Positions 1 to 64,000 of a stretch of DNA of 64,000 nucleotides are shown here, in pieces; position 1 is the first letter of the stretch, and the number at the start of each line of letters is the position of its first letter. The translations under genes were made by a program, and so were the position numbers. The notes under the pieces are model-generated. The model saw only the letters and a program-made list of their open reading frames with translations, made no database searches and was not told the DNA's origin. The DNA lies in the NCBI GenBank assembly GCA_963760375.1, contig CAVXCS010000003.1, forward strand, positions 3,590 to 67,589, written 5' to 3'. The stretch comes from an uncultured Flavobacteriaceae bacterium (GTDB lineage: Bacteria; Bacteroidota; Bacteroidia; Flavobacteriales; Flavobacteriaceae).

Positions 1-561
1 GGTTGCAGTATAACAGCGGTAAATAAGGGAAAAAGTGTTGCGCACAGCCTTGGTTTTGCCCCCTCGAACGGCCTTATCATGGGTTCCAGGAGTGGGGATA
101 TCGACCATTCCATTATTTTTTATTTGGTAGAGGGATTGGGATATTCGCTCGAGGAGGTCAACCGAATCCTTACCAAAGAAAGTGGGATGTTGGGACTTAC
201 AGGCCATGGCGATTTAAGGGATATCGAATCGAGGGCCGACAACGGGGATGCCGATTGCATTTTGGCGCTGGAAATGAATGCCTATAGGATCAAACAATAT
301 ATCGGTGCCTATGCGGCGGTCATGAACGGACTGGATGCGATCGTTTTCACCGCCGGGATAGGGGAAAACTCGAGCAAGATGAGAAAATTGGTGTGTTCCG
401 ATATGGAGTATCTGGGCATTGCTTTGGACAGTGTCGCGAACAACTCGCCATCGAAATCGCTTCGCGAGATCCAAACAAAAGATGCCAAGGTGAAGGTTTT
501 GGTGATTCCGACCAAAGAGGAACTCGAAATCGCAAAGCAGGCCTTTCAACTGCTTTCCTGA
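1..561 (+). CDS. ackA: acetate kinase, C-terminal part (5' end outside window)
   Basis: Frame 1 is open from base 1. The translation ...GFAPSNGLIMGSRSGDIDHSII...VFTAGIGENS...VLVIPTKEELEIA matches the conserved C-terminal half of acetate kinases. Stop at 559-561. Confidence 0.9.
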   Translation, partial: GCSITAVNKGKSVAHSLGFAPSNGLIMGSRSGDIDHSIIFYLVEGLGYSLEEVNRILTKESGMLGLTGHGDLRDIESRADNGDADCILALEMNAYRIKQYIGAYAAVMNGLDAIVFTAGIGENSSKMRKLVCSDMEYLGIALDSVANNSPSKSLREIQTKDAKVKVLVIPTKEELEIAKQAFQLLS

Positions 562-866
562 TGATTGTTCAGTTTTTTAAAAGGCCCGCTTGTAGATATG
601 TGCCAATACACCGATACCCAATGAAGGAGTGCTGCCCATTCAATTATTTTTGGACTTCATCAAGCCCGTGTAGTGTTGCTTCATAAAGGTGTTTCGCATC
701 GAATCCATGATGCTGTCGAGGTTCACCCGTAACGAATCGCACTCCATGTTTGAATAGGTATGGGAATAGATCGAATCGTATTTGATCAGGTTGCCCAACG
801 CATCGTATTCCTTTTTTCATGATTCAAGATTTTAAAGACAAAACATCAAAATTCAATGATGGGCCG

Positions 867-1274
867 TCATCCACTTCTTCTTGGGCTAACGGTTCTGTTG
901 CTCCTTCCGCGGTTGGCATTGTGGTCTTCATGATAGCGTTGAATATTATCGTCTTGATAATCCCTGATGCGGGTATATCTCGTGCGTCTCAGATCGAAAT
1001 TCCGGTATCTGGGGGGCAACTCGTTGCGCCTCACCCACACGCCTCCATCCAGATAGAGATAGGTTCGGGCCGAAAGGTCATAATAGATGCTCAGTTCAGG
1101 AAAATAGATATAGCGAACCACTTCCAACCGATGGGGATAAAACCATGGCGGAGGGGGATGGCTGGGCCGTGATGAAATGATCACAGGACCGCAACCCACC
1201 AAAACCAATAGCAATAAATAGGGCATGAGCGATCTTATGCTCCTTAACGAAGATGTGTTTTCCATGGTCGACAT
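867..1274 (-). CDS. hypothetical lipoprotein
   Basis: 135-aa ORF with a signal peptide and lipobox (LLLLVLVGC), then a Pro/Arg/Tyr-rich region. No family recognised. Confidence 0.55.
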   Translation of the reverse strand: MSTMENTSSLRSIRSLMPYLLLLVLVGCGPVIISSRPSHPPPPWFYPHRLEVVRYIYFPELSIYYDLSARTYLYLDGGVWVRRNELPPRYRNFDLRRTRYTRIRDYQDDNIQRYHEDHNANRGRSNRTVSPRRSG

Positions 1275-1323
1275 ATTTTATCAATTCAAGCACAAAATAA
1301 GGGGTGTCCGATTGCTTTTGGAA

Positions 1324-1366
1324 TGATCTAAATCATTTTGGTCATGAATCATTTGTAATAATTTTG
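1324..1366 (+). promoter_or_regulatory. motif-B operator plus -7 box (promoter of 1406..1792)
   Basis: AATGATCTAAATCATT with core TGAY-N4-RTCA at 1324-1335. TTTG immediately follows. Perfect TAATTTTG at 1359-1366. The first T of the box is 29.5 bp from the palindrome centre. Confidence 0.7.
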
Positions 1367-1405
1367 GAGCAACATATGAATTGAAATTATTTTAAAAACC
1401 ATATT

Positions 1406-1792
1406 ATGGAAACCGAAGTCATTTATAATTCGAATCTGCATTTTGAACATGAACAATGGAAAGGGGAACTGTACTTCTGGAAGGATGAGCTCAAATCATT
1501 CAATATCCGCTTGAGCGAATTGGTTACCCGATGGACAAAGCAAGAGGTCTTGAAACAGTTGGAGCATTTTCAGAACGAATTTATCCTCCATGGCGGGGTC
1601 ATCGACGATTTGTTGGAAACCATAGAAAAACATGAGACCCGTATCGCCGCCCAAAGTAAAACGGGGGTGGAGGTGATGGATACCCAATTGTTCAAGAAAC
1701 ACCTCGAATTCAGAGATCAAATGGAAACCCAAAGGCAGATCTATGCGGATCTCAAAAAAGATTTCTTCAAGTTCCTTACCAAGTACATGTAG
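1406..1792 (+). CDS. hypothetical helical protein, paralog family member 1
   Basis: 128-aa ORF. Its N-terminal E-x-W-x2-EL-x-FWKDEL-x2-F signature is shared with 4004..4411 and 62016..62468. Confidence 0.6.
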   Translation: METEVIYNSNLHFEHEQWKGELYFWKDELKSFNIRLSELVTRWTKQEVLKQLEHFQNEFILHGGVIDDLLETIEKHETRIAAQSKTGVEVMDTQLFKKHLEFRDQMETQRQIYADLKKDFFKFLTKYM

Positions 1793-1876
1793 TTCATTTC
1801 CGGAACCATTCCCGTTTCGGGCAATAAATCGTACTTTACATGGGAAATCACGAGAGATAACCCAACACCAAATTGA

Positions 1877-3148
1877 ATGCAGATCCATGAGGAAATCAGC
1901 CAAATGATCGACTCCAACATCCTTGGGGTTTTGATCAGTACGGGCATTGGTCTTATCTTGGGCTTGGAAAGGGAATACGACAAGCTCAAACAAGAACAGA
2001 GTGTTGCGGGTATCCGTACCTTCCCCATTGTGACCATCATTGGTTTTTCAGTGGGTAGTCTCCGGGAACACTTTTCCCCATGGATATCGATCATGGGTTT
2101 GGGCACCTTTATCTTGATCATGGGAATCTACCAATTGTCGAGGGCGCAAACCGAAGGCACCAAGGGCCTGACCACCAATTTGGCGCTCATCGCCACTTTT
2201 ATTCTGGGCCTGATGGTCTCTGCCGAACATTATAGGGATGCGGTCGCCACGGCGGTCATCATCGTAACCTTACTCTCAATGAAGGCCAGTTTTCGCTCGG
2301 TGATCAGCAATATTACCTCCGAGGAACTTTTTGCATTTATCAAGTTTGCCATCCTTGCCCTGCTTATTTTACCATTTCTTCCCAACAGCAACTATGGCCC
2401 GGAGAAGCTGTTGAACCCTTTTGAAATAGGTTCGATCATCGTCATCGTTTCGCTGTTGAATTTTATAGGATATTTTTTGGTAAAATTTGTAGGTGCCAAA
2501 AGGGGCATCTTGTTCACGGCGGTTTTGGGCGGTCTTATCTCAAGTACCGCGGTGAGTTGGAGTTATGCCACACGAAGCAGGGAATCCCCTGAACTATCCT
2601 CCAAATATGCCGCGGGCATCAGTATCGCCTCGGCTATCATGTTTCCTAGATTGGCCTTATTGGCCTACATTTTCAACGCCAAAATTTTATGGTACCTCGC
2701 ATTGCCGTTTGGAATCCTAAGCTTGATCTGCCTGATCGTTGCCCTAACGTTGATCAAAAAGGACAGCAGCAGCATGAATACGGAAATCAAGTTGGGCAAC
2801 CCGCTCAATATTGTAAATGCCATCGGATTTGGTATCCTCTTCGTGGTGATTTCCTATGCCGTTTTTTATGCCAATCGGTTCTTCGGCGAAAGCGGACTCT
2901 ATTATTCCGCCCTGATCGCGGGCTTGGCCGATACGGATGCCATCACGATCAGCATGGCAAAATTTTCCCTTGAGGGGGAGAAGCTCCGACTTGCGGCCAA
3001 CGTAATTTTGGCCGCCACTTTGAGCAATATGTTGGTCAAATTGGGCATTACCCTTTTTAAAGGGTCCAGGACGACCGGTAAAATGGTAGGCCTTACCTTT
3101 GGGGGCATTCTTGTGATTGGCTTTTTATTTATCGTCATCCTTCATTAA
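1877..3148 (+). CDS. MgtC/SapB-family membrane protein with long polytopic C-terminal extension (DUF4010-like)
   Basis: 423-aa polytopic ORF. The N-terminal GIGLILGLEREY is an MgtC-type motif. Confidence 0.75.
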   Translation: MQIHEEISQMIDSNILGVLISTGIGLILGLEREYDKLKQEQSVAGIRTFPIVTIIGFSVGSLREHFSPWISIMGLGTFILIMGIYQLSRAQTEGTKGLTTNLALIATFILGLMVSAEHYRDAVATAVIIVTLLSMKASFRSVISNITSEELFAFIKFAILALLILPFLPNSNYGPEKLLNPFEIGSIIVIVSLLNFIGYFLVKFVGAKRGILFTAVLGGLISSTAVSWSYATRSRESPELSSKYAAGISIASAIMFPRLALLAYIFNAKILWYLALPFGILSLICLIVALTLIKKDSSSMNTEIKLGNPLNIVNAIGFGILFVVISYAVFYANRFFGESGLYYSALIAGLADTDAITISMAKFSLEGEKLRLAANVILAATLSNMLVKLGITLFKGSRTTGKMVGLTFGGILVIGFLFIVILH

Positions 3149-3217
3149 AGGCTGATTTTCACGGTTTGTCAATTGGGGTGATCGTCTTATCTTTATTATT
3201 ACTTTGAAAAAATAACG

Positions 3218-3982
3218 ATGCGACTGGTATCATGGAACGTGAACGGCATAAGGGCAGCTGCGAAAAAGGATTTTTTTGAGGCCATCAAAGCCATGGATCC
3301 CGACATCCTATGCCTGCAGGAAACCAAGGCACAGGTAGCGGAGGCGGAGGAAGCCCTTGCCACTTTGAAACGGTACCATGTACAATGTAATTCGGCCGAC
3401 AAAAAGGGCTATTCCGGAACCGCTTTATTGAGTAAGACCAAGCCCCTGAGCATCAATGAAGATATGGGCATCGCGGCCCATGACGAGGAAGGCCGGGTAC
3501 AGTGCGCCGAATACCCCGGTTTCTATTTGGTCAACGTATATGTTCCCAATTCGGGGCAACAATTAGACCGATTGGATTACCGCAAGCAATGGGATTCCGA
3601 CTTTTTGAAGTATTTAAAAAAACTGGAGCGAAGCAAACCCGTAATTGTATGCGGGGATTTTAACGTGGCGCACAGGCCCATCGACCTCAAGAACGACAAG
3701 GCCAATTACAACAAAACGGCAGGGTATACCCAAATCGAAATCGATGGCATGGACCATTTTTTGGAGGCGGGGTTCATCGATACCTTTCGGCATTTTCACC
3801 CGCAGGAAGTGGCCTATACCTATTGGAGTTATCGGTTCAAGGCCAGGGAACGCAATACGGGATGGCGCCTCGACTATTTTTTGGTCAGCAAGATTTTGAT
3901 CGATAAGGTAAAAGGGGTCCCCATTTATTCAGATATCCTAGGGTCTGACCATTGCCCCATCGGCCTTGATATCGGTCTATGA
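3218..3982 (+). CDS. xth: exodeoxyribonuclease III
   Basis: MRLVSWNVNGIRAA...ILCLQETK...GDFNVAH...SDHCPI are classic ExoIII/AP-endonuclease motifs over 254 aa. Confidence 0.9.
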   Translation: MRLVSWNVNGIRAAAKKDFFEAIKAMDPDILCLQETKAQVAEAEEALATLKRYHVQCNSADKKGYSGTALLSKTKPLSINEDMGIAAHDEEGRVQCAEYPGFYLVNVYVPNSGQQLDRLDYRKQWDSDFLKYLKKLERSKPVIVCGDFNVAHRPIDLKNDKANYNKTAGYTQIEIDGMDHFLEAGFIDTFRHFHPQEVAYTYWSYRFKARERNTGWRLDYFLVSKILIDKVKGVPIYSDILGSDHCPIGLDIGL

Positions 3983-4003
3983 TGCACAAATCTTTAAGGG
4001 TAT

Positions 4004-4411
4004 TCAGAGTTTCTTTGCATATCCAAAGACCATTTTTTTAAACTCCCGGAAGTCATTTTCGAAAATCGCGATCTTCTCCCCCAACTCACGGTGCCTTTCG
4101 CGGTAGTCCCCATCAGACAATCCTTTTTCTCCCTTGATCAGTCGTGACAACAATTGATCGTGTTCCATGATGTCTTTCACCAGATAATCGTACAGGCTGC
4201 TATGGATCGTATCGAGATATTGGAGCATTTTTCCGTACTCGGACATCTGCTGTCCCGATTTTTCCTTGTTCTTTAAAAGCGTATCGAAGAATTTGGTCTC
4301 ATCTTTCCAAAAGGCAACGGTTTCAAGCCATTCCCGGCTTTCCTGATGCAGGATATTCAAACCTGCCCCCAATAAAAATTCGATTTTGGGACTTGTTTTT
4401 GTCTTGTTCAT
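4004..4411 (-). CDS. hypothetical helical protein, paralog family member 2
   Basis: 135-aa ORF. ESREWLETVAFWKDETKFF is the same signature as 1406..1792 and 62016..62468. Confidence 0.6.
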   Translation of the reverse strand: MNKTKTSPKIEFLLGAGLNILHQESREWLETVAFWKDETKFFDTLLKNKEKSGQQMSEYGKMLQYLDTIHSSLYDYLVKDIMEHDQLLSRLIKGEKGLSDGDYRERHRELGEKIAIFENDFREFKKMVFGYAKKL

Positions 4412-4718
4412 AGTTCCAGGATTAAGAGTTCATCTTTATTCCAACTAAATAACCTGAGGCTCGATTTTAACCACTTTTGAGCAATCTTCAAAACTGTTCA
4501 ACTGCCATATACGATAAAACCACTGGATATTATACCGGGTTTCGAGGATAGAATATTCCAAAAGTCAATAGTGCTTTCCATGCCCGAACCCGTCCAATTC
4601 GCCCGTGATCAAACGACTTCATCGCTATTGCCCATGGGTCTATCCATCGCAGCCAACAGATCAAAGGGCAATTGCCTGCAACGGTATCCAAGGTAGGTAG
4701 GAATCTAAAAAAATGATA

Positions 4719-4761
4719 TGACATAAATCATATCATTCGATTGGCAAATACATTACTTTTA
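4719..4761 (+). promoter_or_regulatory. motif-B operator plus -7 box (promoter of ytxH-like operon 4803..5749)
   Basis: TGACATAAATCA at 4719-4730 is nested in a longer inverted repeat, AATGATATGA(4712-4721)/TCATATCATT(4728-4737). TACTTTTA at 4754-4761 starts 29.5 bp from the centre. Confidence 0.65.
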
Positions 4762-4802
4762 CTCAGCAATTTAATAGTTACAACAATTAAAAATCAAAGA
4801 TC

Positions 4803-5132
4803 ATGACAGACAATAGTGGAAACGTATTATTGGCGTTATTAACCGGTGCGGCCATAGGTGCCGGTATCGGAATTTTATATGCCCCGGACAAAGGATCTGA
4901 AACCCGTTCGAAAATCAAGCAAAAAGCGAAGGATGCAAAACACGACCTTACCGATCGCATTTCGCATGCCAAGGACGAACTGACCAAGACCGCCAAGGAA
5001 AAAAAGGACGAGTTCGAGCAAAAATTGGAGGACACCATTTCCCAGATGAGCTATAAGGCAGACGATATCATCGCCACTTTGGAGCACAAATTGGAAGAGC
5101 TCAAGAAAAAGAACGCCCAATTCCAGAAATAA
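4803..5132 (+). CDS. YtxH-domain protein
   Basis: An N-terminal TM with GAAIGAGIGILYAPDKGSETR, then a charged helical tail, is typical of the YtxH family. Confidence 0.75.
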   Translation: MTDNSGNVLLALLTGAAIGAGIGILYAPDKGSETRSKIKQKAKDAKHDLTDRISHAKDELTKTAKEKKDEFEQKLEDTISQMSYKADDIIATLEHKLEELKKKNAQFQK

Positions 5133-5138
5133 CGGCCC

Positions 5139-5489
5139 ATGGCTTTTGAAGAATTAAAAATGGACCTCAAGGAGGCGGATGCCGATTTGAGGTCTTATTT
5201 GGAACATAGTGAAGAGCACCTGAAGCTGAAAGTCTTCAAGGTGTTTATGGTTTCCGTTACCACCGCAGCACAGGCTTTGCTGATCGGTGCGATATCGCTG
5301 TTGGCTCTTTTTATGCTCTCTTTGGCCGTATCATACGCCCTTGGGGAATTATGGAACGACATCTACCTGGGCTTTTTGGCTGTGGGACTATTTTATTTGG
5401 TCCTTGCCATCGTTTGTTATCTATTAAGGGAAAAATTGAATTCGCCCATATTAAAAAAGTTTTCTAAATATTATTTCGACGCCCTATGA
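5139..5489 (+). CDS. small two-TM membrane protein (phage-holin-family/Holin-X-like)
   Basis: 116 aa with a charged N-terminus and two hydrophobic helices. It sits 6 nt after the YtxH gene. Confidence 0.55.
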   Translation: MAFEELKMDLKEADADLRSYLEHSEEHLKLKVFKVFMVSVTTAAQALLIGAISLLALFMLSLAVSYALGELWNDIYLGFLAVGLFYLVLAIVCYLLREKLNSPILKKFSKYYFDAL

Positions 5490-5749
5490 ACTACCACTAC
5501 AGCTCTTTCAAGGAAATCGATGAACGCCTTAGGATATTGGCCCTGCAACGGGAAATCAGCAAGGAGAGCCTAAAGCTGAACCTTTATTCTGCCAAAAGGG
5601 ATATATTTCCTTCCCATATTATCAGCGGATTGAGCGGTTCGCTCCAAAAATTGGTGCTCACTTGGGTGCTTAAAACAATGGTGGCCAAGTTTCGCAAGCC
5701 CAAGGAAAAAGAAGTTTCCGAACAAACCAAGGTCGATCAACTGAACTGA
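5486..5749 (+). CDS. hypothetical protein
   Basis: 87-aa ORF overlapping the previous stop by 4 nt (ATGA coupling). No family recognised. Confidence 0.45.
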   Translation: MNYHYSSFKEIDERLRILALQREISKESLKLNLYSAKRDIFPSHIISGLSGSLQKLVLTWVLKTMVAKFRKPKEKEVSEQTKVDQLN

Positions 5750-6807
5750 GCCACTTTTTTTAGGGCCTCTTTGTCTTTCAATATGATTTTTCTTCCCTGA
5801 TCGGTGGTGATCAATCCTTCATCCTTGAAATCGGACAAGGTGCGGATCGCGGTTTCGGTCGCGGTTCCGATCATCCCGGCAAAATCTTCCCTTGGGATCC
5901 CGACTCCATTATTCGCCCTATCCTGAACAATCCCTTTCTCGAACAACTGTAATAGTGCCTTGGCGGCCCTTTGCCGCACCGAAGCATATGCCATATCCAC
6001 CAGGTGCTCTTGAACATCGATCAAATTGGCCGACATCATGGTGATGAACTTCTGCGAAATCACTTGGTTGCTGAAAAGTAGGTTGGTGAATTCCTCTTTT
6101 GGAATGGCATACAGGTTGGCATCCTCAACCACTTTTGCCGTTTCAATATACCTTCCGTCGCTGTTGAGCAATGACAGTTGCCCTACGAAGTCGCCCGCAC
6201 TGTAGATGCCCGTAACGAATTCCTTCCCTGATTCAGTGCCCACATAGGTCTTTACCGTACCACTTTCGATGAGATAGAGGGCATGGGCACCATCCCCTTC
6301 CCAAAAAACGAATTCGTTTTTTTCATATTTTTTCAGATCGTGCGATTTGGAAAGACTTTCCAAATCGATATGATTAGAGGCCCCTTCGAGGAAGTTATTG
6401 ATGCCGGAAAGGTTTTTGGCTATTTCTGTTTTCAGGAAATCGCGCTTTTGAAGGCGGCTCTGTATGGCATCCAACAATTCCTGTTCTTCAAAGGGTTTGG
6501 TTAAATAATCATCTGCGCCGAGGTTCATCCCCTCACGGACATCGGCCCTACTGGTCTTTGCGGTTAAAAAAATAAACGGGACGCCCGCAGTACCGCCATT
6601 TTGGTTCAATTGGCGCAACACCGAATAACCATCCATTTCCGGCATCATGATATCACAGATCACAATGTCGGGCAAAAATTCAAACGCCATGGCGATACCG
6701 ATTTTGCCGTTTTCCGCCGTGGCCACTTCGTAATTGGCCAATCTTAGGATTTCTGCCGTATTTTCCCGCACATCCATGTTGTCTTCAATAAGCAGTACTT
6801 TTTGCAT
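5737..6807 (-). CDS. response regulator: REC + cNMP-binding + Crp/Fnr-type HTH (RR-Crp1)
   Basis: REC motifs (LLIEDN...DIVICDIMMPEMDG...LTAKT...GADDYLTKPF), a cNMP-binding beta-roll (FWEGDGAHALYLIESGTVK) and a C-terminal HTH (GTATETAIRTLSDFKDEGLI, about 5833-5895). Confidence 0.9.
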   Translation of the reverse strand: MQKVLLIEDNMDVRENTAEILRLANYEVATAENGKIGIAMAFEFLPDIVICDIMMPEMDGYSVLRQLNQNGGTAGVPFIFLTAKTSRADVREGMNLGADDYLTKPFEEQELLDAIQSRLQKRDFLKTEIAKNLSGINNFLEGASNHIDLESLSKSHDLKKYEKNEFVFWEGDGAHALYLIESGTVKTYVGTESGKEFVTGIYSAGDFVGQLSLLNSDGRYIETAKVVEDANLYAIPKEEFTNLLFSNQVISQKFITMMSANLIDVQEHLVDMAYASVRQRAAKALLQLFEKGIVQDRANNGVGIPREDFAGMIGTATETAIRTLSDFKDEGLITTDQGRKIILKDKEALKKVAQFS

Positions 6808-9343
6808 CTTCTTTTAAATTTAATGGAATTTCAATGGTAAAGGTGCTTCCCTTACCCACCTCACTTTCAAAATCGATGGTACCGCCCACCAGGTCGATGT
6901 ATTGCTTCACGATATGCAGGCCCAGTCCCGTACCTTGAATATTGGCCGCATTGGCGGCCCTAAAAAACCGATCGAACAGGTTTTTCTGCTCTGCTACCGG
7001 AATACCGATTCCCCGATCGATCACTTCGATTTTGGCACGGCCCCGTTCGCTCGACACCAGACAGGTGATTTCTTGATCCTCGTTCGAATATTTTATGGCA
7101 TTCGACAATAAGTTGTTGATCATATGGCCCAGCATCTTTTTATCGGAACAAGTGATGATTGGATCTGCGGACGTTTTCAAGACCAATTGCTGACCCTCTT
7201 TTTTGTTGATTTCCATCTCTTCCATCAAGGATTTGATATAAGAGGAAATATCAAAATATTCCGGTTTGGGCTTCACCTTGCCTTCTTCCAACTTGCTCAA
7301 GGAAAGGAAATCATTGAGAATGACCACCAAATTTTTGACGTTCGCTTTGATCCTGTCAACATGTTTCTCCCTTCTCTCCTCCTTACCAGGTTCATTTTGT
7401 TTGCCGATAAGAATGGCGGAGGAAAGGATGGCACTCAATGGGGTACGGAATTCATGGGAGGCCATCGATATGAAGCGCGATTTTAATTCGTTGAGTTCCC
7501 TTTCGCTGATCAGTGCCTTGAGCAATTCATCCTGTACCATTTTTTGATCGGTGATATTGCTATATACAAACAGGCCCCATACTATTTTGTCATCGGAATA
7601 GAGGGGAGTTGAATTGATCGAATAGACGTTTTCGTTGTATGTGATCTCATCGGTGGCATGTTCGCCGCTTAGGGTTTGAAGCACCAGGGCTTGGATTCTT
7701 TCGATTTGGGCCGTGGAAAATTCCGGGATATCCTCTAGGCGTTTTCCCTCCAAATCGCTCTTTTTTAGATGCAACCGCTCCAATTCTTCCCCTTCAACAT
7801 ACACAATTTCAAGATTTTGATTGAAGACGACAATGATACCTTTTGGAAAATTTTGGGCGATTGCCGAAATCAATGTTTGGCTCCTTAGCGCTTTGTCCTC
7901 AGCGATTTGGGTTTCCTTGATTTGATCTTCCAAATTAAGATTGCTCTCCTTCAATTGCTGCACCGTCGCATTCAGTTCCCCGGTACGTGCCCGTACTTGG
8001 TCTTCCAGGTTTTGGGTATATTTTTCCAATTTCCTTTGACTGGCCTCCAATTCGATTCCGATTTGATTTTGGTGGATGGCCAAAGCCGCCAGTTGTGAAA
8101 GATCGGCCATGATTTCCCTATCGGTTTTAAGCGGAATTTTAGGGGATTCACAATACACCGAAAAGGTACCCAGCACCTCTTGATTCTTTGAAATAATGGG
8201 TATTGACCAGCAAGATTTCAAGTTGTTTTCAAGGGCAGTTTCATGATAGGCCTTCCAATAGGGATCTTTTGCAAAATCGGGCACGAACACCTCTCTTTTG
8301 GTGTAGGCCGATACACCGCAGGAACACCCTTCGGGACCCACTGGCATTCCCTCCAAGGCTTTTTGCAAGGCCTTGGGCAAACTTGGGGCCGCCAATTGGT
8401 GCAAGGTGCCCTTTTTGTGGTCAAGAACCGTAATGCTCGCCATACAGCCCTGAAAATGCGCTTCTGCAGCCCTGACAATATAATTTGCAATGACTTTGAG
8501 GGGTTGGTCCATCGCGATTTTCTCCAAGATCCTTCGGATATCATCTTTAAGTTGCAGGGCCTTTTTCTCCTTGGTCACATCATGCTGTACGCCGATAAAA
8601 TGGGTCAGGTTTTGTTCTTGGTCATATACCGGGGTAATGGTGAGTTCGTTCCAGAACAGGGTGCCATCTTTGCGGTAATTTCGAAGTACCACCTTACAGT
8701 CGTTCCCTTTTTTGATGGCTTTTCGCAGTCTTTTCAAAGCGGGTTGATTTCGATCTCCGTTTTGTAAAAAGCGGCAGTTACGACCCAAAACTTCACTGTT
8801 TCGGTATCCCGTCATGCGGCTAAAGGCCGGGTTGCTATAGATAACGGGCATTTCGGGATCAAGCGCATCCGCTATCAAAATACCGTTGCCGGCAGCGTTC
8901 AGGGCCCTGTTGCGAACATCAAGGGAATTTTGTACCGATAGTGTATGGGCCACCGATTTGGCCATGGTCGATATTCCTTTGAAGGTATCATGGGTGCGGT
9001 TCACAAAGGCAAGCGCTATAGGTTGCTCTTTTTGGCGCAACGACACCAACTTGAGCTTCAAGTTCATAGGGTTGTCTTCTTTGTCATGGCCCACGAATTC
9101 AAGGCTGGCATCACCGTTGAGCTGTCGCAATTGGTCCAAGAGCGCCTTGCGATCGGCTTTTGCGATGTGGTCCACCAATTTTCGACCCGCCATTTGATTG
9201 GAGGCGTACCCGAATAAGTTCAAAAAGGAGGGATTGGCCATAACGATCTTGCTGTTCAAATCAAGAAGGCCGACCGCTTCCGAACCGTAGTCGAAGACGT
9301 GCTTAAAAATAACCGAATCTGTAATTTGTGCCATCATGTTCAA
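6785..9343 (-). CDS. PAS-LOV-GAF-PAS sensor histidine kinase (HK1)
   Basis: 852-aa ORF. The track start at 9343 is TTG; the first ATG is at 9337. It has a LOV signature GRNCRFLQ, a GAF-like middle region, HisKA (SHEFRTPL) and HATPase (GTGLGL...GKGSTF) motifs. It overlaps the RR gene by 23 nt. Confidence 0.9.
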   Translation of the reverse strand: MNMMAQITDSVIFKHVFDYGSEAVGLLDLNSKIVMANPSFLNLFGYASNQMAGRKLVDHIAKADRKALLDQLRQLNGDASLEFVGHDKEDNPMNLKLKLVSLRQKEQPIALAFVNRTHDTFKGISTMAKSVAHTLSVQNSLDVRNRALNAAGNGILIADALDPEMPVIYSNPAFSRMTGYRNSEVLGRNCRFLQNGDRNQPALKRLRKAIKKGNDCKVVLRNYRKDGTLFWNELTITPVYDQEQNLTHFIGVQHDVTKEKKALQLKDDIRRILEKIAMDQPLKVIANYIVRAAEAHFQGCMASITVLDHKKGTLHQLAAPSLPKALQKALEGMPVGPEGCSCGVSAYTKREVFVPDFAKDPYWKAYHETALENNLKSCWSIPIISKNQEVLGTFSVYCESPKIPLKTDREIMADLSQLAALAIHQNQIGIELEASQRKLEKYTQNLEDQVRARTGELNATVQQLKESNLNLEDQIKETQIAEDKALRSQTLISAIAQNFPKGIIVVFNQNLEIVYVEGEELERLHLKKSDLEGKRLEDIPEFSTAQIERIQALVLQTLSGEHATDEITYNENVYSINSTPLYSDDKIVWGLFVYSNITDQKMVQDELLKALISERELNELKSRFISMASHEFRTPLSAILSSAILIGKQNEPGKEERREKHVDRIKANVKNLVVILNDFLSLSKLEEGKVKPKPEYFDISSYIKSLMEEMEINKKEGQQLVLKTSADPIITCSDKKMLGHMINNLLSNAIKYSNEDQEITCLVSSERGRAKIEVIDRGIGIPVAEQKNLFDRFFRAANAANIQGTGLGLHIVKQYIDLVGGTIDFESEVGKGSTFTIEIPLNLKEDAKSTAY
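8573..8908 (-). other. LOV (flavin, blue-light) domain inside HK1
   Basis: GILIADA...PVIYSNPAFSRMTGY...GRNCRFLQ...RNYRKDGTLFWNELTITPV...FIGVQHDVT. The adduct-forming Cys codon is at 8774-8776. Confidence 0.85.
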
Positions 9344-9466
9344 AAAGGCGGCGAAAACCGATTGTTTTTTGCATTTTTGCCATTATCGGGTTTCCATTTA
9401 CCTGTGAACCGGAAAAATAGCTTGGTAACAGGCGTTGGATTTCCAAAATGGTAATTCCCCGCAGTT

Positions 9467-9509
9467 CAAATGTATCATAGCTATCTCCGTATTAAAATGA
9501 TATTGGTCA
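9467..9509 (-). promoter_or_regulatory. motif-B operator plus -7 box (promoter of HK1/RR-Crp1 operon)
   Basis: AATGATATTGGTCAGC with core at 9498-9509. On the minus strand a perfect TACATTTG lies at 9474-9467, starting 29.5 bp from the centre. The operator is flanked by two copies of the palindrome ATAGCTAT (9477-9484, 9512-9519). Confidence 0.7.
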
Positions 9510-9591
9510 GCATAGCTATAAAGCTTTGGGCCGAATAATCGGGTCTGTGATGCGCGGTCGTATTTTATATCACAATTAAAATGAATCAACC

Positions 9592-10350
9592 ATGAACACA
9601 GGATTGGTGCTTTCAGGGGGCGGGGTGCGCGGCATGGCCCATATTGGAGCCATTAAAGCCCTTGAAGAACACGGTGTCAAGCCCAATTATATAGCCGGCA
9701 CCAGCGCAGGCGCCATCGTGGGCGCCTTATATGCCGGTGGTTATGGTTGGGAAACCATCTTCGATTTTTTTAAATCGATCGACCTGTTTTCCATCAATAA
9801 ATATGCGTTGAACAAGCCGGGCTTTGTCGATACCGAAAAATTCTATGATCGTTTTACCCCTTTCTTTCCCCAGGATGATTTCGATACCCTAAAAATGCCG
9901 CTTTACATCACGGCCACCGACATATTGAAGGGCACCCTTAAAGTGTTCCATCAAGGCGAACTTATTCGTCCCATTTTGGCTTCCGCCGCTTTTCCGGGCA
10001 TGTTTACCCCGGTCGAGATCAATGGGGCCTATTATGTGGATGGCGGTACCCTCAATAATTTTCCTGTAGACCTGATCAAAGGTTTTTGCGAACATATCGT
10101 CGGGGTTTATGTGAACCCGTTTGATAAAGTGGAAATCGGCGATTTGAAGCATTCCTACAATATTTTGGAACGCGCTTATAAGATTAGGTCCACCCGCGAT
10201 TCAGAATCCAAATTTATCGATTGCGATATGTTGATTTGCCCACAGGACCTGAGCAATTATAGTACCTTTTCGACAAAAAATATGGATACCATCTTCAAGT
10301 TGGGGTATAAAGCTGCCAAAGAGGCATTGGAGGACGCTGATGGTTTTTAA
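9592..10350 (+). CDS. patatin-like phospholipase
   Basis: GGGVRG oxyanion motif, GTSAG nucleophile motif and DGG catalytic Asp motif. Confidence 0.85.
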   Translation: MNTGLVLSGGGVRGMAHIGAIKALEEHGVKPNYIAGTSAGAIVGALYAGGYGWETIFDFFKSIDLFSINKYALNKPGFVDTEKFYDRFTPFFPQDDFDTLKMPLYITATDILKGTLKVFHQGELIRPILASAAFPGMFTPVEINGAYYVDGGTLNNFPVDLIKGFCEHIVGVYVNPFDKVEIGDLKHSYNILERAYKIRSTRDSESKFIDCDMLICPQDLSNYSTFSTKNMDTIFKLGYKAAKEALEDADGF

Positions 10351-10517
10351 ATGCCCGAGAAAACACTTTCCGTTGTTGCCGAAGCCCTTAATGGGCCCAA
10401 AGATTAAGAAGCTCGTTTTAAGGGAACGCGATGGGTATAGCTACTTTCTTGCCAAAATCGCATGAAATCCAAACTACATTGATACCCCCAGTTGCGTTAA
10501 ATGGAATTGATTCCTAT

Positions 10518-13166
10518 TTAGGATTTAGGGAAAAAGTTGCCGATCCGTTTGATGGACTGGGCCATGAGCAGCGAACCAAGTGCAAACAGCGCGATATACG
10601 AATATTGACTTAAGGTAAGGTGGGTCAAGGCGAGGGCTTCGGCAACAACGGGAATTACCGACACCGCAAAGGTCAAAAATGCACATAGCACAATAGCGGC
10701 CCAAACCCAAGGGTTGGCCGTGACCTCATTTTTGAAGAATGACCCCCCGCTTTTTGGAATATTGAAAAGATTGAGCAATTGGGCGAGTATTAAAGTGAAG
10801 AATGCCATATTATTGATCAAACCCGGTTCGAGCTTTAGGGTAAAGTAGCCGAAGGCGGTGATACCAAGTACGGCAGTGCTGATCGATAACCCATAGATCA
10901 ATATTGCATACCAATGCGCTGGTGTTAAAATGGGCTCATCGGGTTTTCTTGGAGGGGTTTGCATCAGTGTGGGATCGCCTTTACCAAGGCCCAAAGCAAG
11001 GGCGGGAAAAATATCGGTGATCAGGTTCAGGAACAAAATCTGTAATGGCAGCAAAGGGGAGGGGAGGTTGATCAAGGCGGCGATTCCCACGGAAACAATT
11101 TCGGCCAGATTGCTCGAAAGCAGGTATACCACAAACTGCCGAATGTTATGATAGATGACCCTGCCTTGTTGAATGGCCAACTCGATGGCCGTAAATTTAT
11201 CGTTCTTCAGGATCATATCGGCGGCCTCACGAGCCGCCTCGGTACCACGGATGCCCATGGCGATGCCAATATCGGCCTTTCGCAAAGCGGGAACATCGTT
11301 GATGCCGTCACCTATCATGGCCACCACATTGTTATTGGCTTGAAAGAATTGTATCAACTTCAATTTTTGTTCCGGGACCACCCTTGCAAAAACCACCGTA
11401 TTCATCAGGGCCGAGGTCATCTTGGTATCCAACGCAGCTTTGATCGGCAGTTCATTGCCATGCCTAACAAATCGATGGGCGTCATCTTTGGTCAAAAGGC
11501 CAATTTCCTGTGCTATTTTTATGGCGGTGCCCATATGGTCCCCAGTCATCATAACGACCCGTATCCCGGCTTTTTTGTAGACTTCGATTGTATGTTTTAC
11601 ATCTTGCCTGGCCGGGTCGATAAAGCCTATGACCCCCAAAAAGGTAAGGTCGTTCAAGATTGCATCCCTTTCCGGCTCCTCTTTGGAGACCCTGGAGGCG
11701 AATGCAATGGTACGCAATCCTTGGGAGGCCAGAGCATCCACCTTTGTCAACCAAGCTTCTTTTGAATTGAAGGCTTGGGCGGTATCCTTTTCGAGTATGG
11801 TATCACAGCATGCCACAATGCCCTCAAAGGCCCCTTTTACATAGGTATGGTAGGCATTTTGGCCCCGGTTCACGGTGGCCATCAATTTGCGATCGGTATT
11901 GAAGGGGAGCTGTTTTAATTCCACATTGTTTTTTTGGGCTTCTTTTGGGTCATAGCCGAGGTTGCTCGCAAAATCGATCAAGGCCTGATCTATGGTATCC
12001 CTGTGCGCATGTTCGTCGGCCAGGGCAACATCGTTGCAAAGCATACAGGCCATGATGATTTCTTGGTACGCACGGTTATCGACGGGCATTTCGGCCATGG
12101 ACTTGGTGTTGAGCCCGGTAATCGAACGCCCATCGTACAATAGGGTGTGTACCCTTAGCAGGTCTTCTGTTAAGGTACCCGTTTTATCGGTACAGATGAT
12201 GTTTGTAGCACCAAGGGTCTCTACCGCTTTGAGGTTCTTGATGATGAGCTGTTTTTTTGACAAGCGTACCATCCCCCTGGCCAGGGCGATCGTGGCAACG
12301 ATCGGTAGGCCCTCGGGTATCGTTGCAACGGCAAGGGCCAAAGCGGTCTCCAACATCAAAAAGAATGCTTTACCCTGAACATATCCGGTAATCATGATAA
12401 GTACGGCCAAAACCAGGGTCAACACGATCAACTTTTTGCTGAGCTTGTTGAGCTTCTTTTCGAGGGGGGTGCGCTCTTCGGTGGCCTCCATGGCCATTTG
12501 ATGGATTTTTCCCAGTTGTGTTCCCTTGCCGGTGGCGGTGACGATGGCTTTCCCGGTGCCACCGGTGACAACGGTACCCCTAAAAACCATGTTGGTTTGC
12601 CCGGTCAAAGGCGTTTTTTGCGATACTGCTGCGGTCCTTTTTTCGATGTCGACGCTTTCCCCGGTTAGGGCAGATTCCCTGACCAAAAGATTTTCTTGTG
12701 ACAGCAGACGGGCATCGGCCGTAACGATATTGCCCACATCGAGAAGAACGATATCTCCGGGCACCAACAAGGAATCGCGAATGCTGCAAATTTCCCCGGA
12801 TCTGATCACGCGGGCCATTGTCTGGCCCAGTTGACGTAACGATTCCAGGGAACGCACCGCCTGTAATTCCATAAAGTAACCGATGGCCACCGTGATCAAG
12901 ATCACAATGGCAATGGCCGATCCTTCGGCCCAATCCTCGAACAGGAAGGCCAAAACCGCGGCGGCACCTAAGATGTAAATAATGGGATCTGTGAACTGTT
13001 CGACAAGAAGGCGGCTCCTCTTTTTTGGCCTTGTTTCGGGCAGCTGATTATTGCCAAGTTGTGCGAGACGATTGGAGGCCTCTTCTTGGGTCAAGCCATA
13101 TTCCCCATCACTTTTTAAGTGTTGAACAACATCCAATATGGTCAGGGAGAATGGGTATTTGATCAT
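10518..13166 (-). CDS. cation-translocating P-type ATPase (type II, Ca/Mg-like)
   Basis: ICTDKTGTLT, MMTGDH and GDGINDVPAL motifs. The track ORF starts at a TTG at 13220; I prefer the ATG at 13166 (MIKYPFSLTILDVV...). Confidence 0.9.
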   Translation of the reverse strand: MIKYPFSLTILDVVQHLKSDGEYGLTQEEASNRLAQLGNNQLPETRPKKRSRLLVEQFTDPIIYILGAAAVLAFLFEDWAEGSAIAIVILITVAIGYFMELQAVRSLESLRQLGQTMARVIRSGEICSIRDSLLVPGDIVLLDVGNIVTADARLLSQENLLVRESALTGESVDIEKRTAAVSQKTPLTGQTNMVFRGTVVTGGTGKAIVTATGKGTQLGKIHQMAMEATEERTPLEKKLNKLSKKLIVLTLVLAVLIMITGYVQGKAFFLMLETALALAVATIPEGLPIVATIALARGMVRLSKKQLIIKNLKAVETLGATNIICTDKTGTLTEDLLRVHTLLYDGRSITGLNTKSMAEMPVDNRAYQEIIMACMLCNDVALADEHAHRDTIDQALIDFASNLGYDPKEAQKNNVELKQLPFNTDRKLMATVNRGQNAYHTYVKGAFEGIVACCDTILEKDTAQAFNSKEAWLTKVDALASQGLRTIAFASRVSKEEPERDAILNDLTFLGVIGFIDPARQDVKHTIEVYKKAGIRVVMMTGDHMGTAIKIAQEIGLLTKDDAHRFVRHGNELPIKAALDTKMTSALMNTVVFARVVPEQKLKLIQFFQANNNVVAMIGDGINDVPALRKADIGIAMGIRGTEAAREAADMILKNDKFTAIELAIQQGRVIYHNIRQFVVYLLSSNLAEIVSVGIAALINLPSPLLPLQILFLNLITDIFPALALGLGKGDPTLMQTPPRKPDEPILTPAHWYAILIYGLSISTAVLGITAFGYFTLKLEPGLINNMAFFTLILAQLLNLFNIPKSGGSFFKNEVTANPWVWAAIVLCAFLTFAVSVIPVVAEALALTHLTLSQYSYIALFALGSLLMAQSIKRIGNFFPKS

Positions 13167-13341
13167 TTTTTGGTCGCGATCGATAAGTTTTCCTTGGAAA
13201 GCCCTTTTAAATTTAGCCAAAATAACAATGCCCTCCTATCTTTCCCAAAGTAACATGGACGCTTTTTTTGGAATCGACAAAAGGGCATTTTAAAAATCTA
13301 TGGCAGCCCATTCGTGATGCTTGCCACAGTATTTCACGTCA

Positions 13342-13806
13342 TTATGAGATTTCAATCTTTTTGGACGGTTTTTTCTTGGCTTCTTCTTTTTTGGCCAGGT
13401 TAAAGCACAGAATGCCATCCTTGTAGGAGGCCTTGATGGCTTCTTCCTTTACGTTCTCAGGCAACTGCAACGACCTTTCAAAAGCATTGTAACTGAATTC
13501 CTGACGGGTATAGTCTTTTTCTTTCTCTTCTTTGGAGGTCGATTTTTCGGCCGAGATGTTCAAACAGCCATCGTCGATGGTCACATTGAAATCTTTTTTG
13601 GAGAAACCGGGTGCGGCCAGTTCAATTTCGAATTTTTCGTCGGTCTCTTTGATGTTCAGGGCTGGTTCTGAGGTTTTGCCGTTCCAAAAACGATCGGGCG
13701 GCATATTTCTGACCCAGTTGCGATTGTCGAAGAAATCATCGATATCAAAAAAGTCTTGAGGTACGAGATTTCCAAAAGGCCTTCTTCTAACTTTTACTAG
13801 TGACAT
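13342..13806 (-). CDS. Hsp20/alpha-crystallin small heat-shock protein
   Basis: 154 aa with an alpha-crystallin domain (FEIELAAPGFSKKDFNVTIDDGCLNISAEK...SYKDGIL). Confidence 0.9.
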   Translation of the reverse strand: MSLVKVRRRPFGNLVPQDFFDIDDFFDNRNWVRNMPPDRFWNGKTSEPALNIKETDEKFEIELAAPGFSKKDFNVTIDDGCLNISAEKSTSKEEKEKDYTRQEFSYNAFERSLQLPENVKEEAIKASYKDGILCFNLAKKEEAKKKPSKKIEIS

Positions 13807-13841
13807 GGTATGATATGTTTAGGTTAAACAATTTGATACCA

Positions 13842-13884
13842 CTAAAGTACGTACAGCGCCACCTCGGCAAAATGACCTAGGTCA
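13842..13884 (-). promoter_or_regulatory. motif-B operator plus -7 box (promoter of hsp20 / P-type ATPase)
   Basis: AATGACCTAGGTCAGG with core at 13873-13884. On the minus strand TTTG follows directly, and TACTTTAG lies at 13849-13842, 29.5 bp from the centre. Confidence 0.65.
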
Positions 13885-14026
13885 GGGCCAGCACATTTCC
13901 ATAAAAACCCAACTGGGTCTTCAAATAACCTTATCTTTAGCTGTGGCATTTGGCAAGTGGCGATCCTCATGAACGTAGCGATTCAATGCCAAACCATCAC
14001 CGTTTGCGATACAAAAAAATGGACCT

Positions 14027-15218
14027 TTGAAATATATTACCCGAACGGTTTGGATCTTATCGTGCATCAGCCTGTTTACCGATATGGCCAGCGAAATGCT
14101 GTATCCCATCCTGCCCATCTATTTAAAGTCCATCGGTTTTTCGGTAGTATTGATCGGGGTACTCGAAGGCATTGCCGAGGCCACCGCCGGTTTGAGCAAG
14201 GGCTATTTTGGCAAAAGATCCGATGTTTCCGGCAAAAGGGTCCCCTTTGTTCAGTTGGGATATGCCCTGAGTGCGGTCTCCAAACCCATGATGGCCCTCT
14301 TTGTTTTTCCGTTATGGATCTTTTTTTCACGAACACTCGATCGGCTGGGAAAGGGGATCCGGACCGGGGCAAGGGATGCCCTGCTTTCCCAAGAGGCCAC
14401 GGAGCGGAACAAGGGAAAAATATTCGGACTGCACCGGGCCATGGATACCTTGGGCGCCGTCATCGGCCCCGCACTGGCCCTCTTGTACCTCTATTTCTTT
14501 CCGGAAGATTACAAAACCTTGTTTTTCATCGCCTTTGTGCCCGGGGTGCTGGCCGTTTTGACAAGTTCCTTACTGAAAGACCATAAAAAGATGCTGTCGG
14601 GAAAAGAAAAAAGACCGGTACCTTTTTTTTCATTTTTGGGCTATTGGAAGCAGAGTCCCCCAATCTACCGCAAATTGGTCTATCGGTCTGCTGGCGTTTG
14701 CCCTGATCAACAGTTCCGATGTTTTTCTGTTATTGAAGGCCAAGGAAGCCGGGCTGGATGACACGGCAGTGGTGGGGGTGTATATTTTTTATAACCTGGT
14801 ATATGCTGCGTTCTCCTTTCCTGTGGGCGCCATGGCAGATAATATCGGGTTGCGGACCATGTTCATCATCGGCCTGGGCTTGTTTGCCATCGTTTATTTT
14901 GGGATGGGGCTAAGTACCGATCCCTACATCGTAGCGGCCATGTTTTTCCTCTATGGCATCTATGCGGCAGCCAACGAAGGGATTTCAAAGGCATGGATCA
15001 GCAATATTTCCGAAAAAAAGGACACTGCGACCGCCATTGGAACCTATGCGGGGTTCCAGAGTATTTGCACCATGGTGGCCAGTGCATCGGCTGGACTTAT
15101 TTGGTTCCAATTTGGGGCAAGCATGGCATTTATGTTCACCGGGGCGATGACCTTGGCCATCATAGGTTACTTCCTTGTTTTTGTGCTGCCCGTTAAAAGC
15201 AACCTGCAGCAAGGTTAA
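14027..15218 (+). pseudogene. MFS transporter interrupted by a +1 frameshift near 14681
   Basis: ORFs 14027..14761 and 14733..15218 are the N- and C-terminal halves of one MFS protein. Dropping T14681 gives ...YRKLV-IGLLAFALINSSDVFLLLKAKEAG... Confidence 0.65.
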
Positions 15219-15243
15219 AGAGGAAGGCAAGCGTGGTGGAAAT

Positions 15244-15899
15244 CTATAATTTCACCCCGAAGGCCAAATCTCCCGCATCCCCCAAACCAGGAATGATGTA
15301 TCCCTTGGCGGTGAGTTTATCGTCGATGGCGGCAATCCAGAGGTGGGTGTTTTTCGGAAAGATTTTCTTGACGTAGGCAACCCCGCTTTTCGAACCGATG
15401 ACGGAAACGATATGGATCTGTTTGGGCACCCCGTGCGACTTTAAGGCCTCATATACATTTTCCAGGGTTTTGCCGGTCGCCAACATGGGATCGGTCAGGA
15501 TCAAGGTCTTCCCTCCCAAGGAAGGGGCCGCAAAATATTTTACGATCACCTCAAATGCGTCTTCATCCTCTTTATGCTGTCGATACGCCGAGATGAAGGC
15601 ATTTTCCGCCCGATCAAAATAATGCAGTAGCCCCTCATGCAGTGGCAGGCCGGCCCTTAATACCGAACACAGCACCAAGCGCATCGGTGGGCAAGGACAT
15701 TTCCTTGGTACCGAAAGGGGTCTGGATGGTTTTGTTGCCTGTAGCTGAGGGCCTTGCTCATTTCATAGCCCAGCACTTCCCCGATCCGTTCAATATTACG
15801 ACGGAAACGCATGGCATCCTTTTGTATTTCGATATCCCTGATCTCTGCGATGAATTGGTTCAACAGGGAATTTCCATCCCCAAAATAGTGTACGGTCAT
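15244..15899 (-). pseudogene. upp: uracil phosphoribosyltransferase with two frameshifts
   Basis: ORF 15657..15899 (RFRRNIERIGE) and ORF 15244..15684 (LCSVLRAGLP...DPMLATG...IIPGLGDAGD) are in different frames. The conserved linker KTIQTPFGTKEMSLPTD is readable only in the third frame, between about 15734 and about 15683. Confidence 0.7.
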
Positions 15900-16064
15900 T
15901 TGGTTTCTGCTTACCCTTAAAAATACGATTTTAAAATCAATGATCTTGGGGATTATGGGAAATCACTGCCTTTGGGAAAGTCAAACTGTAGCGATGCCAG
16001 ATAGCACACAAGGTTACTACTAAAAGGTTACTGCATTTACCAATGGGAGTCGATCTATAACCGA

Positions 16065-16250
16065 CTAAGCCTGTACTCCGAACTTCGACAGCAGGTTTTC
16101 CATGAGGCACCACTTGGTAAAGGCCGATTGGAATAGGTTGGCCCCAACAAAAGCAGTGAACCACAGCCAGTTGATGTTGACATAAATGGCCAATAACAAA
16201 CTGATCAATATGAAAGAGCCCGCAACGGCCCTGACGATCCTGTTTTTCAT
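16065..16250 (-). CDS. DUF2892/YgaP-like small membrane protein
   Basis: 61 aa with two TM helices and a C-terminal FTKWCLMENLL motif typical of the family. Confidence 0.7.
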   Translation of the reverse strand: MKNRIVRAVAGSFILISLLLAIYVNINWLWFTAFVGANLFQSAFTKWCLMENLLSKFGVQA

Positions 16251-16346
16251 AGTCTTGAATTTAAGGTTAATGAAACTTTGGTAACCGATCCCTTTTGGTG
16301 CGATACCGATATTACAGCGATTTGTTCTTGCCCTCCCGATGCTAAA

Positions 16347-16652
16347 TCAAAGGTACCGTTCAATGGGCACCACCACGGCCTTGACCGGGTTTTGGGTCTC
16401 CAAATGATTGTTGAACTCCTCAAGCAACCCGAACAATACCTCAATTTTATCCGCTTCGGTAAAGGAGAAGAACAAAATAGATTCGACCCCTCCCTGTTCA
16501 CTTGGAAACCAACTAGCACTGCGAAGCAAGGATGCCCGCTTCTTGAATCCATCGATATGGGACCCACTGAAGCTGCTTATGTTCGCTTTTTTGAACAGTG
16601 CCAATATTTCTTCTTCGAAATCCGCTACGGCCGTTACGATTAATAGTTTCAT
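16347..16652 (-). CDS. hypothetical protein (possibly P-II-like fold)
   Basis: 101-aa ORF immediately downstream of the RND pump gene. No motif recognised with certainty. Confidence 0.5.
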   Translation of the reverse strand: MKLLIVTAVADFEEEILALFKKANISSFSGSHIDGFKKRASLLRSASWFPSEQGGVESILFFSFTEADKIEVLFGLLEEFNNHLETQNPVKAVVVPIERYL

Positions 16653-16700
16653 TTTACTGTTGTTTTAAGGGTTTTTTTTGAGAATTTTTGCCCCGTTCAT

Positions 16701-19700
16701 TTATTCGTAATTTTTCCCTTCTATCATATAATAGATCAAAGGGACCATTATCAAGGTGAGGATGGTCGAAACGATGGCCCCTGCGACCAAGGAAATGGCC
16801 AACCCTTGAAATATGGGGTCGAACAGGATGATGGAGGCCCCGATGACCACGGCACCCGTCGTCAATAATATGGGGGTGGTTCGAACCGCACCTGCATCGA
16901 TGATCGCTTGTTTTATAGGAATTCCTTCTTTTAACCTTATTTCGATGAAATCGATGATCAGGACCGAGTTGCGCACCATGACCCCCGCAAGGGCGATCAT
17001 TCCTATGAAGGAGGTAGCGGTAAAGAAGGCCCCGAAAAGCCAATGGCCCAAGACGATCCCGATCAATGAAAGGGGTATGGCCGCCATCATAACGATCGGG
17101 GTCTTCAGGTTTTGGAACCAACCGACGATCAACATATAGATCACCACGATGACCACCATAAAAGCGATGCCAAGATCTCTAAAGACCTCCAGGGTAATCT
17201 GCCATTCTCCATCCCATTTTACCGTGAAGTCGCTTTCATCGGAGGGTTGTTCCATGTAAGATTCCTGAACCGTATACCCTTTTGGCAGCACCAATGTTTT
17301 TAATTTTTCATTCATTCCCAAAATGGCATACACCGGACTTTCCAAGGCCCCGGCCATGTCGGCGGTCAGGTAAACGACCCTTTTTTGATCCTTGCGGTAA
17401 ATGGTTTTCTGCAGGCTTGCCGTGTTCACGCTGACCAGGTCGACCACTGGAACCATGGTTCCATTTACCGATCTTATTTTGATGTTCTGGATATCCGCCA
17501 ATGAGCTCTTTTCCGCATCGTTCAAGGAAAGTACAATCCCGACCGATTCATTCGCTGTTGCATCATGAAGACCGGAAACCGGTATTTCCCTTAAAATGGA
17601 GGTCAGGGCGGTCACGATTTGTTGGGGGGCCACGCCGTTTAACATAGCTTTTTGCTTATCGACTTCCAAACGGTACTCGGTCTGCGGGGCTTCGACCATC
17701 CAATCGACATCCACAATATCGGCAGTACCCTGCAAAATAGTCTTCACCTGTTCGGCCACTTTGATCTGTTCCCCATAATCGGGTCCATAAATCTCGGCAA
17801 CAATGGTGGAGAGTACTGGGGGGCCGGGCGGCACTTCGACCACTTTAACATTGGCCCCATATTTTTGGCCGATTCTTTGTACTTCAGGGCGTACCTCCTT
17901 GGCAATGTCATGGCTTTGGGAATTTCGATCTTCTTTGTGCAGCAAGTTTACCTGGATATCGGCCATATTGCTTCCGCCCCGCAGGTCATAATGACGCACC
18001 AGGCCATTGAAGGTGATCGGCGCCGAGGTGCCGATGTAGTTTTGATAATCCACTACTTCGGGCCGGGAAGCCAGATAGAGGGAAATTTCCTTAGTCACCA
18101 TTGCGGTCCTTTCCAGGGTGGTGCCTTCGGGCATGTCCACCACGATTTGGAATTCGTTCTTATTATCGAAAGGCAACATTTTAACGGCCACCGTTTTTGT
18201 AAAGAACATGAGGATCGATCCAAGCAAGAGCACCACGGTAATGAGGATAAAGCCCCACCGTTTTGTCTTGTTGTCCAACAAAGGTTTTTCAATTTTATTA
18301 TAAATTCTATAAATGAATCCGGATTCAAAACTTTTTTCTTCCTTATGCCCCTTATCGTCTTTTTCACGCAACAAATGGTAGCCCAAATAGGGCGTAACCG
18401 TTAGCGCCACGAACAAAGAGAGCAACATGGCGATTGAAGCGCCGATTGGCATTGGGCTCATGTAGGGTCCCATCATTCCCGATACGAATGCCATGGGCAA
18501 TATGGCAGCGATGACGGTGAAAGTGGCCAAGATGGTGGGGTTGCCGACCTCGTTGATCGCAAAGAGTGCGGCCTGTTTAAACGGCAGGCGTTTCATCTTA
18601 AAGTGCCGGTGCATGTTTTCCGCAATGATGATACTATCGTCAACAACAATACCCACGACAAAGACCAACGCAAAAAGCGTGATACGGTTCAGGGTATAGT
18701 CGAACATATAATAACTGAACAAAGTAAGTGCGAAGGTCAAGGGCACTGAAAAGAAAACGACAAGCCCCCCGCGCCATCCCATGGCAAGCATCACCAAAAT
18801 GGTGACCGCCAGGATGGCAACCCCCAAATGCAACAACAGTTCGCCCACCTTGTCCGAAGCCGTTTCTCCGTAATTCCTTGAAACTTCGATATGAACCTCA
18901 GCAGGTATCAGGTGCTTTTTTAAATCTGTGACCCGTTCCAATATCTTCTCGGAAATCTTCATGGCATCGGCCCCTTTTACCTTCGCGATCGAGAGGGTCA
19001 CGGCCGCATATTCGGAACCATATTCGGAATACTTTTCGTGGTTCTGGCCATACCCAAAAGACACATAACTTTTAGGGGTGGCAGGTCCGTCCTGTATCGT
19101 TGCCACCTGTTTCAGATACACCGGGAGGTTCCGGTTCACCCCGACTACCAGATTTTCTACATCATCGACCGTTTCCAAAAAGTCGCCGGTGGTCAAGAGA
19201 TATTCGGTATCGTTTTTTACAAAACTCCCGGATTGGGCCTGTTGGTTGTTGGCCTGGATCATCTGCATAATGCCAAGGGCATCGATCCCATTTTCCGCCA
19301 TCCTATCTTTGTCCAGAATCACCTTCAATTCGCGATTTCTGCCCCCGATGGTCTTGGTCATGGCAACATTCTTTATTTTTTCCACCTCATTTTCAAGTTC
19401 CCCGGCAATTTGTTTCAGTTGGAAATCGTCATAGGAATCGCTCCAAAGGGTGATGCCCAACATGGGCACATCGTCTATGGAACGTGTTTTCACCATGGGT
19501 GCATAGATGCCATTGACAAACATATCGTCATGCTTCATCAATTCATTGTAGAGGTTCACATAGGAGCGTTCGGTGTCTTCCCCTACATAGAACTGCACGA
19601 TGATCATGGCCTGGCCGTTCATGGCCATGGTATGGAGATGTTCCACGCCTTTGATATCGGAAAGGATCTTTTCCAAGGGTTTGACCACCCTGTTCTCCAC

Positions 19701-19889
19701 TTCTTCGGGACTCGCGCCCGGATAGCCCACCATCACATCGGCCATGGGCACGATGATCTGGGGCTCTTCTTCCCTGGGGATCAAAAAAGAGCTGTACACC
19801 CCAATGATCATTAAGACGACCATCAACAAAAGGGTCAACTTCGAGTTGATGAATGCACTGGCTATTTTTCCTGATATTCCTTCGTTCAT
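16701..19889 (-). CDS. RND efflux transporter permease (AcrB/CzcA superfamily)
   Basis: About 1060-aa 12-TM protein with typical RND N-terminus MNEGISGKIASAFINSKLTLLLMV. Start moved to the ATG at 19889 to avoid overlap with the adaptor gene. Confidence 0.9.
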   Translation of the reverse strand: MNEGISGKIASAFINSKLTLLLMVVLMIIGVYSSFLIPREEEPQIIVPMADVMVGYPGASPEEVENRVVKPLEKILSDIKGVEHLHTMAMNGQAMIIVQFYVGEDTERSYVNLYNELMKHDDMFVNGIYAPMVKTRSIDDVPMLGITLWSDSYDDFQLKQIAGELENEVEKIKNVAMTKTIGGRNRELKVILDKDRMAENGIDALGIMQMIQANNQQAQSGSFVKNDTEYLLTTGDFLETVDDVENLVVGVNRNLPVYLKQVATIQDGPATPKSYVSFGYGQNHEKYSEYGSEYAAVTLSIAKVKGADAMKISEKILERVTDLKKHLIPAEVHIEVSRNYGETASDKVGELLLHLGVAILAVTILVMLAMGWRGGLVVFFSVPLTFALTLFSYYMFDYTLNRITLFALVFVVGIVVDDSIIIAENMHRHFKMKRLPFKQAALFAINEVGNPTILATFTVIAAILPMAFVSGMMGPYMSPMPIGASIAMLLSLFVALTVTPYLGYHLLREKDDKGHKEEKSFESGFIYRIYNKIEKPLLDNKTKRWGFILITVVLLLGSILMFFTKTVAVKMLPFDNKNEFQIVVDMPEGTTLERTAMVTKEISLYLASRPEVVDYQNYIGTSAPITFNGLVRHYDLRGGSNMADIQVNLLHKEDRNSQSHDIAKEVRPEVQRIGQKYGANVKVVEVPPGPPVLSTIVAEIYGPDYGEQIKVAEQVKTILQGTADIVDVDWMVEAPQTEYRLEVDKQKAMLNGVAPQQIVTALTSILREIPVSGLHDATANESVGIVLSLNDAEKSSLADIQNIKIRSVNGTMVPVVDLVSVNTASLQKTIYRKDQKRVVYLTADMAGALESPVYAILGMNEKLKTLVLPKGYTVQESYMEQPSDESDFTVKWDGEWQITLEVFRDLGIAFMVVIVVIYMLIVGWFQNLKTPIVMMAAIPLSLIGIVLGHWLFGAFFTATSFIGMIALAGVMVRNSVLIIDFIEIRLKEGIPIKQAIIDAGAVRTTPILLTTGAVVIGASIILFDPIFQGLAISLVAGAIVSTILTLIMVPLIYYMIEGKNYE

Positions 19890-19899
19890 CTTTTTTGTT

Positions 19900-20979
19900 T
19901 TATTGGATGGATATCTTGGCCCCGTTGTACAACTTGCCTTCCGCGGAAACGATATACTGCTCGCCCGCATTCAGGCCAGACAGCACCTCTATTTGATCGC
20001 CATATATTTTGCCCAAACGGAGCCATCTAAGAAGGGCCTTGTTTTGGTCACTAACTGTATAAACTCCTTTTAAACCGCCGCTTGTAACGATGGCCGATCG
20101 TGGTATGAGCACCAAGGAAGGGGCGTCGGATTTAGTACTGATAGGAATTTGGACCGTTGTAAACATTCCGGAAAGGAGTTTAACATCGGTTTTGTCAACC
20201 GCTGCCTTAACCAAATATTGTCCGCCAGTATTTTTGGCGGAAGCACTTACCTCTTTCAGTTTGCCCTTGACCGATGTACCCAATGATTTGATCAATACTT
20301 CAACGGTGGCGTCTGATTTGATCTTGGAGATTTCGCTTTCGGGCACCATGGCGACGACCTCAAAGACTCCGGGAGATTCGAGGGCCAACAAGGGCATCCC
20401 TGGATTGGCCATATCCCCGACTTCTGTAAATTTACCGGTGATCACACCAGCAAAAGGGGCCGTAATGTTGGCATAGTCAAATTGTGCGTTGATCTCATTT
20501 TTCATTTGGTTCGCCGCTTCCAATCTTGCCTTTGCCATTTCAAATCGTGTGGTCATATCGTCCATTTCCTTTTGGGAGGCACTATTTTCGGCAAAGAGGT
20601 TTTTAAAACGTTCATAATCTTTTTCTGCGTTAGCGTAGGCCGCTTTGGCCTCCGTAATTCCGGCATTGACCTGTGCGCGTTTGGCCTGTAGATCGGTATT
20701 GTTGATCGACACCAACAGTTGTCCTTTTTTGACCTTATCACCCACATTGACGTAGATCTTGCTCACTTGGCCCATCATCCGGGTGCTTAATTCGGCACTG
20801 TTTACAGCCTGTATCTTGCCGCTTACGCTTAGGAAACCGCTGCTATGGTTTTCGGTTATCCCGCTTATGGTCACTGGTACCGCATTGGCATCGTCAGCGT
20901 TGGTTTTAGTGCCCTCGCCGCTGCAGCTGGAAAGCACCAACATAGCAGTCCCAAAAAGGGTTGTATACAATTTTGTCAT
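19900..20979 (-). CDS. RND efflux periplasmic adaptor (MFP) lipoprotein
   Basis: Lipobox LVLSSC, biotinyl-lipoyl-like and coiled-coil segments (VKKGQLLVSINNTDLQAKRAQ). ATG at 20979 preferred over the GTG at 21000. Confidence 0.85.
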   Translation of the reverse strand: MTKLYTTLFGTAMLVLSSCSGEGTKTNADDANAVPVTISGITENHSSGFLSVSGKIQAVNSAELSTRMMGQVSKIYVNVGDKVKKGQLLVSINNTDLQAKRAQVNAGITEAKAAYANAEKDYERFKNLFAENSASQKEMDDMTTRFEMAKARLEAANQMKNEINAQFDYANITAPFAGVITGKFTEVGDMANPGMPLLALESPGVFEVVAMVPESEISKIKSDATVEVLIKSLGTSVKGKLKEVSASAKNTGGQYLVKAAVDKTDVKLLSGMFTTVQIPISTKSDAPSLVLIPRSAIVTSGGLKGVYTVSDQNKALLRWLRLGKIYGDQIEVLSGLNAGEQYIVSAEGKLYNGAKISIQ

Positions 20980-21071
20980 GATTTTGTTTTTATAGTTCAC
21001 TTTAGGCTATTTAAGCGTTTGTTTCTTCTGAATGTTCAAATTTTTGGTGGTATTGTAAAAGGGCTATGGCG

Positions 21072-22376
21072 TTATTCCTTTATTAAAAATTCCAAATAGG
21101 CCAGTGCATAATTATGCTGGAATATGGTAGCATAATATTCCAGTTGTTTCTGACTGTATTGTGATTCTGCCATAAGAAGGTCATTGGTCTTTTCCAGACC
21201 TTGTTCAAAGCGATTGCTGCGGATACGCAACGACTCCTCGGATTGTTGCAAGGCCAATTGGGTCAGTTTTAATTTGTTATTGGCATCTTGAAGCCCTCTT
21301 TTGGCCTTGTTGAGTTCCAGTTGGCTTTCCGCCCTATATTGCTTTAACTGAAATCTTGATTTTTCAAATTCGGCCTTGCTCTTTTGTGCCCGGCCGAAAC
21401 GCTTGCTGCCCTCGAAAAGGTTCCACTTCAATTCTGCCCCGAAGAGATAGCCGTTCGCGGCGCCTTGGAATATTTCGTCGTCGTGCAGCTCGTAAGTGCC
21501 AAAGGCGTTCAAGCGGGGCAAAAAGGACATTTGGTCGGCCTTGTACATTTGTTTATAGGCTTCCGATGCGGCGTTCAAGGCCTGGATATCGTTTCTGTTC
21601 TCCGGCAAGCCTTCCACCTTAAGTTCTTGGTTCACGACCATTAGGGAATCGCTGGGCTTTAAGATTTGATCATTGTGGTCATCCATCAGAACGGACAAAT
21701 AATTCGAGGCATTCAGGATGTTGCTCTTGGCATACTGCAGCTGATTATCTATTTCGGTTGCCCGTACCTCAACCGACAGGAGATCTGATTTCTGCAAATA
21801 GCCTTGTCGAAAGTTGTTATTGGCGATACGCATGTTTTCCATGGCGGTCGCTTTGGTCTTTTCCAGAACTTCAACCGTTTTATAGGCCAATTGCAATTGC
21901 ATATAGGCCTTTTCGACTTCCAAGCCAATATATTCTTGGGTGCGTTCCGCTTGTAGGGCCGTGGCATCCCATTTGGCCTTGGCCGCCTTTCTTTGGTATA
22001 TGCCGTCGAAGTTCAACAGGGGTTGCTGTACTTCCATCCTCGTGGCGAAATCCTCGATTTGTCGAGGCGCATTTAATGAAGCAGGATCAAAATCGGCTTG
22101 GGTCAGTATGGCCTGGTTGAGTTTCGACCCAAAGGCCATCAAAGGGTTCGTAGTGGCGATACCGGTATGTGAGATACTGATATTGGGCAACAAGACGGCA
22201 TTGGTCTGGTTGTAGTCGCCCTTGGCCATCAGCACCTCCTGTTGCGACATTTTAAGGGTGCCATTGCCCGTTTTCACCTTGTCCATCACTTCAGTCTTTG
22301 AAATCAAAACGGTTTCCTGTGCTGACATTGACAGGGAAAGAATTGGTAAGGCAAACAGGAACATTATATTTTTCAT
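21072..22376 (-). CDS. TolC-family outer membrane efflux protein
   Basis: 434 aa with a signal peptide and two TolC-type coiled-coil repeats. It is first in the tolC-MFP-RND operon. Confidence 0.85.
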   Translation of the reverse strand: MKNIMFLFALPILSLSMSAQETVLISKTEVMDKVKTGNGTLKMSQQEVLMAKGDYNQTNAVLLPNISISHTGIATTNPLMAFGSKLNQAILTQADFDPASLNAPRQIEDFATRMEVQQPLLNFDGIYQRKAAKAKWDATALQAERTQEYIGLEVEKAYMQLQLAYKTVEVLEKTKATAMENMRIANNNFRQGYLQKSDLLSVEVRATEIDNQLQYAKSNILNASNYLSVLMDDHNDQILKPSDSLMVVNQELKVEGLPENRNDIQALNAASEAYKQMYKADQMSFLPRLNAFGTYELHDDEIFQGAANGYLFGAELKWNLFEGSKRFGRAQKSKAEFEKSRFQLKQYRAESQLELNKAKRGLQDANNKLKLTQLALQQSEESLRIRSNRFEQGLEKTNDLLMAESQYSQKQLEYYATIFQHNYALAYLEFLIKE

Positions 22377-22407
22377 CTTGGATCTGTTATTTTCTTTTAA
22401 TCTGGGG

Positions 22408-22451
22408 TAAAAGTAGACCTAAAGGGGATGTTGGTCGGTAACAATGGTTAC
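22408..22451 (-). promoter_or_regulatory. motif-A operator plus -7 box (promoter of tolC-MFP-RND operon)
   Basis: GGTAACAATGGTTACC with core GTAAC-N4-GTTAC at 22438-22451. Minus-strand TACTTTTA at 22415-22408 starts 29.5 bp from the centre. Confidence 0.65.
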
Positions 22452-22566
22452 CAAGGCGATTTTAGCATCGTTATGAAACCAAGTGGTGCATGGTAGTGAT
22501 TGAATATTCAATTGGGGAACCTTAAGATGGCCAATAAAGGCCGAACTATTATCATCTTTTTGGGGT

Positions 22567-23451
22567 TTAAAACCAATAGCCGATACCTGCCGAAAAATAG
22601 AAAACGGTTTCCAAGTCTTCCTTGATCACCGTATCTTCGGTCGTGATCGTAGCACTGCTTTGTGGAAAGGCCAAAACGGGCGAAAAGGAGAAAATGAATT
22701 GTTCGTGGTAGTATTGCATGGGCAGGCCTAGCGCTACATTTAAAAAATTGAATTCCGATGCTTCCTTCAATTCCACCGAGGTAGGAATCGACGGTGTTGT
22801 GCCAACGGTCCCCTTGCCTTGTCCTTTTCTATTGCCCAGACGACTGGTACTATAGTATTCCTGATAAAAATATTGTGTACCGGCTTGCAGCGTAATGGAA
22901 GGGCCGATCAAAAAGTTCTTGTCACTGCTATAGATAATACGGTCGAACACGATCCCAGCAAAAATGTCGGCAGAACTATCGCTGTTAAAGTAAGTGCTGG
23001 CCATTAACGATACTTCCAACGCTTTGAGGTCATAGCTCAAAAAACCGGATATATCACCCAATATTTCCGACTGTACATTATAACTGTCTTTGTTGAAGAA
23101 ATAGGCGGTCGCCGAAAGGCCACCGTTGAATTTTTCGGAACTGGACAGGTAACCGGCAGTGACCAAAAACAGATCTATCCGTTGTTCCCCCGAACCGACG
23201 AGGTAGGAGGCCGAAGCATCGGCAAAAAATCCCGATCGATCATAATAGCCCAGTGAAGGAAAAATATAAGGGGCGGCAATGGAATCTCGCCTGCCCATGA
23301 AAACGGCGTCATTGCGAAAGCTCACATCTGCTAGAAAAAAAGATTCCACGTCCGCGGGTTTTTCCTTGGCGGAATTTTTTCGCGGTTGTGCCATGAGGCC
23401 CAAAGACATAAATAGGAGAAATATCAAGACTGTGGTTGACCGGGTTCTCAT
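22567..23451 (-). CDS. hypothetical outer-membrane beta-barrel protein
   Basis: Signal peptide, alternating amphipathic beta-strand pattern and a C-terminal aromatic residue (...GIGYWF). Confidence 0.55.
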   Translation of the reverse strand: MRTRSTTVLIFLLFMSLGLMAQPRKNSAKEKPADVESFFLADVSFRNDAVFMGRRDSIAAPYIFPSLGYYDRSGFFADASASYLVGSGEQRIDLFLVTAGYLSSSEKFNGGLSATAYFFNKDSYNVQSEILGDISGFLSYDLKALEVSLMASTYFNSDSSADIFAGIVFDRIIYSSDKNFLIGPSITLQAGTQYFYQEYYSTSRLGNRKGQGKGTVGTTPSIPTSVELKEASEFNFLNVALGLPMQYYHEQFIFSFSPVLAFPQSSATITTEDTVIKEDLETVFYFSAGIGYWF

Positions 23452-23546
23452 TTTAAAGAAAATTGAGATTCATGAAGAATATGGGCCGTACGGATCACAG
23501 GTAGGACAAAATACCGTTTTCCGGACAGCCCGTGAAACTGGGCTTA

Positions 23547-24218
23547 TCAGCTGCTTTTTTTCTTTTTTTGAAGCGTCGACTTTTTCTGGATATTCTTTTT
23601 CATCAAATTTTTGTTGGTCAATTTATTTTGTTGGACCATCATTTTACGATGCTGGTAGGTATTTTGAAACTTGGCGCCATCCATATTGATGCACTCCCCA
23701 TCTTGGAGCCGCAGTTGCTCCCGCTGGGCATTTTGGTAGCTTCCATCGGCGTTTACCATCAAGCCATCACCAAGTTCCACTCGGTTCTGGATCCGATGCT
23801 GCTCCAGGTTCCTGATTTGAAATACCTCACCATCGATGCGCATGATTTGATATCTGTTTTGGTTCCGATTTTGGATCTGGGCATCGCTCAAACCCTTATT
23901 TTCCTGTTGTACCTTGTATCGATATTGATACTCATTGCGGTACTTGACCCCATCATTGTCCAAACATTCGCCATCTTTTAACCGCAATCGGTCGCGGTCC
24001 TTGGTGAGGTATGATCCATCAGGGTTCACAACGGTACCGTCATTTAAGGTGATGGGGTCCTGTAATCGAATTTGGTCGCGGTCTCGTATCTGCAATACTT
24101 CCCCATCGACCATCATAAGTCGATCTTGATCTCGATCTTGGATGCGGTCTTGATCTTGTGCCTTTAAAGAAGCGGTACCCATAAGGGCGATCGATACTAA
24201 TAATATCACTTTTTTCAT
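23547..24218 (-). CDS. secreted repeat protein (two ~68-aa DG-rich repeats, Lys-rich tail)
   Basis: Signal peptide MKKVILLVSIALMGTASLKAQ. There is an internal duplication (aa 33-100 versus 124-191). The C-terminus is KKNIQKKSTLQKKKKSS. Confidence 0.6.
   Translation of the reverse strand: MKKVILLVSIALMGTASLKAQDQDRIQDRDQDRLMMVDGEVLQIRDRDQIRLQDPITLNDGTVVNPDGSYLTKDRDRLRLKDGECLDNDGVKYRNEYQYRYKVQQENKGLSDAQIQNRNQNRYQIMRIDGEVFQIRNLEQHRIQNRVELGDGLMVNADGSYQNAQREQLRLQDGECINMDGAKFQNTYQHRKMMVQQNKLTNKNLMKKNIQKKSTLQKKKKSS
23646..23849 (-). repeat. intragenic repeat unit 2 of the secreted repeat protein
   Basis: YQIMRIDGEVFQIRNLEQHRIQNRVELGDGLMVNADGSYQNAQREQLRLQDGECINMDGAKFQNTYQHR. It aligns without gaps to unit 1 at an offset of 91 aa. 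Confidence 0.7.
23919..24122 (-). repeat. intragenic repeat unit 1 of the secreted repeat protein
   Basis: RLMMVDGEVLQIRDRDQIRLQDPITLNDGTVVNPDGSYLTKDRDRLRLKDGECLDNDGVKYRNEYQYR. Confidence 0.7.
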
Positions 24219-24256
24219 TGTATATGGATTTAAATTAATTCTGTTTAATACTGTGG

Positions 24257-24299
24257 CAAATGTACCGGACCATGCCCGTGTAGAAAATGATATAGGTCA
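24257..24299 (-). promoter_or_regulatory. motif-B operator plus -7 box (promoter of 24218..23547, probably also 23451..22567)
   Basis: AATGATATAGGTCATG with core at 24288-24299. Minus-strand perfect TACATTTG at 24264-24257 starts 29.5 bp from the centre. Confidence 0.7.
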
Positions 24300-24336
24300 T
24301 GAAACCCTATATTTTATTGATGTTTCCAAGGGTTTT

Positions 24337-24356
24337 TATGTAACAATTGTTACATA
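24337..24356. promoter_or_regulatory. motif-A operator (perfect 20-bp palindrome)
   Basis: TATGTAACAATTGTTACATA with core at 24340-24353. Its centre is 53 bp upstream of the motif-B centre at 24293.5. No -7 box lies at the 29.5-bp position. Confidence 0.6.
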
Positions 24357-24408
24357 ACGATAGGTTATTAAAAGCGGATGTCCTTTACCTCCAATAAACC
24401 GTTATGGA

Positions 24409-25044
24409 CTACCTGCCACATTGTTCTTTGCTGTCGTTGATGATCGCATTATAATCTTCAAAAGCTAAATATTGTGGTACATAAGTCATTCCCATCCCAT
24501 CCAGGGTGGAGGTAAAGCTTCTCAAATGGTTGCGCGAACCGCATTGCAATGATTCAAAAACCGCAATCACTTGGATATTATTGGTCATTACCAAGTAGTT
24601 TTCCAAATCAACAATATCCATATCCTCAATGGTGGCGCCCACCTCCAATGCTTTGGTTTCATTAATACTACCGTCTATTACATAGCGATCGTACAGGGCT
24701 TGTATTTCTTGGTTTGCAAATTGCCCATCCGGCATAATGGAATAGGGTATTTTATATTGATTTAGAAGGCCCACTACGGCATCCATATGTGATTGTTCGC
24801 TGTTCTTTATATTGGAGAATACATTGATTCCCCATAGTTCACCTAAGTAAACGTAGGTGTCCCGCGCGAGTTTTTCTTCTTCCAACATAAAAAGCAGCGC
24901 ATTTTGATCTTCTTGGCCAATAGCATTGCTTTCGATATCACCCAATGGCATTTCGGAACCATCCTTGGAGCAGCCCGCAAACAGGCTTACGAATAGAAAT
25001 CCGAGTACAAGCACTGGCTTTATTGATTTTTCCGGATTTTTCAT
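24409..25044 (-). CDS. DUF2202 (ferritin-like) lipoprotein
   Basis: Lipobox SLFAGC. LLFMLEEEKLARDTYVYLGELWGINVFSNIKNSEQSHMDAV is the characteristic DUF2202 segment. Confidence 0.7.
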   Translation of the reverse strand: MKNPEKSIKPVLVLGFLFVSLFAGCSKDGSEMPLGDIESNAIGQEDQNALLFMLEEEKLARDTYVYLGELWGINVFSNIKNSEQSHMDAVVGLLNQYKIPYSIMPDGQFANQEIQALYDRYVIDGSINETKALEVGATIEDMDIVDLENYLVMTNNIQVIAVFESLQCGSRNHLRSFTSTLDGMGMTYVPQYLAFEDYNAIINDSKEQCGR

Positions 25045-25098
25045 AACAAATAGTTCAGGATTATTTTACGAATTTCCCCATATGCAATGATACCTACA

Positions 25099-25112
25099 GC
25101 AACTTTTGTTAC
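25099..25112 (-). promoter_or_regulatory. motif-A operator, one mismatch (upstream of DUF2202 gene)
   Basis: Plus strand reads GCAACTTTTGTTAC (coding strand GTAACAAAAGTTGC). It lies inside a 24-nt block at 25093-25116 that is 22/24 identical to 26096-26119. Both blocks begin 49 nt from their start codons. Confidence 0.5.
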
Positions 25113-25117
25113 ACGGC

Positions 25118-25148
25118 AAAGGCACTTTCTTTATGGGAAAGTGCCTTT
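25118..25148 (-). terminator. hairpin downstream of 25184..26047
   Basis: A 12-bp perfect stem, AAAGGCACTTTC (25118-25129) / GAAAGTGCCTTT (25137-25148), with a 7-nt loop. It lies 36 nt past the stop codon. Confidence 0.5.
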
Positions 25149-25183
25149 TATCAACCAACCACTAAAAAATACCAAACAAAGAC

Positions 25184-26047
25184 CTATTTTATTTTTTCGA
25201 CCAAAAGCCTCCATTGTTCTGGGGTCAAGGTTGATAAAACCATATCCCTGCAGTTGGTTTTCATCGTAACGACCTCTTTTCTCAACACTTCAATTTGATC
25301 GATTTTGGCCAGGATTTCTTCTTGGGCCCCTTTTTGCAGAGAGGCTTGGTATGTTTCCTTTTCCAAAGCGCTGATTTGGTTGGCCATTTCATCCATTTTG
25401 GGATGGTGGTCCGCAATCCAAGCATCAAAAATGGTTTTTTGCTCGGGGGTAATGCCCAATGTCCCGGCATCGCGGTTTATCGCCTGAATATAATTGGGAA
25501 CGGGATTTACATGCTGCATCACCTCCATCCTTTTGATTCGTTCTTTAAAGGGATGTTCGTTTTGGTATTTTAGTACCAAGGCATCCCATTGCTCGGGCAG
25601 TAAGGTATTCATTATCAATTCCCTACATTGCAATTTGGTGGCCGCAATTTCTTTTCTAAGTTTTCCGGTTTCCCTTGCTTTCTCAAATAGGGCAACGGTA
25701 TCTGCCTTTAACATGGATAGGGAATGGATCTCTTTTTCAAGGGCCGCGAGCGCCTTCATTTCCGTTTCGATTTTTGAATGATTGCCCTTTCGCCATTCTG
25801 AAAGTATTTTCTCCTGTTCATCGTTGAGCCCAAGATCGTTTCGGGGTGCGGCAAGCACTTGCATAAAATTCGCCCCGGGATAATAATCCACGATGGCTTC
25901 TTCGCTTTTTCGGGCCATTTCCTGCGATGTGGTCTCGTCCTGCGGGTCGGCAACAGGCGCCGACTCAGGCTTATGTTTGCAGGATTGGAAGAATATCCCT
26001 GAAATGATAAGGGCTAAAGCGATGGGGGTTGTTTTGCGTATTTTCAT
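25184..26047 (-). CDS. periplasmic helical lipoprotein with internal duplication (Spy/CpxP-like)
   Basis: Start moved to the ATG at 26047 (MKIRKTTPIALALIISGIFFQSC lipobox). Two ~85-aa helical repeats are present (LNDEQEKILSEW...LLPEQWDALV and ITPEQKTIFDAW...LTPEQWRLLV). Confidence 0.55.
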   Translation of the reverse strand: MKIRKTTPIALALIISGIFFQSCKHKPESAPVADPQDETTSQEMARKSEEAIVDYYPGANFMQVLAAPRNDLGLNDEQEKILSEWRKGNHSKIETEMKALAALEKEIHSLSMLKADTVALFEKARETGKLRKEIAATKLQCRELIMNTLLPEQWDALVLKYQNEHPFKERIKRMEVMQHVNPVPNYIQAINRDAGTLGITPEQKTIFDAWIADHHPKMDEMANQISALEKETYQASLQKGAQEEILAKIDQIEVLRKEVVTMKTNCRDMVLSTLTPEQWRLLVEKIK

Positions 26048-26071
26048 GTCAATATGTTTTGGAATTATCGT

Positions 26072-26115
26072 TAAAATTAGTTCATGCCAAAGGACCCTAC
26101 AGTCACTTTTGTTAC
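26072..26115 (-). promoter_or_regulatory. motif-A operator (one mismatch) plus -7 box (promoter of 26047..25184)
   Basis: Plus strand reads GTCACTTTTGTTAC at 26102-26115. Minus-strand TAATTTTA at 26079-26072 starts 29.5 bp from the centre. Confidence 0.55.
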
Positions 26116-26251
26116 ACGGTAATGTTACTTCCCTATCTGGATAGAAACCTCCCGAATCAAACCTGTACAAAAAGACACGCCAATGGTGAATGTCTTGAGA
26201 TTCGATAAAACTTGGTTTAGTCATTTGCGAATGGATATATCAAGGGTTTCT

Positions 26252-26295
26252 GTAATGTATGTTACAGTGCAGCACCGCCCAAAACATTATATTCG
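26252..26295 (+). promoter_or_regulatory. motif-A operator (one mismatch) plus -7 box (promoter of dihaem cytochrome/porin operon)
   Basis: TGTAATGTATGTTACA with core at 26252-26265. TATATTCG at 26288-26295 starts 29.5 bp from the centre. Confidence 0.55.
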
Positions 26296-26346
26296 TGCCA
26301 TATTTTATCGCGTTTTTAAATACTTTCATCAACCCCTTTTAAACCT

Positions 26347-27378
26347 ATGGAAGCGTTACGGTCACTTATAAGAAAGCTTTTTTGGTTGTTCCTGACCGTG
26401 TTTTTGTTGATTGCCACGGTGTTTATTGGCTTGTTTCGCTTTCCGGAGGGGTCATCTCCGATTCCGGCACCCCAACCCGATGTCGTTCTCAAGGAATGGC
26501 AGCCAAAAAATGTACTGGAAGCATTGAGTACCATGGATTCCGAAGTGAAACTGGGTTATCTGTTGATCAAGGAAACGCCGGGTCAAATGGGCCCGTCCGC
26601 CGATAATCCCGAAATGCGTTTTAGCGGGAATCACCTGGCCTGTGCCAATTGTCATTTGAAGGAGGGTACGCAGGCAGGGTCCGCCTCATGGGTGGGCGTC
26701 ATCGACCGGTTCCCCCAATTCGGAGGGCGTTCCAACAAGATAGGGACCATCGAGGATCGGATCAATGGATGCATGGAGCGCAGTATGAACGGAAAAAAAC
26801 TTCCGCCCGATTCTGAACCCATGAAAGCGATCGTGGCTTACATGGAATGGCTCGGGGTAGGATTGCCGGCAGACAGACGAAATGAATACATGGGTTATGC
26901 CGAAATGGAAATACCAGAAAGGGCAGTCGACCTCCCGAAGGGAGAAGCCCTGTACATGAAGGAATGCATGGTCTGTCATGGGGAGAGCGGTCAAGGGATT
27001 CGTTTGGCGGATGCCTCGGAAGGATACCTATATCCGCCCTTATGGGGCCCGGATAGTTACAACAATGGGGCAGGCATGCACCGGGTGATCACGGCAGCCG
27101 AATTCATCAAAGGGAATATGCCCTTTGGCCAAGCCACATGGGACAATCCCAAATTGACCGATGAGGAAGCCTTCGATGTGGCGGGATATATCAATAGCTT
27201 TGATCGCCCTGTAAAGGCAGGCACGGAAAATGATTATCCCGATAAAAAATTAAAACCGGTATCGACACCTTATGGCCCTTGGGCCGATGATTTTTCGGCC
27301 GAACAGCATAAATTCGGTCCTTTTCAGCCGATTATGGAATTCTACAAAAGGCAATACGATATAACCAAGACCAAATGA
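26347..27378 (+). CDS. dihaem c-type cytochrome, TsdA-like (thiosulfate dehydrogenase-like)
   Basis: Two CxxCH motifs (CANCH, first Cys codon at 26641, and CMVCH). A conserved Cys sits 39 residues after the first haem His, in IEDRINGCMERSMNG, as in TsdA/SoxA-type Cys-ligated haems. Confidence 0.65.
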   Translation: MEALRSLIRKLFWLFLTVFLLIATVFIGLFRFPEGSSPIPAPQPDVVLKEWQPKNVLEALSTMDSEVKLGYLLIKETPGQMGPSADNPEMRFSGNHLACANCHLKEGTQAGSASWVGVIDRFPQFGGRSNKIGTIEDRINGCMERSMNGKKLPPDSEPMKAIVAYMEWLGVGLPADRRNEYMGYAEMEIPERAVDLPKGEALYMKECMVCHGESGQGIRLADASEGYLYPPLWGPDSYNNGAGMHRVITAAEFIKGNMPFGQATWDNPKLTDEEAFDVAGYINSFDRPVKAGTENDYPDKKLKPVSTPYGPWADDFSAEQHKFGPFQPIMEFYKRQYDITKTK

Positions 27379-28724
27379 AACCAACCCTTGCCCTTGCTTC
27401 CCTGTTATGCCTGATGTCGAATTTCGCCCTGTCCCAGGATAAGGTCGAAACAAAAGATAAAGGGAAGCTGTCCGGACAATGGAGAACCTATTTCATGGGG
27501 ACAGTCAACAACGGAAATTTAAAGGATTTTTATGCGCTGGCTTCCGGTGGCAAGATCAAGTATCAATATTCGTTCAATGACAAATTGGAACTGGGGGCAG
27601 CGGTTTACAATGCCACCAACCTGGGTCTACAAGATCTTACGCTGGCCGATCCAACAACCGGTAGGTTGAGCCGTTATGAAGAAGGTCTGTTCAATAGGCT
27701 CGACCTTGCCAACGATGCGGTATTCTTATTGGGGGAGCTATATGCAAAAGTCAAAATACCGAAACATGAATTCACCTTGGGTCGAATGAAAGTAAACTCC
27801 CCTTTGCTGAACCCCCAGGACGGAAGGATGATACCCACTCTTGTACAAGGTCTCTGGTACGGCTATCGACCCAACACCTCCAATGTCTTGCAATTTGGGG
27901 TGTTTAACCAAATAGCCCCCCGATCGACCGGTGGATTTTACGGCATAGGGGAAAGTATCGGCACTTACCCTGTGGGGAGGAACCCGGCGGGCCAAACAAG
28001 TGGCTATGCGGGGAACACCGATTCCGATTATTTGGTCTTGTTCAATACGGAATTGAAGGTCACGGAAACCGTTCGACTCGATTTTTGGAACTTGTATGCA
28101 GACAATGTTTCGAACAGCACCTATTTGAGGCCCAAAATGCAGTTGAACCAAAAATGGAACCTGGAAATGGAATGGTTGCACCAAAACAAAGTGGGCAATG
28201 GGGGCAATGCCGTTGATTCATTGCGCTATTTTACGAGCAAATCTTCAGACATTTTGGGCATTAGGATGAATTATCGATCGAATAGATCGGAAATCTCCCT
28301 GGCCTATAACAGGATTTTCGCCCATGGGCAATTTCTTTCGCCCCGGGAATGGGGAAGGGAAGACCTGTTCAGTTTTCAGAAAAGGGAACGCAGCGAGGGG
28401 TCTGGAGACAACCATGCCTTGGTCTTATACTATGACGATCACTTTGGCCTTGGCAAAGGCAAGGACCAAATTCAAGGTATTTTCAGTGTTGGCAAACATT
28501 GGAAGCCCTCTGTTTTAGATCCCCGATTGAACAAATATGCCATTCCGGACTATACCCATATCAACATTGACCTGTTTTTTAAGTTTGAAAAGCTAAAGAA
28601 CCTTCAACCCGAACTGTTGTTGGTGACGAAGATCGCCAATGGCGACTTCCCCGATAATCCGAATTATTACTTCAACAAGACCGATATGTTCCATATCGAT
28701 ATCATTTTGAATTACAATTTTTAG
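27375..28724 (+). CDS. outer-membrane porin (OprD-like)
   Basis: Signal peptide, GRMKVNSPLLNPQDGRMIPTLVQG segment, and a beta-barrel pattern ending in ...ILNYNF. It overlaps the cytochrome gene stop by 4 nt. Confidence 0.6.
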   Translation: MKPTLALASLLCLMSNFALSQDKVETKDKGKLSGQWRTYFMGTVNNGNLKDFYALASGGKIKYQYSFNDKLELGAAVYNATNLGLQDLTLADPTTGRLSRYEEGLFNRLDLANDAVFLLGELYAKVKIPKHEFTLGRMKVNSPLLNPQDGRMIPTLVQGLWYGYRPNTSNVLQFGVFNQIAPRSTGGFYGIGESIGTYPVGRNPAGQTSGYAGNTDSDYLVLFNTELKVTETVRLDFWNLYADNVSNSTYLRPKMQLNQKWNLEMEWLHQNKVGNGGNAVDSLRYFTSKSSDILGIRMNYRSNRSEISLAYNRIFAHGQFLSPREWGREDLFSFQKRERSEGSGDNHALVLYYDDHFGLGKGKDQIQGIFSVGKHWKPSVLDPRLNKYAIPDYTHINIDLFFKFEKLKNLQPELLLVTKIANGDFPDNPNYYFNKTDMFHIDIILNYNF

Positions 28725-28746
28725 CATTGCAAAAAGGTTCAAAAAA

Positions 28747-28773
28747 AAGATGGAACCTGTATGGTTCCATCTT
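28747..28773. terminator. bidirectional intrinsic terminator between convergent porin and sqr genes
   Basis: An 11-bp stem, AAGATGGAACC / GGTTCCATCTT, with a 5-nt loop. It is flanked by an A-run (28741-28748) and T residues. Confidence 0.75.
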
Positions 28774-28800
28774 TCGCATGATAAGGGGGAAAGAAGGGGA

Positions 28801-30063
28801 TTAAACGTCCTGACCTTTCATCATTTTATTCCAGTACAGATAGGGGAGTATATATTTTTTAAGGATCCAAAGCCTCCAATGCTCCTTGGCGCTGTCAAAG
28901 ACCAGCATCTGCTTTAATTTGGGGTCGGGCGTAAAATTGTTTTGATAGTCGAATTCCCCGAGGACCATTTTGCCATAACCGGTGACCAGGGGGCAAGACG
29001 AATACCCGTTGTAAGATTTATTGCTGGCTTCTTGGTGATCCATCAGTTTCATGAGGTTGTCTACCACTACCGGCACTTGCTTTCTGATCGCCGCCCCCGT
29101 TTTGGCCGTGGGCAGTGCCGCAACATCGCCCAACCCAAAAATATTGGTGAAATGGTTGTGCTGCATCGAATGGTGGTCAACATCGAGCCATCCGGCATCA
29201 TTCACCAAAACCGATTCTTTCACAAACTTGGGCGCTGTTTGGGGAGGCGCTAGGTGCAACATGTCGAAAGGGATCTCGATTACGGCCTCCCCGGTCATTT
29301 TTTCTCCCAAGGGATTGTTCTCGGCGATCACACTTTGATTTTCACCCGTTGCCGTGTTTTTGAAGTAGATTATCTTCTTCTCCGCGTCTATTTTAAAGGG
29401 GGCATAAAAGGGTTTGAAATGGATGTCGTAACGTTCGAGGACCTTTGTCAGGGTGGTCTTTATTTCCTTCACGCCGAAAATGACCGATCCCGGGGTGGCA
29501 AAGATGACATTGGTTTTCTTGGCCAGCCCATGTTTTCTGAAATAATCGGCCGCCAAATAGGCAGTTTTCTGAGGCGCGCCCCCACACTTGATGGGTGTGG
29601 TGGGTTGGGTAAATACGGCGTTGCCGCCCTTGAAATTTTTGATGACCTCCCAGGTATGTTTGGGGTCGGTATAATTACTGCATACCACGCCCTTGCCGAT
29701 GGCTTCCGTTAGGCCTTCGATGAGCGAAGTATCCATCACCAGACCTGGGGCGACCACCAAATAATCATAGGTGATCGTGCCGGTTGACTTGGTGGTTACC
29801 GCATTTTTTTTGGGGTCGAAGCCGGTGGCATAGTCCTTGATCCAATTGACCCCTTTGGGCATCACCGAGGCCATGGGCCTGGCGGTTTTATCGTAGTCAT
29901 AAGTGCCTGCGCCCACCAGGGTCCAAGCAGGTTGATAGTAGTGCGTATCGGCCGGCTCAATGATGGCGATGTCCAAACTTTTATTGCGCTTCAGGAGTTG
30001 CGCGGCCGTCATGATGCCCGCGGTTCCCCCGCCTATAATGAGAATTTGATGATGTGCTTTCAT
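28801..30063 (-). CDS. sqr: sulfide:quinone oxidoreductase, type II (SQRDL-like)
   Basis: FAD motif IIGGGTAG. Conserved cysteines lie in PIKCGGAPQK and YSSCPLVTG. 420 aa. Confidence 0.85.
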   Translation of the reverse strand: MKAHHQILIIGGGTAGIMTAAQLLKRNKSLDIAIIEPADTHYYQPAWTLVGAGTYDYDKTARPMASVMPKGVNWIKDYATGFDPKKNAVTTKSTGTITYDYLVVAPGLVMDTSLIEGLTEAIGKGVVCSNYTDPKHTWEVIKNFKGGNAVFTQPTTPIKCGGAPQKTAYLAADYFRKHGLAKKTNVIFATPGSVIFGVKEIKTTLTKVLERYDIHFKPFYAPFKIDAEKKIIYFKNTATGENQSVIAENNPLGEKMTGEAVIEIPFDMLHLAPPQTAPKFVKESVLVNDAGWLDVDHHSMQHNHFTNIFGLGDVAALPTAKTGAAIRKQVPVVVDNLMKLMDHQEASNKSYNGYSSCPLVTGYGKMVLGEFDYQNNFTPDPKLKQMLVFDSAKEHWRLWILKKYILPYLYWNKMMKGQDV

Positions 30064-30106
30064 GGGTTCTTTTGTTATTGTTTGTCGATTGTTTTCTTAA
30101 TGTTTT

Positions 30107-30150
30107 TAAAGTTAAGGAAGCCTTCCTTGATTTTCAGTAACTTAGGTTAC
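30107..30150 (-). promoter_or_regulatory. motif-A operator plus -7 box (promoter of sqr)
   Basis: AGTAACTTAGGTTACA with core at 30137-30150. Minus-strand TAACTTTA at 30114-30107 starts 29.5 bp from the centre. Confidence 0.65.
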
Positions 30151-30182
30151 ACAGCCCATAGTATTTTAAAAAATAGGTGGGG

Positions 30183-30893
30183 TCAGGATTCTAAAAGAAG
30201 CTTTCCGCTTTGGTCTGAGAGGATAAAGTCAGCGGCCATTTTGGCGTGTAATCGGGTAGTGGCCAGTAGGGGCAGGGCTCCCTCTTCGGGCCCTATCAGC
30301 AGTGGAAGTTCCGTACAGCCCAAAATAATGCCATCGGCACCCTTTTCCTTAAGCGATCGTATCTGTTCCAAAAAGAAGGTTTTGGCCTCGGGGGTAAACT
30401 TTCCTTGGGTCAGTTCGTTGGAAACATATTGATGGCAGGTATCGATATATTCGGCTTCCGGTATAATCGTCTCGATGCCATGGTTTTTTTTGAGCTGGGT
30501 CTGGATAAAACCTTTGGTCATGGTGGGCCTGTTCCCCAAAAGCCCCAGTCTTTTGAGTCCCAAACGGGCGGCCTCGCGCCCTGTTGCGTCAGCGATGTGC
30601 AGGATGGGAATTTTGATTTTGGGTTGCACAAAATCATAGACCATATGTGGGGTATTGGCACAGATAACGATGGCCCGTGCCCCGGCATTTTGCAATATTG
30701 TGGCCACCTCCAGGTAGGTGTCGTTGATTTTCTTTACCTCCTGCGCCCGCATCAATTCAATGTTCAGGCTGAAAAGTATCAGGGGCGGGTTGCCCTGCGG
30801 CCCAATGGTTTCGCCTACCATCTCGTTGATCATTCTATAATAAACGATGGTGGAATGCCACGACGTGCCGCCAATAAGTCCGATTAGCCTCAA
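30183..30893 (-). CDS. aspartate/glutamate racemase family protein
   Basis: IGLIGGTSWHSTIVYY and GADGIILGCTELPLL motifs. The apparent start is TTG. Confidence 0.8.
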   Translation of the reverse strand: MRLIGLIGGTSWHSTIVYYRMINEMVGETIGPQGNPPLILFSLNIELMRAQEVKKINDTYLEVATILQNAGARAIVICANTPHMVYDFVQPKIKIPILHIADATGREAARLGLKRLGLLGNRPTMTKGFIQTQLKKNHGIETIIPEAEYIDTCHQYVSNELTQGKFTPEAKTFFLEQIRSLKEKGADGIILGCTELPLLIGPEEGALPLLATTRLHAKMAADFILSDQSGKLLLES

Positions 30894-30918
30894 ATCCTTT
30901 TCATTTTAGAGGGGCTCA

Positions 30919-31917
30919 TTAAGGGTTGTTTTCATCGAAGACGATGCTCCAAATGCCCCTGACCTGGTTCACATCATACCCTACGGCCAGGTCTTTTGGG
31001 TAAAGTTTCTTCAAGGTGGCCATGGTGGCCGGTGCGATTTGTTCATCAGGGGTTCCATGACATTGCAGGCACATGGCGTTGGTGGTGATGGGGTAATAAA
31101 AATGCACCTCCCCTTCGACGGTATTTACAATAGGTTCGACTTCCCCGCCCGTTGCCAAGGCCTTTTTAAAAGAATCGATGTAGCCCAATTCTTCCGAACT
31201 GGCCTTATTCTTGGGATTTCTTGGTTTATCCGATACCCTTTTGATGACCGCATTGTTCATTATCGACACACTGTCGGTTAGTCCGGTAGCCTCGTTATGG
31301 CAGAAACCAATGGCCCCTACCGTACCTTTTTCCTGAACGGCCTTCATCAAATTTGAGCCCAATTGGCTTTTCGCGGCCGATGCATAATCGAGCCCCATCT
31401 TGGTATACCGGGCCTGGGCCCTTTTTGCGGCCATACCCATGCCCTTGTTTTTTCCTTTTTGCTTCCCGTATTGCTCTTGGTAGCGGCCGTCGTACCAAGT
31501 GGGTTTCTCAATGTCATAATCATAAAGGTACGCGGCAACCTGGGCAAGGGCATCTTCCGGATAGGGCATATAGGGCATGGTGCCAAATTGTTTATGGGCA
31601 CCGGGCATTTTGGTTTCTTGTTCAGGATCGTTCATCCATCGGATGAGGTCTTCCGTAAACGTTTCCTTGGTGGTATTCGAATCGATATAATGACGTTTGA
31701 TGGCCACCATGGGCGGTGCGATCATCGCCTCTTGGGAGGCTTTGGGATTATGGCATTGATAACATTCCGTTTCCAAGACCCTTTTGCCGGGATGCGTATC
31801 TTTATCCTGTACCGTTTCTTGCCAGGCATCGGATACGATGGGTACCGGATCCGATTTCGTGTTTTCCCTACAATTGACGAGGACCAAAAAAACAAGCAGC
31901 GATGCGATACGTTTCAT
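30919..31917 (-). CDS. c-type cytochrome / DUF3365-like lipoprotein
   Basis: Lipobox LVLVNC. Haem motifs CYQCH and CLQCH. Start moved to the ATG at 31917. Confidence 0.65.
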   Translation of the reverse strand: MKRIASLLVFLVLVNCRENTKSDPVPIVSDAWQETVQDKDTHPGKRVLETECYQCHNPKASQEAMIAPPMVAIKRHYIDSNTTKETFTEDLIRWMNDPEQETKMPGAHKQFGTMPYMPYPEDALAQVAAYLYDYDIEKPTWYDGRYQEQYGKQKGKNKGMGMAAKRAQARYTKMGLDYASAAKSQLGSNLMKAVQEKGTVGAIGFCHNEATGLTDSVSIMNNAVIKRVSDKPRNPKNKASSEELGYIDSFKKALATGGEVEPIVNTVEGEVHFYYPITTNAMCLQCHGTPDEQIAPATMATLKKLYPKDLAVGYDVNQVRGIWSIVFDENNP

Positions 31918-32020
31918 AATTTCCAGATTTTGATAGGGTACCATGACCGAGGTATCGACATAGGATTACCCCAGTGTTCTCCAAACCCTTTGAAGTCGGT
32001 TCATCGGCAAAGGTGAAAAA

Positions 32021-32392
32021 TTACATTCGCCCTGCCAAAGCCGATTCGTTGTTCCATCTTTGGTAACCGCCTTTCAGGTCATAAATTTCTGAAAATCCCA
32101 TCGCCAACAATCTCTTTGCTGCATTTTTGCTCCGAGATCCCGATCGGCAATAGAGGTAAACCGGTTTGTTCTTGTTCAATTTCTCAAAGGATTTATTAAA
32201 ATTCGCCCCATCGAAAAAATCGATGTTGAGGGCATTTTTGATATGGCCACTGCGATACTCACGGGCCGTGCGCACATCCACGAGTTGCACTTTTTTCCCG
32301 GAAACCGCGGTAGCATAGGCCATGGGGTCCAATATTTTGATTTTATCCGACGGTGCTTGTTTTGTTCCGAATAAGTTACTGAAAAACGACAT
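32021..32392 (-). CDS. rhodanese-domain sulfurtransferase
   Basis: Active-site loop YCRSGSRS. Start moved to the ATG at 32392 (MSFFSNLFG). Confidence 0.8.
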   Translation of the reverse strand: MSFFSNLFGTKQAPSDKIKILDPMAYATAVSGKKVQLVDVRTAREYRSGHIKNALNIDFFDGANFNKSFEKLNKNKPVYLYCRSGSRSKNAAKRLLAMGFSEIYDLKGGYQRWNNESALAGRM

Positions 32393-32528
32393 ATAATCCT
32401 GTATTGAGGTTCTTTGGCGGTAATGAAAGGGAAACGGCACCTATTACGATAACCGTTTCCCTAAACAACCAACCTAACAAAACCAATTTATTTTACAAAT
32501 TTTTTTGGTGTAAATCCGTGCTTGCGCC

Positions 32529-33944
32529 CTATAGCATGGTAGTAGGCTCCACATATTTCGATTTTTTGATATCTGTTTTCTTCAACGCGTCGAACCCGCC
32601 GATCACATCCACAAAATCTTCCCAGCCTCTTTGCTTGAGGATCGATGCGGCAACCATGCTGCGATATCCCCCTGCACAATGCAATACGAAAGGTTTGTCT
32701 TTCGGGAATTGCGATAAATGCTGGTTGATCTCATTCAAGGGAACGTTGATGGCACCGATGACGTGCTCCGAATCGAACTCGCTCTTTTTTCTAACGTCAA
32801 TGACCAAAACGTCATTGGTTCTGTATTTCTTTCCAAAAGCCTCGGGCGTGATCCTATCCACGTTTTCAAAGGGTTTCTTGGCTTTTTTCCAGCTTTCGAA
32901 ACCGCCCTCTAAAAATCCTACGGTTCGGTCGTAACCCACCCTCGATAAACGGGTGATGGCCTCTTCCTCCTTGCCCGGATAAGTGATCAAAAGGATGGGC
33001 TGTTTCACATCGGGGATCATTTCCCCTACCCATTGGGCGAAACTGCCCTCGAGCCCGATGTTGACACTGTTGGGGACAAAGCCTTTGGCAAAGTCCTCGG
33101 CATCCCGGGTATCCAACATCAACGCATCGGTTTCATTGGCGACCGCTTCGAATGCCTCGGGCGATAAAGGTTTTTCGCCACGCTCCATAACCGTATCGAG
33201 ACTTTCGTAACCCTTGATGTTCATCAGCACATTCTGCGGAAAATATCCCGGAGGTGCGGTCAAACCGGTCAAAAGTTCTTTGATGAACTCTTCTTTGGTC
33301 ATATCTGGTCTGAGGGCATAGTTCGTTTTCTTTTGATGGCCCAGGGTATCGGAGGTTTCCTTGCTCATTTTCTTGCCACAGGCAGATCCTGCACCATGGT
33401 TGGGATATACGATAAGGTCGTCGGACAAGGGCATTATTTTGTTTCTCAGGGAATCGTACAAGTACCCGGCCAATTTTTCCTCGGTAAGTTCCGACACCAC
33501 GTGTTGTGCCAAATCGGGTCTTCCCACATCCCCAATAAATAGGGTATCCCCGGTAATGATGCCATGTTCTTTCCCGTTTTCATCGATCAACAGGTAAGTG
33601 GTGCTTTCCATGGTGTGTCCCGGTGTATGCAATACCTTGACCTTATAGTCGCCCACTTTGAAAATTTGGTTGTCTTTTGCGACCAAAGCTTCATATCCGG
33701 GCTTCGCGGTAGGCCCGAATACGATTTGGGCTCCCGTTTTTTTCTGCAGGTCGAGATGGCCACTGACAAAGTCGGCATGAAAATGGGTTTCAAAAACATA
33801 AGTTATCTTGGCCTTATCTTTCTTGGCCCTATCGATATAGGGCTGTACCTCACGTAGGGGGTCAAATATGGCAGCTTCTCCCTTGCTTTCCAAATAATAG
33901 GCCGCGTGGGCCAAACATCCGGTGTATATCTGTTCTATCTTCAT
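32529..33944 (-). CDS. MBL-fold persulfide-dioxygenase-like protein fused to two rhodanese domains
   Basis: The metallo-beta-lactamase motif ETHFHADFVSGH is followed by rhodanese modules. The last has the active-site loop HCAGGYRS. Confidence 0.85.
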   Translation of the reverse strand: MKIEQIYTGCLAHAAYYLESKGEAAIFDPLREVQPYIDRAKKDKAKITYVFETHFHADFVSGHLDLQKKTGAQIVFGPTAKPGYEALVAKDNQIFKVGDYKVKVLHTPGHTMESTTYLLIDENGKEHGIITGDTLFIGDVGRPDLAQHVVSELTEEKLAGYLYDSLRNKIMPLSDDLIVYPNHGAGSACGKKMSKETSDTLGHQKKTNYALRPDMTKEEFIKELLTGLTAPPGYFPQNVLMNIKGYESLDTVMERGEKPLSPEAFEAVANETDALMLDTRDAEDFAKGFVPNSVNIGLEGSFAQWVGEMIPDVKQPILLITYPGKEEEAITRLSRVGYDRTVGFLEGGFESWKKAKKPFENVDRITPEAFGKKYRTNDVLVIDVRKKSEFDSEHVIGAINVPLNEINQHLSQFPKDKPFVLHCAGGYRSMVAASILKQRGWEDFVDVIGGFDALKKTDIKKSKYVEPTTML

Positions 33945-33970
33945 TTTATTATAATTTTTGATTTATAGGT

Positions 33971-34014
33971 TAAATGTAAGGACGGTTAAAAACCTGTACA
34001 GTAACATTGGTTAC
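33971..34014 (-). promoter_or_regulatory. motif-A operator plus -7 box (promoter of PDO-rhodanese operon)
   Basis: AGTAACATTGGTTACA with core at 34001-34014. Minus-strand TACATTTA at 33978-33971 starts 29.5 bp from the centre. Confidence 0.65.
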
Positions 34015-34067
34015 AAAACTCGAAGTTTATCATGGTCAAGCGCATGATGAAGATCAGTTTTTCGAAT

Positions 34068-34868
34068 TTAGAATAGTTCTTTGAACAAAATGTAAATCCC
34101 CATGAGCAACACGAACCATCCAAAAGATTTTTTAAGCCGGTTGCCATCGATAAACTTGTTGAGCCAAACGCCCAAGAATATGCCTACCACCGAGAGGGCC
34201 GTAAATCGAAACAGAAACGCCCAGTCGATGTCGAGGTTTTCCACATCACCTATAAAACCGATCAAAGACTTTATCGCGATGATCAGCAGGGAAGTGGCGA
34301 CCGCTTTTTTCATGGGTAGTTTGGCCAACATCACAAGGGCGGGAATGATCAGGAAACCGCCCCCTGCGCCCACGATACCGGTTATGACCCCAACCACAAA
34401 TCCTTCGAGAACGATCAAGGGAAAATTGTATTCGACCACGGCATTATCGTCATCACAGTTTTTGCACTTGCCCTTGATCATTGAATAGGAGGCCAAGAGC
34501 ATGATCAGGGCAAAGAACACCATGATGCCGATATCCTTGGTCACCAAAAACCCGCCTACCGTAAACAGTTCGTCGGGTATGGCGGGCACCATGTATTTTC
34601 TGGTGGCATACACGGCGATAAATGCGGGAATGGCAAAGACGATGGCCGTCTTAAAGTCGACCAATCCCTTTCTGATATTTTGAATCGCCCCGACCAGCGA
34701 GGAGACCCCCACTACGAACAGGGAATAGGCCGTGGCCACGACAGGGTTGAGGTATAATAGGTAAACAAAAACGGGAACCGTAAGAATAGATCCTCCACCA
34801 CCGATCAAGCCCAATACTACCCCAATCAGCAAGGCCCCGACATAGCCCAAAATTTCCAAGAATTCCAT
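34068..34868 (-). CDS. TauE/SafE-family sulfite/anion exporter
   Basis: 266-aa polytopic protein with duplicated GGGGS/GAGGGF motifs (LIGGGGSILTVP, IVGAGGGFLIIP). Confidence 0.85.
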   Translation of the reverse strand: MEFLEILGYVGALLIGVVLGLIGGGGSILTVPVFVYLLYLNPVVATAYSLFVVGVSSLVGAIQNIRKGLVDFKTAIVFAIPAFIAVYATRKYMVPAIPDELFTVGGFLVTKDIGIMVFFALIMLLASYSMIKGKCKNCDDDNAVVEYNFPLIVLEGFVVGVITGIVGAGGGFLIIPALVMLAKLPMKKAVATSLLIIAIKSLIGFIGDVENLDIDWAFLFRFTALSVVGIFLGVWLNKFIDGNRLKKSFGWFVLLMGIYILFKELF

Positions 34869-34887
34869 AAGTGGTTTTATTTTGGGT

Positions 34888-34931
34888 CAAATGTACGGGG
34901 CTTGGAAAGCAACGGCAGTAACCTATGTTAC
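34888..34931 (-). promoter_or_regulatory. motif-A operator plus -7 box (promoter of tauE-like gene)
   Basis: AGTAACCTATGTTACA with core at 34918-34931. Minus-strand perfect TACATTTG at 34895-34888 starts 29.5 bp from the centre. Confidence 0.7.
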
Positions 34932-34938
34932 AGAGCGA

Positions 34939-35571
34939 TCAAAGATCCAGGATGGTGATGTGGTTTCGGTTGAGCGCTATCTTGCCCATATTTTCCAGTT
35001 TTTTGAGCAAACGGGATATGACCACACGTGAGGTGTGCAGTTCGTAAGCGATTTCTTGATGGGTACTGTGGATGATGTGGTCTTTGTTGACCTTGGCCTT
35101 TTTGCCTAGGTATTTCAATAAGCGTTCGTCCATTTTCAGGAACGCGATACTGTCGACCGTTTCCAGCATTTCATTAAGGCGGTTATGGTAGCTCTGCAGC
35201 ACAAAGTTGCGCCAAGTTTTATAGTTGGTCAACCATTCCTCCATTTTTTGAACGGGCACCATGATCAATGTAACATCGGTCTCGGCAATGGCCCTTATTT
35301 CACTTTTGGTATGCCCCAGGCAACAGGTAAGGGTCATGGCGCAGGTATCGCCATTCTCGAGGAAATAGAGCAGTAATTCGTCCCCTTGGTCATCTTCGCG
35401 TAGAATTTTGATCACGCCCGATAACAGCAGCGGCATCGATTTGATGTACTCCCCGATTTCCATCAAGGTATCCCCCTCAGGAATTTCCTTAAAGAGGCCA
35501 ATATGGCTGATTTCCTCCAACAATGCTCCCTCGAACAAGCTTCCATAACGTTCGGTCAGTTCTTTGATCAT
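34939..35571 (-). CDS. Crp/Fnr-family transcriptional regulator (Crp3)
   Basis: A cNMP-type beta-roll plus a C-terminal HTH (STHQEIAYELHTSRVVISRLLKKLENMG). A Cys-X5-Cys-Cys motif in the roll (GDTCAMTLTCCLG) is encoded at 35320-35343. Confidence 0.85.
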   Translation of the reverse strand: MIKELTERYGSLFEGALLEEISHIGLFKEIPEGDTLMEIGEYIKSMPLLLSGVIKILREDDQGDELLLYFLENGDTCAMTLTCCLGHTKSEIRAIAETDVTLIMVPVQKMEEWLTNYKTWRNFVLQSYHNRLNEMLETVDSIAFLKMDERLLKYLGKKAKVNKDHIIHSTHQEIAYELHTSRVVISRLLKKLENMGKIALNRNHITILDL

Positions 35572-35574
35572 GGT

Positions 35575-36660
35575 TTAGGTGCCTGAGGTCTTCAAAAGGA
35601 TAAATTCGCTGATGTTCACCATATCGATGGCACCCAACAATTTATTGCCGGAGGTGACCGGGATAAAACTGTGTTTTTCCTTTCCGATCAATTCCATCAC
35701 TTTGACGATCTCGGTAGTGGCATCGACGGTCTTAAAATTTTTCTGCATGATTTCGAGAACCGATAGGGCGGGGTTGCCCGCATTTTTGATGATATCTTTT
35801 TGAAATACCAAACCCACGATTTGATCGTTTTGGACCACCACAAAATCTTTCTCGGTACCGGCCAACAGTATATCCACCACTTCCTGCACGGTGTTTTCAG
35901 GGGCAAGCAGGGTAATATGGGTCAACATGGCCTCCCTTGCCAAATGGCCCTCCAAGATGGAGGCCTGTTTCACCATTTGGTTTTCCCCATAGGCGCCGAA
36001 AAAGATAAAAAAGGCAATGAGCACTAAAAAAGGATTGAACAGGAGACCCAAGACAAAGAAAATCAAGGCCATGGCCTGGCCCAAGGTAGCCGCTACCGCG
36101 GTGGCCTTGACCCGACCCAGATTGTACGATAGCAGTGCCCGCAGCACCCGACCGCCATCCATGGGAAAGGCTGGGATCATGTTGAAGACCACCAACATCA
36201 CATTGGCGATGAACAAATAAAATAAAAAGTTACTCAAGCTGGGTTGAAACAACATCTCGTCGATCACCACATTGTCAAAATTAAAATAGCTCCGTAGCGG
36301 GATGACCAATGACAGCAAGATGGCAATGATCACATTCACGGCCGGCCCCGCCAATGCTACCAATAGTTCTTGGCCGGGTTTATCGGGCATCTTTTCCAGG
36401 GAGGCCACGCCTCCGATGGGCAATAGCGTTATTTTTTGCGTTTTGATATCGAATCTTTTCGCGGTGAGGGCATGACCCAACTCATGCAGTACCACACAGA
36501 CGAAGAGGACCAAGATCAGGGCCATGTTAAAAAATGCGGTCTGTGGGGTACCACCGCGCTGTATATCCAAAAAAACCACCCATATCAATAATAAGGTAAA
36601 AGTCCAATGGACCTCGATCTTGATTCCAGAAACACTGCCCAGTCTTAATACGCCTTTCAT
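35575..36660 (-). CDS. M50 (site-2 protease family) zinc metalloprotease with C-terminal CBS pair
   Basis: HELGH zinc motif in a polytopic N-terminal part. The C-terminal ~130 aa have a CBS-pair pattern. Its stop is 3 nt before the Crp3 start. Confidence 0.85.
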   Translation of the reverse strand: MKGVLRLGSVSGIKIEVHWTFTLLLIWVVFLDIQRGGTPQTAFFNMALILVLFVCVVLHELGHALTAKRFDIKTQKITLLPIGGVASLEKMPDKPGQELLVALAGPAVNVIIAILLSLVIPLRSYFNFDNVVIDEMLFQPSLSNFLFYLFIANVMLVVFNMIPAFPMDGGRVLRALLSYNLGRVKATAVAATLGQAMALIFFVLGLLFNPFLVLIAFFIFFGAYGENQMVKQASILEGHLAREAMLTHITLLAPENTVQEVVDILLAGTEKDFVVVQNDQIVGLVFQKDIIKNAGNPALSVLEIMQKNFKTVDATTEIVKVMELIGKEKHSFIPVTSGNKLLGAIDMVNISEFILLKTSGT

Positions 36661-36678
36661 AATATTTATTCTTGGTTA

Positions 36679-36752
36679 CGAAAATACCTTTGAACGGCAG
36701 GTACAACAATGATAATTATCATATGAATGGCCAAGGCTTACCGCTATTTTTG
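36679..36752. promoter_or_regulatory. motif-B operator with -7 boxes on both sides (divergent promoters: pfkB and M50-CBS/Crp3)
   Basis: AATGATAATTATCATA with core at 36710-36721. Plus-strand perfect TATTTTTG lies at 36745-36752 and minus-strand TATTTTCG at 36686-36679. Both start 29.5 bp from the centre. Confidence 0.65.
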
Positions 36753-36774
36753 GGACAGGAATAAATAGAACCCC

Positions 36775-37740
36775 ATGAAGAAAATCATCACCCTTACCGT
36801 GAATCCCGCAATAGACAAGAGTACTTCCGTGGCAGGCATCAGGCCCAATAGCAAACTGCGGTGCGAACCGCCCGTTTTTGAGGCCGGAGGGGGCGGTATC
36901 AATATTTCCAGGGTCATCAAGGAACTCGGCGGGAACTCCCTCTGCATGTATCTTTCAGGAGGTGCCACAGGGGAACATTTGAAAAACATGCTCGACCAAG
37001 CGGATATCATGCAACAGATCGTTCCCATTTCGGGCTGGACCAGGGAGAATCTGGCGGTGACGGATACCACCAACGAGCTTCAGTACCGCTTCGGAATGCC
37101 CGGACCTAAGGTCAGGGAAGGTGAATGGAAACAGTGTTTGGAACATCTGGAAGCATTATTGGTCGCCGGTGACTTCCTTGTGGCCAGCGGGAGCTTATCT
37201 CCCGGAATGCCCGACCATTTTTTTGCCGAAGTAGCCGCATTGGCCATGGACAAAAAGGTAAAGTTTATACTCGACACTTCAGAGAAAGCGCTGATCAAGG
37301 GGGCCGCCGCAGGCGTATATTTGTTAAAGCCCAATTTAGGGGAACTCAGCGGCCTCTGCGGCGTAAAGTCGATCTCATCGATGAACTTGTTGCCGTTGGC
37401 CAAACAGTTCCTGGACCAAAATACTTGCGAGATCTTGGTGGTGTCCTTGGGATCAAGGGGGGCATTGTTGGTCACCAAAGACATTACCGAATATATTCTT
37501 GCGCCAACCGTACACGCCAAAAGTACCATCGGTGCCGGGGACAGTATGCTGGCTGGCATGGTGAAGTTTTTGGCCGAGGGAAAATCATTGGGGGAAATGG
37601 CGAAATACGGCGTGGCCTGTGGAACCGCCACAGCGATGAGCGAGGGCACCCAGCTTTGCAAGAAGAAAGAGGTGGAAGTGCTCTATGAATGGATTGTTGA
37701 GCATTCCAAGAAACCCCATAAAATTGAACTGGATACCTAA
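36775..37740 (+). CDS. pfkB: PfkB-family sugar kinase (6-phosphofructokinase II / 1-phosphofructokinase type)
   Basis: TLTVNPAIDKS...KLRC..PVFEAGGGGINISR...GGATGEHL...TIGAGDSMLAGM follows E. coli PfkB closely along its whole length. Confidence 0.85.
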   Translation: MKKIITLTVNPAIDKSTSVAGIRPNSKLRCEPPVFEAGGGGINISRVIKELGGNSLCMYLSGGATGEHLKNMLDQADIMQQIVPISGWTRENLAVTDTTNELQYRFGMPGPKVREGEWKQCLEHLEALLVAGDFLVASGSLSPGMPDHFFAEVAALAMDKKVKFILDTSEKALIKGAAAGVYLLKPNLGELSGLCGVKSISSMNLLPLAKQFLDQNTCEILVVSLGSRGALLVTKDITEYILAPTVHAKSTIGAGDSMLAGMVKFLAEGKSLGEMAKYGVACGTATAMSEGTQLCKKKEVEVLYEWIVEHSKKPHKIELDT

Positions 37741-37750
37741 ATGTGATCAA

Positions 37751-38137
37751 ATGGACTATTATTTTAAAAAAGAACTTCCAAAGCGAACTTTTGAGCAAGC
37801 GATCCAGCAGGTGACAGAGGCTCTAAAAAAAGAAGGATTTGGGGTCTTGACAGAAATAGATATCAAAGCCACCCTCAAGAAGAAATTGGATGTCGATTTT
37901 CATCCCTACGTTATTTTGGGCGCCTGTAACCCGGGCTTCGCCTATAAGGCCTTACAGGCCGAAGACAAAATAGGAACCATGCTCCCCTGCAATGTCATCG
38001 TTCAAGAAAGGCAGGGTATAGTTGAGGTCGCCGCGGTGAATCCCATGGCCTCCATGCAGGCTGTTGAGAATGAAGTCCTAGCGGAAGTGGCGACCCAGGT
38101 CACGGAAAAGCTGAAACGCATGGTCGATCAACTATAG
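37751..38137 (+). CDS. DUF302 domain protein
   Basis: VTEALKKEGFGVLTEIDIKATLKKKLDVDFHPYVILGACNP is typical of DUF302. The ATG at 37751 is preferred over the upstream track start. Confidence 0.7.
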   Translation: MDYYFKKELPKRTFEQAIQQVTEALKKEGFGVLTEIDIKATLKKKLDVDFHPYVILGACNPGFAYKALQAEDKIGTMLPCNVIVQERQGIVEVAAVNPMASMQAVENEVLAEVATQVTEKLKRMVDQL

Positions 38138-38163
38138 CAGGGTAAATCAATTGGAAATAGGCG

Positions 38164-38211
38164 GATACTGATCAGTATCATCTTCTTTAGAGACAGACTG
38201 TTGTATCTTAA
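38164..38211 (+). promoter_or_regulatory. 16-bp perfect palindrome containing a weak motif-B-like core, plus weak -7 box
   Basis: GATACTGATCAGTATC at 38164-38179. The TGATCAGTATCA core at 38169-38180 fits TGAY-N4-RTCA. TATCTTAA at 38204-38211 starts 29.5 bp from that core's centre but has two mismatches to TAnnTTTG. Confidence 0.35.
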
Positions 38212-38236
38212 AGCATTCCATAGCGATATAGACAAA

Positions 38237-38848
38237 ATGGCAAGCAAACTCAACAAAGATTTTATACCGTTGGAGGTCGAAACGCCCATTTGGAACCGTT
38301 TTTTTACGGTAGCGCCATTAATTGTCGTAGGCACCAAAGAAAGAGAAGGATATGACCTGGCGCCGAAGCATATGGCAACGCCTTTAGGGCACAAGAACTA
38401 TTTTGGCTTCGTATGTACGCCAAGGCATTCGACCTATCATAATATCATGGCCACCGGGGAATTCTCGGTGAGCTTTCCTATGCCCGATCAAACCATTTTG
38501 GCCTCGCTGAGCGCCTCCCCGAGATGTGGCACTGCATCGGGGAACAAGGAGGTCATTCAGTCGATCCCAACCCTGAAAGCAACCAAAATCGATGCACTTT
38601 TTGTCGAAAATTCCTATTTGTATTTGGAATGTGAGTTGTACAAGCTCATCGACGGATTTGACGAATACAGTTTCATAACGGGAAAGGTGGTCGCCTCATT
38701 TGTGCATAAAGATTACCTGAGGGTTTCAGAAAAGGACGAGCAAGATCAGATCTATCGACACCCCTTATTGGCCTATTTGGCCCATGGCCGGTTCGCGGAG
38801 ATATCACAGACCTATAATTTTCCCTACCCGAAGGATTTTAAATTATGA
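38237..38848 (+). CDS. flavin-reductase-like (FMN-binding split-barrel) protein
   Basis: FFTVAPLIVVGTKEREGYDLAPKHMATPLG resembles flavin reductase-like domains. The ATG at 38237 is preferred over the TTG at 38201. Confidence 0.5.
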   Translation: MASKLNKDFIPLEVETPIWNRFFTVAPLIVVGTKEREGYDLAPKHMATPLGHKNYFGFVCTPRHSTYHNIMATGEFSVSFPMPDQTILASLSASPRCGTASGNKEVIQSIPTLKATKIDALFVENSYLYLECELYKLIDGFDEYSFITGKVVASFVHKDYLRVSEKDEQDQIYRHPLLAYLAHGRFAEISQTYNFPYPKDFKL

Positions 38849-40020
38849 CCGTCATGAAGGATCAGGCATTGCAACTGAATGAATATCTAAAAACCCGATC
38901 AGAGGAAATGCTCCTGTTTTTAAAGCAATTGGTGGCGTTGGAATCGCCTTCAAAAGATGTTGCCGTACAGCACAATATCATTTTGTTTCTCAAAAAAAAA
39001 TTGGAAAGCCTGGGTTTTGTCGCGGTACATGTTCCAGGGCAAAAGACAGGGGGCTACCTCTATGCCCGTCCAAAAAAAAGGGATAAGAAATTGCCGCTGC
39101 AATTGCTGTTAGGGCATTGCGATACGGTCTGGCCCATGGAAACAATCAATGAAATGCCCATTTCCGAGTCCGGGGACATCCTGAAGGGTCCGGGCATCTA
39201 TGACATGAAAGCGGGCCTGACCCAACTCATTTTTTCATTGCAGGCCATTGCCGAACTTAGCTTGCCACTGAAAGAAACACCGGTGGTCTTGATCAATTCA
39301 GATGAGGAAATCGGGAGCAGGGAATCGACCGCCATCATCACCAAACTGTCGAAATTGGCCGATCGCGCCTTTGTGATGGAACCCCCTTTGGACTTGGACG
39401 GAAAACTGAAAACCGCCCGAAAGGGACTGGGAAGGTTTACGATAACCGTTAAGGGAAAGGCCGCCCATGCGGGCCTGGACCCCCAAAAAGGAATCAACGC
39501 GATCGTGGAACTGTCTCATCAGGTCCAGCAGCTTTATGCCATGAACGACATGGAAAAAGGGATTACCGTAAACGTGGGGATGATAGAAGGCGGTATTTCG
39601 CCCAACGTGGTGGCGCCAATGAGCAAGGCAATCGTTGACGTCAGGGTACTAAAGGAAGCCGATGGGCAATACATCACCGAACGGATCAAGGGTTTGCAAC
39701 CGCATCTAAAGGATGTGGAACTCCTCATAGAGGGTGGAATCGGCCGCCCGCCCATGGAAAGAACGGCGCGTAACCAACGCTTATGGCATGTGGCCAAGGA
39801 ACAGGGAAGCCGATTGGGGATTTCGCTCGAACAGGCAACCTCCGGCGGCGGTTCCGATGCCAATACGACCAGTAGGTTTACGGCAACATTGGACGGACTC
39901 GGAACGCCTGGCGATGGGGCACATGCCAATCACGAATATATCGTACGGCACAAGTTACTGGAAAGAACTGCTCTTTTGGGCCTTCTGTTACTGACCGAAC
40001 CTTTAAAGCCTTCGACATGA
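38845..40020 (+). CDS. M20-family metallopeptidase (carboxypeptidase G2-like)
   Basis: LLGHCDTVW...GPGIYDMKAG...NSDEEIGS...GKAAHAG motifs. Its start overlaps the upstream stop (ATGA). Confidence 0.8.
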   Translation: MTVMKDQALQLNEYLKTRSEEMLLFLKQLVALESPSKDVAVQHNIILFLKKKLESLGFVAVHVPGQKTGGYLYARPKKRDKKLPLQLLLGHCDTVWPMETINEMPISESGDILKGPGIYDMKAGLTQLIFSLQAIAELSLPLKETPVVLINSDEEIGSRESTAIITKLSKLADRAFVMEPPLDLDGKLKTARKGLGRFTITVKGKAAHAGLDPQKGINAIVELSHQVQQLYAMNDMEKGITVNVGMIEGGISPNVVAPMSKAIVDVRVLKEADGQYITERIKGLQPHLKDVELLIEGGIGRPPMERTARNQRLWHVAKEQGSRLGISLEQATSGGGSDANTTSRFTATLDGLGTPGDGAHANHEYIVRHKLLERTALLGLLLLTEPLKPST

Positions 40021-41036
40021 ACCATCAATATATCTTCACCTCGTTGACCCGTATTTCCAATATGGAAGAAAAAGGGTTCAGTATAAAAAAACTTCCCAAG
40101 GAACAATGGCGTAACGGAGATTATGTGGTCTGTGAAATAGTGAACGCGGGAAGTGAAATCTTGAAACTCGAACTTTCCAATGGCAGAATGCGCGGGGTAA
40201 TAGGAGGGGAGTTCTTGGTAGGTGCCCTTGGCGAACGATTTGCCACGTTGGAAGTCACCGGATCATGGCGCAATGTGGAGGACGACCTTAAAATGAGCGT
40301 TCTTACGGGTGCGGGCCTCCTGGGCAAGTTGACCTCCAAATCTGTATTCCTGCCCCAATTGATGACCGTTGCATATGCCGGCCATGCTTTTAGGGGTTCC
40401 CTAAAACTGACCATGGACCATTTTGTAAAACCCATCGAGCCCCTTCCTTTTGTAACACCTATAATCCTATTCGTGGGCACCTCCATGTCTGCGGGAAAGA
40501 CCACCTCTGCCCGTATCGTAACCAATTTGTTCAAACAGGCAGGGCATAAGGTGGTGGGCGCCAAACTCACCGGTGCGGGTCGTTATAAAGATATCCTCGC
40601 CATTAAGGATGTAGGTGCCGATGCCGTTTACGACTTTGTGGATGTGGGCCTTCCTTCTTCCATTTGTCCGAGAACAGAATATGAGGAAAAGTTGATGCAA
40701 ATGCTCAGTCTGATGGCCAAAGAAAAGGCGGATGTGGCCATAGTTGAAATTGGGGCATCGCCCCTTGAACCGTATAACGGGGATATTGCGATCGAAGCCC
40801 TCAGGGAGTTTGTGAAATGTACCATCTTGAGCGCTTCAGACCCTTATGCGGTCTATGGCTTGATGAAGGCATTCGATATTGTCCCCGACATTGTAACGGG
40901 CATTACCTCCAACACTTTGGCGGGTATCCAAATGGTGGAAAGACTATGTCGGGTGAAGGCGTTGAATTTGATCGATGCCACCACCACAAAAAGGCTCAAG
41001 CAAATTTTAACAAGTACTTCGGGCTTTTCACTTTAA
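40017..41036 (+). CDS. uncharacterised P-loop protein (DUF1611-like?)
   Basis: 339 aa with a Walker A-like motif VGTSMSAGKTTS in mid-protein. Its start overlaps the M20 stop (ATGA). Family assignment is uncertain. Confidence 0.5.
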   Translation: MNHQYIFTSLTRISNMEEKGFSIKKLPKEQWRNGDYVVCEIVNAGSEILKLELSNGRMRGVIGGEFLVGALGERFATLEVTGSWRNVEDDLKMSVLTGAGLLGKLTSKSVFLPQLMTVAYAGHAFRGSLKLTMDHFVKPIEPLPFVTPIILFVGTSMSAGKTTSARIVTNLFKQAGHKVVGAKLTGAGRYKDILAIKDVGADAVYDFVDVGLPSSICPRTEYEEKLMQMLSLMAKEKADVAIVEIGASPLEPYNGDIAIEALREFVKCTILSASDPYAVYGLMKAFDIVPDIVTGITSNTLAGIQMVERLCRVKALNLIDATTTKRLKQILTSTSGFSL

Positions 41037-41045
41037 GGGTTGCCT

Positions 41046-42749
41046 ATGTTGACCAAAAATGCCATACAACTTCTCGAGGACCGTTACCTTTTAAAGAAAG
41101 GGACCAGGGAAACGCCCGACCAAATGTTCCGGAGGGTGGCCAAGTACGTGGCCAGTGCCGAAGAATTCGAAAACATAACATGGGAAGAGACTTTTTATGG
41201 GATGATGAAAAATCTTGAATTTCTGCCCAATTCCCCTACCTTGATGAATGCCGGAGTACCCAACGGACAATTGAGTGCCTGTTTTGTTTTGCCGGTGGAA
41301 GACAGTCTAACTTCCATTTTCACCACCCTAAAAAATGCCGCATTGATCCACCAAAGTGGGGGAGGAACGGGATATAACTTTTCCGATCTCAGGCCCAACG
41401 GCGACCCTGTGAGTGCCACGGGCGGCACCTCTTCAGGGCCCCTTGCCTTCATGGAAATTTACGATTCTGCGACCGAACATGTAAAACAAGGAGGCAAGCG
41501 AAGGGGTGCGAATATGGGCATCCTGAATGTGAACCATCCCGATATCGAGGCATTTATCGTGTCGAAAACGGAGGGGAGGCGATTGCAGAATTTCAATATT
41601 TCCGTGGGTATCACAAACGACTTCATGCAAGCCGTTGCAAAAGAGATTGATTGGACTTTGGTGAATCCCAGAACAAACAAAGTCCAGAAAATAGTTAAGG
41701 CCAAATCGATCTGGGAGGCGATCGTTCGGGAGGCATGGAAAACCGGAGATCCCGGACTGGTATTCTTGGATACGATCAACCATAAGAACCCAACGCCCGA
41801 ACAGGGCAGCATCAAAAGCACCAATCCCTGTGGGGAGGTCCCGCTGCTCGATTACGAAAGCTGTAATCTGGGTTCCTTGAATTTGATGAAGGTCTTGGAA
41901 GATGGCAAAAAAGGAGCTGCCATCAATTGGCATCAGTTGAAATCCAATATTCAGGTAGCCATTCGTTTTTTGGATAATGTGATAACGGTAAACCATTATT
42001 TGCTACCCGAAATAAGGAAAAAGGTATATTTGAACCGTAAAATAGGCTTAGGTGTGATGGGGTGGGCAGAGTTGCTCCTTTCGCTCAACCTTCCCTATGC
42101 TTCCGATGAAGCGGTCGCCTTGGGTGAACGATTGATGGATTTTGTAATGGCAAAGAGTTACGAGGCCTCCGAAGCACTGGCCAAAGAAAGGGGAATCTTT
42201 GATTCGTGGGCTGCAAGCATTCATGCACCCAACATGCCACTCCGGAACGCCACTTGCAATAGCATAGCCCCTACCGGAAGTATTTCGGTCATTGCCAATA
42301 CCTCCTATTCCATCGAGCCGTTATATGCACTGGCCTACGACCGTGTGGGTATTTTGGGCGGTAAAATACAAACTGAAGTCAATGCCGTAGTGATTGAAAA
42401 GTTAAAGCACATGAAACTATGGAATCGGCGAATAAGGGAAGCAATATTGGAAACGGGAAGTATACAGCAGGTCGAGACGCTCCCGAAACAGGTGCGAATG
42501 CTTTTCGAAACGAGCCACGAAATACCATGGGAATATCATTTACTGCATCAGAGGGCTTTTCAAAAGCACACCGACAATGCGGTTTCCAAAACCATCAACC
42601 TTCCGAAAACGGCCACCGAAATGGAAATTTCAAAAATTTACCGGACTGCCTGGGAATATGGCTTAAAGGGCATTACCATTTATCGCGACGGGAGCAAACC
42701 GAATCAAATCCTTCAAAAATGTGGTCTAAACCATAGTATGTCTTGCTGA
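41046..42749 (+). CDS. nrdJ: class II (adenosylcobalamin-dependent) ribonucleotide reductase, short form
   Basis: LSACFVL, the NPCGEVPL active-site loop and YRDGSK are present. A C-terminal Cys pair occurs in ...KCGLNHSMSC. The ATG at 41046 is preferred over the TTG at 41040. Confidence 0.85.
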   Translation: MLTKNAIQLLEDRYLLKKGTRETPDQMFRRVAKYVASAEEFENITWEETFYGMMKNLEFLPNSPTLMNAGVPNGQLSACFVLPVEDSLTSIFTTLKNAALIHQSGGGTGYNFSDLRPNGDPVSATGGTSSGPLAFMEIYDSATEHVKQGGKRRGANMGILNVNHPDIEAFIVSKTEGRRLQNFNISVGITNDFMQAVAKEIDWTLVNPRTNKVQKIVKAKSIWEAIVREAWKTGDPGLVFLDTINHKNPTPEQGSIKSTNPCGEVPLLDYESCNLGSLNLMKVLEDGKKGAAINWHQLKSNIQVAIRFLDNVITVNHYLLPEIRKKVYLNRKIGLGVMGWAELLLSLNLPYASDEAVALGERLMDFVMAKSYEASEALAKERGIFDSWAASIHAPNMPLRNATCNSIAPTGSISVIANTSYSIEPLYALAYDRVGILGGKIQTEVNAVVIEKLKHMKLWNRRIREAILETGSIQQVETLPKQVRMLFETSHEIPWEYHLLHQRAFQKHTDNAVSKTINLPKTATEMEISKIYRTAWEYGLKGITIYRDGSKPNQILQKCGLNHSMSC

Positions 42750-42930
42750 TGGCCATTTCAATACAATCATAACGCCTGACCGTCGTCATAGTAACTTCGT
42801 CATAAATTCACGACATTCAAGCAACATCTTTGGAAAACAAAAAGGTTGAACCCTTGTTTTTGAAACCTTGCCTCAGACCCACGGCGACTTCGGTCTTTCT
42901 TTGTTATGATCGATCTTTTAAGAACTGCCC

Positions 42931-43578
42931 ATGAAAACAATGTCATTAAGCCATATTAAAAGTAGCTTATTTGCAATGTTTCCACTATTTGCCATGGGAT
43001 TGTTCGTGCTCCTTTATTTTCTCGCCGCCCTAAACTATCCCGGGGGATCATGGATTTCGCCCCAACAAGAAGGTTTCAGTTTCTGGAACAATTATCTATG
43101 CGACCTACTCGACGAATATGCCATCAATGGAGACCTCAATACGGCACGATATACGGCCCGCTTTGCACTTGCTTCCCTTTGTTTTGGCCTCTTGGTACTT
43201 TGGGCCTATCTGCCCCGTTTGTTTCCGAAGAAAAGCAAGAACCTGAAGCTGATGCAATGGACTGGTATCCTGTCGCTCCTGGTCCTGGTTTTGCTTGGTT
43301 CGGAAAGGCACGATCTTATCGTTCGCCTCGCGGGTTTTTTAGGGGTTATTGCCTTCGTGAGCTGCTTTGTGGAACTTTATAAGGCTGGCTATGCCCGTTT
43401 GTTGGCGTTGGGTATTTTAAGTCTGATCGTTTTCTTGATCAATTACTATATCTATGAAACGGGCAAATACCTGAATACCCTCGCGCTGATCCAAAAAATT
43501 ACTTTTATACTGTTTCTGGGTTGGTTCGTGCTGATCGATATTGCAGTTTATCAAGAAATGAAATTGGGGAAACCTTAA
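42931..43578 (+). CDS. hypothetical polytopic membrane protein
   Basis: 215 aa with about six hydrophobic helices. No family recognised. Confidence 0.55.
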   Translation: MKTMSLSHIKSSLFAMFPLFAMGLFVLLYFLAALNYPGGSWISPQQEGFSFWNNYLCDLLDEYAINGDLNTARYTARFALASLCFGLLVLWAYLPRLFPKKSKNLKLMQWTGILSLLVLVLLGSERHDLIVRLAGFLGVIAFVSCFVELYKAGYARLLALGILSLIVFLINYYIYETGKYLNTLALIQKITFILFLGWFVLIDIAVYQEMKLGKP

Positions 43579-43640
43579 AAGTAGGATATAAAAAATTCCA
43601 GATATGTTCCAATGTTTAATCCAAATTAAAACCAAAAGCC

Positions 43641-44387
43641 ATGAATCCAGCACTATTGTTTGTCGTCGTTTTGGCCCTGTTTCTTTTCATCGGGGTACGT
43701 GTCATTTTTGAATATAAGAGAGCCCTCAAATTCCGTTTTGGGAAGTATGTAAAAACGTTGCAACCGGGACTTCGGTGGATCATACCTTTCGTGGAAACGA
43801 TACAAGTGGTAGACATTCGTGTGATCACCATCAATATTATTTCCCAGGAAGTTATGACCGAAGACAATGTACCCTGCAGTATTGATGGTGTCGTCTTTTT
43901 CAAGATCACCAACCCGGAAAAGGCCGTATTGGAAGTGGAGGAATTCACCTTCGCCATAACCCAGCTCTCCCAGGCCGCATTAAGGGATGTTTGCGGGAAA
44001 GTGGAACTCGACACCATTCTTTCGAAACGGGAGGAGATGGGCAAAAATATCAAGTCGATCGTAGAACAGGAAACCCAACAATGGGGCATCGACATCATGG
44101 ACGTAAAAATCAAGGACATACAGTTGCCCGAAAATATGAAAAGGATGATGGCCAACCAGGCAGAGGCCGAAAGATCGAGAAGGGCCAGGGTAATCTTGGC
44201 GCTTGCGGAAGAGCAGGCCGCCGGGAAGTTGCTCGAAGCCGGAAAACTCATCGATCAGTCCCCTTCGGCCATCAAGCTGAGGCTTTATCAAACCTTATCG
44301 CACATTGCGGCCGAAAAGAATTCGACCATATTATTTCCGTTCCCTGAGGAAGTACTGCCCCGAAATCCGGTTCAGAAAAAATCATGA
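43641..44387 (+). CDS. SPFH/stomatin-like (slipin) protein
   Basis: An N-terminal TM followed by an SPFH domain (RFGKY...PGLRWIIPFVE...DVKIKDIQLPENM...AEAERSRRA). Confidence 0.85.
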   Translation: MNPALLFVVVLALFLFIGVRVIFEYKRALKFRFGKYVKTLQPGLRWIIPFVETIQVVDIRVITINIISQEVMTEDNVPCSIDGVVFFKITNPEKAVLEVEEFTFAITQLSQAALRDVCGKVELDTILSKREEMGKNIKSIVEQETQQWGIDIMDVKIKDIQLPENMKRMMANQAEAERSRRARVILALAEEQAAGKLLEAGKLIDQSPSAIKLRLYQTLSHIAAEKNSTILFPFPEEVLPRNPVQKKS

Positions 44388-44464
44388 TCGGCTGGTAATT
44401 TGCAAATGTCAGTCATGAATTGTAGGGAACGATTTTAAAGAGAACCTAACTTCATAAATTTGGC

Positions 44465-44489
44465 ATAGGCCACAATTATCGTGGCCTAT
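44465..44489. terminator. hairpin between convergent slipin and ATPase genes
   Basis: A 9-bp stem, ATAGGCCAC (44465-44473) / GTGGCCTAT (44481-44489), with a 7-nt loop. It overlaps the last codons of the ATPase gene. Confidence 0.55.
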
Positions 44490-46980
44490 AGGTACGTTTG
44501 TACCATTTGACGAATTCGTACCAAACCACGAACAGGAAACCCGCGACGATGCTGAGCGACAATTGCATACCATTCAATCTTTCAAATTCAAAGAAATGCG
44601 TTAAGGGATCGAGGAAGAGCAACAAAGCGGTAATCAGCATGGTAATGCCAATGATAAGAGGAACCAATCGATTCCGATATCTAAAGGTGGTGAATATGCT
44701 GTAATAGAACGAGCGGTTGACCAAGGTCAAAAAAATATTGGCAGAGATCAGGACCGTAAAGACCATGGCCCTGGTGACCCCTTCGCCATAGCCTTCCGAC
44801 ACGGCATATTGATAGATCAACAAGCCCCCCAAGGTAATCATCAGTCCTTGTATGATACTGGTAACCAGTTCTTTCAAATTGAAAAAAGTAGTGGTGAAAG
44901 GCCTGGGATTTAGTTCCATGGTATGTTTTTCCACAGGTTCGTTCTCATAGATGATAGAGCAGGTCGGCCCCATGATGAGTTCCAACAATATCACATGTAC
45001 AGGCGAGAAAATGTTGGGATAGGCCCAATGGAGGGCCAAGGGAAGGAATACGATGAGGATGATGGGAATATGGATCGAAATCACATATTGGATCGCCTTT
45101 TTCAGATTGGCGTAGATCTTTCGGCCCATGGCCACCGCATCGACCATTTTGGAAAGGTCATCTTCCATCAATATCAGGTTGGCCGACTGTTTGGCGATCT
45201 CGGTTCCCTTTTGGCCCATGGCCACCCCAATGTGTGCGGCTTTCAATGCGGGGGCATCGTTCACCCCATCGCCGGTCATGGCCACAATTTCGCCCTTGGC
45301 TTTTAAGGCTTCGATTATCTTCAATTTTGCGGAGGGGAACATCCTGGTAAAAATATTGACTTCCCCAACCGCATTTTTCAGCCCCTCACCATCCAGTTTC
45401 ATAAGGGCATCACCTTCCATAAGATCATGTTCCCCGTTAAAATCTATTAATTTGGCAATCGCCATGGTGGTCAGCGAATTGTCGCCCGTGATGATCTTGA
45501 CTTTGATGCCAGCTTTGTGAAATGCGTCGAATACCCCTTTTATATTTTCTTTGGGCGGATCATAGAATGCCACGATGCCTTTGAATTCAAATCGGAATTC
45601 CTGCTGTTGCTTTGGAAAATGGTTGCCTTCGAAAATGGCCTCCGCGACCCCCAGTAGCCGATAGCCCTCATTGGCCAGATGACCGATGGCTTCTTGGACC
45701 CGTTGTTTTTGTTTTGGCGTAAAATTTGAAATTTCGAAGAAGGCTTCAGGGGCACCTTTTGCTGCAATGATTCTTCTGCCGGATGCGTTCTCGAAGAGGT
45801 GCGTCATCATCGGAGGCTTGCCGCCCAGGGGATATTCATGGACCATTTTGAAGTTTGGCCGCTCATCCTTATCGATCATCTGCCCATAGGCCTCGTGCAA
45901 TGCCATTTCCATGCGGTCGAACGGAATGGGTTCGCTGGCCCACATCGAAAGTTCAATGAGTTCTTTCTCAGTCTTTCCCAAGGGGGCTGTGGGCTCGGAT
46001 ATCCTTTGGGATTGCATGACAAAGAGTTTCGCCAAACCCATTTCGTTTTTGGTGATGGTACCGGTCTTGTCAACACAGATCACGGTGGCGCTCCCCAAGG
46101 TTTCGACGGTCTTCATCTGTTTGACCACGATGCCCATTTTCATCAATCGCCAGGCCCCCAAGGCCATAAAAGTGGTGAAAGCAACAGGTATTTCTTCGGG
46201 TAGAATGCTCATGGCCAAGGTCAGGGCCTTTAGCAGACTATCGAGCACATTGTACGAATTGAAGTAATTGATGCCCCAGACCAGCAGAAAAACCACGATA
46301 CCAATGGCAGACATTTTCTTTACAAAATTATTGATCTGTAATTCCAATGGCGTTTTTTCATCGGCAATGGCTTCAAGACTCTCGCCGATTTTGCCCAACT
46401 GGGTCGCATTGCCTATGGCAGTGACGGTTGCAATGGCCAGTCCACTGGCCACGGTGGTGCCCCTATAAATGAAATGGTCTGCTTTTTCGCTGTCTTTGTA
46501 TACCGGAAGGGATTCCCCGGTGAGTATCGCTTCGTCCACCGAAAAATCATTCGAATGCACGATGATGCCATCTGCAGGGATCGTGGTGCCTTCCTCTACC
46601 ATCAGGCTATCCCCGACGACGATTTCCTCTATGGCTATTTCCTCGACCGTTCCATTGCGGATCACATTGCAATTGGGTTGGCTGATGACCTTGAGTTTTT
46701 CCAGGGCATTTCTGCTTCTTGAATCTTGGTAAATGGAAATGGCCGAGACGAGCAGAATGGCCACCGCTAGAAAAATCCCATCGCCTTTATCGCCCAAAAT
46801 GAAGTATAGGGTGGAAGTGACCAGGAGCAGGATGACCATGGGTTCCTGGCCCAAATCCTTCAACAGCTTCCAAAGCGGATTCTCTTTTTTATACAGAAGT
46901 TCGTTCCGCCCATTTTTTGCCCTGGAAGACAATACTTCTTCGGGGCTCAAACCTTTCACGTCAAAGTTGGAAACAGACAT
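44476..46980 (-). CDS. cation-translocating P-type ATPase (type II), second copy
   Basis: CVDKTGTIT, ITGDN and GDGVNDAPALK motifs. 834 aa. Confidence 0.9.
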   Translation of the reverse strand: MSVSNFDVKGLSPEEVLSSRAKNGRNELLYKKENPLWKLLKDLGQEPMVILLLVTSTLYFILGDKGDGIFLAVAILLVSAISIYQDSRSRNALEKLKVISQPNCNVIRNGTVEEIAIEEIVVGDSLMVEEGTTIPADGIIVHSNDFSVDEAILTGESLPVYKDSEKADHFIYRGTTVASGLAIATVTAIGNATQLGKIGESLEAIADEKTPLELQINNFVKKMSAIGIVVFLLVWGINYFNSYNVLDSLLKALTLAMSILPEEIPVAFTTFMALGAWRLMKMGIVVKQMKTVETLGSATVICVDKTGTITKNEMGLAKLFVMQSQRISEPTAPLGKTEKELIELSMWASEPIPFDRMEMALHEAYGQMIDKDERPNFKMVHEYPLGGKPPMMTHLFENASGRRIIAAKGAPEAFFEISNFTPKQKQRVQEAIGHLANEGYRLLGVAEAIFEGNHFPKQQQEFRFEFKGIVAFYDPPKENIKGVFDAFHKAGIKVKIITGDNSLTTMAIAKLIDFNGEHDLMEGDALMKLDGEGLKNAVGEVNIFTRMFPSAKLKIIEALKAKGEIVAMTGDGVNDAPALKAAHIGVAMGQKGTEIAKQSANLILMEDDLSKMVDAVAMGRKIYANLKKAIQYVISIHIPIILIVFLPLALHWAYPNIFSPVHVILLELIMGPTCSIIYENEPVEKHTMELNPRPFTTTFFNLKELVTSIIQGLMITLGGLLIYQYAVSEGYGEGVTRAMVFTVLISANIFLTLVNRSFYYSIFTTFRYRNRLVPLIIGITMLITALLLFLDPLTHFFEFERLNGMQLSLSIVAGFLFVVWYEFVKWYKRTYRPR

Positions 46981-47174
46981 AATGGATCTCGATTATAGTA
47001 CCTACATGGAATGGATAATAAAACATGAAACTTGATCATGACATCGCAACACTTGCAGAATAATGATGCCGAACAGACTTTGACATAAGGCTTTACAGGG
47101 TAAAAATCGCTATGACCAAAAAAAATCGGGTTTGCCCGCCAACCCTAATCAGCGATGCGGCATTTAAATTTAAT

Positions 47175-47351
47175 TTACGCCTTAGCTCGTGAAATAATAG
47201 GGGCAATGACCAGGCCCAAACCGATTCCGATCAAAATGGAGGCCACGAAGAAAATCGGGTTCGATTGAAGGAAAAAAAATCCAACACCTACTCCAACCAT
47301 GGTCATTCCCCCAATGGCCCAATTACTCTTATCTACTTTTTTTGTGGTCAT
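47175..47351 (-). CDS. possible 58-aa two-TM membrane protein (below the ORF-track cutoff)
   Basis: My own translation is MTTKKVDKSNWAIGGMTMVGVGVGFFFLQSNPIFFVASILIGIGLGLVIAPIISRAKA, from an ATG at 47351 to a TAA at 47175. Gly-rich hydrophobic helices. Confidence 0.4.
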   Translation of the reverse strand: MTTKKVDKSNWAIGGMTMVGVGVGFFFLQSNPIFFVASILIGIGLGLVIAPIISRAKA

Positions 47352-47518
47352 AATGGTCGTGCTTTAATGAATTGAACATGCAAAATAGGGCGCTAAGGTA
47401 TAAAATAATATGACCGTCATCATACCTATAATATTGGTAAGGCTTGATTTTGCCTACACTTGGAGACTCAATTTGGCCTGTTTCAAGCCTAAAAAAATGG
47501 GCCCCGATTTGGCTTAAG

Positions 47519-47562
47519 TGACCTAAGTCATTTCGAATGATAAAAAAGGAACCTAATTTTTG
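47519..47562 (+). promoter_or_regulatory. motif-B operator plus -7 box (promoter of 47606..47899)
   Basis: AGTGACCTAAGTCATT with core at 47519-47530. TAATTTTTG at 47554-47562 starts 29.5 bp from the centre but has one extra T relative to TAnnTTTG. Confidence 0.6.
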
Positions 47563-47605
47563 GTTCATGATCTTAATTCATGTTCGACATTAAAAAATCA
47601 TTGTT

Positions 47606-47899
47606 ATGAAACCTTCACAAAAAAACATCTGTCAGAGTTGTGGCATGTCGATGGTACAGCTTTCCGACTTTGGCTGGAATAGCGACGGCAGCATCAACAC
47701 CGAATATTGCCAATACTGCTATAAAAATGGGGCATTTACCGATGGAGATATCAGCTTGGAAGAGAAAATCGCCAAAAATATTGCCATGGCCCAAAAAATG
47801 GGTATGTCCAGGACAAAGGCCACCGATTTGGTAGCGACCACATTACCGCATTTAAAGCGATGGGGCAAAAAAACCAAAACAAAGGCGGTCAAGAAATAG
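47606..47899 (+). CDS. zinc-ribbon domain protein
   Basis: CQSCGM...YCQYCYKNGAFT followed by a helical tail, as in the 'putative zinc ribbon' family. Confidence 0.7.
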   Translation: MKPSQKNICQSCGMSMVQLSDFGWNSDGSINTEYCQYCYKNGAFTDGDISLEEKIAKNIAMAQKMGMSRTKATDLVATTLPHLKRWGKKTKTKAVKK

Positions 47900-47909
47900 C
47901 ATAAAAACA

Positions 47910-47935
47910 GTATTCCCGGGAAATCTAGGGAATAC
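47910..47935 (+). terminator. hairpin after the zinc-ribbon gene
   Basis: An 8-bp stem, GTATTCCC (47910-47917) / GGGAATAC (47928-47935), with a 10-nt loop. It lies 11 nt after the stop and has no clear T-tract. Confidence 0.45.
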
Positions 47936-48070
47936 GCAATTGCAATTGAAAACAACCAAGCGGCTGCTTTTTGGCAAACCGGGGAGGCCAATATGCTTTG
48001 TTTTGTAGGATGAAAGGCGTTTTATCCGTGTTCTGTTCCTATTGTATTCGACAGAAAAGGCGAATCGGTT

Positions 48071-48580
48071 TTACTCGCTCTGGCTCACTGTGACCGTGGC
48101 ATTGCCATCGCCCATCATCAGCATGACCGATAGGTCATCCTTTTCGGCGGCGAGTTGTCCGCCCGATCCTGTCACGGTAGTAAAACTGATGGCAAAGCCT
48201 GCATTTTCCAATTGTTTTTTGTAATCTTCCAAAGCCTTGTTCGGGACCGATTCGAAAAGGATCATCCAATTATTCGTGCCTTCCATGGTCTGTGTTGTTG
48301 CCCCCATGACCTTGCCTTCCTTGAATTCCGGAACTGCATTTGGAATATCGGTAGGCCAGCTGTGAACATTGGCATCGGTGGTAAAGGTGCCCTCATCGGT
48401 TTCAATGACCACCTTCTGGTCGTCGATATCAACTTTGGCGTCTCCGCCGATCGACTCTTCGATCAATTTTTCATTGGTTTTCTCGGCTGCCTTTTTACAA
48501 CCGTTCATTGCAGTAAGTAAAATAGTTGTGCTCAAAAAGACAGCGGTTCTGAACACATTGAAAAGTTTTCGGGTTTCCAT
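48071..48580 (-). CDS. hypothetical lipoprotein
   Basis: Signal peptide with lipobox LTAMNGC. 169 aa. No family recognised. Confidence 0.55.
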   Translation of the reverse strand: METRKLFNVFRTAVFLSTTILLTAMNGCKKAAEKTNEKLIEESIGGDAKVDIDDQKVVIETDEGTFTTDANVHSWPTDIPNAVPEFKEGKVMGATTQTMEGTNNWMILFESVPNKALEDYKKQLENAGFAISFTTVTGSGGQLAAEKDDLSVMLMMGDGNATVTVSQSE

Positions 48581-48640
48581 AGGTTATGGCATTAAATGTT
48601 TACGATTCCTTGTTGAAGATCATTATTGTAATTGCGATAT

Positions 48641-48683
48641 TAAATGTAAAGAATATTTGAATGCAACATCATGACCCAAGTCA
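48641..48683 (-). promoter_or_regulatory. motif-B operator plus -7 box (promoter of 48580..48071)
   Basis: CATGACCCAAGTCAGC with core at 48672-48683. Minus-strand TACATTTA at 48648-48641 starts 29.5 bp from the centre. Confidence 0.6.
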
Positions 48684-48770
48684 GCGATTTGTATCTGGTT
48701 TTTAAGGAAATAATGGGATTTGGTTTTTTTAGGACAAGGCAGTTTGCCCATGGATCTGCCGATTAGGGGA

Positions 48771-49454
48771 TCATTCCATCCGATTCAAGTATCCGGCATA
48801 TTTTAGCAAGCCTTTATTGACCATGTTCACGGCTGCCCCGCTGGTCACGGTCGCCCCGGATAGGCCATCGACCATTTGTGTTCCCGAAATAATCTTTTTA
48901 CCGGTTTGGTCAAGTCCGAAGGTGTTGGCTTTAATGTTTATTTTGGCATCCAAAAATTGCTTTGCAAAACCAATCTCGCTGATGCCGGCCCCATAACCAT
49001 CCGATTCCGATCGATGGTCAAAGGCCATATTTATTACCGTTTGGGTCTTTCGGTCCACCAATACTTTGGCCCAGATCGGCCCTCCAAATCCTTTGCCCCC
49101 CATCATAAGAATGGCATGGTCATTTCCTCGTATTTCAAAAATTGGGAGTGCTGCGACGTTTCCGTTCTTTACGGTGATCTGGTAAAGTTCTAGGTAGGTT
49201 TCCGAATCAATGGTTTCGAGTTCCCCATTGCCATTGATTTGTTTGAAATGGATCATCTCATCCGCCGCGTTCGCATCGGGGATGTCAATACCGGCAAACT
49301 GGCCAAGTTCCTTTATAATTGAAGACATCGGTGCCTTGGCGGGCGACTCGGTTACCGTTTCCGTGGCCTTTGGTTGAGGTTCGGCCGTTGCTTTTTGTTT
49401 ACAGCCCCAAAAAAGGCTTACCAAGATAAAAAAGGCCGGATAGATCGTTTTCAT
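48771..49454 (-). CDS. FMN-binding-domain lipoprotein
   Basis: Lipobox LFWGC. The C-terminal DGLSGATVTS is the FMN_bind (NqrC/RnfG/NosR-type) flavinylation motif. Confidence 0.65.
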   Translation of the reverse strand: MKTIYPAFFILVSLFWGCKQKATAEPQPKATETVTESPAKAPMSSIIKELGQFAGIDIPDANAADEMIHFKQINGNGELETIDSETYLELYQITVKNGNVAALPIFEIRGNDHAILMMGGKGFGGPIWAKVLVDRKTQTVINMAFDHRSESDGYGAGISEIGFAKQFLDAKINIKANTFGLDQTGKKIISGTQMVDGLSGATVTSGAAVNMVNKGLLKYAGYLNRME

Positions 49455-49495
49455 AAAGTATAATGTTTTTGATTTTCCAAGGTTGGGATGCTCCT

Positions 49496-50257
49496 TTACT
49501 TGCTTGCCATCCCGCCATCGATGACATGGGTGTCGCCGGTGATGTACTTGCTGTCGTCGGAGGCTAAAAAGAGGGCCAGTTGCGCGATTTCTTCAGCAGT
49601 GGCATATCGTCCGAACGGGATGCTCGCCTCGAATCCTTTGTGCACCTCTTCGGCTTTTTCCGGAGACATATCCACTTCAATTCTTTGCATCATTTTGGTG
49701 GTCACCGGGCCGGGATGGATACTGTTGACCCTTATCCCGTTTTTGGCGAATTCGAGTGCCGCCGTTCTCATGATCCCTATGACACCATGTTTGCTGGTGA
49801 CGTATGCGCCCAAGCCCGGAAATCCCTTTAAGCCCGCTACGGAGGAGGTGATGATCACACTGCCGCCTTGGGTCATTTTTGGGATAAGATGTTGGCAGCC
49901 CAACCAAACTCCTTTTAAATTGACGGCGATGACCCTGTCGAACATTTCTTCAGGATATTCCGCAATAGAACTCACCGTCCCTTCTATCCCGGCATTGTTG
50001 AAGAATACGTCGATCCGGTCAAAGGCCTTTAAAGCTTCCCCAACATATTTTTTGACGTCGGTCGATTTGGAGACATCGGCCGTACAATACGCGACGTTTG
50101 GGCTGTTCAATTCCTTTGCGGTCGCCTGTAATTCCTTTGGCTGGTTATCGACCAAAAATACCCTGGCCCCTTCGGAAAGAAATAATTGTGCCGTAGCCTT
50201 GCCTATTCCCGCTGCACCACCTGTAATGACCGCTACTTTGTTTTTTAATCTGTTCAT
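49496..50257 (-). CDS. SDR-family oxidoreductase
   Basis: TGGAAGIG cofactor motif, NNAG, and the YxxxK catalytic motif (YVTSKHG). Confidence 0.9.
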   Translation of the reverse strand: MNRLKNKVAVITGGAAGIGKATAQLFLSEGARVFLVDNQPKELQATAKELNSPNVAYCTADVSKSTDVKKYVGEALKAFDRIDVFFNNAGIEGTVSSIAEYPEEMFDRVIAVNLKGVWLGCQHLIPKMTQGGSVIITSSVAGLKGFPGLGAYVTSKHGVIGIMRTAALEFAKNGIRVNSIHPGPVTTKMMQRIEVDMSPEKAEEVHKGFEASIPFGRYATAEEIAQLALFLASDDSKYITGDTHVIDGGMASK

Positions 50258-50587
50258 GGTTTGTCAAGTTGAAATTTTAACTGATTGATTTGCCAACGAT
50301 TGTCGGCGGTCTTCAGCGCCAATAAGATGGCGCCCAGCATTTTTGAATGGAGCGTGGGAAGTTGGTATCTTTTTTTCGACATGAGGATGTTCGACCGTTC
50401 TGCAAGTGAAAAGCACAACCGGAACGTCAATAAAATATAGATACGATTCATGGGTTCATTCATATCGGGTTTTAAAATGGTACTGGATTTCTGTTTCCAA
50501 ATCCAATGGGACAACCACGGCGTGGGTCATCATGGAACAGCGACCGAAACAAGCGCCGCTGTCTTTTTGATCAAAGTCGTGAAAAGC

Positions 50588-51064
50588 TCAAAACATCAAA
50601 TTGGAGTAGATCATGCTTTTCAAGTCCTTTGGAAGTCCGTCACGGATATCTTCCATTTCCCCCAAAGAAATATATTTTCTTAAATAGATGAAAGTCGTAT
50701 CGATATACCGCTCCGCGACTTCATCGTTGTATTCAAAATCATTGACCGCTGCCGAGCCATCGTGTTGGCGCACCAGGTCGATAAATTCTGCCATGCGCTT
50801 GATTTTGGGCTTTTCTTTTCTCAGGTTCCACCCATTCACATAAACCGCTTTCAGGAACATCGGCAACTGTGCAACAAGTTGCAGCGATTCTTCCGGTGGA
50901 ATGATGTCGCGCAGGGCATGTAGGATGGCACTTATTATCCTTCCGGCCTTATCGGTATCGGTTCCAAGGTTCATTTCTTTGGCATAATCCTTTATAAAGG
51001 TATTGCCATCTTTTGCATATTCGTTGAAATTGAGTCCCATGATCGTTTTTTTTAAATGTGCCAT
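50588..51064 (-). CDS. DUF2267 domain protein
   Basis: LNFNEYAKDGNTFIKDYAKEM...ILHALRDIIPPEESLQLVAQLP is typical of DUF2267. An alternative start lies at 51040. Confidence 0.7.
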   Translation of the reverse strand: MAHLKKTIMGLNFNEYAKDGNTFIKDYAKEMNLGTDTDKAGRIISAILHALRDIIPPEESLQLVAQLPMFLKAVYVNGWNLRKEKPKIKRMAEFIDLVRQHDGSAAVNDFEYNDEVAERYIDTTFIYLRKYISLGEMEDIRDGLPKDLKSMIYSNLMF

Positions 51065-51094
51065 AAAGATGATAATGAATCATGATTGGTCAAA

Positions 51095-51137
51095 TGATAT
51101 AAGTCATTTATGGGCTCAAAAAACACCCTTATTTTTG
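51095..51137 (+). promoter_or_regulatory. motif-B operator plus -7 box (promoter of hpf-usp operon)
   Basis: AATGATATAAGTCATT with core at 51095-51106. Perfect TATTTTTG at 51130-51137 starts 29.5 bp from the centre. Confidence 0.7.
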
Positions 51138-51158
51138 AAAAATGCCAAATCGAAAAAT

Positions 51159-51461
51159 ATGAAGGTACAAATACAGTATGTCAAGATGCCCACCAATGAT
51201 TCCTTGGGGGAGATGGTCACCCAAAATTTGAACAAGTTGGCCCATAAATTCCCCTTTGTTTTGAGGGCAGATGTGATTTTCAAGGAAGAAAACGACCCCA
51301 GCGAACGTGGCATGATCTGCGAGATTCGGCTCAGTGCCCCTGGACCAAGGCTGTTTGCAAAATCGGACGAGAGCAGTTTTGAAAAGGCTGCAATGGAGAC
51401 CGTCAGCGATTTGGAGCGGCAGCTAAAAAAACGCAAGGGCGTCTTAAAAAAGCATCATTAA
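51159..51461 (+). CDS. hpf: ribosome hibernation-promoting factor (short HPF/RaiA type)
   Basis: MKVQIQYVKMP...ADVIFKEEN...CEIRLSAPG...ESSFEKAAMETVSDLERQLKKRK matches the sigma-54-modulation/HPF fold pattern. Start moved to the ATG at 51159. Confidence 0.85.
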   Translation: MKVQIQYVKMPTNDSLGEMVTQNLNKLAHKFPFVLRADVIFKEENDPSERGMICEIRLSAPGPRLFAKSDESSFEKAAMETVSDLERQLKKRKGVLKKHH

Positions 51462-51475
51462 ACCTTCCCGCGACT

Positions 51476-52318
51476 ATGGATATCAAAAAAATTCTTGTCC
51501 CCGTCGATTTTTCGGAACATGCCTCCTATGCCTTGGAGGTGGCGGCCCAATGGGCAAGACAGCATGGGGCCGAAATTTTGGTGCTCCATATGCTGGGTTT
51601 GTTCGAATCTTCCTATGAGCTGGATGAGACCTCCGCAATGGCCGAAGCCAAGTATTATATGAAAATGGCCAAAAAGAGGTTCAACGAATTTTTGGACAAG
51701 GAATATCTGGAGGGAATATCGGTACATCGAATCGTGCAGAACTACAAAATTTTCAGTGAATTGAACCAAGTGGCCGGGGAACAGGATATTGATCTGATCG
51801 TCATGGGCTCGCACGGCACCAGCGGTATTGGCGGGTTTTTTGTGGGGTCGAACACCGAAAAGGTCATTCGTTCCGCTGAAGTACCGGTCTTGGTGATCAA
51901 AAAACAAACGCCAAATTTTGGCATGAAGGAAGTCGTCTTTGCTTGTGACTTCAATTTGGAAAATGAAAGCGCCTACCGCAAGGCCATGAAACTGTTCCAA
52001 CGATTGGGAGCAAAGGTGCACCTTCTCTATGTCAACCTGCCCAATACCCAATTCAAGAGCAGTACCGAAATCGAAGAAAAGATGGCCAATTTCCTTTTTG
52101 TGGTGCACGATGGAAAAGCCGTTTTGAATGAAACGCCCGTTTGTGTGTGCGATCACACCATTGAAATGGGCATCTACCGCTACTGCAAAAAGGTCAATGC
52201 CGACCTTTTGGCCATGCCTACCCATGGAAGGCAGGGGCTATCGCACTTTTTTAGACAAAGTTTGGCAGAGGATATCGCCAACCATATCGATCTTCCGGTG
52301 ATGACCTTTAAGATTTGA
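51476..52318 (+). CDS. universal stress protein, tandem Usp domains (USP-1)
   Basis: KKILVPVDFSEHA... and the ATP-type motif MGSHGTSGIGGFFVGSNT. A second Usp domain ends in LPVMTFK. Confidence 0.85.
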   Translation: MDIKKILVPVDFSEHASYALEVAAQWARQHGAEILVLHMLGLFESSYELDETSAMAEAKYYMKMAKKRFNEFLDKEYLEGISVHRIVQNYKIFSELNQVAGEQDIDLIVMGSHGTSGIGGFFVGSNTEKVIRSAEVPVLVIKKQTPNFGMKEVVFACDFNLENESAYRKAMKLFQRLGAKVHLLYVNLPNTQFKSSTEIEEKMANFLFVVHDGKAVLNETPVCVCDHTIEMGIYRYCKKVNADLLAMPTHGRQGLSHFFRQSLAEDIANHIDLPVMTFKI

Positions 52319-52354
52319 TGGCTGGGCTGGGGAACCAAAAAAACGATGCCTGGC

Positions 52355-53053
52355 TCAGAGCAGATGCAGGGCCATATCCACCATGTCCCTAAAGGTTTTT
52401 TCCCTTTCATCTGCAGAGGAGCGTTCCCCGGTGACCAAAGAGTCGGAAATGGTGAGTATGGCAAGGGCCCTTACATTATATCTTGCTGCGATGGTATATA
52501 GTCCGGATGCTTCCATCTCCACGCAGAGCACACCAAATTTGGCCCACAACTTATAATCCTCGGCATCATCGGTATAGAATTCATCAGAGGACAGTACATT
52601 TCCCGCCTTGATGGCGATCCCCTGCTCCTTGGCGTACAAGGCGGCCTTCATCAAGAGTTCAAAGTTGGCGGTAGGGGAGTAATCGGCATTGATGAATCTG
52701 GAATTGTTGATACCTGAAGTGGTGGAGGCCGCCATGGCCAGCACAATATCCCTGATCTTCACCTCTTTTTGATAGGACCCGGCAGTTCCTACCCTGATAA
52801 TGTTCTTTACCCCATAGTCGTTGATCAGTTCATGGTAATAGATCATCGCCGAAGGAATGCCCATTCCACTTCCTTGTACCGAAACACGCTTCCCGCGGTA
52901 GGTGCCCGTATAGCCCAACATTCCCCTGACATCGTTATAGCAATATGCTTTTTCAAGAAAGGTCTCGGCGATCCATTTGGCGCGCATGGGATCGCCGGGC
53001 ATGAGCACGGTTTCGGCAATGTCTCCTTTTTTGGCTTCGATGTGGGTGCTCAT
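52355..53053 (-). CDS. deoD: purine-nucleoside phosphorylase
   Basis: HIEAKKGDIAETVLMPGDPMRAKWIAETFL...VRGMLGYTGTY...GMGIPS is nearly collinear with E. coli DeoD. Confidence 0.9.
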   Translation of the reverse strand: MSTHIEAKKGDIAETVLMPGDPMRAKWIAETFLEKAYCYNDVRGMLGYTGTYRGKRVSVQGSGMGIPSAMIYYHELINDYGVKNIIRVGTAGSYQKEVKIRDIVLAMAASTTSGINNSRFINADYSPTANFELLMKAALYAKEQGIAIKAGNVLSSDEFYTDDAEDYKLWAKFGVLCVEMEASGLYTIAARYNVRALAILTISDSLVTGERSSADEREKTFRDMVDMALHLL

Positions 53054-53060
53054 GGATTTC

Positions 53061-53708
53061 TTATTTAAGGGTGGCCATCATCGCGGCCCCTGAGGAGGTG
53101 CCGATACGGGAAGCGCCCAAGCTTATATATTTTTTTGCGGTCTCGGCATCCTTGATGCCTCCGGATGCCTTTATTTTTATGGCCTCCCCGACCCACTTTT
53201 TTATCGAGGCAACATCTTCAAAGGTGGCTCCCAACGGACCAAATCCTGTGGAGGTCTTTACGTAATCGGCCCCGGCACGGATGGCCATCTCGCAGGCCAG
53301 GCGTTTCTCGTTGCCATTCAAATAACAGGTCTCGAGAATTACTTTCAACACTTTATCGCCAATGGTATTTTTGACTTTTTCAATTTCGGCCTCCACCAAT
53401 CCATGTTCACCCGATTTCATCCACCCGATGTTCATGACCATATCAATTTCATCCGCTCCAAGTGCAATGGCCTGCCTGGCCTCGGAGCACTTCGTTTCCG
53501 TCAGGTTGGCGCCCGTCGGGAAGCCTACTACGGTAACCAAACGCACTCCGGTACCCCATAGGGCTTTTTTGCAGGTCGCCAAGTGGCATCCATGCACGCA
53601 AACGGCATAAAAGTGATACCTTTTGGCTTCCTCGCACAATGTTGCAACTTCAGATATGGTGGCATCGGGCCTTAACAGGGTTTGATCTATGTAGTTTTCC
53701 AACAGCAC
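53061..53708 (-). CDS. deoC: deoxyribose-phosphate aldolase
   Basis: IDQTLLRPDAT...VCV...VVGFPTG...DMV.N.G...LKVILET..L...VKTSTGF...IKASGGI DERA motifs. Confidence 0.9.
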   Translation of the reverse strand: MLLENYIDQTLLRPDATISEVATLCEEAKRYHFYAVCVHGCHLATCKKALWGTGVRLVTVVGFPTGANLTETKCSEARQAIALGADEIDMVMNIGWMKSGEHGLVEAEIEKVKNTIGDKVLKVILETCYLNGNEKRLACEMAIRAGADYVKTSTGFGPLGATFEDVASIKKWVGEAIKIKASGGIKDAETAKKYISLGASRIGTSSGAAMMATLK

Positions 53709-54112
53709 TATTTCAACAGCAGCCCCAACTTGCCAAGTAAGACCAACTCGCCTTTGTTTTTACCGGAGAAGGCGGCGGCTATGGCATTCGCGGTAGCCAT
53801 GATAAGGTCTTTGAGGTCTTCCGTAAAAACAGTGGGATGTTCCTTGTAAAATTTGGTAAAGGCATCAAAACACGCATTGCTTTGCTTCTCATATTCCAGG
53901 AGCCAGTCAAAAACAATTTCGATTTGGTAGGCGGCGTCGGTGCCATACCGATCTTCAAGCGAATCCACATCGAGCCATTTTTCCCGTATGATCTCTTTGA
54001 GCCGATCTAATTCTTTGATATGTACTGCATCGTCTGCCATGGCGATGGCATAGAACAGTTTTCCCAGGTTTTGGTACAATTGGTGGCCGATTTTCTCAGA
54101 ATTTGTCATCAT
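53708..54112 (-). CDS. TerB-like (tellurite-resistance/DjlA N-terminal-like) protein
   Basis: LGKLFYAIAMADDAVHIKELDRLKEII is a TerB-type helical motif. The stop overlaps the deoC start. Confidence 0.55.
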   Translation of the reverse strand: MMTNSEKIGHQLYQNLGKLFYAIAMADDAVHIKELDRLKEIIREKWLDVDSLEDRYGTDAAYQIEIVFDWLLEYEKQSNACFDAFTKFYKEHPTVFTEDLKDLIMATANAIAAAFSGKNKGELVLLGKLGLLLK

Positions 54113-54134
54113 ATTTTCAATGGTATAGCAATTT

Positions 54135-54177
54135 CAAATCTAACTTTAAATTGATTTTCGAGATATGATAAATGTCA
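54135..54177 (-). promoter_or_regulatory. motif-B operator plus -7 box (promoter of terB-deoC-deoD operon)
   Basis: TATGATAAATGTCAGT with core at 54166-54177. Minus-strand perfect TAGATTTG at 54142-54135 starts 29.5 bp from the centre. A plus-strand TAATTTTG at 54189-54196 lies only 17.5 bp from the centre. Confidence 0.65.
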
Positions 54178-54200
54178 GTTATAAAAGCTAATTTTGAAAC

Positions 54201-55724
54201 ATGCAGGTTTTTCAAAAGAACAGTAATATTTTCAACTTGCTTTCGGAAGGGGTGTCCGAAGGCATTATTGTCGTCAATAATGAACAGGTGATTGTGGCCA
54301 CCAATTCGTCCGCGGAGGAGATGTTCGGTTATTCAAAGGATGAATTATTGGGACAATCGTTGAATCTACTGATTCCAACAAAGCATCGACATGCGCATAA
54401 AAATTATGTGACCCATTTCGTGGACAAAAGTGAAAAACGTCAGATGGGTCGAGGTAGAAACCTGTACGGCCTGCACAAAAATGGGGAAGAGTTCCCCCTC
54501 GAAGCGGGTTTAAATCCCTTTGAACTTTATGGATCCCATTATGTCATGGCCCTGGTCATGGATATTACCGAGCGAAAGAAGGCCGAAAAGGAACTGATCC
54601 ATTGGTCGACGATTTTTAACGAATCATTAAATGAGATTTTTATTTTTGATGCGAAGACCCTCCATTTTAAAAATGTGAACAAGGGCGCTCTGAAGAATAT
54701 GGGCTATGATTTGGAAGAATTCAGGAAATTGACGCCCGTTGACATCAAACCCATGTACGATGAAACCGGATTTCGAAATCTGATCGCCCCGTTGCTCGAC
54801 CGGCAAAAGGAAAAATTGGAATTTGAGTCCTTGCACCAACGAAAGGACGGTACTACCTATCCGGTGGAAGTACACTTGCAGATGTCTGACTTGAGCGAAG
54901 AAAAAGTGTTCGTTGCGATCATTTTGGATATTACCGAGAGGAAGAACTATACGGAAAAATTGGAAAGGACCGTTGAAGAACGCACCAAACAGCTCACCGA
55001 TGCCTTGGCGAAGGAGAAAGAACTCAACGAACTGAAGACCCGTTTTTTATCCCTGGTCTCCCACGAGTTCAAGACCCCGTTGAGCAGTATCCTGACCTCG
55101 GTCACCCTGCTGTCGAAATACGACCGGACAGAACAACAGGGCAATCGGGAAAAGCATGTGGACACCATCAAAAACAAGGTGCGTTATTTAGATGCCATCC
55201 TCAACGATTTTCTTTCCCTGGAGCGTTTGGAATCGGGGAAGGTGAATTACAAAATAGATCGCTTTCCCTTGAGCAAATTGATAAACGAAGTGGTATACGA
55301 TGCCAATATGTTGTTGAAGGAGGGCCAAAAAATAATATACCCCCATGATATCGATCATATTACAGTGGCGTTCGAGGAGAAGATCTTAGAGTTGGCCTTG
55401 TCGAATTTGGTACACAACGCCATTAAATATTCGGCCGAGCATACCGTGGTGGAAATTCAGGTGAAGAAAGACAACCAGCTCTTGGAGCTCGATATTATCG
55501 ATCAAGGAATAGGCATTCCGTCCCAAGAGCAAAAACATATTTTTAATCGTTATTTTAGGGCGGAGAACGCCCTCCTGAGCCAAGGCACGGGAATTGGGTT
55601 GAGCATCACCAAACAACATCTTGAAAATTTGGGCGCTTCCCTTAGTTTTGTCAGTGAAGAAAATAAAGGATCTATATTTACGATAAAAATTCCGGAAAAC
55701 ATGGCAGCGAAAGCCACTTCATGA
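54201..55724 (+). CDS. PAS-PAS sensor histidine kinase (HK2)
   Basis: Two PAS domains, HisKA (SHEFKTPL) and HATPase (GTGIGL...NKGSIF) motifs. The C-terminal half is clearly paralogous to HK1. Confidence 0.9.
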   Translation: MQVFQKNSNIFNLLSEGVSEGIIVVNNEQVIVATNSSAEEMFGYSKDELLGQSLNLLIPTKHRHAHKNYVTHFVDKSEKRQMGRGRNLYGLHKNGEEFPLEAGLNPFELYGSHYVMALVMDITERKKAEKELIHWSTIFNESLNEIFIFDAKTLHFKNVNKGALKNMGYDLEEFRKLTPVDIKPMYDETGFRNLIAPLLDRQKEKLEFESLHQRKDGTTYPVEVHLQMSDLSEEKVFVAIILDITERKNYTEKLERTVEERTKQLTDALAKEKELNELKTRFLSLVSHEFKTPLSSILTSVTLLSKYDRTEQQGNREKHVDTIKNKVRYLDAILNDFLSLERLESGKVNYKIDRFPLSKLINEVVYDANMLLKEGQKIIYPHDIDHITVAFEEKILELALSNLVHNAIKYSAEHTVVEIQVKKDNQLLELDIIDQGIGIPSQEQKHIFNRYFRAENALLSQGTGIGLSITKQHLENLGASLSFVSEENKGSIFTIKIPENMAAKATS

Positions 55725-55816
55725 CATGCTGGGCCTGGTTTCGGATCGGTGCAGCGCACTATGGAATCCGGATAGATCTTAGCCATGGGTTTTGGACGAA
55801 AAAATAAAACGGAGAG

Positions 55817-56869
55817 ATGAAGAGCGTACTTTTAATCGAAGATGATAAGGCCCTTAGGGAAAATACCGCCGAGCTGCTCGAACTATCGAACTATGCTGTA
55901 ATGACCGCTTCCAATGGGATTATCGGGATACAAATGGCCAAAGATCACCGGCCCGACGTTATTGTATGCGATATCATGATGCCGGAACTCGATGGATACG
56001 GCGTGCTCCAAAGCCTGGCCTCCCATGAAAATACCGTAAACATTCCCTTTATTTTTCTTTCGGCCAAAACAGAGCACAAGGAAATCAGAAAGGGGATGGA
56101 CCTTGGCGCAGACGATTACCTGACCAAACCTTTTGAGGAAGACGACCTGATCAGCGCCATTGAGAGCAGGCTGGCCAAGGCCGAGATATTGGCAAGAATG
56201 AACCAGGCACCTCCGGTTAGATCGGAAATTTCGGATGAAGAGATGCGGTCCTTGAACGAACTCAAGAATTTTTTTGATGATAATGGGGAAGAGGAACGCT
56301 TTGCCGAAGGTCAAATGATCTTCAAGGAAGGTACGCACACCCATAAAATTTACCTTATCCTAAAAGGCTTGGTGAAATGTCATAAAATCGATGCCGATGG
56401 GAAGGAATTGATCACCTCCCTTTACAGGGCAGATGATTTTTTGGGACTGACCTCTTTTATCAACAACGTGCCCTATCAAGAATCGGCAACGGCCATGGAG
56501 GAAGTGGTACTTGTAGGCATTTCAAAGTCGCGGTTAAAGGACGTTTTGGAGCAAAACCATTCCATTTCGCTGGAACTGATGGAACTCTTGACCCAAAACA
56601 TTACCGATATCAAGGGCCAATTGTTGCAGATGGCCTATAGTTCCGTGAGAAAGAAAACCGCCCAAACCCTGCTGCAGTTCGCAGAGGTCTTGAATAAAAA
56701 AACAGAAGATCCCATCAAAATTTCAAGGAACGATCTTGCCAGTGTAGCGGGCATCGCCACCGAAACCCTGATCCGTACGCTTAGCGGATTCAAGAAAGAA
56801 GGCCTCATCGCCATCGAAGGCAGGAACATCAGGATCAAGGAATTGAAAGCCCTGCATCACGTATCATAG
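55817..56869 (+). CDS. response regulator: REC + cNMP-binding + Crp/Fnr-type HTH (RR-Crp2)
   Basis: Same architecture as 5737..6807 and clearly paralogous (LLIEDD...DVIVCDIMMPELDG...GADDYLTKPF). HTH GIATETLIRTLSGFKKEGLI at about 56723-56785. Confidence 0.9.
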   Translation: MKSVLLIEDDKALRENTAELLELSNYAVMTASNGIIGIQMAKDHRPDVIVCDIMMPELDGYGVLQSLASHENTVNIPFIFLSAKTEHKEIRKGMDLGADDYLTKPFEEDDLISAIESRLAKAEILARMNQAPPVRSEISDEEMRSLNELKNFFDDNGEEERFAEGQMIFKEGTHTHKIYLILKGLVKCHKIDADGKELITSLYRADDFLGLTSFINNVPYQESATAMEEVVLVGISKSRLKDVLEQNHSISLELMELLTQNITDIKGQLLQMAYSSVRKKTAQTLLQFAEVLNKKTEDPIKISRNDLASVAGIATETLIRTLSGFKKEGLIAIEGRNIRIKELKALHHVS

Positions 56870-56907
56870 GGATCCTCGTCGATCAATGGATCATTTCACC
56901 CCATAAG

Positions 56908-56950
56908 TGATATTTATCATAACGGGATTTTATTTAGGGAGCTACATTTG
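56908..56950 (+). promoter_or_regulatory. motif-B operator plus -7 box (promoter of USP-2)
   Basis: AGTGATATTTATCATA with core at 56908-56919. Perfect TACATTTG at 56943-56950 starts 29.5 bp from the centre. Confidence 0.7.
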
Positions 56951-56997
56951 GAGGTAGTATGTTAAAAAACCGCCAACCAGCCCATGAAATTCCTTGA

Positions 56998-57831
56998 ATG
57001 AAGCAGATACTAGTTCCCACCGATTTTTCATCGAACGCATGGAATGCCTTTGAATTTGCCCGAAAGCGATTCGAACATGTTCCCTGTCGGTTTTATATCC
57101 TGCACGTGGCAGACCTTGCCGACTCGCCAGTAGTGTCCAATTCCTTGGTTTTTGCGAAGTCTGAAAACAAAGCTGCCAGAAAAGATTTGCGTACCCTTTT
57201 CGAAAGAATTTCGAGATTACCGCCCAATAAGAACCATAAATTCATGGCACTACAAGAATATGGCTATTTCGTGGATATGGTGCGTAAGTCCATTGCCGAG
57301 AACAACATCGATTTGCTGGTGATGGGAACCAAGGGTGCCGATGGGCTAAAGGAAAGTGTTATCGGCAGCAATACCGGCGATGTCATCCACAAGGTACATT
57401 GCGATATTATGATCGTTCCTGAAAACGCCGTTTTTCGGCCAGTTCATGAAGTGGTATTTCCAACGGAATTCAATGATTTTTACACCCACCATATCCTTGA
57501 ATCCATATCGGATCTTTTGGCCGAAGACCAAACGAATTTGCGTGTGATGCACGTGAAGGTCAACAACGGGAGGCTCAACCAAAATCAGGAATTCAATAGG
57601 GCCTACCTGGAGGATTATCTGGAGGAGGTTGCTGGGAATGCCCATTCTTTCCATACCATCACCAACACCAAGGTATCCAAGGCAATAGAGGTTTTTGTGG
57701 ACCAAATGGGCATCGATTTGGTAGTGATGGTGGCCAAGAATTTAAATTTTCTGCAACAGCTCTTTTTCGATTCCTCGATCAAGAAGCTAAGTTTCCACAC
57801 TGAGGTCCCGATGCTGGTATTGCACGATTAA
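56998..57831 (+). CDS. universal stress protein, tandem Usp domains (USP-2)
   Basis: ILVPTDFSSNAWNA..., MGTKGADGLKESVIGSNT, C-terminal ...VPMLVLHD. Confidence 0.85.
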   Translation: MKQILVPTDFSSNAWNAFEFARKRFEHVPCRFYILHVADLADSPVVSNSLVFAKSENKAARKDLRTLFERISRLPPNKNHKFMALQEYGYFVDMVRKSIAENNIDLLVMGTKGADGLKESVIGSNTGDVIHKVHCDIMIVPENAVFRPVHEVVFPTEFNDFYTHHILESISDLLAEDQTNLRVMHVKVNNGRLNQNQEFNRAYLEDYLEEVAGNAHSFHTITNTKVSKAIEVFVDQMGIDLVVMVAKNLNFLQQLFFDSSIKKLSFHTEVPMLVLHD

Positions 57832-57854
57832 ATGGCTTTTTTTTTCTTCCCCAC

Positions 57855-57897
57855 TGATAATTATCATAGATTTTAGCGACCTGCAACCATACTTTTG
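57855..57897 (+). promoter_or_regulatory. motif-B operator plus -7 box (promoter of USP-3/4/5 operon)
   Basis: ACTGATAATTATCATA with core at 57855-57866. Perfect TACTTTTG at 57890-57897 starts 29.5 bp from the centre. Confidence 0.7.
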
Positions 57898-58041
57898 AAC
57901 GGTAGTGCAATTGTATTTGGGGACAATCCCAGAGCCACGGATATTCTGTTGGCCGCACTGAATAGAATACCTTCGGAGTCCCATTTCAGTTGAAACAGCA
58001 GGTTCACAACTTTTACCGGGTCCCCGATCGACATAAAAAAA

Positions 58042-58893
58042 ATGCTGATGAGAACTGTTTTGATTCCCACCGATTTTTCCGCAAATGCCCGTCATGCCAT
58101 TGATTATGCATTGCAACTCTATAAATGCGAAAAGACCAATTTTCATTTTTTGCATGCCTATTCCGATTCGTTTTACGACTTGTTCAAGGCGGCCAAAACA
58201 GATAAAGTAGAGGAGCAGAAAGAAAAGGCCAAGATCAAATCGGATGCTTCCCTTCAAAAGCTTTTGGAAGAAGTAAGCTCCAAGACGAATAATCCGTTGC
58301 ATACCTACATGTCCATTTCCGCTTTCGACACCTTGGTCGATGCCGTGAACGATTTTGCCAATAAAATAAATGTAGATGCTGTGATCATGGGTACCAAGGG
58401 AGAAACTGCCGACAAAAAGATCACCTTCGGAAGCCACACGGTTCAAGTGTTCAAATATGTAAAATGCCCTGTTTTGGCCATTCCACAACAATGTGAATAC
58501 CAACAACCCAAAAAAATTCTTTTTCCGACCGATTATATGCTGCCTTACAAACGAAGGGAGCTCAAACTCCTCAACGATATGGCGGCCCAATTCAAATCTA
58601 AGATCTACTGTCTGTATTTCTCCGATTTTGAAGAGCTGAGCAATAGGCAGATCGACAACAAAAGGTTCCTGAGGGAATCGCTTTCCAAGGCCTATCTTTT
58701 TTACGAAAGACTGCCGGTCGACAACAAGGCCAAAGCTATTTTGGACTATATCGACAAAAACGATATTTCAATGCTGGTGATGGTGAATTCGCGCCATTCT
58801 TTTTTGGAGGATATGCTCTATCGCTCAACCGTCGATGAAATTGGGTTGCATGCCAACATTCCATTTTTGGTCATGCAAAACCTGCCCAGATAA
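58042..58893 (+). CDS. universal stress protein, tandem Usp domains (USP-3)
   Basis: VLIPTDFSANARHA..., MGTKGETADKKITFGSHT, C-terminal ...IPFLVMQNL. Confidence 0.85.
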   Translation: MLMRTVLIPTDFSANARHAIDYALQLYKCEKTNFHFLHAYSDSFYDLFKAAKTDKVEEQKEKAKIKSDASLQKLLEEVSSKTNNPLHTYMSISAFDTLVDAVNDFANKINVDAVIMGTKGETADKKITFGSHTVQVFKYVKCPVLAIPQQCEYQQPKKILFPTDYMLPYKRRELKLLNDMAAQFKSKIYCLYFSDFEELSNRQIDNKRFLRESLSKAYLFYERLPVDNKAKAILDYIDKNDISMLVMVNSRHSFLEDMLYRSTVDEIGLHANIPFLVMQNLPR

Positions 58894-58909
58894 TTTGATC
58901 CCTTACGAT

Positions 58910-59764
58910 ATGAAGAAAATACTTTTGCCCACCGATTTTTCTGAAAATGCATGGAATGCCATTGCCTATGCACTGGAATTTTTTAAAAATGAAAACTGCA
59001 CCTTTTACATCCTGCATACCTATACCCCTTTGTTCTATCGATTGGATTATATGATGGGCGGTCCGGAATTCAGTGCCGTTCCCGATGTAGGTGTCGATTT
59101 GTCGCTGGCGGGCCTGGAGAAAACCATGACCGACATAAAATCGCGCCATCCCAACAAAAAACATAGTTTTAAAACCGTTTCCGCCTTCAACACCCTCACC
59201 GATGAGATCAACAACCTATGTGAAAGCCATAAGATCGATTTGATCGTGATGGGGACCCAGGGGGCTACCGGAGCCAAGGAAATATTATTGGGCACCAATA
59301 CGGTGTACGTGATCAGAAAGGCCAAGGTGCCCGTATTGGCCATTCCGGAAAATTTCCGTTTCAAGCCGGTCCAAAAGATTTTGTTCGCAGTGGATTATTG
59401 GTCCCGCTATAAGGAGGCCGAGCTTAGATTCCTGAACGAAATGATTCATTTAAATGCCGCAAAGTTGATGGTGATGCATGCCGGTGAAGAGCAGGAATTG
59501 AAGGAAGTGCAGACCAAGAACAAAGCCTATCTGATGGATTATTTTAAGTCGATCGATGCGAAGTTCGAAGAAATGAAAGATCGGTACATGCCCAATGCCG
59601 TTCATGACTACATCGCTGAACAAAGCATAGACCTATTGGCCATGATGAACCGAAAACATTCATTTTTGGATAGACTGTTGGTCAAGCAGAATATAGATGC
59701 CATTGGGTACCATGTCAAAATTCCGTTTTTGGTAATGAAAGACACCGCAAAAATATCTAAATAA
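58910..59764 (+). CDS. universal stress protein, tandem Usp domains (USP-4)
   Basis: ILLPTDFSENAWNA..., MGTQGATGAKEILLGTNT. Start moved to the ATG at 58910, 17 nt after the USP-3 stop. Confidence 0.85.
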   Translation: MKKILLPTDFSENAWNAIAYALEFFKNENCTFYILHTYTPLFYRLDYMMGGPEFSAVPDVGVDLSLAGLEKTMTDIKSRHPNKKHSFKTVSAFNTLTDEINNLCESHKIDLIVMGTQGATGAKEILLGTNTVYVIRKAKVPVLAIPENFRFKPVQKILFAVDYWSRYKEAELRFLNEMIHLNAAKLMVMHAGEEQELKEVQTKNKAYLMDYFKSIDAKFEEMKDRYMPNAVHDYIAEQSIDLLAMMNRKHSFLDRLLVKQNIDAIGYHVKIPFLVMKDTAKISK

Positions 59765-59771
59765 GTAGCCG

Positions 59772-60614
59772 ATGCATAACATATTGCTGCCCACCGATTT
59801 TTCAGATGACGCATGGAATGCCATTTTTACTGCGCTAAAACTCTTTAACAAAGAAGAATGTAAGTTTTATCTGTTGAATGCCTACGAGCCCAATCTGCTG
59901 AACATTCTGGGCGACAAAAGTGAACAGCGCCTCGCGGCCATCTACGATTCCCTCGCCACCGAATCGCAACTGAAACTAAAGGAATCGTTAGCATACCTGA
60001 TCAAAAATCACGAGAATCCGAAACACAGTTTTGAAACTGTTTCAAAACGGGACGGCTTGGTGAATGCGGTTCGAGACCTTCAAAAACAACAGGGTTTTGA
60101 GCTGGTGGTCATGGGCACCAAAGGGGCGACCGGGGCAAAAGAGGTTTTTGTGGGGAGCAATACCGTTAAGGTGATCAAGGATATGCGGACTTGTCCGATT
60201 TTGGCGGTGCCGGGAGATTATAATTTTCAGGTATTGAAACAAATCGTTTTACCGACCGACTATACACATACATTTAAGGGGCCGGCACTTGCGTTGCCCA
60301 AATCCCTGGCCAAAAAGTGGGGTGCGCTGATCCACATCCTGTACGCCTCATCGGGACAAGATCTTGACCGGGAACAGCAAACCCATAAAAAACAGCTCGA
60401 GGCCCTCTTGGATGGTCTTCATCTAAACTTCCAGGAAATTGCGTTACAGGCCGATGTGTCGGATGCCATTGAAAGTTACGTTGGCGAGATCAATGCAGAT
60501 TTACTTATTTTGGTGCATCACCGGCACAGCTTTTTCGAAAAATTGACCAGGGAGGCGGTCATCAAAAAAATAGCCTTCAAATCGGAAGTTCCTTTATTGG
60601 TCATTCCTGATTGA
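59772..60614 (+). CDS. universal stress protein, tandem Usp domains (USP-5)
   Basis: ILLPTDFSDDAWNA..., MGTKGATGAKEVFVGSNT. It starts 8 nt after the USP-4 stop. Confidence 0.85.
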   Translation: MHNILLPTDFSDDAWNAIFTALKLFNKEECKFYLLNAYEPNLLNILGDKSEQRLAAIYDSLATESQLKLKESLAYLIKNHENPKHSFETVSKRDGLVNAVRDLQKQQGFELVVMGTKGATGAKEVFVGSNTVKVIKDMRTCPILAVPGDYNFQVLKQIVLPTDYTHTFKGPALALPKSLAKKWGALIHILYASSGQDLDREQQTHKKQLEALLDGLHLNFQEIALQADVSDAIESYVGEINADLLILVHHRHSFFEKLTREAVIKKIAFKSEVPLLVIPD

Positions 60615-60651
60615 AAGCGTGCTTTGATAAAATAGCAAGAGCAAAATCCGC

Positions 60652-60927
60652 TTATAAAGCGATGTCCGATTTGAAATCGCCTTGCATCCAGTTCTTGGAG
60701 TCCGGGGCGGTACAATTATAATCGGTTATCGGATGACCGATCCTGCGAAGTTCCTGTTTTACCTTTTCAAAACAACCGGGGCTGTCATATAGAAAGGAAA
60801 CCATCCCCCCGATGATATCGATGTCGACGATCCTGATATCGAGGATGCGACTGAGGTTTCTCATAATGGTATTCTGCGATTCGATCGATTTTAAATCTTC
60901 AATTTTTGCGGTGGCTTTCATGGGCAT
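60652..60927 (-). CDS. hypothetical small protein
   Basis: 91-aa ORF with a beta-alpha-beta-like pattern. No metal-binding CxxC motif and no family recognised. Confidence 0.45.
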   Translation of the reverse strand: MPMKATAKIEDLKSIESQNTIMRNLSRILDIRIVDIDIIGGMVSFLYDSPGCFEKVKQELRRIGHPITDYNCTAPDSKNWMQGDFKSDIAL

Positions 60928-60943
60928 ATTTTTCTGGGTTATG

Positions 60944-60985
60944 CAAAATTAAGGAAATGGTGACGCCTTTAAAATGACCTGGGTC
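60944..60985 (-). promoter_or_regulatory. motif-B operator plus -7 box (promoter of 60927..60652)
   Basis: AATGACCTGGGTCATG with core at 60974-60985. Minus-strand perfect TAATTTTG at 60951-60944 starts 28.5 bp from the centre, one bp off the usual spacing. Confidence 0.55.
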
Positions 60986-61044
60986 ATGTGTGTGCTTTTT
61001 TATTTTACCTTGGTTTGTAATTCTAAATAAATAATGGGGATCTA

Positions 61045-62019
61045 ATGGTCAAAGAATATGTCATAGGCATCGATATCGGGGGTACTTTTACCAAAATCGG
61101 ACTGGTGGATGCGGAAGGAGCCGTCCTTAAAAACACCGTCTATAAGACCGGGGCAAATGCCGCTTTTGGAGATTTCTTGAAAAAGTTGGAAATGGAAGTG
61201 GTCCTGCTCAAAAACGCACTCAATGACAATGATAGGCTGATATCGATCGGGGTAGGCGCCCCCAATGCCAATTATTTGACCGGAAATATGGAACATCCCG
61301 TGAATTTTAGATGGGGCGATATAGTACCTTTGGTCACTGAAATCGAAAAACTATTTGGATTGCCGGTTCATATTGCCAATGATGCCAACGCTGCCGCCTT
61401 GGGCGAACTGTATTTCGGGTCGGGAAAAAATATGAAGGATTTTGTGATCCTGACTTTGGGTACCGGACTGGGCAGTGGTATCATCGCCAATGGCGAAATT
61501 TTAAGAGGGGCCCACGGCATGGCGGGGGAAATCGGCCACGTGAACGTAGACCCCAACGGGCGTAATTGCAAATGTGGCCTTCAGGGCTGCTTGGAGACCT
61601 ATGCGTCGGTAACCGGCATTAAAAGGACGGTTTTTGAGCTGTTGGCCGAAATGACCGATGAATCCTTGATGCGGCAGATAAGCTATGATGAAATGACCGG
61701 CGAAACAATTGCCAACGCCGCCCTGGAAGGCGATGTGGTCGCCTTGAAGGCGTTCGAAAAAACCGCTTCGGTCTTGGGCAGTAAAATGGCAGACACCGCC
61801 GCCCACCTCGATCCCGAGGCTTTTATTTTGAGTGGGGGACTCAGCAAGGCCGGGGCCATCCTTTTAGATCCCGTAGTCGCCAGTATGGAAGAAAACCTGT
61901 TTAAGGCCTACAAGGGCAAAATCAAGGTCATGATTTCCGACCTTCCGGGTGCAAGTGCGGTTTTGGGTCCCGCTGCCTTGGCATGGCAGCAGATCGATCG
62001 CTCCAAAACCAAAGCCTAA
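61045..62019 (+). CDS. glk: ROK-family glucokinase
   Basis: N-terminal ATP motif IGIDIGGT. ROK Zn motif GHV...C.CG..GCLE (EIGHVNVDPNGRNCKCGLQGCLE). Confidence 0.8.
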   Translation: MVKEYVIGIDIGGTFTKIGLVDAEGAVLKNTVYKTGANAAFGDFLKKLEMEVVLLKNALNDNDRLISIGVGAPNANYLTGNMEHPVNFRWGDIVPLVTEIEKLFGLPVHIANDANAAALGELYFGSGKNMKDFVILTLGTGLGSGIIANGEILRGAHGMAGEIGHVNVDPNGRNCKCGLQGCLETYASVTGIKRTVFELLAEMTDESLMRQISYDEMTGETIANAALEGDVVALKAFEKTASVLGSKMADTAAHLDPEAFILSGGLSKAGAILLDPVVASMEENLFKAYKGKIKVMISDLPGASAVLGPAALAWQQIDRSKTKA

Positions 62020-62468
62020 CGTTCCAACAAATGCTCCAAGCGCTCGCTGTCGACCACAAATTCGGTCAACTTAAAAAGCTCTTTTCGGTTGACGCGCACA
62101 CTTTTGACGAATGCTGCGATCTCATCTTCCAATTCCTCATGATCGGCGCGAAATACCTTGGTGTTGAATTTTGTGGAATCATCGATAAGTCGCGCGATCT
62201 GTGACAGATGGTTGTCCAATCGATCCAGCAGTTTATCGCAGGCCAAGGTATCTTCAAGAATATTCTGGCCAATGGTCTGCACCGCCTTCAAATTCTCCGT
62301 TTTGGTGATCCAGATAAAATATTTGTCCAGAAGATGGTGAAGGAACTTCAAATCGTCTTTGTAAAAAAGCAGATCCGATTTCCAATGTTCCGTCAAAACA
62401 TAAAGTTCTTGCCACTGTGAATTTTGCAAATAGTTGTCTTTTGGACGCATTCTATAGTCATTCATCAC
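62016..62468 (-). CDS. hypothetical helical protein, paralog family member 3
   Basis: QWQELYVLTEHWKSDLLFYKDDLKFL signature, as in 1406..1792 and 4004..4411. Confidence 0.6.
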   Translation of the reverse strand: MMNDYRMRPKDNYLQNSQWQELYVLTEHWKSDLLFYKDDLKFLHHLLDKYFIWITKTENLKAVQTIGQNILEDTLACDKLLDRLDNHLSQIARLIDDSTKFNTKVFRADHEELEDEIAAFVKSVRVNRKELFKLTEFVVDSERLEHLLER

Positions 62469-62500
62469 ATTCGAATTTAAGTGAAAAAATAATTGTCTAT

Positions 62501-62543
62501 TAAAGGTAGTTTGGACAATTCTGGGAATACATGATTTCGGTCA
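62501..62543 (-). promoter_or_regulatory. motif-B operator plus -7 box (promoter of 62468..62016)
   Basis: CATGATTTCGGTCATG with core at 62532-62543. Minus-strand TACCTTTA at 62508-62501 starts 29.5 bp from the centre. Confidence 0.6.
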
Positions 62544-62551
62544 TGGGAACC

Positions 62552-62842
62552 TTATTCGAAACGTCGGAGCTTGTTTCTCAGCAGATTGATTTCCTCCTGC
62601 ATCCCGTTGATGCGGTGCAACAGTTGTTGTATCACCTCGATGCCCTCCAAGTTGATGTCGAGATCGGTATAGAGTCGTATGATCCGTTCCGCTTTGGGCA
62701 GTTCCTCATGCTGAATATATGGGGTCTGGGCTTCATGTATGATTTCAATGAGGCCATACTCGTGCCATTGCAACACGAATTGAGGGCTAATGCCGTGACT
62801 GTTACAAAATTCACTTAAGGCGATGTTTTCATAAATGTCCAT
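62552..62842 (-). CDS. cbpM: chaperone modulator CbpM-like (MerR-type HTH)
   Basis: 96 aa, collinear with E. coli CbpM (..EFC...GIS......IV..G..E......W.F...). It lies directly downstream of the CbpA-like gene. Confidence 0.7.
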   Translation of the reverse strand: MDIYENIALSEFCNSHGISPQFVLQWHEYGLIEIIHEAQTPYIQHEELPKAERIIRLYTDLDINLEGIEVIQQLLHRINGMQEEINLLRNKLRRFE

Positions 62843-62845
62843 AAC

Positions 62846-63745
62846 CTATGTTTTTTTTAGCTGGGCCAATTCCTTAAACAGTTCTTTTTCTCGATCGCTG
62901 AGATGGGTCGGTATTTTTAGTTGGTAGGTGATAAACAGATCGCCGTGGCCCCCTTCTTTTTTATAGATCGGAAATCCTTTATCCTTCAATTTGATTTTTG
63001 CACCGTTCTGCGTCCCAGGCCTTACCTTTAACTTGGCCTTCCCATCAAAAGTATCAACGGTAATTTCTCCGCCCAGTACGGCGGTATAAAGATCGAGATC
63101 CACCGTGCGGTACAAGTGATTGCCGTCCCTTTTGAACGGCGTGTTGTTTTCTATGGAGAAAGTGATATAAAGATCCCCGTTCGGGCCTCCATTGCGCCCG
63201 GGTCCACCATGACCTTTGATTTTGATGGTCTGTCCATTTTCTATCCCTGCGGGAATGGTAATCCTGATATTCTTGTCGTTGACCGTCAGGGTCTGTTTTT
63301 GGGTGGTGTGGACATCGCGTAACTGCAACCGCAGTTCGGCATTGAAATCCTGCCCCCGGAATTTTACCTGTCTTTGTCCGGAATTGGCACCGCCTCCACC
63401 GAACATCGATTCAAAAAAATCGGAGAAATCGCCTCCCGAAAAGCCTCCGCCAAAGGGTTGTCCCGCACTGCCTCGGCCCCTCGATTGGTCGGCTTGTCTT
63501 GCTTTTTCGAAGGCTTCGGCATGTTGCCAGTCCTTTCCGTATTGATCATATTTTTTACGGTTTTCCGCATTGCTCAAAACCTCGTTCGCCTCGTTGATTT
63601 GCTTGAATTTGGCTTCCGCGCCTTTGTCGTTCGGGTTGACATCGGGATGGTATTTACGGGCCAGTTTGCGATAGGCTTTTTTGATATCGCTTTGCGAGGC
63701 GTTTTTGGATATCCCTAAAATCTTATAATAATCGATATACTCCAC
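62846..63745 (-). CDS. cbpA: J-domain co-chaperone, CbpA type
   Basis: J domain ([33 protein letters not shown]), a G/F-rich linker, two C-terminal beta domains and no zinc finger. 299 aa. Confidence 0.85.
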
Positions 63746-63762
63746 GTTCAGTTCAAATTATT

Positions 63763-64000
63763 TTATCGCGCTTTCATTTTCTCCAAAACGCTGTTCGCAA
63801 TGCCAAATATCTCTTGTTTGACCGAATGGAAACGCAATTTGAAGGTAGCCATTTTTTTTTGAAGATTTTTGTGCGTGCTGTCCAGTTCGGGCGATACCGA
63901 ATCTTTGGATCGATCCATGAAACGCGTAAGTTGGTCGCGATACTGGCTCACTTCCTTCAACAGTGATTTATTGGCATGGACCAGGTCTTGCAACTGCATC
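63763..64000 (-). CDS. hypothetical helical protein, probable paralog family member 4 (5' end outside window)
   Basis: The ORF is open to the window edge. Its C-terminal helical region resembles the C-termini of the three paralogs above. Confidence 0.4.
   Translation of the reverse strand, partial: MQLQDLVHANKSLLKEVSQYRDQLTRFMDRSKDSVSPELDSTHKNLQKKMATFKLRFHSVKQEIFGIANSVLEKMKAR

Follow-up and report, generated by a model that had tools for sequence, protein, structure and literature searches.

A candidate low-oxygen survival regulon of the FNR/Anr/FixK type in Flavobacteriaceae

We analysed a stretch of 64,000 nt of DNA from a marine flavobacterium (hereafter the window, within which all positions are counted) by running Pfam and NCBIfam profiles over it. 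The gene families and coordinates proposed in a first-pass annotation of this DNA were each recovered with these profiles (Table 1). Hsp20 and P-type ATPase 1 (10518..13806, − strand) probably form one operon; the 121-nt gap between them contained neither a terminator on the − strand nor a box of its own. All five universal stress proteins (USPs) carry two USP stretches, and a motif scan of USP2–USP5 (56998..60614, + strand) showed that the ATP motif G-2x-G-9x-G[ST] is confined to the N-terminal domain. PfkB scored 292 with TIGR03168 (cut-off 216), and the ribonucleotide reductase (RNR) reached 672.7 bits with the class II, B12-dependent NrdJ_Z profile (cut-off 399.95), being thus of the NrdJ/NrdZ type. 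The ORFs of the RNR operon overlap or abut; one of them, orf339, encodes a P-loop protein without a family. The TerB/DjlA-N-like label of orf134 derives from the UniRef names of its relatives, and the gene order of its operon is conserved.

Table 1. Genes, operons and box sites in the window. A point in the strand column marks a bidirectional site.
Feature	Positions	Strand	Assignment or −7 box
RR-Crp 1, paired with HK1 (5737..9343)	5737-6807	-	Pfam
HK1: PAS-LOV-GAF-PAS-HisKA-HATPase	6785-9343	-	Pfam
P-type ATPase 1, type II-like	10518-13220	-	Pfam; NCBIfam for type II-like
Hsp20	13342-13806	-	Pfam
Crp/Fnr regulator, 210 aa, 4 nt past M50-CBS	34939-35571	-	Pfam
M50 peptidase with CBS (M50-CBS)	35575-36660	-	Pfam
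PfkB, TIGR03168 hexose-kinase/PfkB subfamily	36775-37740	+	Pfam; TIGR03168
PfkB + DUF302 protein	36775..38137	+	Pfam
RNR operon: flavin reductase, M20 hydrolase, orf339, class II RNR	38237..42749	+	Pfam, NCBIfam
P-type ATPase 2	44476-46980	-	Pfam
DUF2267	50588-51064	-	Pfam
HPF/S30AE	51159-51461	+	Pfam
USP1, tandem	51476-52318	+	Pfam
orf134 (TerB/DjlA-N-like), deoxyribose-phosphate aldolase (DeoC), purine nucleoside phosphorylase (PNP) operon	52355..54112	-	Pfam
HK2: FixL-like PAS (residues 16-131), second PAS, HisKA, HATPase	54201..55724	+	Pfam
RR-Crp 2: REC, cNMP-binding-like, HTH_Crp	55817..56869	+	Pfam
USP2	56998-57831	+	Pfam
USP3	58042-58893	+	Pfam
USP4	58835-59764	+	Pfam
USP5	59772-60614	+	Pfam
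Box before orf128 (1406-1792; helical, no family)	1324..1335	+	
Box before YtxH (4803-5132) and next gene (5139-5489)	4719..4730	+	
Box facing HK1-RR-Crp 1 operon	9498..9509	-	TACATTTG, 23 nt away
Box before Hsp20	13873..13884	-	TACTTTAG
Box before DUF6799 (23547-24218)	24288..24299	-	
Box before MBL-rhodanese protein (persulfide-dioxygenase-like, 32529-33944)	34045..34056	-	
Box M50-CBS / PfkB	36710..36721	.	TATTTTCG (M50-CBS), TATTTTTG (PfkB)
Box before RNR operon	38169..38180	+	TATCTTAA (weak)
Box before 58-aa membrane ORF (47175-47351, -)	47411..47422	-	
Box before Zn_ribbon_2 (47606-47899)	47519..47530	+	
Box before orf169 (48071-48580)	48672..48683	-	
Box HPF-USP1 / DUF2267	51095..51106	.	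TATTTTTG (HPF-USP1), CATCTTTA (DUF2267)
Box driving orf134	54166..54177	-	TAGATTTG
Box before USP2	56908..56919	+	TACATTTG
Box before USP3-USP4-USP5	57855..57866	+	TACTTTTG
Box orf91 (60652-60927, -) / ROK-family kinase (61045-62019, +)	60975..60986	.	
Box before orf150 (62016-62468; orf128 paralogue)	62532..62543	-	

Many of these genes had been placed behind a promoter element called motif B, which was left undefined. As rediscovered here it reads TGAY-N4-RTCA, in extended form aTGAY-N4-RTCAt, and, judging from its sequence, is a Crp/Fnr-type palindrome. The window holds 24 such sites, compared with 4.54 ± 2.09 expected; none of 100 shuffles reached 24. Of these sites, 18 are intergenic, the intergenic share of the window being roughly 12%. 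Across 80 Flavobacteriaceae loci, all selected via RR-Crp 2, the box occurred at 2.13 sites per kb of intergenic DNA versus 0.07 per kb of coding DNA (∼30-fold), and its 472 intergenic sites compare with 8–21 for spacing variants or permuted half-sites. The distance from the box to the Bacteroidetes −7 box (TAnnTTTG) is exactly 23 nt: in 570 oriented sites, the columns that begin at this distance past the box are T (.85), A (.87), n, n, T (.88), T (.91) and T (.77). Of the 18 intergenic sites in the window, 17 were accompanied by a −7 box at the right spacing with a score of 5/6 or more, the exception being the site at 42777; none of the 6 coding sites was. This arrangement centres the box near −41/−42, where it replaces the −33 element, so that the regulator reads as a class II activator. 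The position 5′ of TGAT is occupied by A or C, with T almost absent, which fits an RR-Crp recognition helix devoid of FNR's Ser212. Being enriched, mostly intergenic, conserved in the 80 loci and set at a fixed distance from the −7 box, motif B holds up as a real promoter element. In the block between 14 and 34 kb, which holds the RND efflux and sulphur oxidation genes, another palindrome predominates.

Boxes at 13873, 36710, 38169, 51095, 56908 and 57855 account for all the genes that had been listed as targets, P-type ATPase 2 excepted. For the latter (44476..46980, − strand) the first-pass annotation had found no operator, and we also found no functional box for it within the window; the nearest site, 47411, drives the 58-aa ORF, after which comes a terminator-like hairpin. 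The RNR operon, only “probably” included before, does have a box, at 38169, albeit with a weak −7 box (TATCTTAA), and the corresponding position in an 86%-identical relative (L086) shows one mismatch. The bidirectional M50-CBS/PfkB arrangement recurs in that relative. On the other side of the box that drives orf134, a perfect −7 box for HK2 (TAATTTTG) follows at a distance of 11 nt. With the sites at 1324, 4719, 9498, 60975 and 62532, the regulon is wider than the region first assigned to it.

The predicted regulon is conserved across the 80 Flavobacteriaceae loci. A site precedes the orthologues of orf134 in 61/64 loci (95%), of M50-CBS in 18/20 (90%), of Hsp20 in 9/10 (90%), of HPF in 15/21 (71%), of DUF2267 in 9/9 and of DUF6799 in 6/6, as well as 81 of 93 USP2 orthologues (87%). 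P-type ATPase 2, whose orthologues are preceded by a site in 9/10 loci (90%), is a regulon member in relatives. In Muricauda (L089), Maribacter halichondriae (L088) and Saonia flava (L087), the RNR gene is likewise preceded by the box, which there is combined with a proper −7 box. Further box-preceded genes in relatives include those for hemN, thioredoxin and peroxiredoxin, and for a phosphoribosyltransferase and archease, both DosR-regulon families.

The REC-cNMP-HTH_Crp regulators, which lie beside targets in 79/80 loci, are the best candidates for binding the box. HK2 is encoded directly upstream of RR-Crp 2 in 77 of the 80 loci and a USP directly downstream in 79, an adjacency that spans at least 12 genera. 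Both the recognition helix of RR-Crp 2 (IATETLIRTLS) and its phospho-acceptor segment (VCDIMMPE) are invariant in the 80 orthologues; within the helix, ETLIR resembles the ETISR of FNR (E...R), with Thr at the position of CRP's Arg180, and no Cys cluster was found in the protein sequence. The FixL-like PAS domain of HK2 had its best PDB matches in FixL haem domains (1d06, 1dp6; E = 1.3e-15) and DosP, and the counterpart of the FixL proximal His in the alignment shows at least 95% conservation among 37 orthologues. Because of these matches and the retained proximal His, a hypoxia input is plausible, and we propose HK2 as the O2 sensor. Some FixL residues are missing from the domain, in that the site corresponding to Arg206 of Bradyrhizobium japonicum FixL is not conserved; a conserved His is no proof of haem binding, and a haem-PAS can sense NO, CO or redox. 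HK1 contains a bona fide LOV domain (GRNCRFLQ; match to LOV structures, E = 4e-40), which makes a light input plausible. Its partner RR-Crp 1 shares 42% identity with RR-Crp 2 and has the same T-E-T-x-I-R helix. In the 210-aa Crp/Fnr protein the HTH reads SRVVISR, without the Glu, and a different palindrome lies nearby. The FixL-like and LOV-GAF kinases, the FNR-like E...R helix and the synteny agree with the control by PAS/GAF kinases and REC-cNMP-HTH regulators that had been suggested, the binding itself being a prediction.

Taken together, we consider it reasonably probable that these genes constitute a regulon for stress survival that is conserved in Flavobacteriaceae, belongs to the FNR/Anr/FixK type and serves as a low-oxygen programme, probably modulated by light too. 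HK2, as a FixL-like haem-PAS histidine kinase, would sense the loss of O2 and phosphorylate the receiver domain of RR-Crp 2. We infer that the dimer activated in this way would bind aTGAY-N4-RTCAt and act as a class II activator from the box located 23 nt before the −7 box. The paralogous HK1/RR-Crp 1 pair, behind the same box and with the same helix residues, would probably add a blue-light input. Predicted targets in the window are the tandem USPs, Hsp20 with the P-type ATPase, HPF, M50-CBS with the 210-aa Crp/Fnr protein (a proposed second-tier regulator), PfkB, the class II RNR, orf134-deoC-PNP and several small proteins without annotated function. Oxygen would be the signal, and quiescence or anoxic survival the output; the match of the HK2 PAS domain to FixL and DosP, the presence of hemN, thioredoxin and peroxiredoxin behind the box in relatives, and an RNR of the O2-independent class II type support the link to oxygen. 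The lxa locus of Burkholderia cenocepacia, described below, offers a precedent. A point against this reading is that the box of the RNR operon has a weak −7 box here and is degenerate in the nearest relative.

The LOV-kinase paralogue suggests that light or general stress may control the regulon no less than oxygen does. Pressed further, the regulon would be real but serve general stress, stationary phase or light/dark changes instead of hypoxia. HK2 would then sense redox, NO, CO or some other ligand, and the main input would come from the LOV kinase, much as LOV kinases and YtvA feed into the general stress response of Alphaproteobacteria and Bacillus. The canonical LOV domain of HK1, the box in front of its operon and the helix residues common to both RR-Crps are consistent with this, and USPs, Hsp20, HPF and YtxH count among the generic stress proteins. 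We nevertheless hold it to be unlikely: the kinase linked to the core is FixL-like in 77 loci and of the LOV type in 2 of the 80, targets such as hemN and an O2-independent RNR are typical of low oxygen, and the same gene set in B. cenocepacia is induced specifically by low O2.

It is improbable, in our view, that a different Crp/Fnr-family protein encoded elsewhere, for example a classical Fe-S FNR, binds the box, with the REC-Crps having other targets and the USP adjacency being coincidental or a matter of co-regulation only. TGA-N6-TCA is the generic FNR/Anr/FixK core, the RR-Crps are binders by inference, and our view covers 64 kb of the genome, beyond which a further Crp/Fnr protein of equal specificity may be encoded. 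Nevertheless, the HK2-RR-Crp 2-USP adjacency is near-invariant, the RR-Crp helix has the FNR-type Glu and Arg, and the 210-aa protein, the sole further Crp/Fnr member in the window, differs in both its helix and the nearby palindrome.

The gene set had also been said to mirror the DosR (DevR) regulon of M. tuberculosis. At the level of families this is so: hspX (Hsp20), ctpF (P-type ATPase), nrdZ (class II RNR), pfkB and Rv2625c (zinc metalloprotease) have counterparts here, the DosR regulon has seven USPs and the window five, the HPF-like Rv0079 is a DosR member as HPF is a member here, and the phosphoribosyltransferase and archease families are matched in flavobacterial relatives. Both systems have a haem-based kinase input, the flavobacterial one by prediction. 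The likeness does not extend to hallmark members, operator or regulator; the window contains no Acg-type nitroreductases, tgs1, narK2/narX or fdxA, no DosR box (GGGAC-N4-GTCCC-type) and no NarL-type regulator. DosR is of the NarL/LuxR type, whereas the flavobacterial candidates are REC-Crps, and the DosS/DosT sensors use GAF-haem, whereas HK2 is a candidate PAS-haem sensor. In homology comparison with DosR members, protein similarity was at family level only: USP1 matched Rv2623 at E = 1e-5, more weakly than it matched archaeal USPs, and USP2 gave no match to Rv2623 at 1e-3. USPs, small heat-shock proteins, P-type ATPases and sugar kinases belong to very widespread families, so that seven families in 50 kb say little, but that the likeness is superficial and no programme common with mycobacteria need be assumed seems very improbable, given that the families shared with DosR sit behind one operator here and in relatives, that the operator reaches the phosphoribosyltransferase and archease genes there, and that class II RNR, PfkB, alpha-crystallin, multiple USPs and a cation ATPase recur together in the low-O2-induced lxa locus.

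[quoted passage not shown] This is a ∼50-gene cluster with six USPs, alpha-crystallin, a class II RNR beside a PfkB-type kinase, a cation-transporting ATPase and cytochrome c, together with internal Crp/Anr-like regulators, a two-component system and a TGA-N6-TCA motif; low O2 induces the same families 15- to 240-fold, deletion of the locus lowers anoxic survival, and its authors explicitly compared it with DosR (Sass et al. 2013, PMC3721108). A Crp-wired DosR-like set is not a new idea, having been described for lxa in 2013; our literature search found no description of such a regulon in Flavobacteriia, and the novelty is limited to the phylum and the REC-Crp/FixL-like wiring. The lxa locus has stand-alone Anr-like CRP proteins and a separate two-component system, whereas the flavobacterial regulators combine receiver and Crp module in one protein. 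Genes for PHA synthesis, alcohol dehydrogenase and nitroreductase belong to lxa and are absent from the window, and no mention of HPF, M50-CBS or deoC-PNP was found in the available part of the lxa description. The flavobacterial promoters, unlike those of lxa, are of the Bacteroidetes −7/−33 type.

HK1 resembles the blue-light-activated LOV histidine kinases of bacteria that feed stress responses, and Bacillus YtvA, in its canonical LOV domain, here paired with a probable stress-regulon regulator; the output predicted for HK1 is a REC-Crp acting on an FNR-like box and not a sigma-factor partner-switching pathway. No cbb3 oxidase or denitrification genes were found among the targets in the available DNA. 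Like the rhizobial FixK, FNR and Anr regulons, as partly described, the regulon includes USPs and small heat-shock proteins, and with FixK/FNR it shares a predicted Crp/Fnr-family activator, a TTGAT-N4-ATCAA-like box and the class II position. Where TTGAT has its outer T, the flavobacterial box has A or C, and RR-Crp 2 lacks the Cys cluster that would correspond to the Fe-S cluster of FNR/Anr. HK2 is FixL-like as a PAS-type kinase with predicted haem and, because the receiver is fused to the Crp module, the three-step FixL → FixJ → fixK cascade appears collapsed to one step.

The first-pass annotation had tied these genes together through a promoter motif, motif-B, that it left undefined. From the promoters that it listed we derived the consensus aTGAY-N4-RTCAt (hereafter the box), and found the box ahead of each gene or operon that had been named. 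The pattern TGAYNNNNRTCA is present at 24 sites in the window, against 4.54 ± 2.09 expected, and none of 100 shuffles reached this number; TGAY-N4-RTCA is enriched 5-fold. While intergenic DNA accounts for only ~12% of the window, 18 of the 24 sites are intergenic. The additional sites listed in the table below show that the box-linked set reaches past both ends of the region initially delimited. A search of the intergenic DNA of the window for one-mismatch boxes followed by a proper −7 box (the promoter element TAnnTTTG) returned none, and thus neither of the two P-type ATPase genes (ATPase 1 and ATPase 2) has a hidden operator, as had already been reported for ATPase 2. The box at 47411 precedes a 58-aa membrane ORF, after which come a terminator-like hairpin and ATPase 2. 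Nine of ten ATPase 2 orthologues elsewhere carry an operator, and its lack here would follow from the hairpin after the 58-aa ORF.

Conservation of the box was examined across a dozen or more genera, in the 80 loci (1.5 Mb) that were retrieved by a genome scan with RR-Crp 2, one of the two receiver-Crp regulators of the window. The PAS histidine kinase HK2 lies directly 5′ of RR-Crp 2 in 77 of these loci and a USP gene directly 3′ in 79. Across the 80 loci, box density was 2.13 per kb in intergenic DNA versus 0.07 per kb in coding DNA. The intergenic count was 472, compared with 8–21 when the spacing was altered or the half-sites were permuted at constant composition, which represents an enrichment of at least 22-fold over the control patterns. 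The fraction of orthologues preceded by a box is given for each family in the table. Since the class II ribonucleotide reductase (RNR) gene is scarce in these locus slices, its homologues were looked up separately. A metagenome scan with the RNR protein yielded five loci only, one of them moderately related (58%), and was unsuited to footprinting. In Muricauda the RNR gene is preceded, at 67 nt, by a box with a perfect −7 box, and in Maribacter halichondriae a two-gene RNR operon also follows a box. In Saonia flava a single bidirectional box separates the uracil phosphoribosyltransferase (UPRT) gene from a PfkB-small ORF-RNR unit, within a compact cluster of LOV/GAF kinase, patatin, ATPase, Hsp20, UPRT, PfkB and RNR genes. 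Other box-preceded genes in relatives encode thioredoxin, acylphosphatase, 1-Cys peroxiredoxin, HemN and archease. The archease box has a perfect −7 box (L088, the M. halichondriae locus, 1–150), and hemN, encoding the oxygen-independent coproporphyrinogen oxidase (L005, 6818–8179), is a classic FNR/Anr target.

When 570 oriented sites were aligned, a second conserved block appeared exactly 23 nt downstream of the box, reading T (.85), A (.87), n, n, T (.88), T (.91), T (.77), then A/G. This block is the −7 element of Bacteroidetes promoters, TAnnTTTG; among sites with the exact element, the spacer measured 23 nt in 164 of 208. Of the 18 intergenic sites of the window, 17 have a −7 box at the right spacing on one side or both; none of the six coding sites has one. 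The exception, TGACCGTCGTCA at 42777–42788, is a box-like sequence just past the stop codon of RNR, and its −7 box is poor both ways; it may be a chance match, and a similar sequence is found at the corresponding position of another locus (L086). Taken with the established geometry of the −7 element, the 23-nt spacer would place the box centre at about −41/−42, over the −33 element. FNR, Anr and FixK act from a class II position, centred near −41.5. Promoter directions could be assigned from the same geometry: the box at 9498 points to the operon of the kinase HK1 and its regulator RR-Crp 1, that at 54166 points to orf134-deoC-PNP, and those at 36710, 51095 and 60975 are bidirectional. The orf134 box also lies 11 nt ahead of a perfect −7 box, TAATTTTG (54189–54196), directly before the HK2 ATG at 54201. 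At this spacing the box overlaps the HK2 promoter at a non-activating distance, an arrangement that hints at negative autoregulation, and HK2 may be translated from a leaderless mRNA. In the 80-locus histogram, spacers of 11–12 nt form a minor peak of 13 sites, which may stem from the same arrangement of box and kinase in relatives.

Scanning ~60 ORFs of the window against Pfam and NCBIfam bore out every family named in the first-pass annotation. Each of the five USPs contains two USP stretches, and the four at 56998–60614 have the ATP motif G-2x-G-9x-G[ST] in the N-terminal domain only. TIGR03168 (hexose-kinase/PfkB subfamily) recognises the PfkB protein above its cut-off. The 569-aa RNR reached 672.7 bits with TIGR02504 (NrdJ_Z; cut-off 399.95), and is therefore a class II, B12-dependent and O2-independent enzyme. 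Its gene closes a tight operon of four, after those for a flavin reductase, an M20 hydrolase and a family-less 339-aa P-loop protein (orf339). The pairing of P-loop protein and RNR recurs on a distant high-G+C metagenome contig (L081, 1–902), where the RNR is 58% identical, and the P-loop protein may be an RNR accessory factor. The UPRT gene of the window is frameshifted, residues 1–62 and 52–217 lying in different frames (tblastn), and the neighbouring MFS transporter gene is broken into two overlapping ORFs; both are pseudogenes or sequencing errors. In relatives, intact UPRT genes stand beside box-driven M50-CBS, PfkB or Hsp20 genes. The closest named relatives are Flavobacteriaceae: a Maribacter-like MAG (93%), and Arenibacter, Pricia, Zobellia and Aquimarina (66–77%). 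A mobile island is unsupported, with flat G+C (0.42–0.49) and neither tRNA genes nor an integrase in the window.

Features of the window and conservation of the upstream box. Orthologues were scored for a box within 250 bp upstream in the 80 loci.
Feature	Position	Strand	Remark	Orthologues with box
Hsp20	13342-13806	-	Pfam; upstream of ATPase 1	90%
ATPase 1, type II-like P-type ATPase	10518-13220	-	Pfam/NCBIfam	
ATPase 2	44476-46980	-		
P-type ATPase				90%
HPF/S30AE, 100 aa	51159-51461		Pfam	71%
M50 peptidase with CBS	35575-36660		Pfam	90%
USP2				87%
USP3				79%
DUF2267				9/9
orf134	53708-54112	-		95% (61/64 loci)
RR-Crp 1	5737-6807	-	Pfam	
HK1	6785-9343	-		
HK2	54201-55724	+		
RR-Crp 2	55817-56869	+	Pfam	
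210-aa Crp/Fnr protein	34939-35571			
orf339, P-loop protein	40017-41036	+	directly 5′ of RNR	
58-aa membrane ORF	47175-47351	-		
Terminator-like hairpin	47145-47128			
UPRT	15247-15899	-	frameshifted	
MFS transporter	14027-15218	+	two overlapping ORFs	
Helical paralogue	1406-1792	+		
Helical paralogue	4004-4411	-		
Helical paralogue	62016-62468	-		
Additional box sites	1324, 4719, 9498, 24288, 34045, 47411, 47519, 48672, 54166, 60975, 62532			
GTAAC-N4-GTTAC, exact	22438, 24340, 30137, 34001, 34918			
GTAAC-N4-GTTAC, one mismatch	25099, 26102, 26252, 40893			

These genes form a box-linked regulon, whose binder, signal and physiological role we infer. Both candidate regulators have the Pfam architecture REC-cNMP_binding-HTH_Crp_2, in agreement with the Crp-type wiring first proposed, and each adjoins a multi-PAS histidine kinase. 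Aligned to R-E-T-V-x-R of CRP, their recognition helices (T-E-T-L-I-R and T-E-T-A-I-R) retain the Glu and Arg found in E-T-I-S-R of FNR, have Thr at the position of CRP Arg180, and are missing the FNR Ser that reads the outer T of TTGAT. The base 5′ of TGAT in the box is A or C and almost never T, that is, the outer T is not conserved, consistent with a helix that has no such Ser. The sequence TGATAATTATCA, a box with two half-sites, is the candidate target of RR-Crp 2, whose recognition helix and phospho-acceptor segment are invariant among the 80 orthologues. A search of the regulators for the N-terminal Cys cluster of a [4Fe-4S] sensor found none; they hold only one or two Cys and carry the REC domain at the N terminus. 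They are thus not Fe-S sensors, and control must come via the receiver domain. With respect to HK2, the best solved relatives of its N-terminal PAS are FixL haem domains and E. coli DosP (E ~1e-15), and a His aligning with the FixL proximal His stands in a column at least 95% conserved among 37 orthologues, which points to a putative FixL-type haem PAS sensing O2. The second PAS of HK1 is a canonical LOV domain (GRNCRFLQ; E 4e-40), present alongside a GAF domain. The only other Crp/Fnr protein in the window, of 210 aa, was rejected as the box binder: its helix, SRVVISR, has no Glu, and its gene is surrounded by sites of another palindrome.

According to the mechanism that we propose, a drop in O2 would lead HK2 to phosphorylate RR-Crp 2, the dimer of which would bind the box at about −41 and recruit RNA polymerase to promoters without a −33 element, while the LOV kinase HK1 and RR-Crp 1 would let light act on this operator as well. 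The response would combine hibernation of ribosomes (HPF) and O2-independent dNTP synthesis with ATP-binding USPs, a small heat-shock protein, an intramembrane protease, cation pumping and the salvage of nucleosides (deoC, PNP and PfkB, with UPRT in relatives). We favour, with some reserve, the whole chain from the fall in O2 through HK2, RR-Crp 2 and the box to the survival output.

The gene set had been likened to the DosR dormancy regulon of M. tuberculosis, and this likeness stands in one respect. All seven families (alpha-crystallin, multiple USPs, ctpF, nrdZ, pfkB, the Rv2625c protease and HPF-like) occur in the window, although at family level only and with generic sequence similarity. 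The phosphoribosyltransferase and archease families are also shared, via box-preceded genes in relatives, Rv2630 of the DosR regulon being annotated as a probable archease (M. tuberculosis annotations: PMC4082495, PMC7753917). Regulator type, operator and sensor domain differ: DosR is a NarL/LuxR-type response regulator, whereas the window regulators are REC-Crp proteins, and DosS/DosT are GAF-haem kinases, whereas HK2 would sense through PAS and the GAF of HK1 is coupled with LOV. The DosR box GGGAC-N4-GTCCC, exact or relaxed, is found nowhere in the window, and Acg-type nitroreductases, tgs1, narK2/narX and fdxA are absent among the ~60 genes scanned against Pfam. Orthology to mycobacterial USPs was also discarded: USP2 gave no match to Rv2623 at E 1e-3 and USP1 reached only E 1e-5.

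Judged by description, from the text and Table 4 of the paper, a much closer published analogue is the low-oxygen-activated locus lxa of Burkholderia cenocepacia (Sass et al. 2013, PMC3721108), whose gene set and motif are matched by the window. As described there, lxa encodes six USPs, alpha-crystallin, a cation ATPase and a class II RNR beside a PfkB-type kinase, together with Anr-like CRP regulators and a two-component system; its motif is TGA-N6-TCA. The locus is strongly induced at low oxygen and has a phenotype in anoxic survival, and the authors themselves compared it with DosR. Other reports widen this pattern, with USPs that are Anr-dependent in Pseudomonas and USPs or sHSPs under FixK/FnrL in Alphaproteobacteria; USPs, thioredoxin and peroxiredoxins respond to anoxia in Sphingopyxis, where operons for sulphur detoxification are induced as well. 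The window shares with FNR-type systems an HTH_Crp_2 regulator with the FNR Glu and Arg (ETLIR/ETAIR) and the core of the FNR/Anr/FixK box TTGAT-N4-ATCAA (TGA-N6-TCA), but not its outer T, and FNR and Anr proper have the N-terminal Cys cluster that the window regulators lack. In FixL-FixJ-FixK, a separate FixJ (REC-LuxR) activates fixK, whereas here REC is fused directly to the Crp module; a FixJ-type gene was sought in the window and none was found. The regulon, well supported and conserved, is a conceptual extension of an established pattern. New are the phylum, the LOV branch with its paralogous regulator, the direct fusion of receiver and Crp module, by which FixL-FixJ-FixK is reduced to a single step, and the box, which would stand in place of the −33 element of Bacteroidetes promoters. 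The literature searched, which leaves most subscription-journal papers outside its coverage, gave no description in Flavobacteriia of REC-Crp regulators or, as the first-pass annotation had supposed, of the regulon.

Marine Flavobacteriaceae have a major role in breaking down algal polysaccharides, on particles and surfaces with fluctuating oxygen, and for this reason the regulon is ecologically relevant. A joint reading, which we advance tentatively and consider somewhat doubtful, is that strictly aerobic marine Flavobacteriaceae possess a dedicated dormancy or anoxic-persistence regulon under a one-step REC-Crp family, with haem-O2 and LOV branches converging on one FNR-like, −33-replacing operator. 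If so, ribosome hibernation, USPs, chaperones, nucleoside salvage and the O2-independent supply of dNTPs would be under the joint control of O2 and light, which together report where a cell sits in a particle, biofilm or sediment. For Bacteroidota this would be the first low-oxygen survival regulon to be defined, together with its operator, candidate sensors and promoter geometry, and a function and a DNA site would be assigned to a large family of receiver-Crp fusions (>8000 database relatives), previously uncharacterised. The regulon strengthens the general picture of a recurrent survival set (USPs, alpha-crystallin, class II RNR, PfkB, cation ATPase and HPF) placed under unrelated regulators, namely DosR in Actinobacteria, Anr/FNR/FixK in Proteobacteria and now those of Flavobacteriaceae, and is directly testable in culturable genera such as Zobellia, Arenibacter and Maribacter.

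A second palindrome, GTAAC-N4-GTTAC, has nine sites in the window versus 0.59 expected, concentrated in the 22–35 kb block, and is probably the other motif of the first-pass annotation. It precedes an RND efflux operon and genes for DUF6799, an SQR-like oxidoreductase, an MBL-rhodanese protein and TauE. Its likely binder is the 210-aa Crp/Fnr protein, which contains a C-x5-CC motif. Because the gene of this protein follows M50-CBS within 4 nt, in a box-driven operon, it is probably the second tier of a cascade, which suggests a route from the box through the 210-aa protein to sulphide detoxification.

Several small ORFs were refractory to classification: orf134, orf150, orf169, orf215 and orf339 had nothing usable in Pfam (lenient threshold) or NCBIfam (E at most 0.001), orf91 had only a sub-threshold copper-chaperone match in the same scans, and orf128 and orf135 had no family in Pfam, the sole database scanned for both. 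The best-conserved box target is orf134, which belongs to a family of ~970 members, some named 'DjlA N-terminal' or 'TerB' in UniRef. The genes deoC and that for purine nucleoside phosphorylase follow it in one operon, and in 50 of the 80 loci it is transcribed divergently from HK2. Three paralogous, family-less helical proteins of ~130–150 aa have a common N-terminal W..E..FWKDE.KFF-like motif; a box and −7 box lie directly upstream of two of them (at 1324 and at 62532), 308 nt separate the third from the box at 4719, and a similar family is found behind a box in 10 other loci.

Follow-up and report, generated by a model that had tools for sequence, protein, structure and literature searches.

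The majority of known sulfide/RSS regulators are repressors (PMC9774590; PMC13467558), and no Crp/Fnr sulfur regulator is described in the RSS-sensor literature that was searched. The thiol-based sulfide/persulfide sensors CstR (CsoR family) and SqrR/BigR (ArsR family) are repressors, while FisR is a sigma-54 activator; their core regulon comprises sqr, PDO-rhodanese, rhodanese and a tauE-like exporter. Within the Crp/Fnr superfamily, control of the hybrid-cluster-protein gene, hcp, has been predicted for the HcpR2 proteins of Bacteroides, Clostridium, Thermotogales and Treponema (Rodionov et al., 2005; PMC1274295); HcpR2 co-occurs with hcp, which it controls, presumably in response to nitrosative stress. 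In the same work, the identity of residues R180 and E181 correlates with operator bases (PMC1274295).

Here I analyse a stand-alone Crp/Fnr-family regulator, Crp3, and the palindrome GTAAC-N4-GTTAC in the window, a 64-kb stretch of DNA from an uncultured marine Flavobacteriaceae bacterium. The predicted core regulon of Crp3 is that of CstR, SqrR/BigR and FisR, and a conserved cysteine pair is likewise its candidate sensor, but its fold is unrelated, and judging from sequence it is probably a sigma-A activator, unlike both the three repressors and FisR. With HcpR2 it shares the superfamily, an Arg at CRP position 180, the lack of Glu181 and an identical predicted consensus, GTAACnnnnGTTAC; the palindrome consensus is therefore not new. 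HcpR2 differs in having Pro where Crp3 has Val at position 181 and in its link to hcp, whereas the predicted Crp3 regulon consists of sulfide-oxidation genes, its sites never precede hcp in the loci examined, and its pocket carries a cysteine cluster. E. coli CRP and Crp3 have in common the fold, the R180/R185 contacts and the half-site register TGTxA-N6-TxACA; in contrast to CRP, Crp3 lacks the cAMP ligands, has three Cys in the phosphate-binding cassette, would work at Bacteroidota sigma-A promoters of the -33/-7 and not the -35/-10 kind, and has a narrow, dedicated predicted regulon.

Results

Five perfect copies of the palindrome lie in the window (22438, 24340, 30137, 34001 and 34918) against 0.01 expected from 100 dinucleotide shuffles, none of which contained five, and nine sites have at most one mismatch against 0.59 expected. 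The five perfect and three one-mismatch sites (25099, 26102 and 26252) of a preliminary description were all recovered, together with a fourth one-mismatch site at 40893. This last site, which is in a coding region, has a G+C-rich spacer and lacks a box at the 29.5-bp offset, is probably a chance occurrence. At six of the other eight, a TAnnTTTG-like box starts 29.5 bp from the palindrome centre, on the same strand as the gene downstream (perfect at 34918, one mismatch each at 22438, 26102, 26252, 30137 and 34001), exactly reproducing the spacing claimed earlier. As boxes with at most one mismatch are present at 0.7% of window positions, six of eight at one fixed offset corresponds to P ~4e-12. 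At 25099 the box has two mismatches, and 24340 has none at 29.5 bp. Enrichment and fixed promoter spacing are both confirmed.

CRP/FNR regulators that activate in class II mode canonically bind with the site centred at -41.5. In transcription start maps of F. psychrophilum the sigma-A -7 box spans -12 to -5 (PMC9723704), and a centre 29.5 bp upstream of the box consequently falls at -41.5; site 24340 is not in this position. The promoter-proximal flank is asymmetric, with T in 71% and G in 64% at +7.5/+8.5, which is consistent with a vestigial -33 TTG. The -33 element itself, overlapped by the palindrome, is degenerate (GTTAC-TG, i.e. CTG where TTG is expected). As at class II CRP/FNR promoters, the palindrome is thus centred at -41.5, a position taken from the box and not from a mapped start, and shares bases with a weak upstream element, which argues that Crp3 would be a class-II-type activator. 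A second palindrome family, ATGAC-N4-ATCAT (24287), shows the identical 29.5-bp geometry.

The coordinates below are on the minus strand unless marked (+). crp3 (34939..35571; 210 aa; Pfam cNMP_binding and HTH_Crp_2) is separated by 3 bp from the upstream M50-CBS peptidase gene. The perfect operator cTGTAACATAGGTTACTg (34918..34931) and the perfect -7 box TACATTTG (34888..34895) make up the tauE promoter, with the palindrome centre 56.5 bp from the ATG of a tauE/safE-family anion (sulfite) exporter gene (34068..34868; Pfam TauE, 1e-44). A perfect operator at 34001..34014, with box TACATTTA at 33971..33978, precedes a four-gene operon (30183..33944) encoding a CstB-like persulfide dioxygenase with two rhodanese domains (32529..33944; PDB 3tp9, 5e-69, and 3r2u, 3e-55) and, by Pfam, a rhodanese (32021..32440), a cytochrome c plus Tll0287-like protein (30919..31944) and an Asp/Glu racemase-family protein (30183..30893). 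The sqr promoter, with a perfect operator at 30137..30150 and box TAACTTTA at 30107..30114, serves a type II sulfide:quinone oxidoreductase (28801..30063; E 2.5e-98 to human SQOR structures). On the opposite strand, the one-mismatch operator GTAATGTATGTTAC (26252..26265, +) and box TATATTCG (26288..26295, +) precede genes for a TsdA-like dihaem thiosulfate dehydrogenase (26347..27378, +; PDB TsdA, 4e-49; Pfam SoxA-TsdA_cyt-c) and an OprD-like porin (27375..28724, +; Pfam OprD); one relative, locus L032, also has a TsdA-linked site.

Two promoter modules, at 26102 and 25099, are near-identical. The first combines the one-mismatch operator GTAACAAAAGTGAC (26102..26115) with box TAATTTTA (26072..26079) ahead of a lipoprotein gene (25184..26047), and its counterpart in a relative is a perfect site at position 13200 of locus L022. 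This gene had been listed as a Spy-like target: the site and its box stood, but the identity is weak (LTXXQ/Spy-like, E 1e-3, under the Pfam cut-off), and the site is intergenic because the gene starts at 26047, not at 26224. The second has the one-mismatch operator GTAACAAAAGTTGC (25099..25112) and the two-mismatch box GAAATTCG (25069..25076) before the DUF2202 gene (24409..25044; Pfam). The perfect operator at 24340..24353, whose flanks are fully symmetric (ATGTAAC..GTTACAT), is followed 53 bp downstream by the palindrome ATGAC-N4-ATCAT (24287..24300), which in turn is 29.5 bp from a perfect box TACATTTG (24257..24264). These two palindromes form a predicted composite promoter for a DUF6799 gene (23547..24218) and an ORF for a 294-aa outer-membrane-type protein (22567..23451); relative to the -41.5 position of this promoter, site 24340 is shifted upstream by whole turns of the helix, and L022 has a matching composite promoter with an offset of 41 bp. 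Finally, a perfect operator at 22438..22451 with box TACTTTTA (22408..22415) heads a five-gene efflux operon (16065..22376; Pfam, NCBIfam) for a TolC-like OMP (21072..22376), an MFP (19900..21000), an RND permease (16701..19970), a 101-aa ORF (16347..16652) and a YgaP-like_TM/DUF2892 protein (16065..16250). Most of the target assignments in the preliminary description were upheld by Pfam, NCBIfam or PDB matches, but the genes behind 24340 were missing from its list.

From a comparison set of ~160 related genomes, 80 Flavobacteriaceae loci of many genera, each with a Crp3 orthologue (1.43 Mb), were used for footprinting. They hold 186 perfect sites against ~1.6 expected, 114 of them 0.6-4 kb downstream of the crp3 start, and the box stands at exactly +29.5 in 163 of the 186, over a background of ~5 per offset. 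As a test of the proposal, it had been suggested to look for the motif in front of sqr, PDO and tauE orthologues. It is clearly conserved there: a perfect site at most 150 bp upstream was found for sqr in 9/9 cases, PDO-rhodanese in 46/63, tauE in 29/48 and tolC in 3/3, and for none of 23 control or operon-internal genes in these loci. Promoter-linked targets in relatives were PDO-Rhd (53), TauE (29), Rhod (10), SQR (9), cytochrome (7) and TolC (2), and further YeeE/YedE (11), crp3 itself (9), 1-Cys peroxiredoxin (5) and SulP (4). Sites immediately adjoin crp3 in ~70 of the 80 genomes, and an orthologous site between crp3 and tauE is present in most loci; three Sediminicola loci have the regulator and no site within 20 kb. 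Linkage to tolC was seen in L022, L039 and L072 and also in Parasediminibacterium (L163), where an equivalent five-gene efflux operon adjoins the regulator.

Crp3 orthologues are ~75% identical across Flavobacteriaceae genera, and Crp3 scores below the cut-off of all NCBIfam models. It is the sole stand-alone Crp/Fnr protein of the window, as had been claimed; the two other Crp-type genes encode proteins whose N-terminal part is a receiver domain and whose helix, T-E..R upon alignment to CRP, differs, again as claimed, from the S-R-V-V helix of Crp3 (S-R182-V183-V-I-S-R187, with R182, V183 and R187 aligned to R180, E181 and R185 of E. coli CRP). Its earlier nomination as candidate binder gained from a comparison of relatives, in which the residue at CRP position 181 changes together with an operator base: Val (S-R-V-V) pairs with TGTAAC and Glu (S-R-E-V) with TGTGA(C/T) (Fisher 2e-46, from counts that ignore phylogenetic kinship among loci that are not independent). 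R-V loci have TGTAA in 187 of 196 half-sites. R-E loci, with the same target genes and spacing, have TGTGA in 80 of 100, and hybrid or TGTAAC half-sites in 19 of 100. Outside the Flavobacteriaceae, R-V members with perfect GTAAC-N4-GTTAC occur in a Chitinophagales MAG, Ekhidna (Cytophagales) and one further contig, while the R-V locus of Parasediminibacterium has a hybrid GTGAC-N4-GTTAC site only. CAP mutants with Glu181 changed to Val, Leu or Lys reportedly gain TGTAA recognition, and the natural Val/Glu at 181 tracks A/G at the very base that these mutants re-specified. Crp3 as predicted reader of the palindrome is therefore strongly supported at the sequence level.

In the putative ligand pocket, C77, C83 and C84 are invariant in the orthologue alignment and lie in the phosphate-binding-cassette helix (residues 77-83 in the AF2 model, to which C77 and C83 map; the model is moderate, with pLDDT 75 and <50 for loop 85-89). 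The cAMP ligands of CRP are replaced (E72 by M79, R82 by K89), and the almost invariant S90 stands where CRP has S83. C77 is near-universal across 150 representative sequences and C83 is retained in most sulfur-linked family members; C77 stands alone in ten sulfur-adjacent members, at least seven of which are paralogues beside a full Crp3 cluster. The best sequence (8e-15) and fold match, the structural-genomics structure PDB 3dv8 (Crp/Fnr-family protein EUBREC_1222 from Eubacterium rectale), has Cys aligned to C77 and C83 and an R-E helix, but is ~23% identical and of Firmicute origin.

Discussion

Crp3 most likely activates, in class II fashion, a regulon for the detoxification of sulfide and reactive sulfur. 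By analogy with its family, a Crp3 dimer would bind TGTAAC-N4-GTTACA, whose centre at most targets precedes the sigma-A -7 box TAnnTTTG by 29.5 bp, and recruit RNA polymerase. The regulon would comprise type II SQR, CstB-like PDO-rhodanese, rhodanese, a c-type cytochrome, TsdA with its porin and the TauE exporter, joined in this genome by three genes for periplasmic or outer-membrane proteins and by the TolC-MFP-RND-orf101-YgaP_TM efflux operon. The make-up of the regulon and the conserved cysteines suggest sulfane sulfur (persulfide or polysulfide) as the signal, which C77 and C83/C84 may sense in the pocket that holds the cAMP phosphate in CRP. The pairing of regulator and operator is strongly supported by the comparisons above, and the proposal as a whole, including cysteine sensing, is given a probability of roughly 0.7.

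The regulon may be as proposed and the signal of another kind, although this seems unlikely: sulfite or thiosulfate could be bound non-covalently at the cAMP-phosphate position, where K89 and S90 replace R82 and S83, or the cysteines could hold a metal, haem or Fe-S. Sulfite and thiosulfate genes are abundant in the regulon (TauE, TsdA, YeeE/YedE, SulP and, in L164, a sulfite-oxidase-like gene), and the three invariant Cys could serve as cluster ligands; B. subtilis Fnr uses three Cys plus Asp in this way, and CooA uses Cys/His in the corresponding region. An envelope- or metal-stress signal would likewise agree with the RND, LTXXQ and DUF2202 members in the window. Against this, the core of sqr, CstB-like PDO, rhodanese and tauE is that of the thiol-based sensors CstR, SqrR and BigR, His87 is not conserved and many relatives keep two Cys only. 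The O2 requirement of PDO speaks against an anaerobic Fnr-type switch, and an O2-labile cluster would be odd for inducing an O2-dependent dioxygenase.

Since it overlaps the -33 region, the site could in principle repress, with Crp3 blocking this region until a signal releases it, as CstR, SqrR and BigR do and as would suit the prevalence of repressors among known sulfide/RSS regulators. I consider this improbable: occlusion would not need the base-pair-exact spacing kept in 163 of 186 sites, the degenerate -33 (CTG for TTG) is as at activator-dependent promoters, -41.5 is the class II activation position, and the DUF6799-promoter site keeps integral helical turns upstream of it. There is very little room for another transcription factor, i.e. 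a receiver-domain Crp of the window or a factor encoded elsewhere, reading the palindrome with Crp3 as a mere neighbour. Two more Crp-type HTH proteins and a second palindrome family of identical geometry would allow for one, but the operator co-varies with residue 181 of the Crp3 family, sites lie beside crp3 in ~70 of 80 genomes and upstream of crp3 itself in nine, and the T-E..R helices lack the Arg that pairs with the conserved G of TGT. An HcpR2-type nitrosative-stress regulon, although the HcpR2 regulators of hcp in Bacteroides, clostridia and Thermotogales have GTAACnnnnGTTAC as their predicted consensus (PMC1274295), is already disfavoured and hardly credible, as none of 163 promoter-linked targets in relatives is from the Hcp/prismane family, position 181 is Val and not Pro, the block lacks NO-related genes, and a PDB sequence search returned no HcpR-annotated chain at E <= 0.01.

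If the activator reading holds true, Crp3 would be a sulfur-stress regulator of a type hitherto undescribed.

Operator sites and promoter boxes

The perfect palindrome GTAAC-N4-GTTAC occurs five times in the 64 kb of the window (22438, 24340, 30137, 34001, and 34918) against 0.01 expected from shuffles, and allowing up to one mismatch raises the number to nine versus 0.59 expected. These nine include all five perfect and all three one-mismatch sites (25099, 26102, and 26252) listed in the preliminary description; the ninth, a one-mismatch site at 40893, was dismissed as a chance occurrence, as it is internal to a coding region, its spacer is G+C-rich, and it lacks a promoter box. With the sites oriented by their downstream genes, a box resembling TAnnTTTG, the -7 box of the Bacteroidota sigma-A, begins exactly 29.5 bp from the palindrome centre in six of the other eight (one perfect, five with one mismatch), which reproduces the count claimed earlier. 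Boxes of such quality occupy 0.7% of window positions, giving a probability of ~4e-12 for the 6/8 coincidence. When the window was scanned under relaxed conditions (up to two mismatches each in site and box), no additional convincing sites appeared. A sigma-70 promoter/terminator scan, which carries no information for a Bacteroidota genome, returned 38 hits versus 32 expected.

Another family of palindromes, (A/C)TGA(C/T)-N4-(A/G)TCAT, is likewise centred exactly 29.5 bp upstream of TAnnTTTG-like boxes, sometimes on both strands (1323, 4718, 13872, 24287, 36709, 47518, 48671, 51094, 56907, 57854, 60974, and 62531). It is probably the motif B for which the same spacing had been claimed, and the receiver-cNMP-HTH_Crp proteins of the window (5737..6807, minus strand; 55817..56869, plus strand), with their T-E..R recognition helix, are candidate binders. 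Both palindromes are present in the DUF6799 promoter (24257..24353): the perfect site at 24340 has symmetric flanks and no box at 29.5 bp, and 53 bp downstream of it the palindrome ATGAC-N4-ATCAT at 24287 is followed by a perfect box at 29.5 bp. The same composite promoter, with an offset of 41 bp, was found in a locus from another genome (L022, 15234..15340). Both offsets are near whole helical turns, which would resemble two-activator promoters, and the combination of a motif-B-type palindrome at -41.5 with a GTAAC palindrome upstream suggests input from two Crp-type regulators. Finally, the promoters of the DUF2202 gene (25060..25125) and the LTXXQ gene (26063..26128) share a near-identical module, GTGTAACAAAAGT(T/G)(G/A)CTGTAGG, of which L022 carries a perfect version; the similarity suggests that the two may be a duplicated promoter.

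Genes of the block

Pfam, NCBIfam, or PDB searches confirmed the gene assignments of the block. The efflux operon on the minus strand comprises a TolC-like outer-membrane protein (21072..22376), MFP (19900..21000), an RND permease (16701..19970), a 101-aa ORF (16347..16652), and a YgaP-like_TM (DUF2892) protein (16065..16250). On the same strand lie a 294-aa outer-membrane-type ORF (22567..23451), DUF6799 (23547..24218), DUF2202 (24409..25044), and a lipoprotein gene with a weak LTXXQ match (25184..26047), while TsdA (26347..27378; E 4e-49 to solved TsdA) and an OprD-like porin (27375..28724) are encoded on the plus strand. The minus strand then carries a type II SQR (28801..30063; E 2.5e-98 to human SQOR), a racemase-family protein (30183..30893), a cytochrome c/Tll0287 protein (30919..31944), a rhodanese (32021..32440), a CstB-like persulfide dioxygenase (PDO) with two rhodanese domains (32529..33944), TauE (34068..34868), and the Crp/Fnr regulator Crp3 (34939..35571). 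The identities given earlier for the efflux, DUF2202, TsdA/porin, sqr, PDO, and tauE genes hold, and the supposed Spy-like gene is reduced to the weak LTXXQ match. The longest ORF of this gene (25184..26224) is overcalled: its lipoprotein signal peptide (MKIRKTT...SC) begins at 26047, and with this true start the site at 26102 and its box are intergenic.

The TolC-MFP-RND-orf101-YgaP_TM operon is also present in Parasediminibacterium paludis (Chitinophagaceae; L163, 617..7612), directly upstream of the regulator gene and with a palindrome site 55.5 bp before tolC. No Pfam family covers the 101-aa ORF, which is 29% identical between this locus and the window. An M50 peptidase gene with CBS domains (35575..36660) ends 3 bp ahead of crp3, a pairing also seen in loci L002 and L011, and given this 3-bp gap the two genes are probably co-transcribed; the relaxed scan found no GTAAC site upstream of the pair in the window. 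Together with upp (uracil phosphoribosyltransferase), crp3 brackets a block of variable size (15244..35571 in the window; also L005, L021, L024, L046, L049, L051, L072, and L073), which is empty in Sediminicola, holds 3-5 kb of sulfur genes in Aequorivita, and reaches ~19 kb in the window. No sites were found within 20 kb in the Sediminicola loci.

Conservation in relatives

Phylogenetic footprinting covered 80 genome loci with a Crp3 orthologue (1.43 Mb in total), the protein being ~75% identical across many Flavobacteriaceae genera, among them Maribacter, Pricia, Tamlana, Bizionia, Dokdonia, Aequorivita, and Polaribacter. These loci contain 186 perfect sites versus 1.6 predicted from base composition, and 114 of the 186 lie 0.6-4 kb downstream of the crp3 start. 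The 150 bp upstream contain a perfect site in 46/63 PDO-rhodanese, 29/48 tauE, 9/9 sqr, and 3/3 tolC genes, but in none of 23 genes that served as controls or lie inside operons (pfkB, M50, RND, MFP, and racemase). The box (up to one mismatch) starts at exactly +29.5 from the palindrome centre in 163/186 sites, compared to ~5 for any other offset. The preliminary description had let its case depend on conservation before orthologous sqr, PDO, and tauE genes, and the footprinting came out in its favour. Its observation is confirmed and its interpretation supported.

Additional targets in the relatives are YeeE/YedE sulfur-transport proteins, a 1-Cys peroxiredoxin, SulP permeases, a small zinc-ribbon membrane protein, a fatty-acid-hydroxylase-family protein and, in nine genomes, crp3 itself. 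The aligned sites are asymmetric, with T at 87% in the distal flank and T-G (71%, 64%) rather than the palindromic A in the promoter-proximal flank, a pattern resembling a remnant -33 TTG that has merged with the operator. In Ekhidna lutea (L164, 12023..13308), a gene for a sulfite-oxidase-like molybdoenzyme (Oxidored_molyb and Mo-co_dimer domains) has a perfect site with a box at 29.5 bp ~220 bp upstream, possibly with an intervening ORF. If this gene is a target, the regulon of the Ekhidna lineage extends to sulfite oxidation.

Crp3 as the probable reader of the palindrome

Crp3 belongs to the Crp/Fnr superfamily, with a cNMP-binding-like beta-roll (PF00027, 1.7e-10, residues 28-116) and a Crp-type winged HTH (PF13545, 6.4e-10). 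Its AF2 model (pLDDT 75) shows beta strands at 26-104, a long dimerisation helix at 118-161, and the HTH at 171-194, and the top Foldseek matches are all Crp/Fnr proteins; model and fold search confirm the family alone. The protein reached no NCBIfam model cut-off and is named generically in every source. CRP proper was rejected, since Crp3 scores 51 bits versus a cut-off of 266 with the NCBIfam CRP model, has A78, M79, K89, and S90 at the cAMP-contact positions G71, E72, R82, and S83, and carries an R-V helix, not R-E-x-x-x-R. FNR proper was likewise rejected: its [4Fe-4S] centre involves an N-terminal Cys cluster plus a central Cys, while the N-terminal 76 residues of Crp3 lack Cys, and its E--SR helix and TTGAT-N4-ATCAA operator differ from R-V-V-I-S-R and TGTAAC-N4-GTTACA.

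Within the window, Crp3 is indeed the only stand-alone Crp/Fnr protein, as the only two other Crp-type proteins carry an N-terminal receiver domain (Pfam), and its S-R-V-V helix is distinct from their T-E..R, both as claimed. A tblastn search of the window with Crp3 found no paralogue, the two receiver-Crp genes (Pfam) being too divergent for tblastn. R182, V183, and R187 of Crp3 align with the DNA-contacting R180, E181, and R185 of E. coli CRP, and the wider family (227 representative clusters at E < 1e-30) has S-R-V-V and S-R-E-V helix groups, hereafter R-V and R-E. In 80 metagenome loci the R-E relatives likewise adjoin tauE, PDO, sqr, and rhodanese genes, with operators of the form TGTGA(C/T)-N4-(G/A)TCACA at the same +29.5 geometry. 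Half-sites before sulfur genes have A in 187/196 cases in R-V loci and G in 80/100 cases in R-E loci (Fisher 2e-46, the loci being phylogenetically non-independent). Four distant R-V members (a Chitinophagales MAG, Parasediminibacterium, Ekhidna of the Cytophagales, and one more contig) served as a partial control: three have a perfect GTAAC-N4-GTTAC before MFS/YgaP_TM-tauE-PDO, SulP-PDO-YeeE, or the sulfite-oxidase-like gene, and in the Parasediminibacterium locus a hybrid site precedes the efflux operon.

In work by Ebright, CAP mutants with Glu181 changed to Val, Leu, or Lys reportedly gained recognition of TGTAA. A correlation of R180/E181 with operator bases has also been described (PMC1274295), and the co-variation of Val/Glu with A/G matches both. 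Judged from these sequence comparisons, I put the probability that Crp3 binds the palindrome at roughly 0.9.

A second paralogue with a single Cys, an R-E helix, and 36-40% identity to Crp3 is present in loci L052, L007, L009, L010, L041, L044, and L075, with the helix S-R-E-V-I-S-R in all but L007. Nearby sites are exclusively hybrid GTAAC-N4-GTCAC in L010, L044, L052, and L075, hybrid plus full GTGAC-N4-GTCAC in L041, and within 4 kb exclusively perfect GTAAC-N4-GTTAC in L009. In L052 (13984..20496, Dokdonia pacifica), the hybrid sites stand before small DUF2892-like membrane ORFs and a gene for a PEMT-like methyltransferase, followed by cydAB, which encodes cytochrome bd, a sulfide-resistant oxidase.

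The operator is shared with HcpR2 regulators of hcp, for which the consensus GTAACnnnnGTTAC was predicted in 2005 (PMC1274295). However, HcpR2 has Pro at CRP position 181 where Crp3 has Val, and it is linked to hcp and controls it, while the Crp3 targets in the 80 loci are sulfur genes. No Hcp/prismane gene family is among the 163 promoter-linked targets in relatives, and among the chains matched in a PDB sequence search with Crp3 (E <= 0.01) none was annotated as HcpR. Crp3 was consequently rejected as an HcpR2.

Activation or repression

The start-site map of Flavobacterium psychrophilum places the -7 box at -12 to -5 (PMC9723704). A palindrome centred 29.5 bp upstream of the first base of the box is therefore expected at -41.5. 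CRP and FNR canonically occupy this position at class II promoters, and it is the signature of activator-polymerase contact. With starts predicted from the box, class II geometry (a site near -41.5 that overlaps the upstream promoter element) applies to 6/8 window sites and 163/186 sites in relatives, and on this basis Crp3 is quite probably an activator at these promoters. Repression by occlusion is conceivable, as the site overlaps -33, but activation is favoured by the degeneracy of the -33 element, by a spacing that is kept to the exact base pair from genus to genus, and by the -41.5 position itself.

Candidate signal

The core regulon of sqr, CstB-like dioxygenase, rhodanese, and tauE is the one that the thiol-based persulfide sensors CstR/SqrR/BigR, and also FisR, control in other phyla. 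CstR, SqrR, and BigR are repressors with a CsoR-like or ArsR-like fold, whereas Crp3 has a Crp/Fnr fold and a geometry that points to activation. More generally, the bacterial sulfide/persulfide regulators known so far comprise repressors of the CsoR, ArsR, or MarR type and a sigma-54 activator, and none is known to have been described for Bacteroidota. A full-text literature search found no Crp/Fnr protein tied to sqr, persulfide dioxygenase, sulfane sulfur, polysulfide, tauE, or rhodanese, and two recent reviews of sulfide/RSS sensors include no Crp/Fnr sensor.

In CstR/SqrR/BigR, a Cys pair forms di- to tetrasulfide links with sulfane sulfur, and the conserved C77/C83 of Crp3 are a candidate counterpart. 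C77, C83, and C84 are invariant in Flavobacteriaceae; in the wider family C77 is near-universal (150 representatives), C83 is found in most sulfur-linked relatives, and C84 in most members. These residues correspond approximately to CRP I70 (C77) and F76/E77 (C83/84) in the phosphate-binding-cassette helix, modelled by AF2 as a helix at 77-83, and the nearest solved structure, 3dv8, has Cys aligned to both C77 and C83. In an alignment-based count the cysteine pattern did not cleanly separate sulfur-linked from unlinked members and is therefore not proof of sensing. Nevertheless, thiol-based sensing of sulfane sulfur is proposed because the core regulon is that of persulfide sensors and the cysteines are conserved. 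Sulfane sulfur would persulfidate or bridge the C-x5-C(C) motif, which lies in what used to be the nucleotide pocket, and the dimer so modified would activate, in class II fashion, sqr, persulfide dioxygenase, tauE, and a dedicated RND efflux operon. I regard such cysteine-based sensing by Crp3 as a tentative proposal, at somewhat less than even odds. Sulfite or thiosulfate bound in the Crp3 pocket, or a metal cofactor, is a possible alternative. An O2-labile switch of the Fnr type is improbable, given that the main target, a dioxygenase, depends on O2.

Implications

The enzymology of the regulon has already been worked out: nearly all Bacteroidetes carry type III PDOs, activity is documented for the Zunongwangia enzyme, and 194 CstB-type persulfide dioxygenases were found in 185 Bacteroidota genomes (PMC5702731). 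Known, too, is the operator consensus, as predicted for HcpR2. What is new is a Crp/Fnr subfamily with a regulon predicted to be dedicated to sulfur detoxification and with Bacteroidota promoters of class-II-type architecture, which provides regulon, operator, and candidate sensor motif in one package. A sharp prediction is that V183E would shift preference from TGTAAC to TGTGAC, and in this family nature offers its own repeat of the classic experiments on CAP Glu181 specificity. The promoters are among few well-defined activator-dependent architectures for the unusual Bacteroidota sigma-A (-33/-7) promoter, and a sulfur-stress context is gained for unstudied genes, i.e. the TolC-MFP-RND-orf101-YgaP_TM operon, DUF6799, DUF2202, and the Tll0287-cytochrome.

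The Crp3 family may also constitute a new structural class of sulfide/reactive-sulfur sensor, the first of the Crp/Fnr type, in the form of a C-x5-C(C)-switched class II activator widespread in Bacteroidota, although I hold this to be somewhat less probable than its opposite. Flavobacteria are major marine heterotrophs. If this holds, Bacteroidota would carry the system widely (Flavobacteriales, Cytophagales, and Chitinophagales), and much of marine heterotrophic sulfide oxidation would therefore be under its control.

What the first reader, a model, noticed from the sequence alone, without database searches (positions are those of the whole stretch)
34939..35571. Crp/Fnr-family protein with a Cys-X5-Cys-Cys in its sensor roll as candidate regulator of an SQR/PDO cluster
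Characterised bacterial sulfide-oxidation clusters are controlled by CstR/CsoR-type, BigR/SqrR (ArsR-type) or FisR (sigma-54) persulfide sensors. Here the adjacent regulator is a Crp/Fnr protein instead. It lacks the N-terminal FNR Fe-S cysteines but carries C77, C83 and C84 (GDTCAMTLTCCLG, codons 35320-35343) inside the beta-roll that normally binds the effector. Vicinal and nearby thiols are what persulfide sensors use to form di-, tri- or tetrasulfide links. This could be a new class of reactive-sulfur-sensing Crp regulator.
Basis: inference. Interest (0 to 1): 0.7.

Follow-up and report, generated by a model that had tools for sequence, protein, structure and literature searches.

The report
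Cysteine-bearing Crp regulator of sulfide detoxification
A Crp/Fnr-type gene switch carrying three conserved cysteines almost certainly controls the sulfide-detoxifying genes next to it in marine Flavobacteria, and it may be a previously undescribed type of reactive-sulfur sensor, although the sensing chemistry is only inferred.

Summary
ORF 34939-35571 (-) encodes a 210-aa Crp/Fnr protein whose only cysteines are C77, C83 and C84.

A 14-bp palindrome, GTAAC-N4-GTTAC, lies upstream of tauE, the CstB-like pdo, the type II sqr, an RND efflux operon and probably a TsdA-like operon. The window has 5 exact and 4 one-mismatch matches against 0.59 expected. Five of these sites are followed after exactly 22 nt by a Bacteroidetes -7 box, which puts the site centre near -41.5, the class II activator position.

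The same arrangement recurs in 160 related loci:
- C-X5-CC is kept in 158 of 160.
- The 80 genome loci hold 179 exact sites against 1.3 in shuffles.
- 92 of 108 sites have the 22-nt spacing.
- The regulon also takes in SulP, YeeE, a 1-Cys peroxiredoxin, a sulfite-oxidase-like enzyme and cytochrome bd.

The recognition helix (R-V-x-x-x-R) matches NtcA, which binds GTA-N8-TAC.

Persulfide sensing by the cysteines remains inference. C77 is near-universal in a wider family, and the triad also occurs in relatives with no sulfur genes nearby. A 2026 review lists no dedicated Crp/Fnr-type reactive-sulfur sensor.

The parts
34939..35571 (-). Crp/Fnr-family regulator gene, 210 aa
   Evidence: ORF and translation. 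Pfam cNMP_binding + HTH_Crp_2. AF2 model with pLDDT 82.6 has a canonical Crp fold; top Foldseek hits are 3dv8, MtbCRP, TtCAP, NtcA and FNR.
35320..35343 (-). Codons for C77-X5-C83-C84 in the phosphate-binding-cassette equivalent of the beta-roll
   Evidence: One search gives the coordinates. Invariant in the top 120 homologues and kept in 158 of 160 related loci. In the AF2 model beta6 is 65-71 and a helix spans 78-86, so C77 sits at the helix N-cap and C83/C84 are inside the helix. C77 aligns to CRP I70 and lies one residue before CooA's heme ligand C75.
35002..35034 (-). Recognition helix TSRVVISRLLK (residues 180-190), with R182-V183...R187
   Evidence: Aligns to NtcA STRVTVTRLL and CRP CSRETVGRIL. 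V183 occupies the CRP E181 position, as in NtcA, which binds GTA-N8-TAC. Coordinates.
34918..34931 (-). Binding site GTAACATAGGTTAC upstream of tauE; -7 box TACATTTG at 34888-34895
   Evidence: Spacer is exactly 22 nt; site centre is 56.5 nt before the ATG.
34068..34868 (-). tauE/safE-family anion exporter gene (predicted target)
   Evidence: Pfam TauE, 1.1e-44. Orthologues carry the site plus box in 37 loci.
34001..34014 (-). Binding site GTAACCAATGTTAC upstream of pdo; -7 box TACATTTA at 33971-33978
   Evidence: 22-nt spacer.
32529..33944 (-). CstB-like persulfide dioxygenase with two rhodanese domains (predicted target, the core of the regulon)
   Evidence: Pfam Lactamase_B + 2 Rhodanese. 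PDB 3tp9 at 5e-69 and CstB 3r2u at 3e-55. 66 orthologous genes in 51 loci carry the site plus box.
32021..32440 (-). Single-domain rhodanese, probably co-transcribed with pdo (true start probably the ATG at 32392)
   Evidence: Pfam Rhodanese, 1.5e-23. The 123-aa orthologue in L091 supports the shorter start.
30919..31944 (-). c-type cytochrome with a Tll0287-like domain, in the same operon
   Evidence: Pfam Tll0287-like, 7.6e-22, plus CXXCH motifs. Present in 11 of 80 loci.
30183..30893 (-). Asp/Glu racemase-family gene inside the operon
   Evidence: Pfam Asp_Glu_race, 2.5e-41. Found in the same position in L091.
30137..30150 (-). Binding site GTAACCTAAGTTAC upstream of sqr; -7 box TAACTTTA at 30107-30114
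   Evidence: 22-nt spacer.
28801..30063 (-). Type II (human SQOR-like) sulfide:quinone oxidoreductase (predicted target)
   Evidence: PDB 6oi5 at 2.6e-98. 11 loci have the site plus box upstream of sqr.
26252..26265 (+). One-mismatch site GTAATGTATGTTAC with a near-consensus box TATATTCG at 26288-26295, upstream of the TsdA-like cytochrome c (26347-27378) and OprD-like porin (27375-28724)
   Evidence: Pfam SoxA-TsdA_cyt-c and OprD.
26102..26115 (-). One-mismatch site with -7 box TAATTTTA at 26072-26079, upstream of an unknown 287-aa gene (25184-26047)
   Evidence: No Pfam hit.
22438..22451 (-). Binding site GTAACCATTGTTAC with -7 box TACTTTTA at 22408-22415, upstream of TolC (21072-22376), HlyD (19900-21000) and AcrB (16701-19970)
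   Evidence: An RND operon sits next to the regulator in L028, L045, L047, L091 and L092.
24340..24353 (.). Perfect palindrome TGTAACAATTGTTACA upstream of a DUF6799 gene (23547-24218), without a -7 box at the canonical spacing; possible additional site

Best explanation
The gene encodes a dedicated local transcription factor of the Crp/Fnr superfamily. It controls a sulfide/persulfide/sulfite detoxification regulon in Flavobacteriaceae. Shown by sequence analysis: the dimer's NtcA-like recognition helices (R182-V183...R187) fit the palindrome TGTAAC-N4-GTTAC. That palindrome lies upstream of tauE, the CstB-like pdo-rhodanese operon, type II sqr, an RND efflux operon and probably a TsdA-like operon. 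Its end is exactly 22 nt from the Bacteroidetes -7 box TAnnTTTG, and no -33 element is conserved in between. Inferred from that geometry and from known Crp/Fnr promoters: the site is centred near -41.5 and the protein acts as a class II activator that substitutes for the -33 contact. Inferred from regulon content: the physiological signal is sulfide or a derived reactive sulfur species. The regulon holds SQR, PDO, rhodaneses, TauE, SulP, YeeE, a sulfite-oxidase-like enzyme, a 1-Cys peroxiredoxin and cytochrome bd, which by established knowledge is the sulfide-insensitive oxidase. Inferred and not shown: the signal is read by the cysteines in the phosphate-binding-cassette equivalent. C77, at the N-cap of the cassette helix where the helix dipole should lower its pKa, is attacked by sulfane sulfur to give C77-SSH. 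C83 or C84, one and a half to two turns along the helix, resolves this to a tri- or tetrasulfide bridge. This would remodel the cassette helix, the element that transmits cAMP binding in CRP and that carries the heme ligands in CooA, and so switch the DNA-binding domains on.
For: Regulator-target link:
- The window has 5 exact and 4 one-mismatch palindromes against 0.59 expected, and 8 of the 9 lie within 13 kb of the gene.
- Five window promoters have an identical 22-nt spacing to a TAnnTTT[GA] box.
- In the 80 genome loci, crp is followed on the same strand by tauE and/or pdo (PDO in 61, TauE in 47).
- Those loci hold 179 exact sites against 1.3 in shuffles; same-composition control palindromes reach at most 7.
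- 92 of 108 target-proximal sites have the box at exactly 22 nt, and the spacer carries no information.
- Nine loci have a site upstream of crp itself.

Helix-site fit: the query's R-V-x-x-x-R aligns with NtcA R-V-T-V-T-R, with V in place of CRP E181.

Extension to divergent relatives:
- 80 metagenome loci at 43-70% identity all keep C-X5-CC.
- 46 of the 54 loci of at least 5 kb have sulfur-gene neighbours.
- There are 105 exact sites in 0.75 Mb.
- P0146, at 41% identity, has an exact site followed by a rhodanese gene.

Cysteines:
- Invariant in the top 120 homologues while neighbouring positions 82, 85 and 87 vary.
- Located in the cassette equivalent.
- The cAMP-binding residues are replaced: A78, M79 and K89 stand for G71, E72 and R82.
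- The one orthologue that lost both C83 and C84 (L079) has no pdo and no site within 10 kb.

Precedent: FisR is an activator that senses RSS through three conserved Cys (PMC9774590).
Against: There is no chemical or expression evidence.
- In the AF2 model C77 and C83/C84 are separated by about two helical turns, and the local pLDDT is only about 70. A pre-formed reactive pair is therefore not evident.
- C77 is near-universal (146 of 150) in a much wider family, including single-Cys proteins. It could be a cofactor ligand or a structural residue.
- The full triad occurs in E183-helix relatives next to unrelated genes: ApbE/MerR for P0157, and DUF7009/MoaA for P0137.
- Two V183/CCC relatives at about 50% identity have no sulfur genes in the DNA retrieved.
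- Two-Cys variants (L071 and P0144) are still in sulfur clusters.
- A site at the -33 region is also compatible with repression by occlusion.
Confidence: 0.5

Rival explanations
1. Same regulator and regulon, but the cysteines ligate a cofactor: a [4Fe-4S] or [2Fe-2S] cluster with a fourth non-Cys ligand, a heme thiolate, or a thiophilic metal ion. The signal (sulfide, O2, redox state or a metal) is then read through that cofactor rather than by direct S-sulfhydration.
For: - The triad lies where CooA carries its heme ligands C75/H77. GDTC77AM aligns with GDMFC75M.
- C77 is conserved even in single-Cys relatives, as expected for a cofactor ligand.
- D75 and M79 next to C77 are highly conserved.
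- From established knowledge: B. subtilis Fnr binds a [4Fe-4S] cluster with three Cys plus one Asp, Rrf2 sensors use C-X5-C-type spacings, and A. ferrooxidans ArsR binds As(III) with CC-X5-C.
- The regulon includes an RND efflux pump.
Against: - No conserved His partner is present; H87 varies between Q, H and N.
- The regulon consists of sulfur-oxidation genes, not metal-resistance or anaerobic-respiration genes.
- PDO needs O2, so an FNR-like anaerobic switch would be counterproductive.
- AF2 places C83/C84 inside a helix rather than in a ligand loop.
- Variants with only two Cys persist in sulfur clusters.
Confidence: 0.2
2. Same regulator and regulon, but activation is by non-covalent binding of a small sulfur metabolite (for example thiosulfate, sulfite, sulfide, or a low-molecular-weight persulfide or CoA persulfide) in the beta-roll pocket. 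The cysteines merely line the pocket.
For: - This is the default mechanism of the superfamily (cAMP for CRP, 2-oxoglutarate for NtcA); the closest PDB relatives are.
- S90, equivalent to the CRP phosphate-binding S83, is more than 90% conserved across the wide family, and K89 occupies the R82 position, suggesting an anion pocket.
- The regulon includes sulfite and thiosulfate handlers: TauE, SulP, a sulfite-oxidase-like enzyme and TsdA.
Against: - Invariance of three cysteines, including a vicinal pair, across 158 of 160 loci is unusual for mere pocket lining, given that adjacent positions vary.
- No such ligand is known for any Crp/Fnr protein.
Confidence: 0.15
3. The cysteines form a general thiol-redox switch that responds to disulfide stress, peroxide or electrophiles, or is kept reduced and active by sulfide. 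The protein would then not be an RSS-specific sensor, and the sulfur genes would be one output of a broader redox response.
For: - The regulon includes a 1-Cys peroxiredoxin (9 loci) and thioredoxin-like proteins.
- The C77-containing family is broad and is found in many contexts.
- From established knowledge, redox-regulated Crp/Fnr members already exist (L. casei FLP and Desulfitobacterium CprK).
Against: - The core of the regulon is specific for sulfide, persulfide and sulfite: PDO in 51 loci, TauE in 37, plus SQR, SulP and YeeE.
- The predicted C77-C83/84 separation of about two helical turns disfavours a simple disulfide (inference).
Confidence: 0.1
4. The adjacency is incidental: the palindromes are bound by another factor, and this Crp protein regulates something else.
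For: - No binding experiment has been done.
- In the window crp starts 3 bp after an M50/CBS protease gene and has no site of its own.
Against: - The gene and the sites co-occur in 160 loci across 41-100% identity.
- The site has the Crp/Fnr 5-N4-5 architecture and matches what an NtcA-like R-V...R helix should read.
- Nine loci have autoregulatory sites.
- The M50 neighbour is absent from all 80 genome loci.
Confidence: 0.03

Closest known systems
NtcA (cyanobacterial global nitrogen regulator, Crp/Fnr family)
   Same: Second-best PDB sequence match (2xgx, 1.2e-10). Same recognition-helix pattern, R-V-x-x-x-R, with Val at the CRP E181 position. The predicted site GTAAC-N4-GTTAC is a special case of the NtcA consensus GTA-N8-TAC. 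Class II activator geometry near -41.5.
   Different: Only about 24% identity. The NCBIfam NtcA equivalog scores 44 against a cut-off of 245. NtcA senses 2-oxoglutarate non-covalently and partners with PipX, has no Cys triad, and has an unrelated regulon and phylum.
CstR and the S. aureus cst operon (tauE, cstR, cstA, cstB, sqr)
   Same: The target genes are the same functional set: a TauE exporter, a CstB-like PDO-rhodanese fusion (3r2u, 3e-55), a rhodanese and a type II SQR. A dedicated adjacent regulator carries conserved cysteines.
   Different: CstR is a CsoR-fold all-helical tetrameric repressor with two Cys on different protomers. This protein is a Crp-fold dimer, probably an activator, with three Cys in a single cassette helix.
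FisR (sigma-54-dependent activator of sqr/pdo in Cupriavidus)
   Same: An activator, not a repressor, of sulfide-oxidation genes, reported to sense RSS through three conserved Cys that form di- and tetrasulfide links (PMC9774590; PMC13467558).
   Different: FisR is a bacterial enhancer-binding protein with an AAA+ domain acting on sigma-54. This protein has only a cNMP-binding-like domain and a Crp HTH, and it acts at Bacteroidetes sigma-A-type -7 promoters.
SqrR/BigR (ArsR-type persulfide-sensing repressors)
   Same: Dedicated RSS-responsive control of sqr/pdo/rhodanese genes. The dithiol pair is spaced too far apart for an easy disulfide, which favours tetrasulfide formation (established knowledge). 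That is analogous to the spacing predicted here.
   Different: Different fold (winged-helix ArsR), a repressor, and a different operator.
CooA (heme-based CO sensor, Crp/Fnr family)
   Same: Same fold. The sensory residues C75/H77 lie in the same segment after the conserved G-D, one residue out of register with C77.
   Different: CooA lacks the 7-residue helix insertion that carries C83/C84. No His is conserved here. The Pro2 ligand and the CO regulon are absent.
PDB 3dv8 (Eubacterium rectale Crp/Fnr protein, structural genomics, function unknown)
   Same: Best sequence match (8.2e-15) and best fold match. It has Cys aligned with C77 and C83 (DMCLLSASCIM).
   Different: It lacks C84, has an R-E-V-I-T-R helix, comes from an anaerobic Firmicute, and has no known link to sulfur genes.

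Membership tests
Crp/Fnr superfamily | N-terminal cNMP-binding-like beta-roll, long dimerisation helix, C-terminal winged HTH | tested here: met
   Pfam PF00027 + PF13545. The AF2 secondary structure shows a beta-roll, helix 118-162 and an HTH. Foldseek hits to Crp, NtcA and FNR have probability 1.00.
CRP (cAMP receptor protein) | Cyclic-nucleotide contacts G71, E72, R82, S83, T127, S128 | tested here: not met
   The aligned residues are A78, M79, K89, S90, M135 and L136. The NCBIfam CRP equivalog scores 51 bits against a cut-off of 266.
FNR (O2-sensing [4Fe-4S]) | Three N-terminal Cys (C20, C23, C29) plus C122 | tested here: not met
   The only Cys are at positions 77, 83 and 84. NCBIfam Fnr scores 22 bits against a cut-off of 228.
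FNR (O2-sensing [4Fe-4S]) | E-x-x-S-R recognition helix reading TTGAT-N4-ATCAA | tested here: not met
   The helix is R-V-V-I-S-R, with V183 in place of Glu. The enriched site is GTAAC-N4-GTTAC.
NtcA | R-V-x-x-x-R helix and a GTA-N8-TAC site | tested here: met
   Helix alignment. Site enrichment.
NtcA | Orthology (equivalog score) and 2-oxoglutarate/PipX-dependent activation | tested here: not met
   TIGR03697 scores 44 bits against a cut-off of 245. The 2-oxoglutarate contacts were not examined.
CooA | Heme axial ligands His77/Cys75 and N-terminal Pro2 | tested here: inconclusive
   C77 aligns one residue before CooA C75. No His is present at or conserved near the H77 position, and the N-terminus is MIKE. 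The alignment is weak (E 0.008). Heme binding cannot be tested with these tools.
CstR (CsoR-type persulfide sensor) | CsoR/DUF156 four-helix-bundle fold with a C31/C60' pair | tested here: not met
   Only Crp/Fnr domains are detected.
SqrR/BigR (ArsR-type persulfide sensor) | ArsR/SmtB winged-helix fold with a conserved Cys pair | tested here: not met
   No ArsR-type domain is found.
FisR (sigma-54 activator) | AAA+ sigma-54 interaction domain and Fis-type HTH | tested here: not met
   The protein is 210 aa and contains only the cNMP-like domain and the Crp HTH.
Dedicated reactive-sulfur-species sensor (functional class) | Encoded next to, and controlling, sqr/pdo/rhodanese/tauE genes | tested here: met
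   Synteny and operator conservation in 160 loci. Control is predicted from these data, not measured.
Dedicated reactive-sulfur-species sensor (functional class) | At least two conserved cysteines | tested here: met
   C-X5-CC in 158 of 160 loci. The exceptions are L071 (two Cys) and L079 (one Cys, with no targets nearby).
Dedicated reactive-sulfur-species sensor (functional class) | Cys persulfidation or polysulfide cross-linking that changes DNA binding; sulfide-inducible targets | not testable with these tools
   This needs mass spectrometry, EMSA and in vivo reporters.

The most novel reading that the evidence does not exclude
This is the founding member of a fourth structural class of dedicated bacterial persulfide/polysulfide sensors, after CsoR-type CstR, ArsR-type SqrR/BigR and sigma-54-type FisR. 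In it, the cyclic-nucleotide phosphate-binding cassette of a Crp/Fnr protein has been converted into a thiol switch, with an N-cap Cys plus a vicinal Cys pair. The class is widespread in marine Flavobacteriaceae, where it activates a sulfide-to-sulfite detoxification regulon from class II promoters. The much larger family that shares C77 (both E183 and V183 types, with one to three Cys) would then be a general family of thiol-based Crp sensors.
Probability: 0.4. Interest if true: 0.8.

Novelty: new variant of a known kind. Interest (0 to 1): 0.66.

Why it matters
Flavobacteriaceae are major degraders of organic matter in the ocean, and they meet sulfide on particles, in sediments and in oxygen-minimum zones. 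How they control sulfide and persulfide detoxification is not described in the literature I could search. A 2026 review names only three classes of dedicated RSS sensors, none of them Crp/Fnr.

This analysis yields a concrete and testable regulon. It gives an operator sequence, a promoter architecture and a target list that includes cytochrome bd, a sulfite-oxidase-like enzyme, and SulP and YeeE transporters. It also gives a defined three-residue hypothesis for the sensor.

If the thiol switch is confirmed, it would show that the cyclic-nucleotide-binding cassette can be turned into a covalent redox or sulfur sensor. It would also supply an activator-type, orthogonal sulfide biosensor part.

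Tried and rejected
- The generic sigma-70 promoter/terminator scan gave counts no higher than in shuffles. It does not apply to Bacteroidetes promoters, so I dropped it in favour of the TAnnTTTG -7 box.
- The first attempt to scan genomes with a 132-sequence alignment failed because no stretch was conserved enough. I repeated it with 27 sequences.
- Several context look-ups for distant representatives returned contigs too short to be informative: P0126, P0146 and P0136.
- YeiL was considered as a possible relative. The only paper retrieved (PMC3590769) gave no usable information on cysteine positions, so I did not pursue it.
- I checked whether the M50/CBS protease immediately upstream belongs to the system. 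It is present only in the 94%-identical relative (L091) and in none of the 80 genome loci, so I rejected it as a conserved component.
- I looked in the window for the extra regulon members seen elsewhere (SulP, 1-Cys Prx, DUF983, sulfite-oxidase-like enzyme, CydA, YeeE, NrfD). None is present.
- No model coordinates are exposed, so Cys-Cys distances could not be measured. The separation is inferred from secondary structure only.
- Six literature searches for a Crp/Fnr-type sulfide or persulfide sensor, or for regulation of pdo/sqr in Flavobacteria, found nothing relevant.
Full report
**1. The observation**

The minus-strand ORF 34939-35571 encodes a 210-aa protein. Pfam finds a cNMP-binding-like domain at residues 28-116 and a Crp-type HTH at residues 150-210. 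The protein has exactly three cysteines, C77, C83 and C84, in GDTCAMTLTCCLG. No cysteine precedes residue 77, so the N-terminal FNR cluster motif is absent.

The neighbours lie on the same strand:
- A TauE-family exporter at 34068-34868.
- A metallo-beta-lactamase plus double-rhodanese protein at 32529-33944. Its best solved relatives are 3tp9 (5e-69) and S. aureus CstB 3r2u (3e-55).
- A rhodanese, a Tll0287-like c-type cytochrome and an Asp/Glu racemase.
- A flavoprotein at 28801-30063 that matches human SQOR at 2.6e-98, i.e. a type II SQR.

This gene set is the functional equivalent of the S. aureus cst operon, with a Crp/Fnr protein in the position that CstR occupies there.

**2. Is it the regulator of these genes?**

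The intergenic regions hold a repeated palindrome, GTAAC-N4-GTTAC, upstream of tauE, pdo and sqr. The 64-kb window has 5 exact and 4 one-mismatch matches against 0.59 expected, and none of 100 shuffles reached 9. Eight of the nine lie between 22.4 and 34.9 kb, within 13 kb of the regulator gene.

Further sites precede other genes:
- A TolC-HlyD-AcrB efflux operon (site at 22438).
- An unknown 287-aa gene (site at 26102).
- With one mismatch, a TsdA-like dihaem cytochrome plus OprD-like porin operon (site at 26252).

At five promoters the palindrome is followed after exactly 22 nt by TA-N2-TTT(G/A). From established knowledge this is the Bacteroidetes sigma-A -7 box, TAnnTTTG. The tsdA promoter has TATATTCG at the same spacing.

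**3. Related loci**

A genome scan returned 80 Flavobacteriaceae loci at 61-74% identity.
- The regulator is followed on the same strand by pdo in 61 loci and by tauE in 47. sqr lies within 10 kb in 11.
- These 1.40 Mb contain 179 exact palindromes against 1.3 in shuffles. Sixty control palindromes of the same composition gave at most 7, with a median of 1.
- Of 108 sites upstream of cluster genes, 92 have the -7 box at exactly 22 nt. The spacer carries no information, so no -33 TTTG is conserved.

The site centre therefore lies 29 nt upstream of the first base of the -7 box, which is about -41.5. In the Crp/Fnr family that is the class II activator position (inference from geometry).

The recognition helix TSRVVISR aligns with NtcA STRVTVTR and with CRP CSRETVGR, and Val stands at the CRP E181 position. 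NtcA binds GTA-N8-TAC, and GTAAC-N4-GTTAC is a special case of that consensus. Nine loci also have a site upstream of the regulator gene itself.

I conclude with high confidence that this protein binds these sites and controls the cluster.

**4. The regulon**

I collected every gene that follows a site-plus-box promoter in the 80 loci:

| Gene product | Count |
|---|---|
| CstB-like PDO | 66 genes in 51 loci |
| TauE | 37 |
| Type II SQR | 11 |
| SulP/STAS permease | 10 |
| 1-Cys peroxiredoxin | 9 |
| The regulator itself | 9 |
| Fatty-acid-hydroxylase-family membrane protein | 7 |
| DUF983 | 7 |
| Sulfite-oxidase-like molybdoenzyme | 5 |
| Cytochrome bd subunit I | 3 |
| TolC/RND | 3 |
| NrfD/ferredoxin fusion | 2 |
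| YeeE | 2 |
| Thioredoxin-like proteins | 2 |

This is a coherent set for handling sulfide, persulfide and sulfite. From established knowledge, cytochrome bd is the sulfide-insensitive terminal oxidase. The physiological signal is therefore most likely sulfide or a species derived from it.

**5. The cysteines**

All three are invariant in the 120 closest homologues, while positions 82, 85 and 87 vary. They are kept in 78 of the 80 genome loci. The two exceptions are informative:
- L071 has C84G and still has pdo and a site.
- L079 keeps only C77 and has neither pdo nor any site within 10 kb.

A metagenome scan seeded with distant members returned 80 loci at 43-70% identity to the window protein:
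- All 80 keep C-X5-CC.
- 46 of the 54 loci of at least 5 kb have sulfur-gene neighbours (PDO 43, YeeE 31, TauE 26, SulP 15, SQR 9, CydA 5).
- Of the loci below 50% identity, 7 of 9 have such neighbours and 8 of 9 have a site.

P0146, at 41% identity, has an exact site followed by a rhodanese gene.

**6. Where the cysteines sit**

By alignment to E. coli CRP, C77 corresponds to I70, A78 to G71, M79 to E72, C83 to F76, C84 to E77, K89 to R82 and S90 to S83. The triad thus lies in the phosphate-binding cassette, and the cAMP contacts are replaced.

The AlphaFold model has mean pLDDT 82.6, but only about 70 in this segment. It has strand 65-71 and a helix at 78-86, so C77 is the helix N-cap and C83/C84 lie one and a half to two turns further along.

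I verified the CooA sequence against 1FT9. It aligns GDMFC75M with GDTC77AM (E 0.008). The triad therefore occupies the segment that carries the heme ligands in CooA.

This segment is the allosteric trigger in the superfamily. A Cys at a helix N-cap is expected to have a lowered pKa. A spacing of i, i+6 and i+7 along a helix is too long for an easy disulfide, but an S3 or S4 bridge could span it. These last three points are inference, not results.

**7. Complications**

A search of 50%-identity representatives shows that C77 is present in 146 of 150 relatives down to 33% identity, including proteins with a single Cys. The full triad occurs in 53 of these 150. It is split between V183 helices (24) and E183 helices (28), with one carrying another residue at that position.
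- Two E183/CCC members have unrelated neighbours and no sites: ApbE/MerR for P0157, and DUF7009/MoaA for P0137.
- Two V183/CCC members at about 50% identity show no sulfur genes in the DNA retrieved.
- A V183 member with C77/N83/C84 (P0144) lies in a polysulfide-reductase-like cluster with two YeeE genes, four rhodaneses and TauE, and has an exact site.

The cysteine module is therefore older and broader than the sulfide regulon, and two Cys appear to be enough. A cofactor-ligand or pocket-lining role for C77 cannot be excluded.

**8. Comparison with what is known**

[quoted passage not shown] It fails the defining tests for CRP, FNR and NtcA orthology, and it has none of the folds of CstR, SqrR/BigR or FisR.
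- On the DNA side it works like NtcA.
- In regulatory logic it works like FisR, an activator with three sensing Cys (PMC9774590).
- It controls the gene set that CstR controls.

A review dated August 2026 names three classes of dedicated RSS sensors (CsoR-type, ArsR-type and sigma-54-type) plus secondary sensors of the MarR, OxyR and other families. Its only mention of Crp is as a protein found persulfidated in an A. baumannii proteome (PMC13467558). Six full-text searches found no Crp/Fnr-type sulfide sensor and no account of pdo/sqr regulation in Flavobacteria.

**9. Verdict**

The regulator-regulon assignment is strongly supported, about 0.9 in my estimate. Activation from about -41.5 is likely, about 0.7. 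Sensing of sulfane sulfur by the cysteines is plausible but unproven, about 0.45. The combined best explanation has confidence 0.5.

I rate the finding a new variant of a known kind: a Crp/Fnr regulator recruited to RSS homeostasis, with a cysteine-bearing cassette. Interest is 0.66.

Noticed in passing
window 16701-22451 (-): A TolC-HlyD-AcrB RND efflux operon carries an exact regulator site and a canonical -7 box (site 22438-22451, box 22408-22415). RND operons also sit next to the regulator in L028, L045, L047, L091 and L092. It is unknown what a sulfide-responsive efflux pump would export.
   Followed up: partly
window 26252-28724 (+): A TsdA/SoxA-like dihaem cytochrome c (26347-27378) overlaps an OprD-like porin gene (27375-28724) by 4 bp. 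The pair is preceded by a one-mismatch site with a near-consensus box. This may be a thiosulfate-dehydrogenase-plus-porin module in the same regulon. OprD-like genes recur near the regulator in 4 of the genome loci and 8 of the metagenome loci.
   Followed up: partly
window 30919-31944 (-): A c-type cytochrome with a Tll0287-like (PAS-like heme c) domain is embedded in the pdo operon. It is present in 11 of 80 related loci and directly follows the regulator in Pricia (L092). It has no NCBIfam family and its role is unknown.
   Followed up: no
window 30183-30893 (-): An Asp/Glu racemase-family gene sits between the cytochrome and sqr. It recurs in the same clusters in L006, L007, L009 and L091. 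This is an odd member for a sulfur operon.
   Followed up: no
window 35575-36660 (-): An M50 site-2 protease with CBS domains ends 3 bp before the regulator's start codon, so the two are probably co-transcribed here. It is present only in the 94%-identical relative (L091) and in none of the 80 genome loci.
   Followed up: yes
window 24340-24353 and 25099-25112: A perfect 16-bp palindrome, TGTAACAATTGTTACA, lies upstream of a DUF6799 gene (23547-24218). A one-mismatch site lies upstream of a DUF2202 (ferritin-like) gene (24409-25044). Neither has a -7 box at the canonical 22-nt spacing, so their function is unclear.
   Followed up: partly
window 25184-26224 (-): The mechanical ORF of 346 aa is probably too long. 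A site plus -7 box lies inside its 5' end, and the likely start is the ATG at 26047, giving 287 aa. The product has no Pfam or NCBIfam match.
   Followed up: partly
L001 15730-16368, L002 6019-6609, L008 16974-17618, L072 14944-15576: A second Crp/Fnr paralogue lies inside the same sulfur clusters; in L008 it is directly upstream of sqr. It is about 36% identical to the window protein, has the motif GESC(I/A/V)MS with only the C77-equivalent Cys, and has an SREVISR helix. The window has no such paralogue.
   Followed up: no
L006-L009, L018, L020, L030 (about 9540-10000); L089, L090; L132, L150, L156: In a subset of genomes the regulator is preceded by a small DUF983 membrane protein with two CxxC motifs. 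That gene carries the regulator's own site upstream, so DUF983-crp forms an autoregulated operon. DUF983 may be a partner protein.
   Followed up: no
L174 1-11111: A relative with C77/N83/C84 (P0144, 44% identity) lies in a cluster with a polysulfide/thiosulfate-reductase-like enzyme (molybdopterin, Fer4 and NrfD subunits), two YeeE genes, four rhodaneses, a porin and TauE. An exact GTAACAAATGTTAC precedes one of the rhodanese genes. The family therefore also controls reductive sulfur metabolism.
   Followed up: partly
PDB 3dv8 (Eubacterium rectale): The closest solved structure has cysteines aligned with C77 and C83 (DMCLLSASCIM).
   Followed up: no
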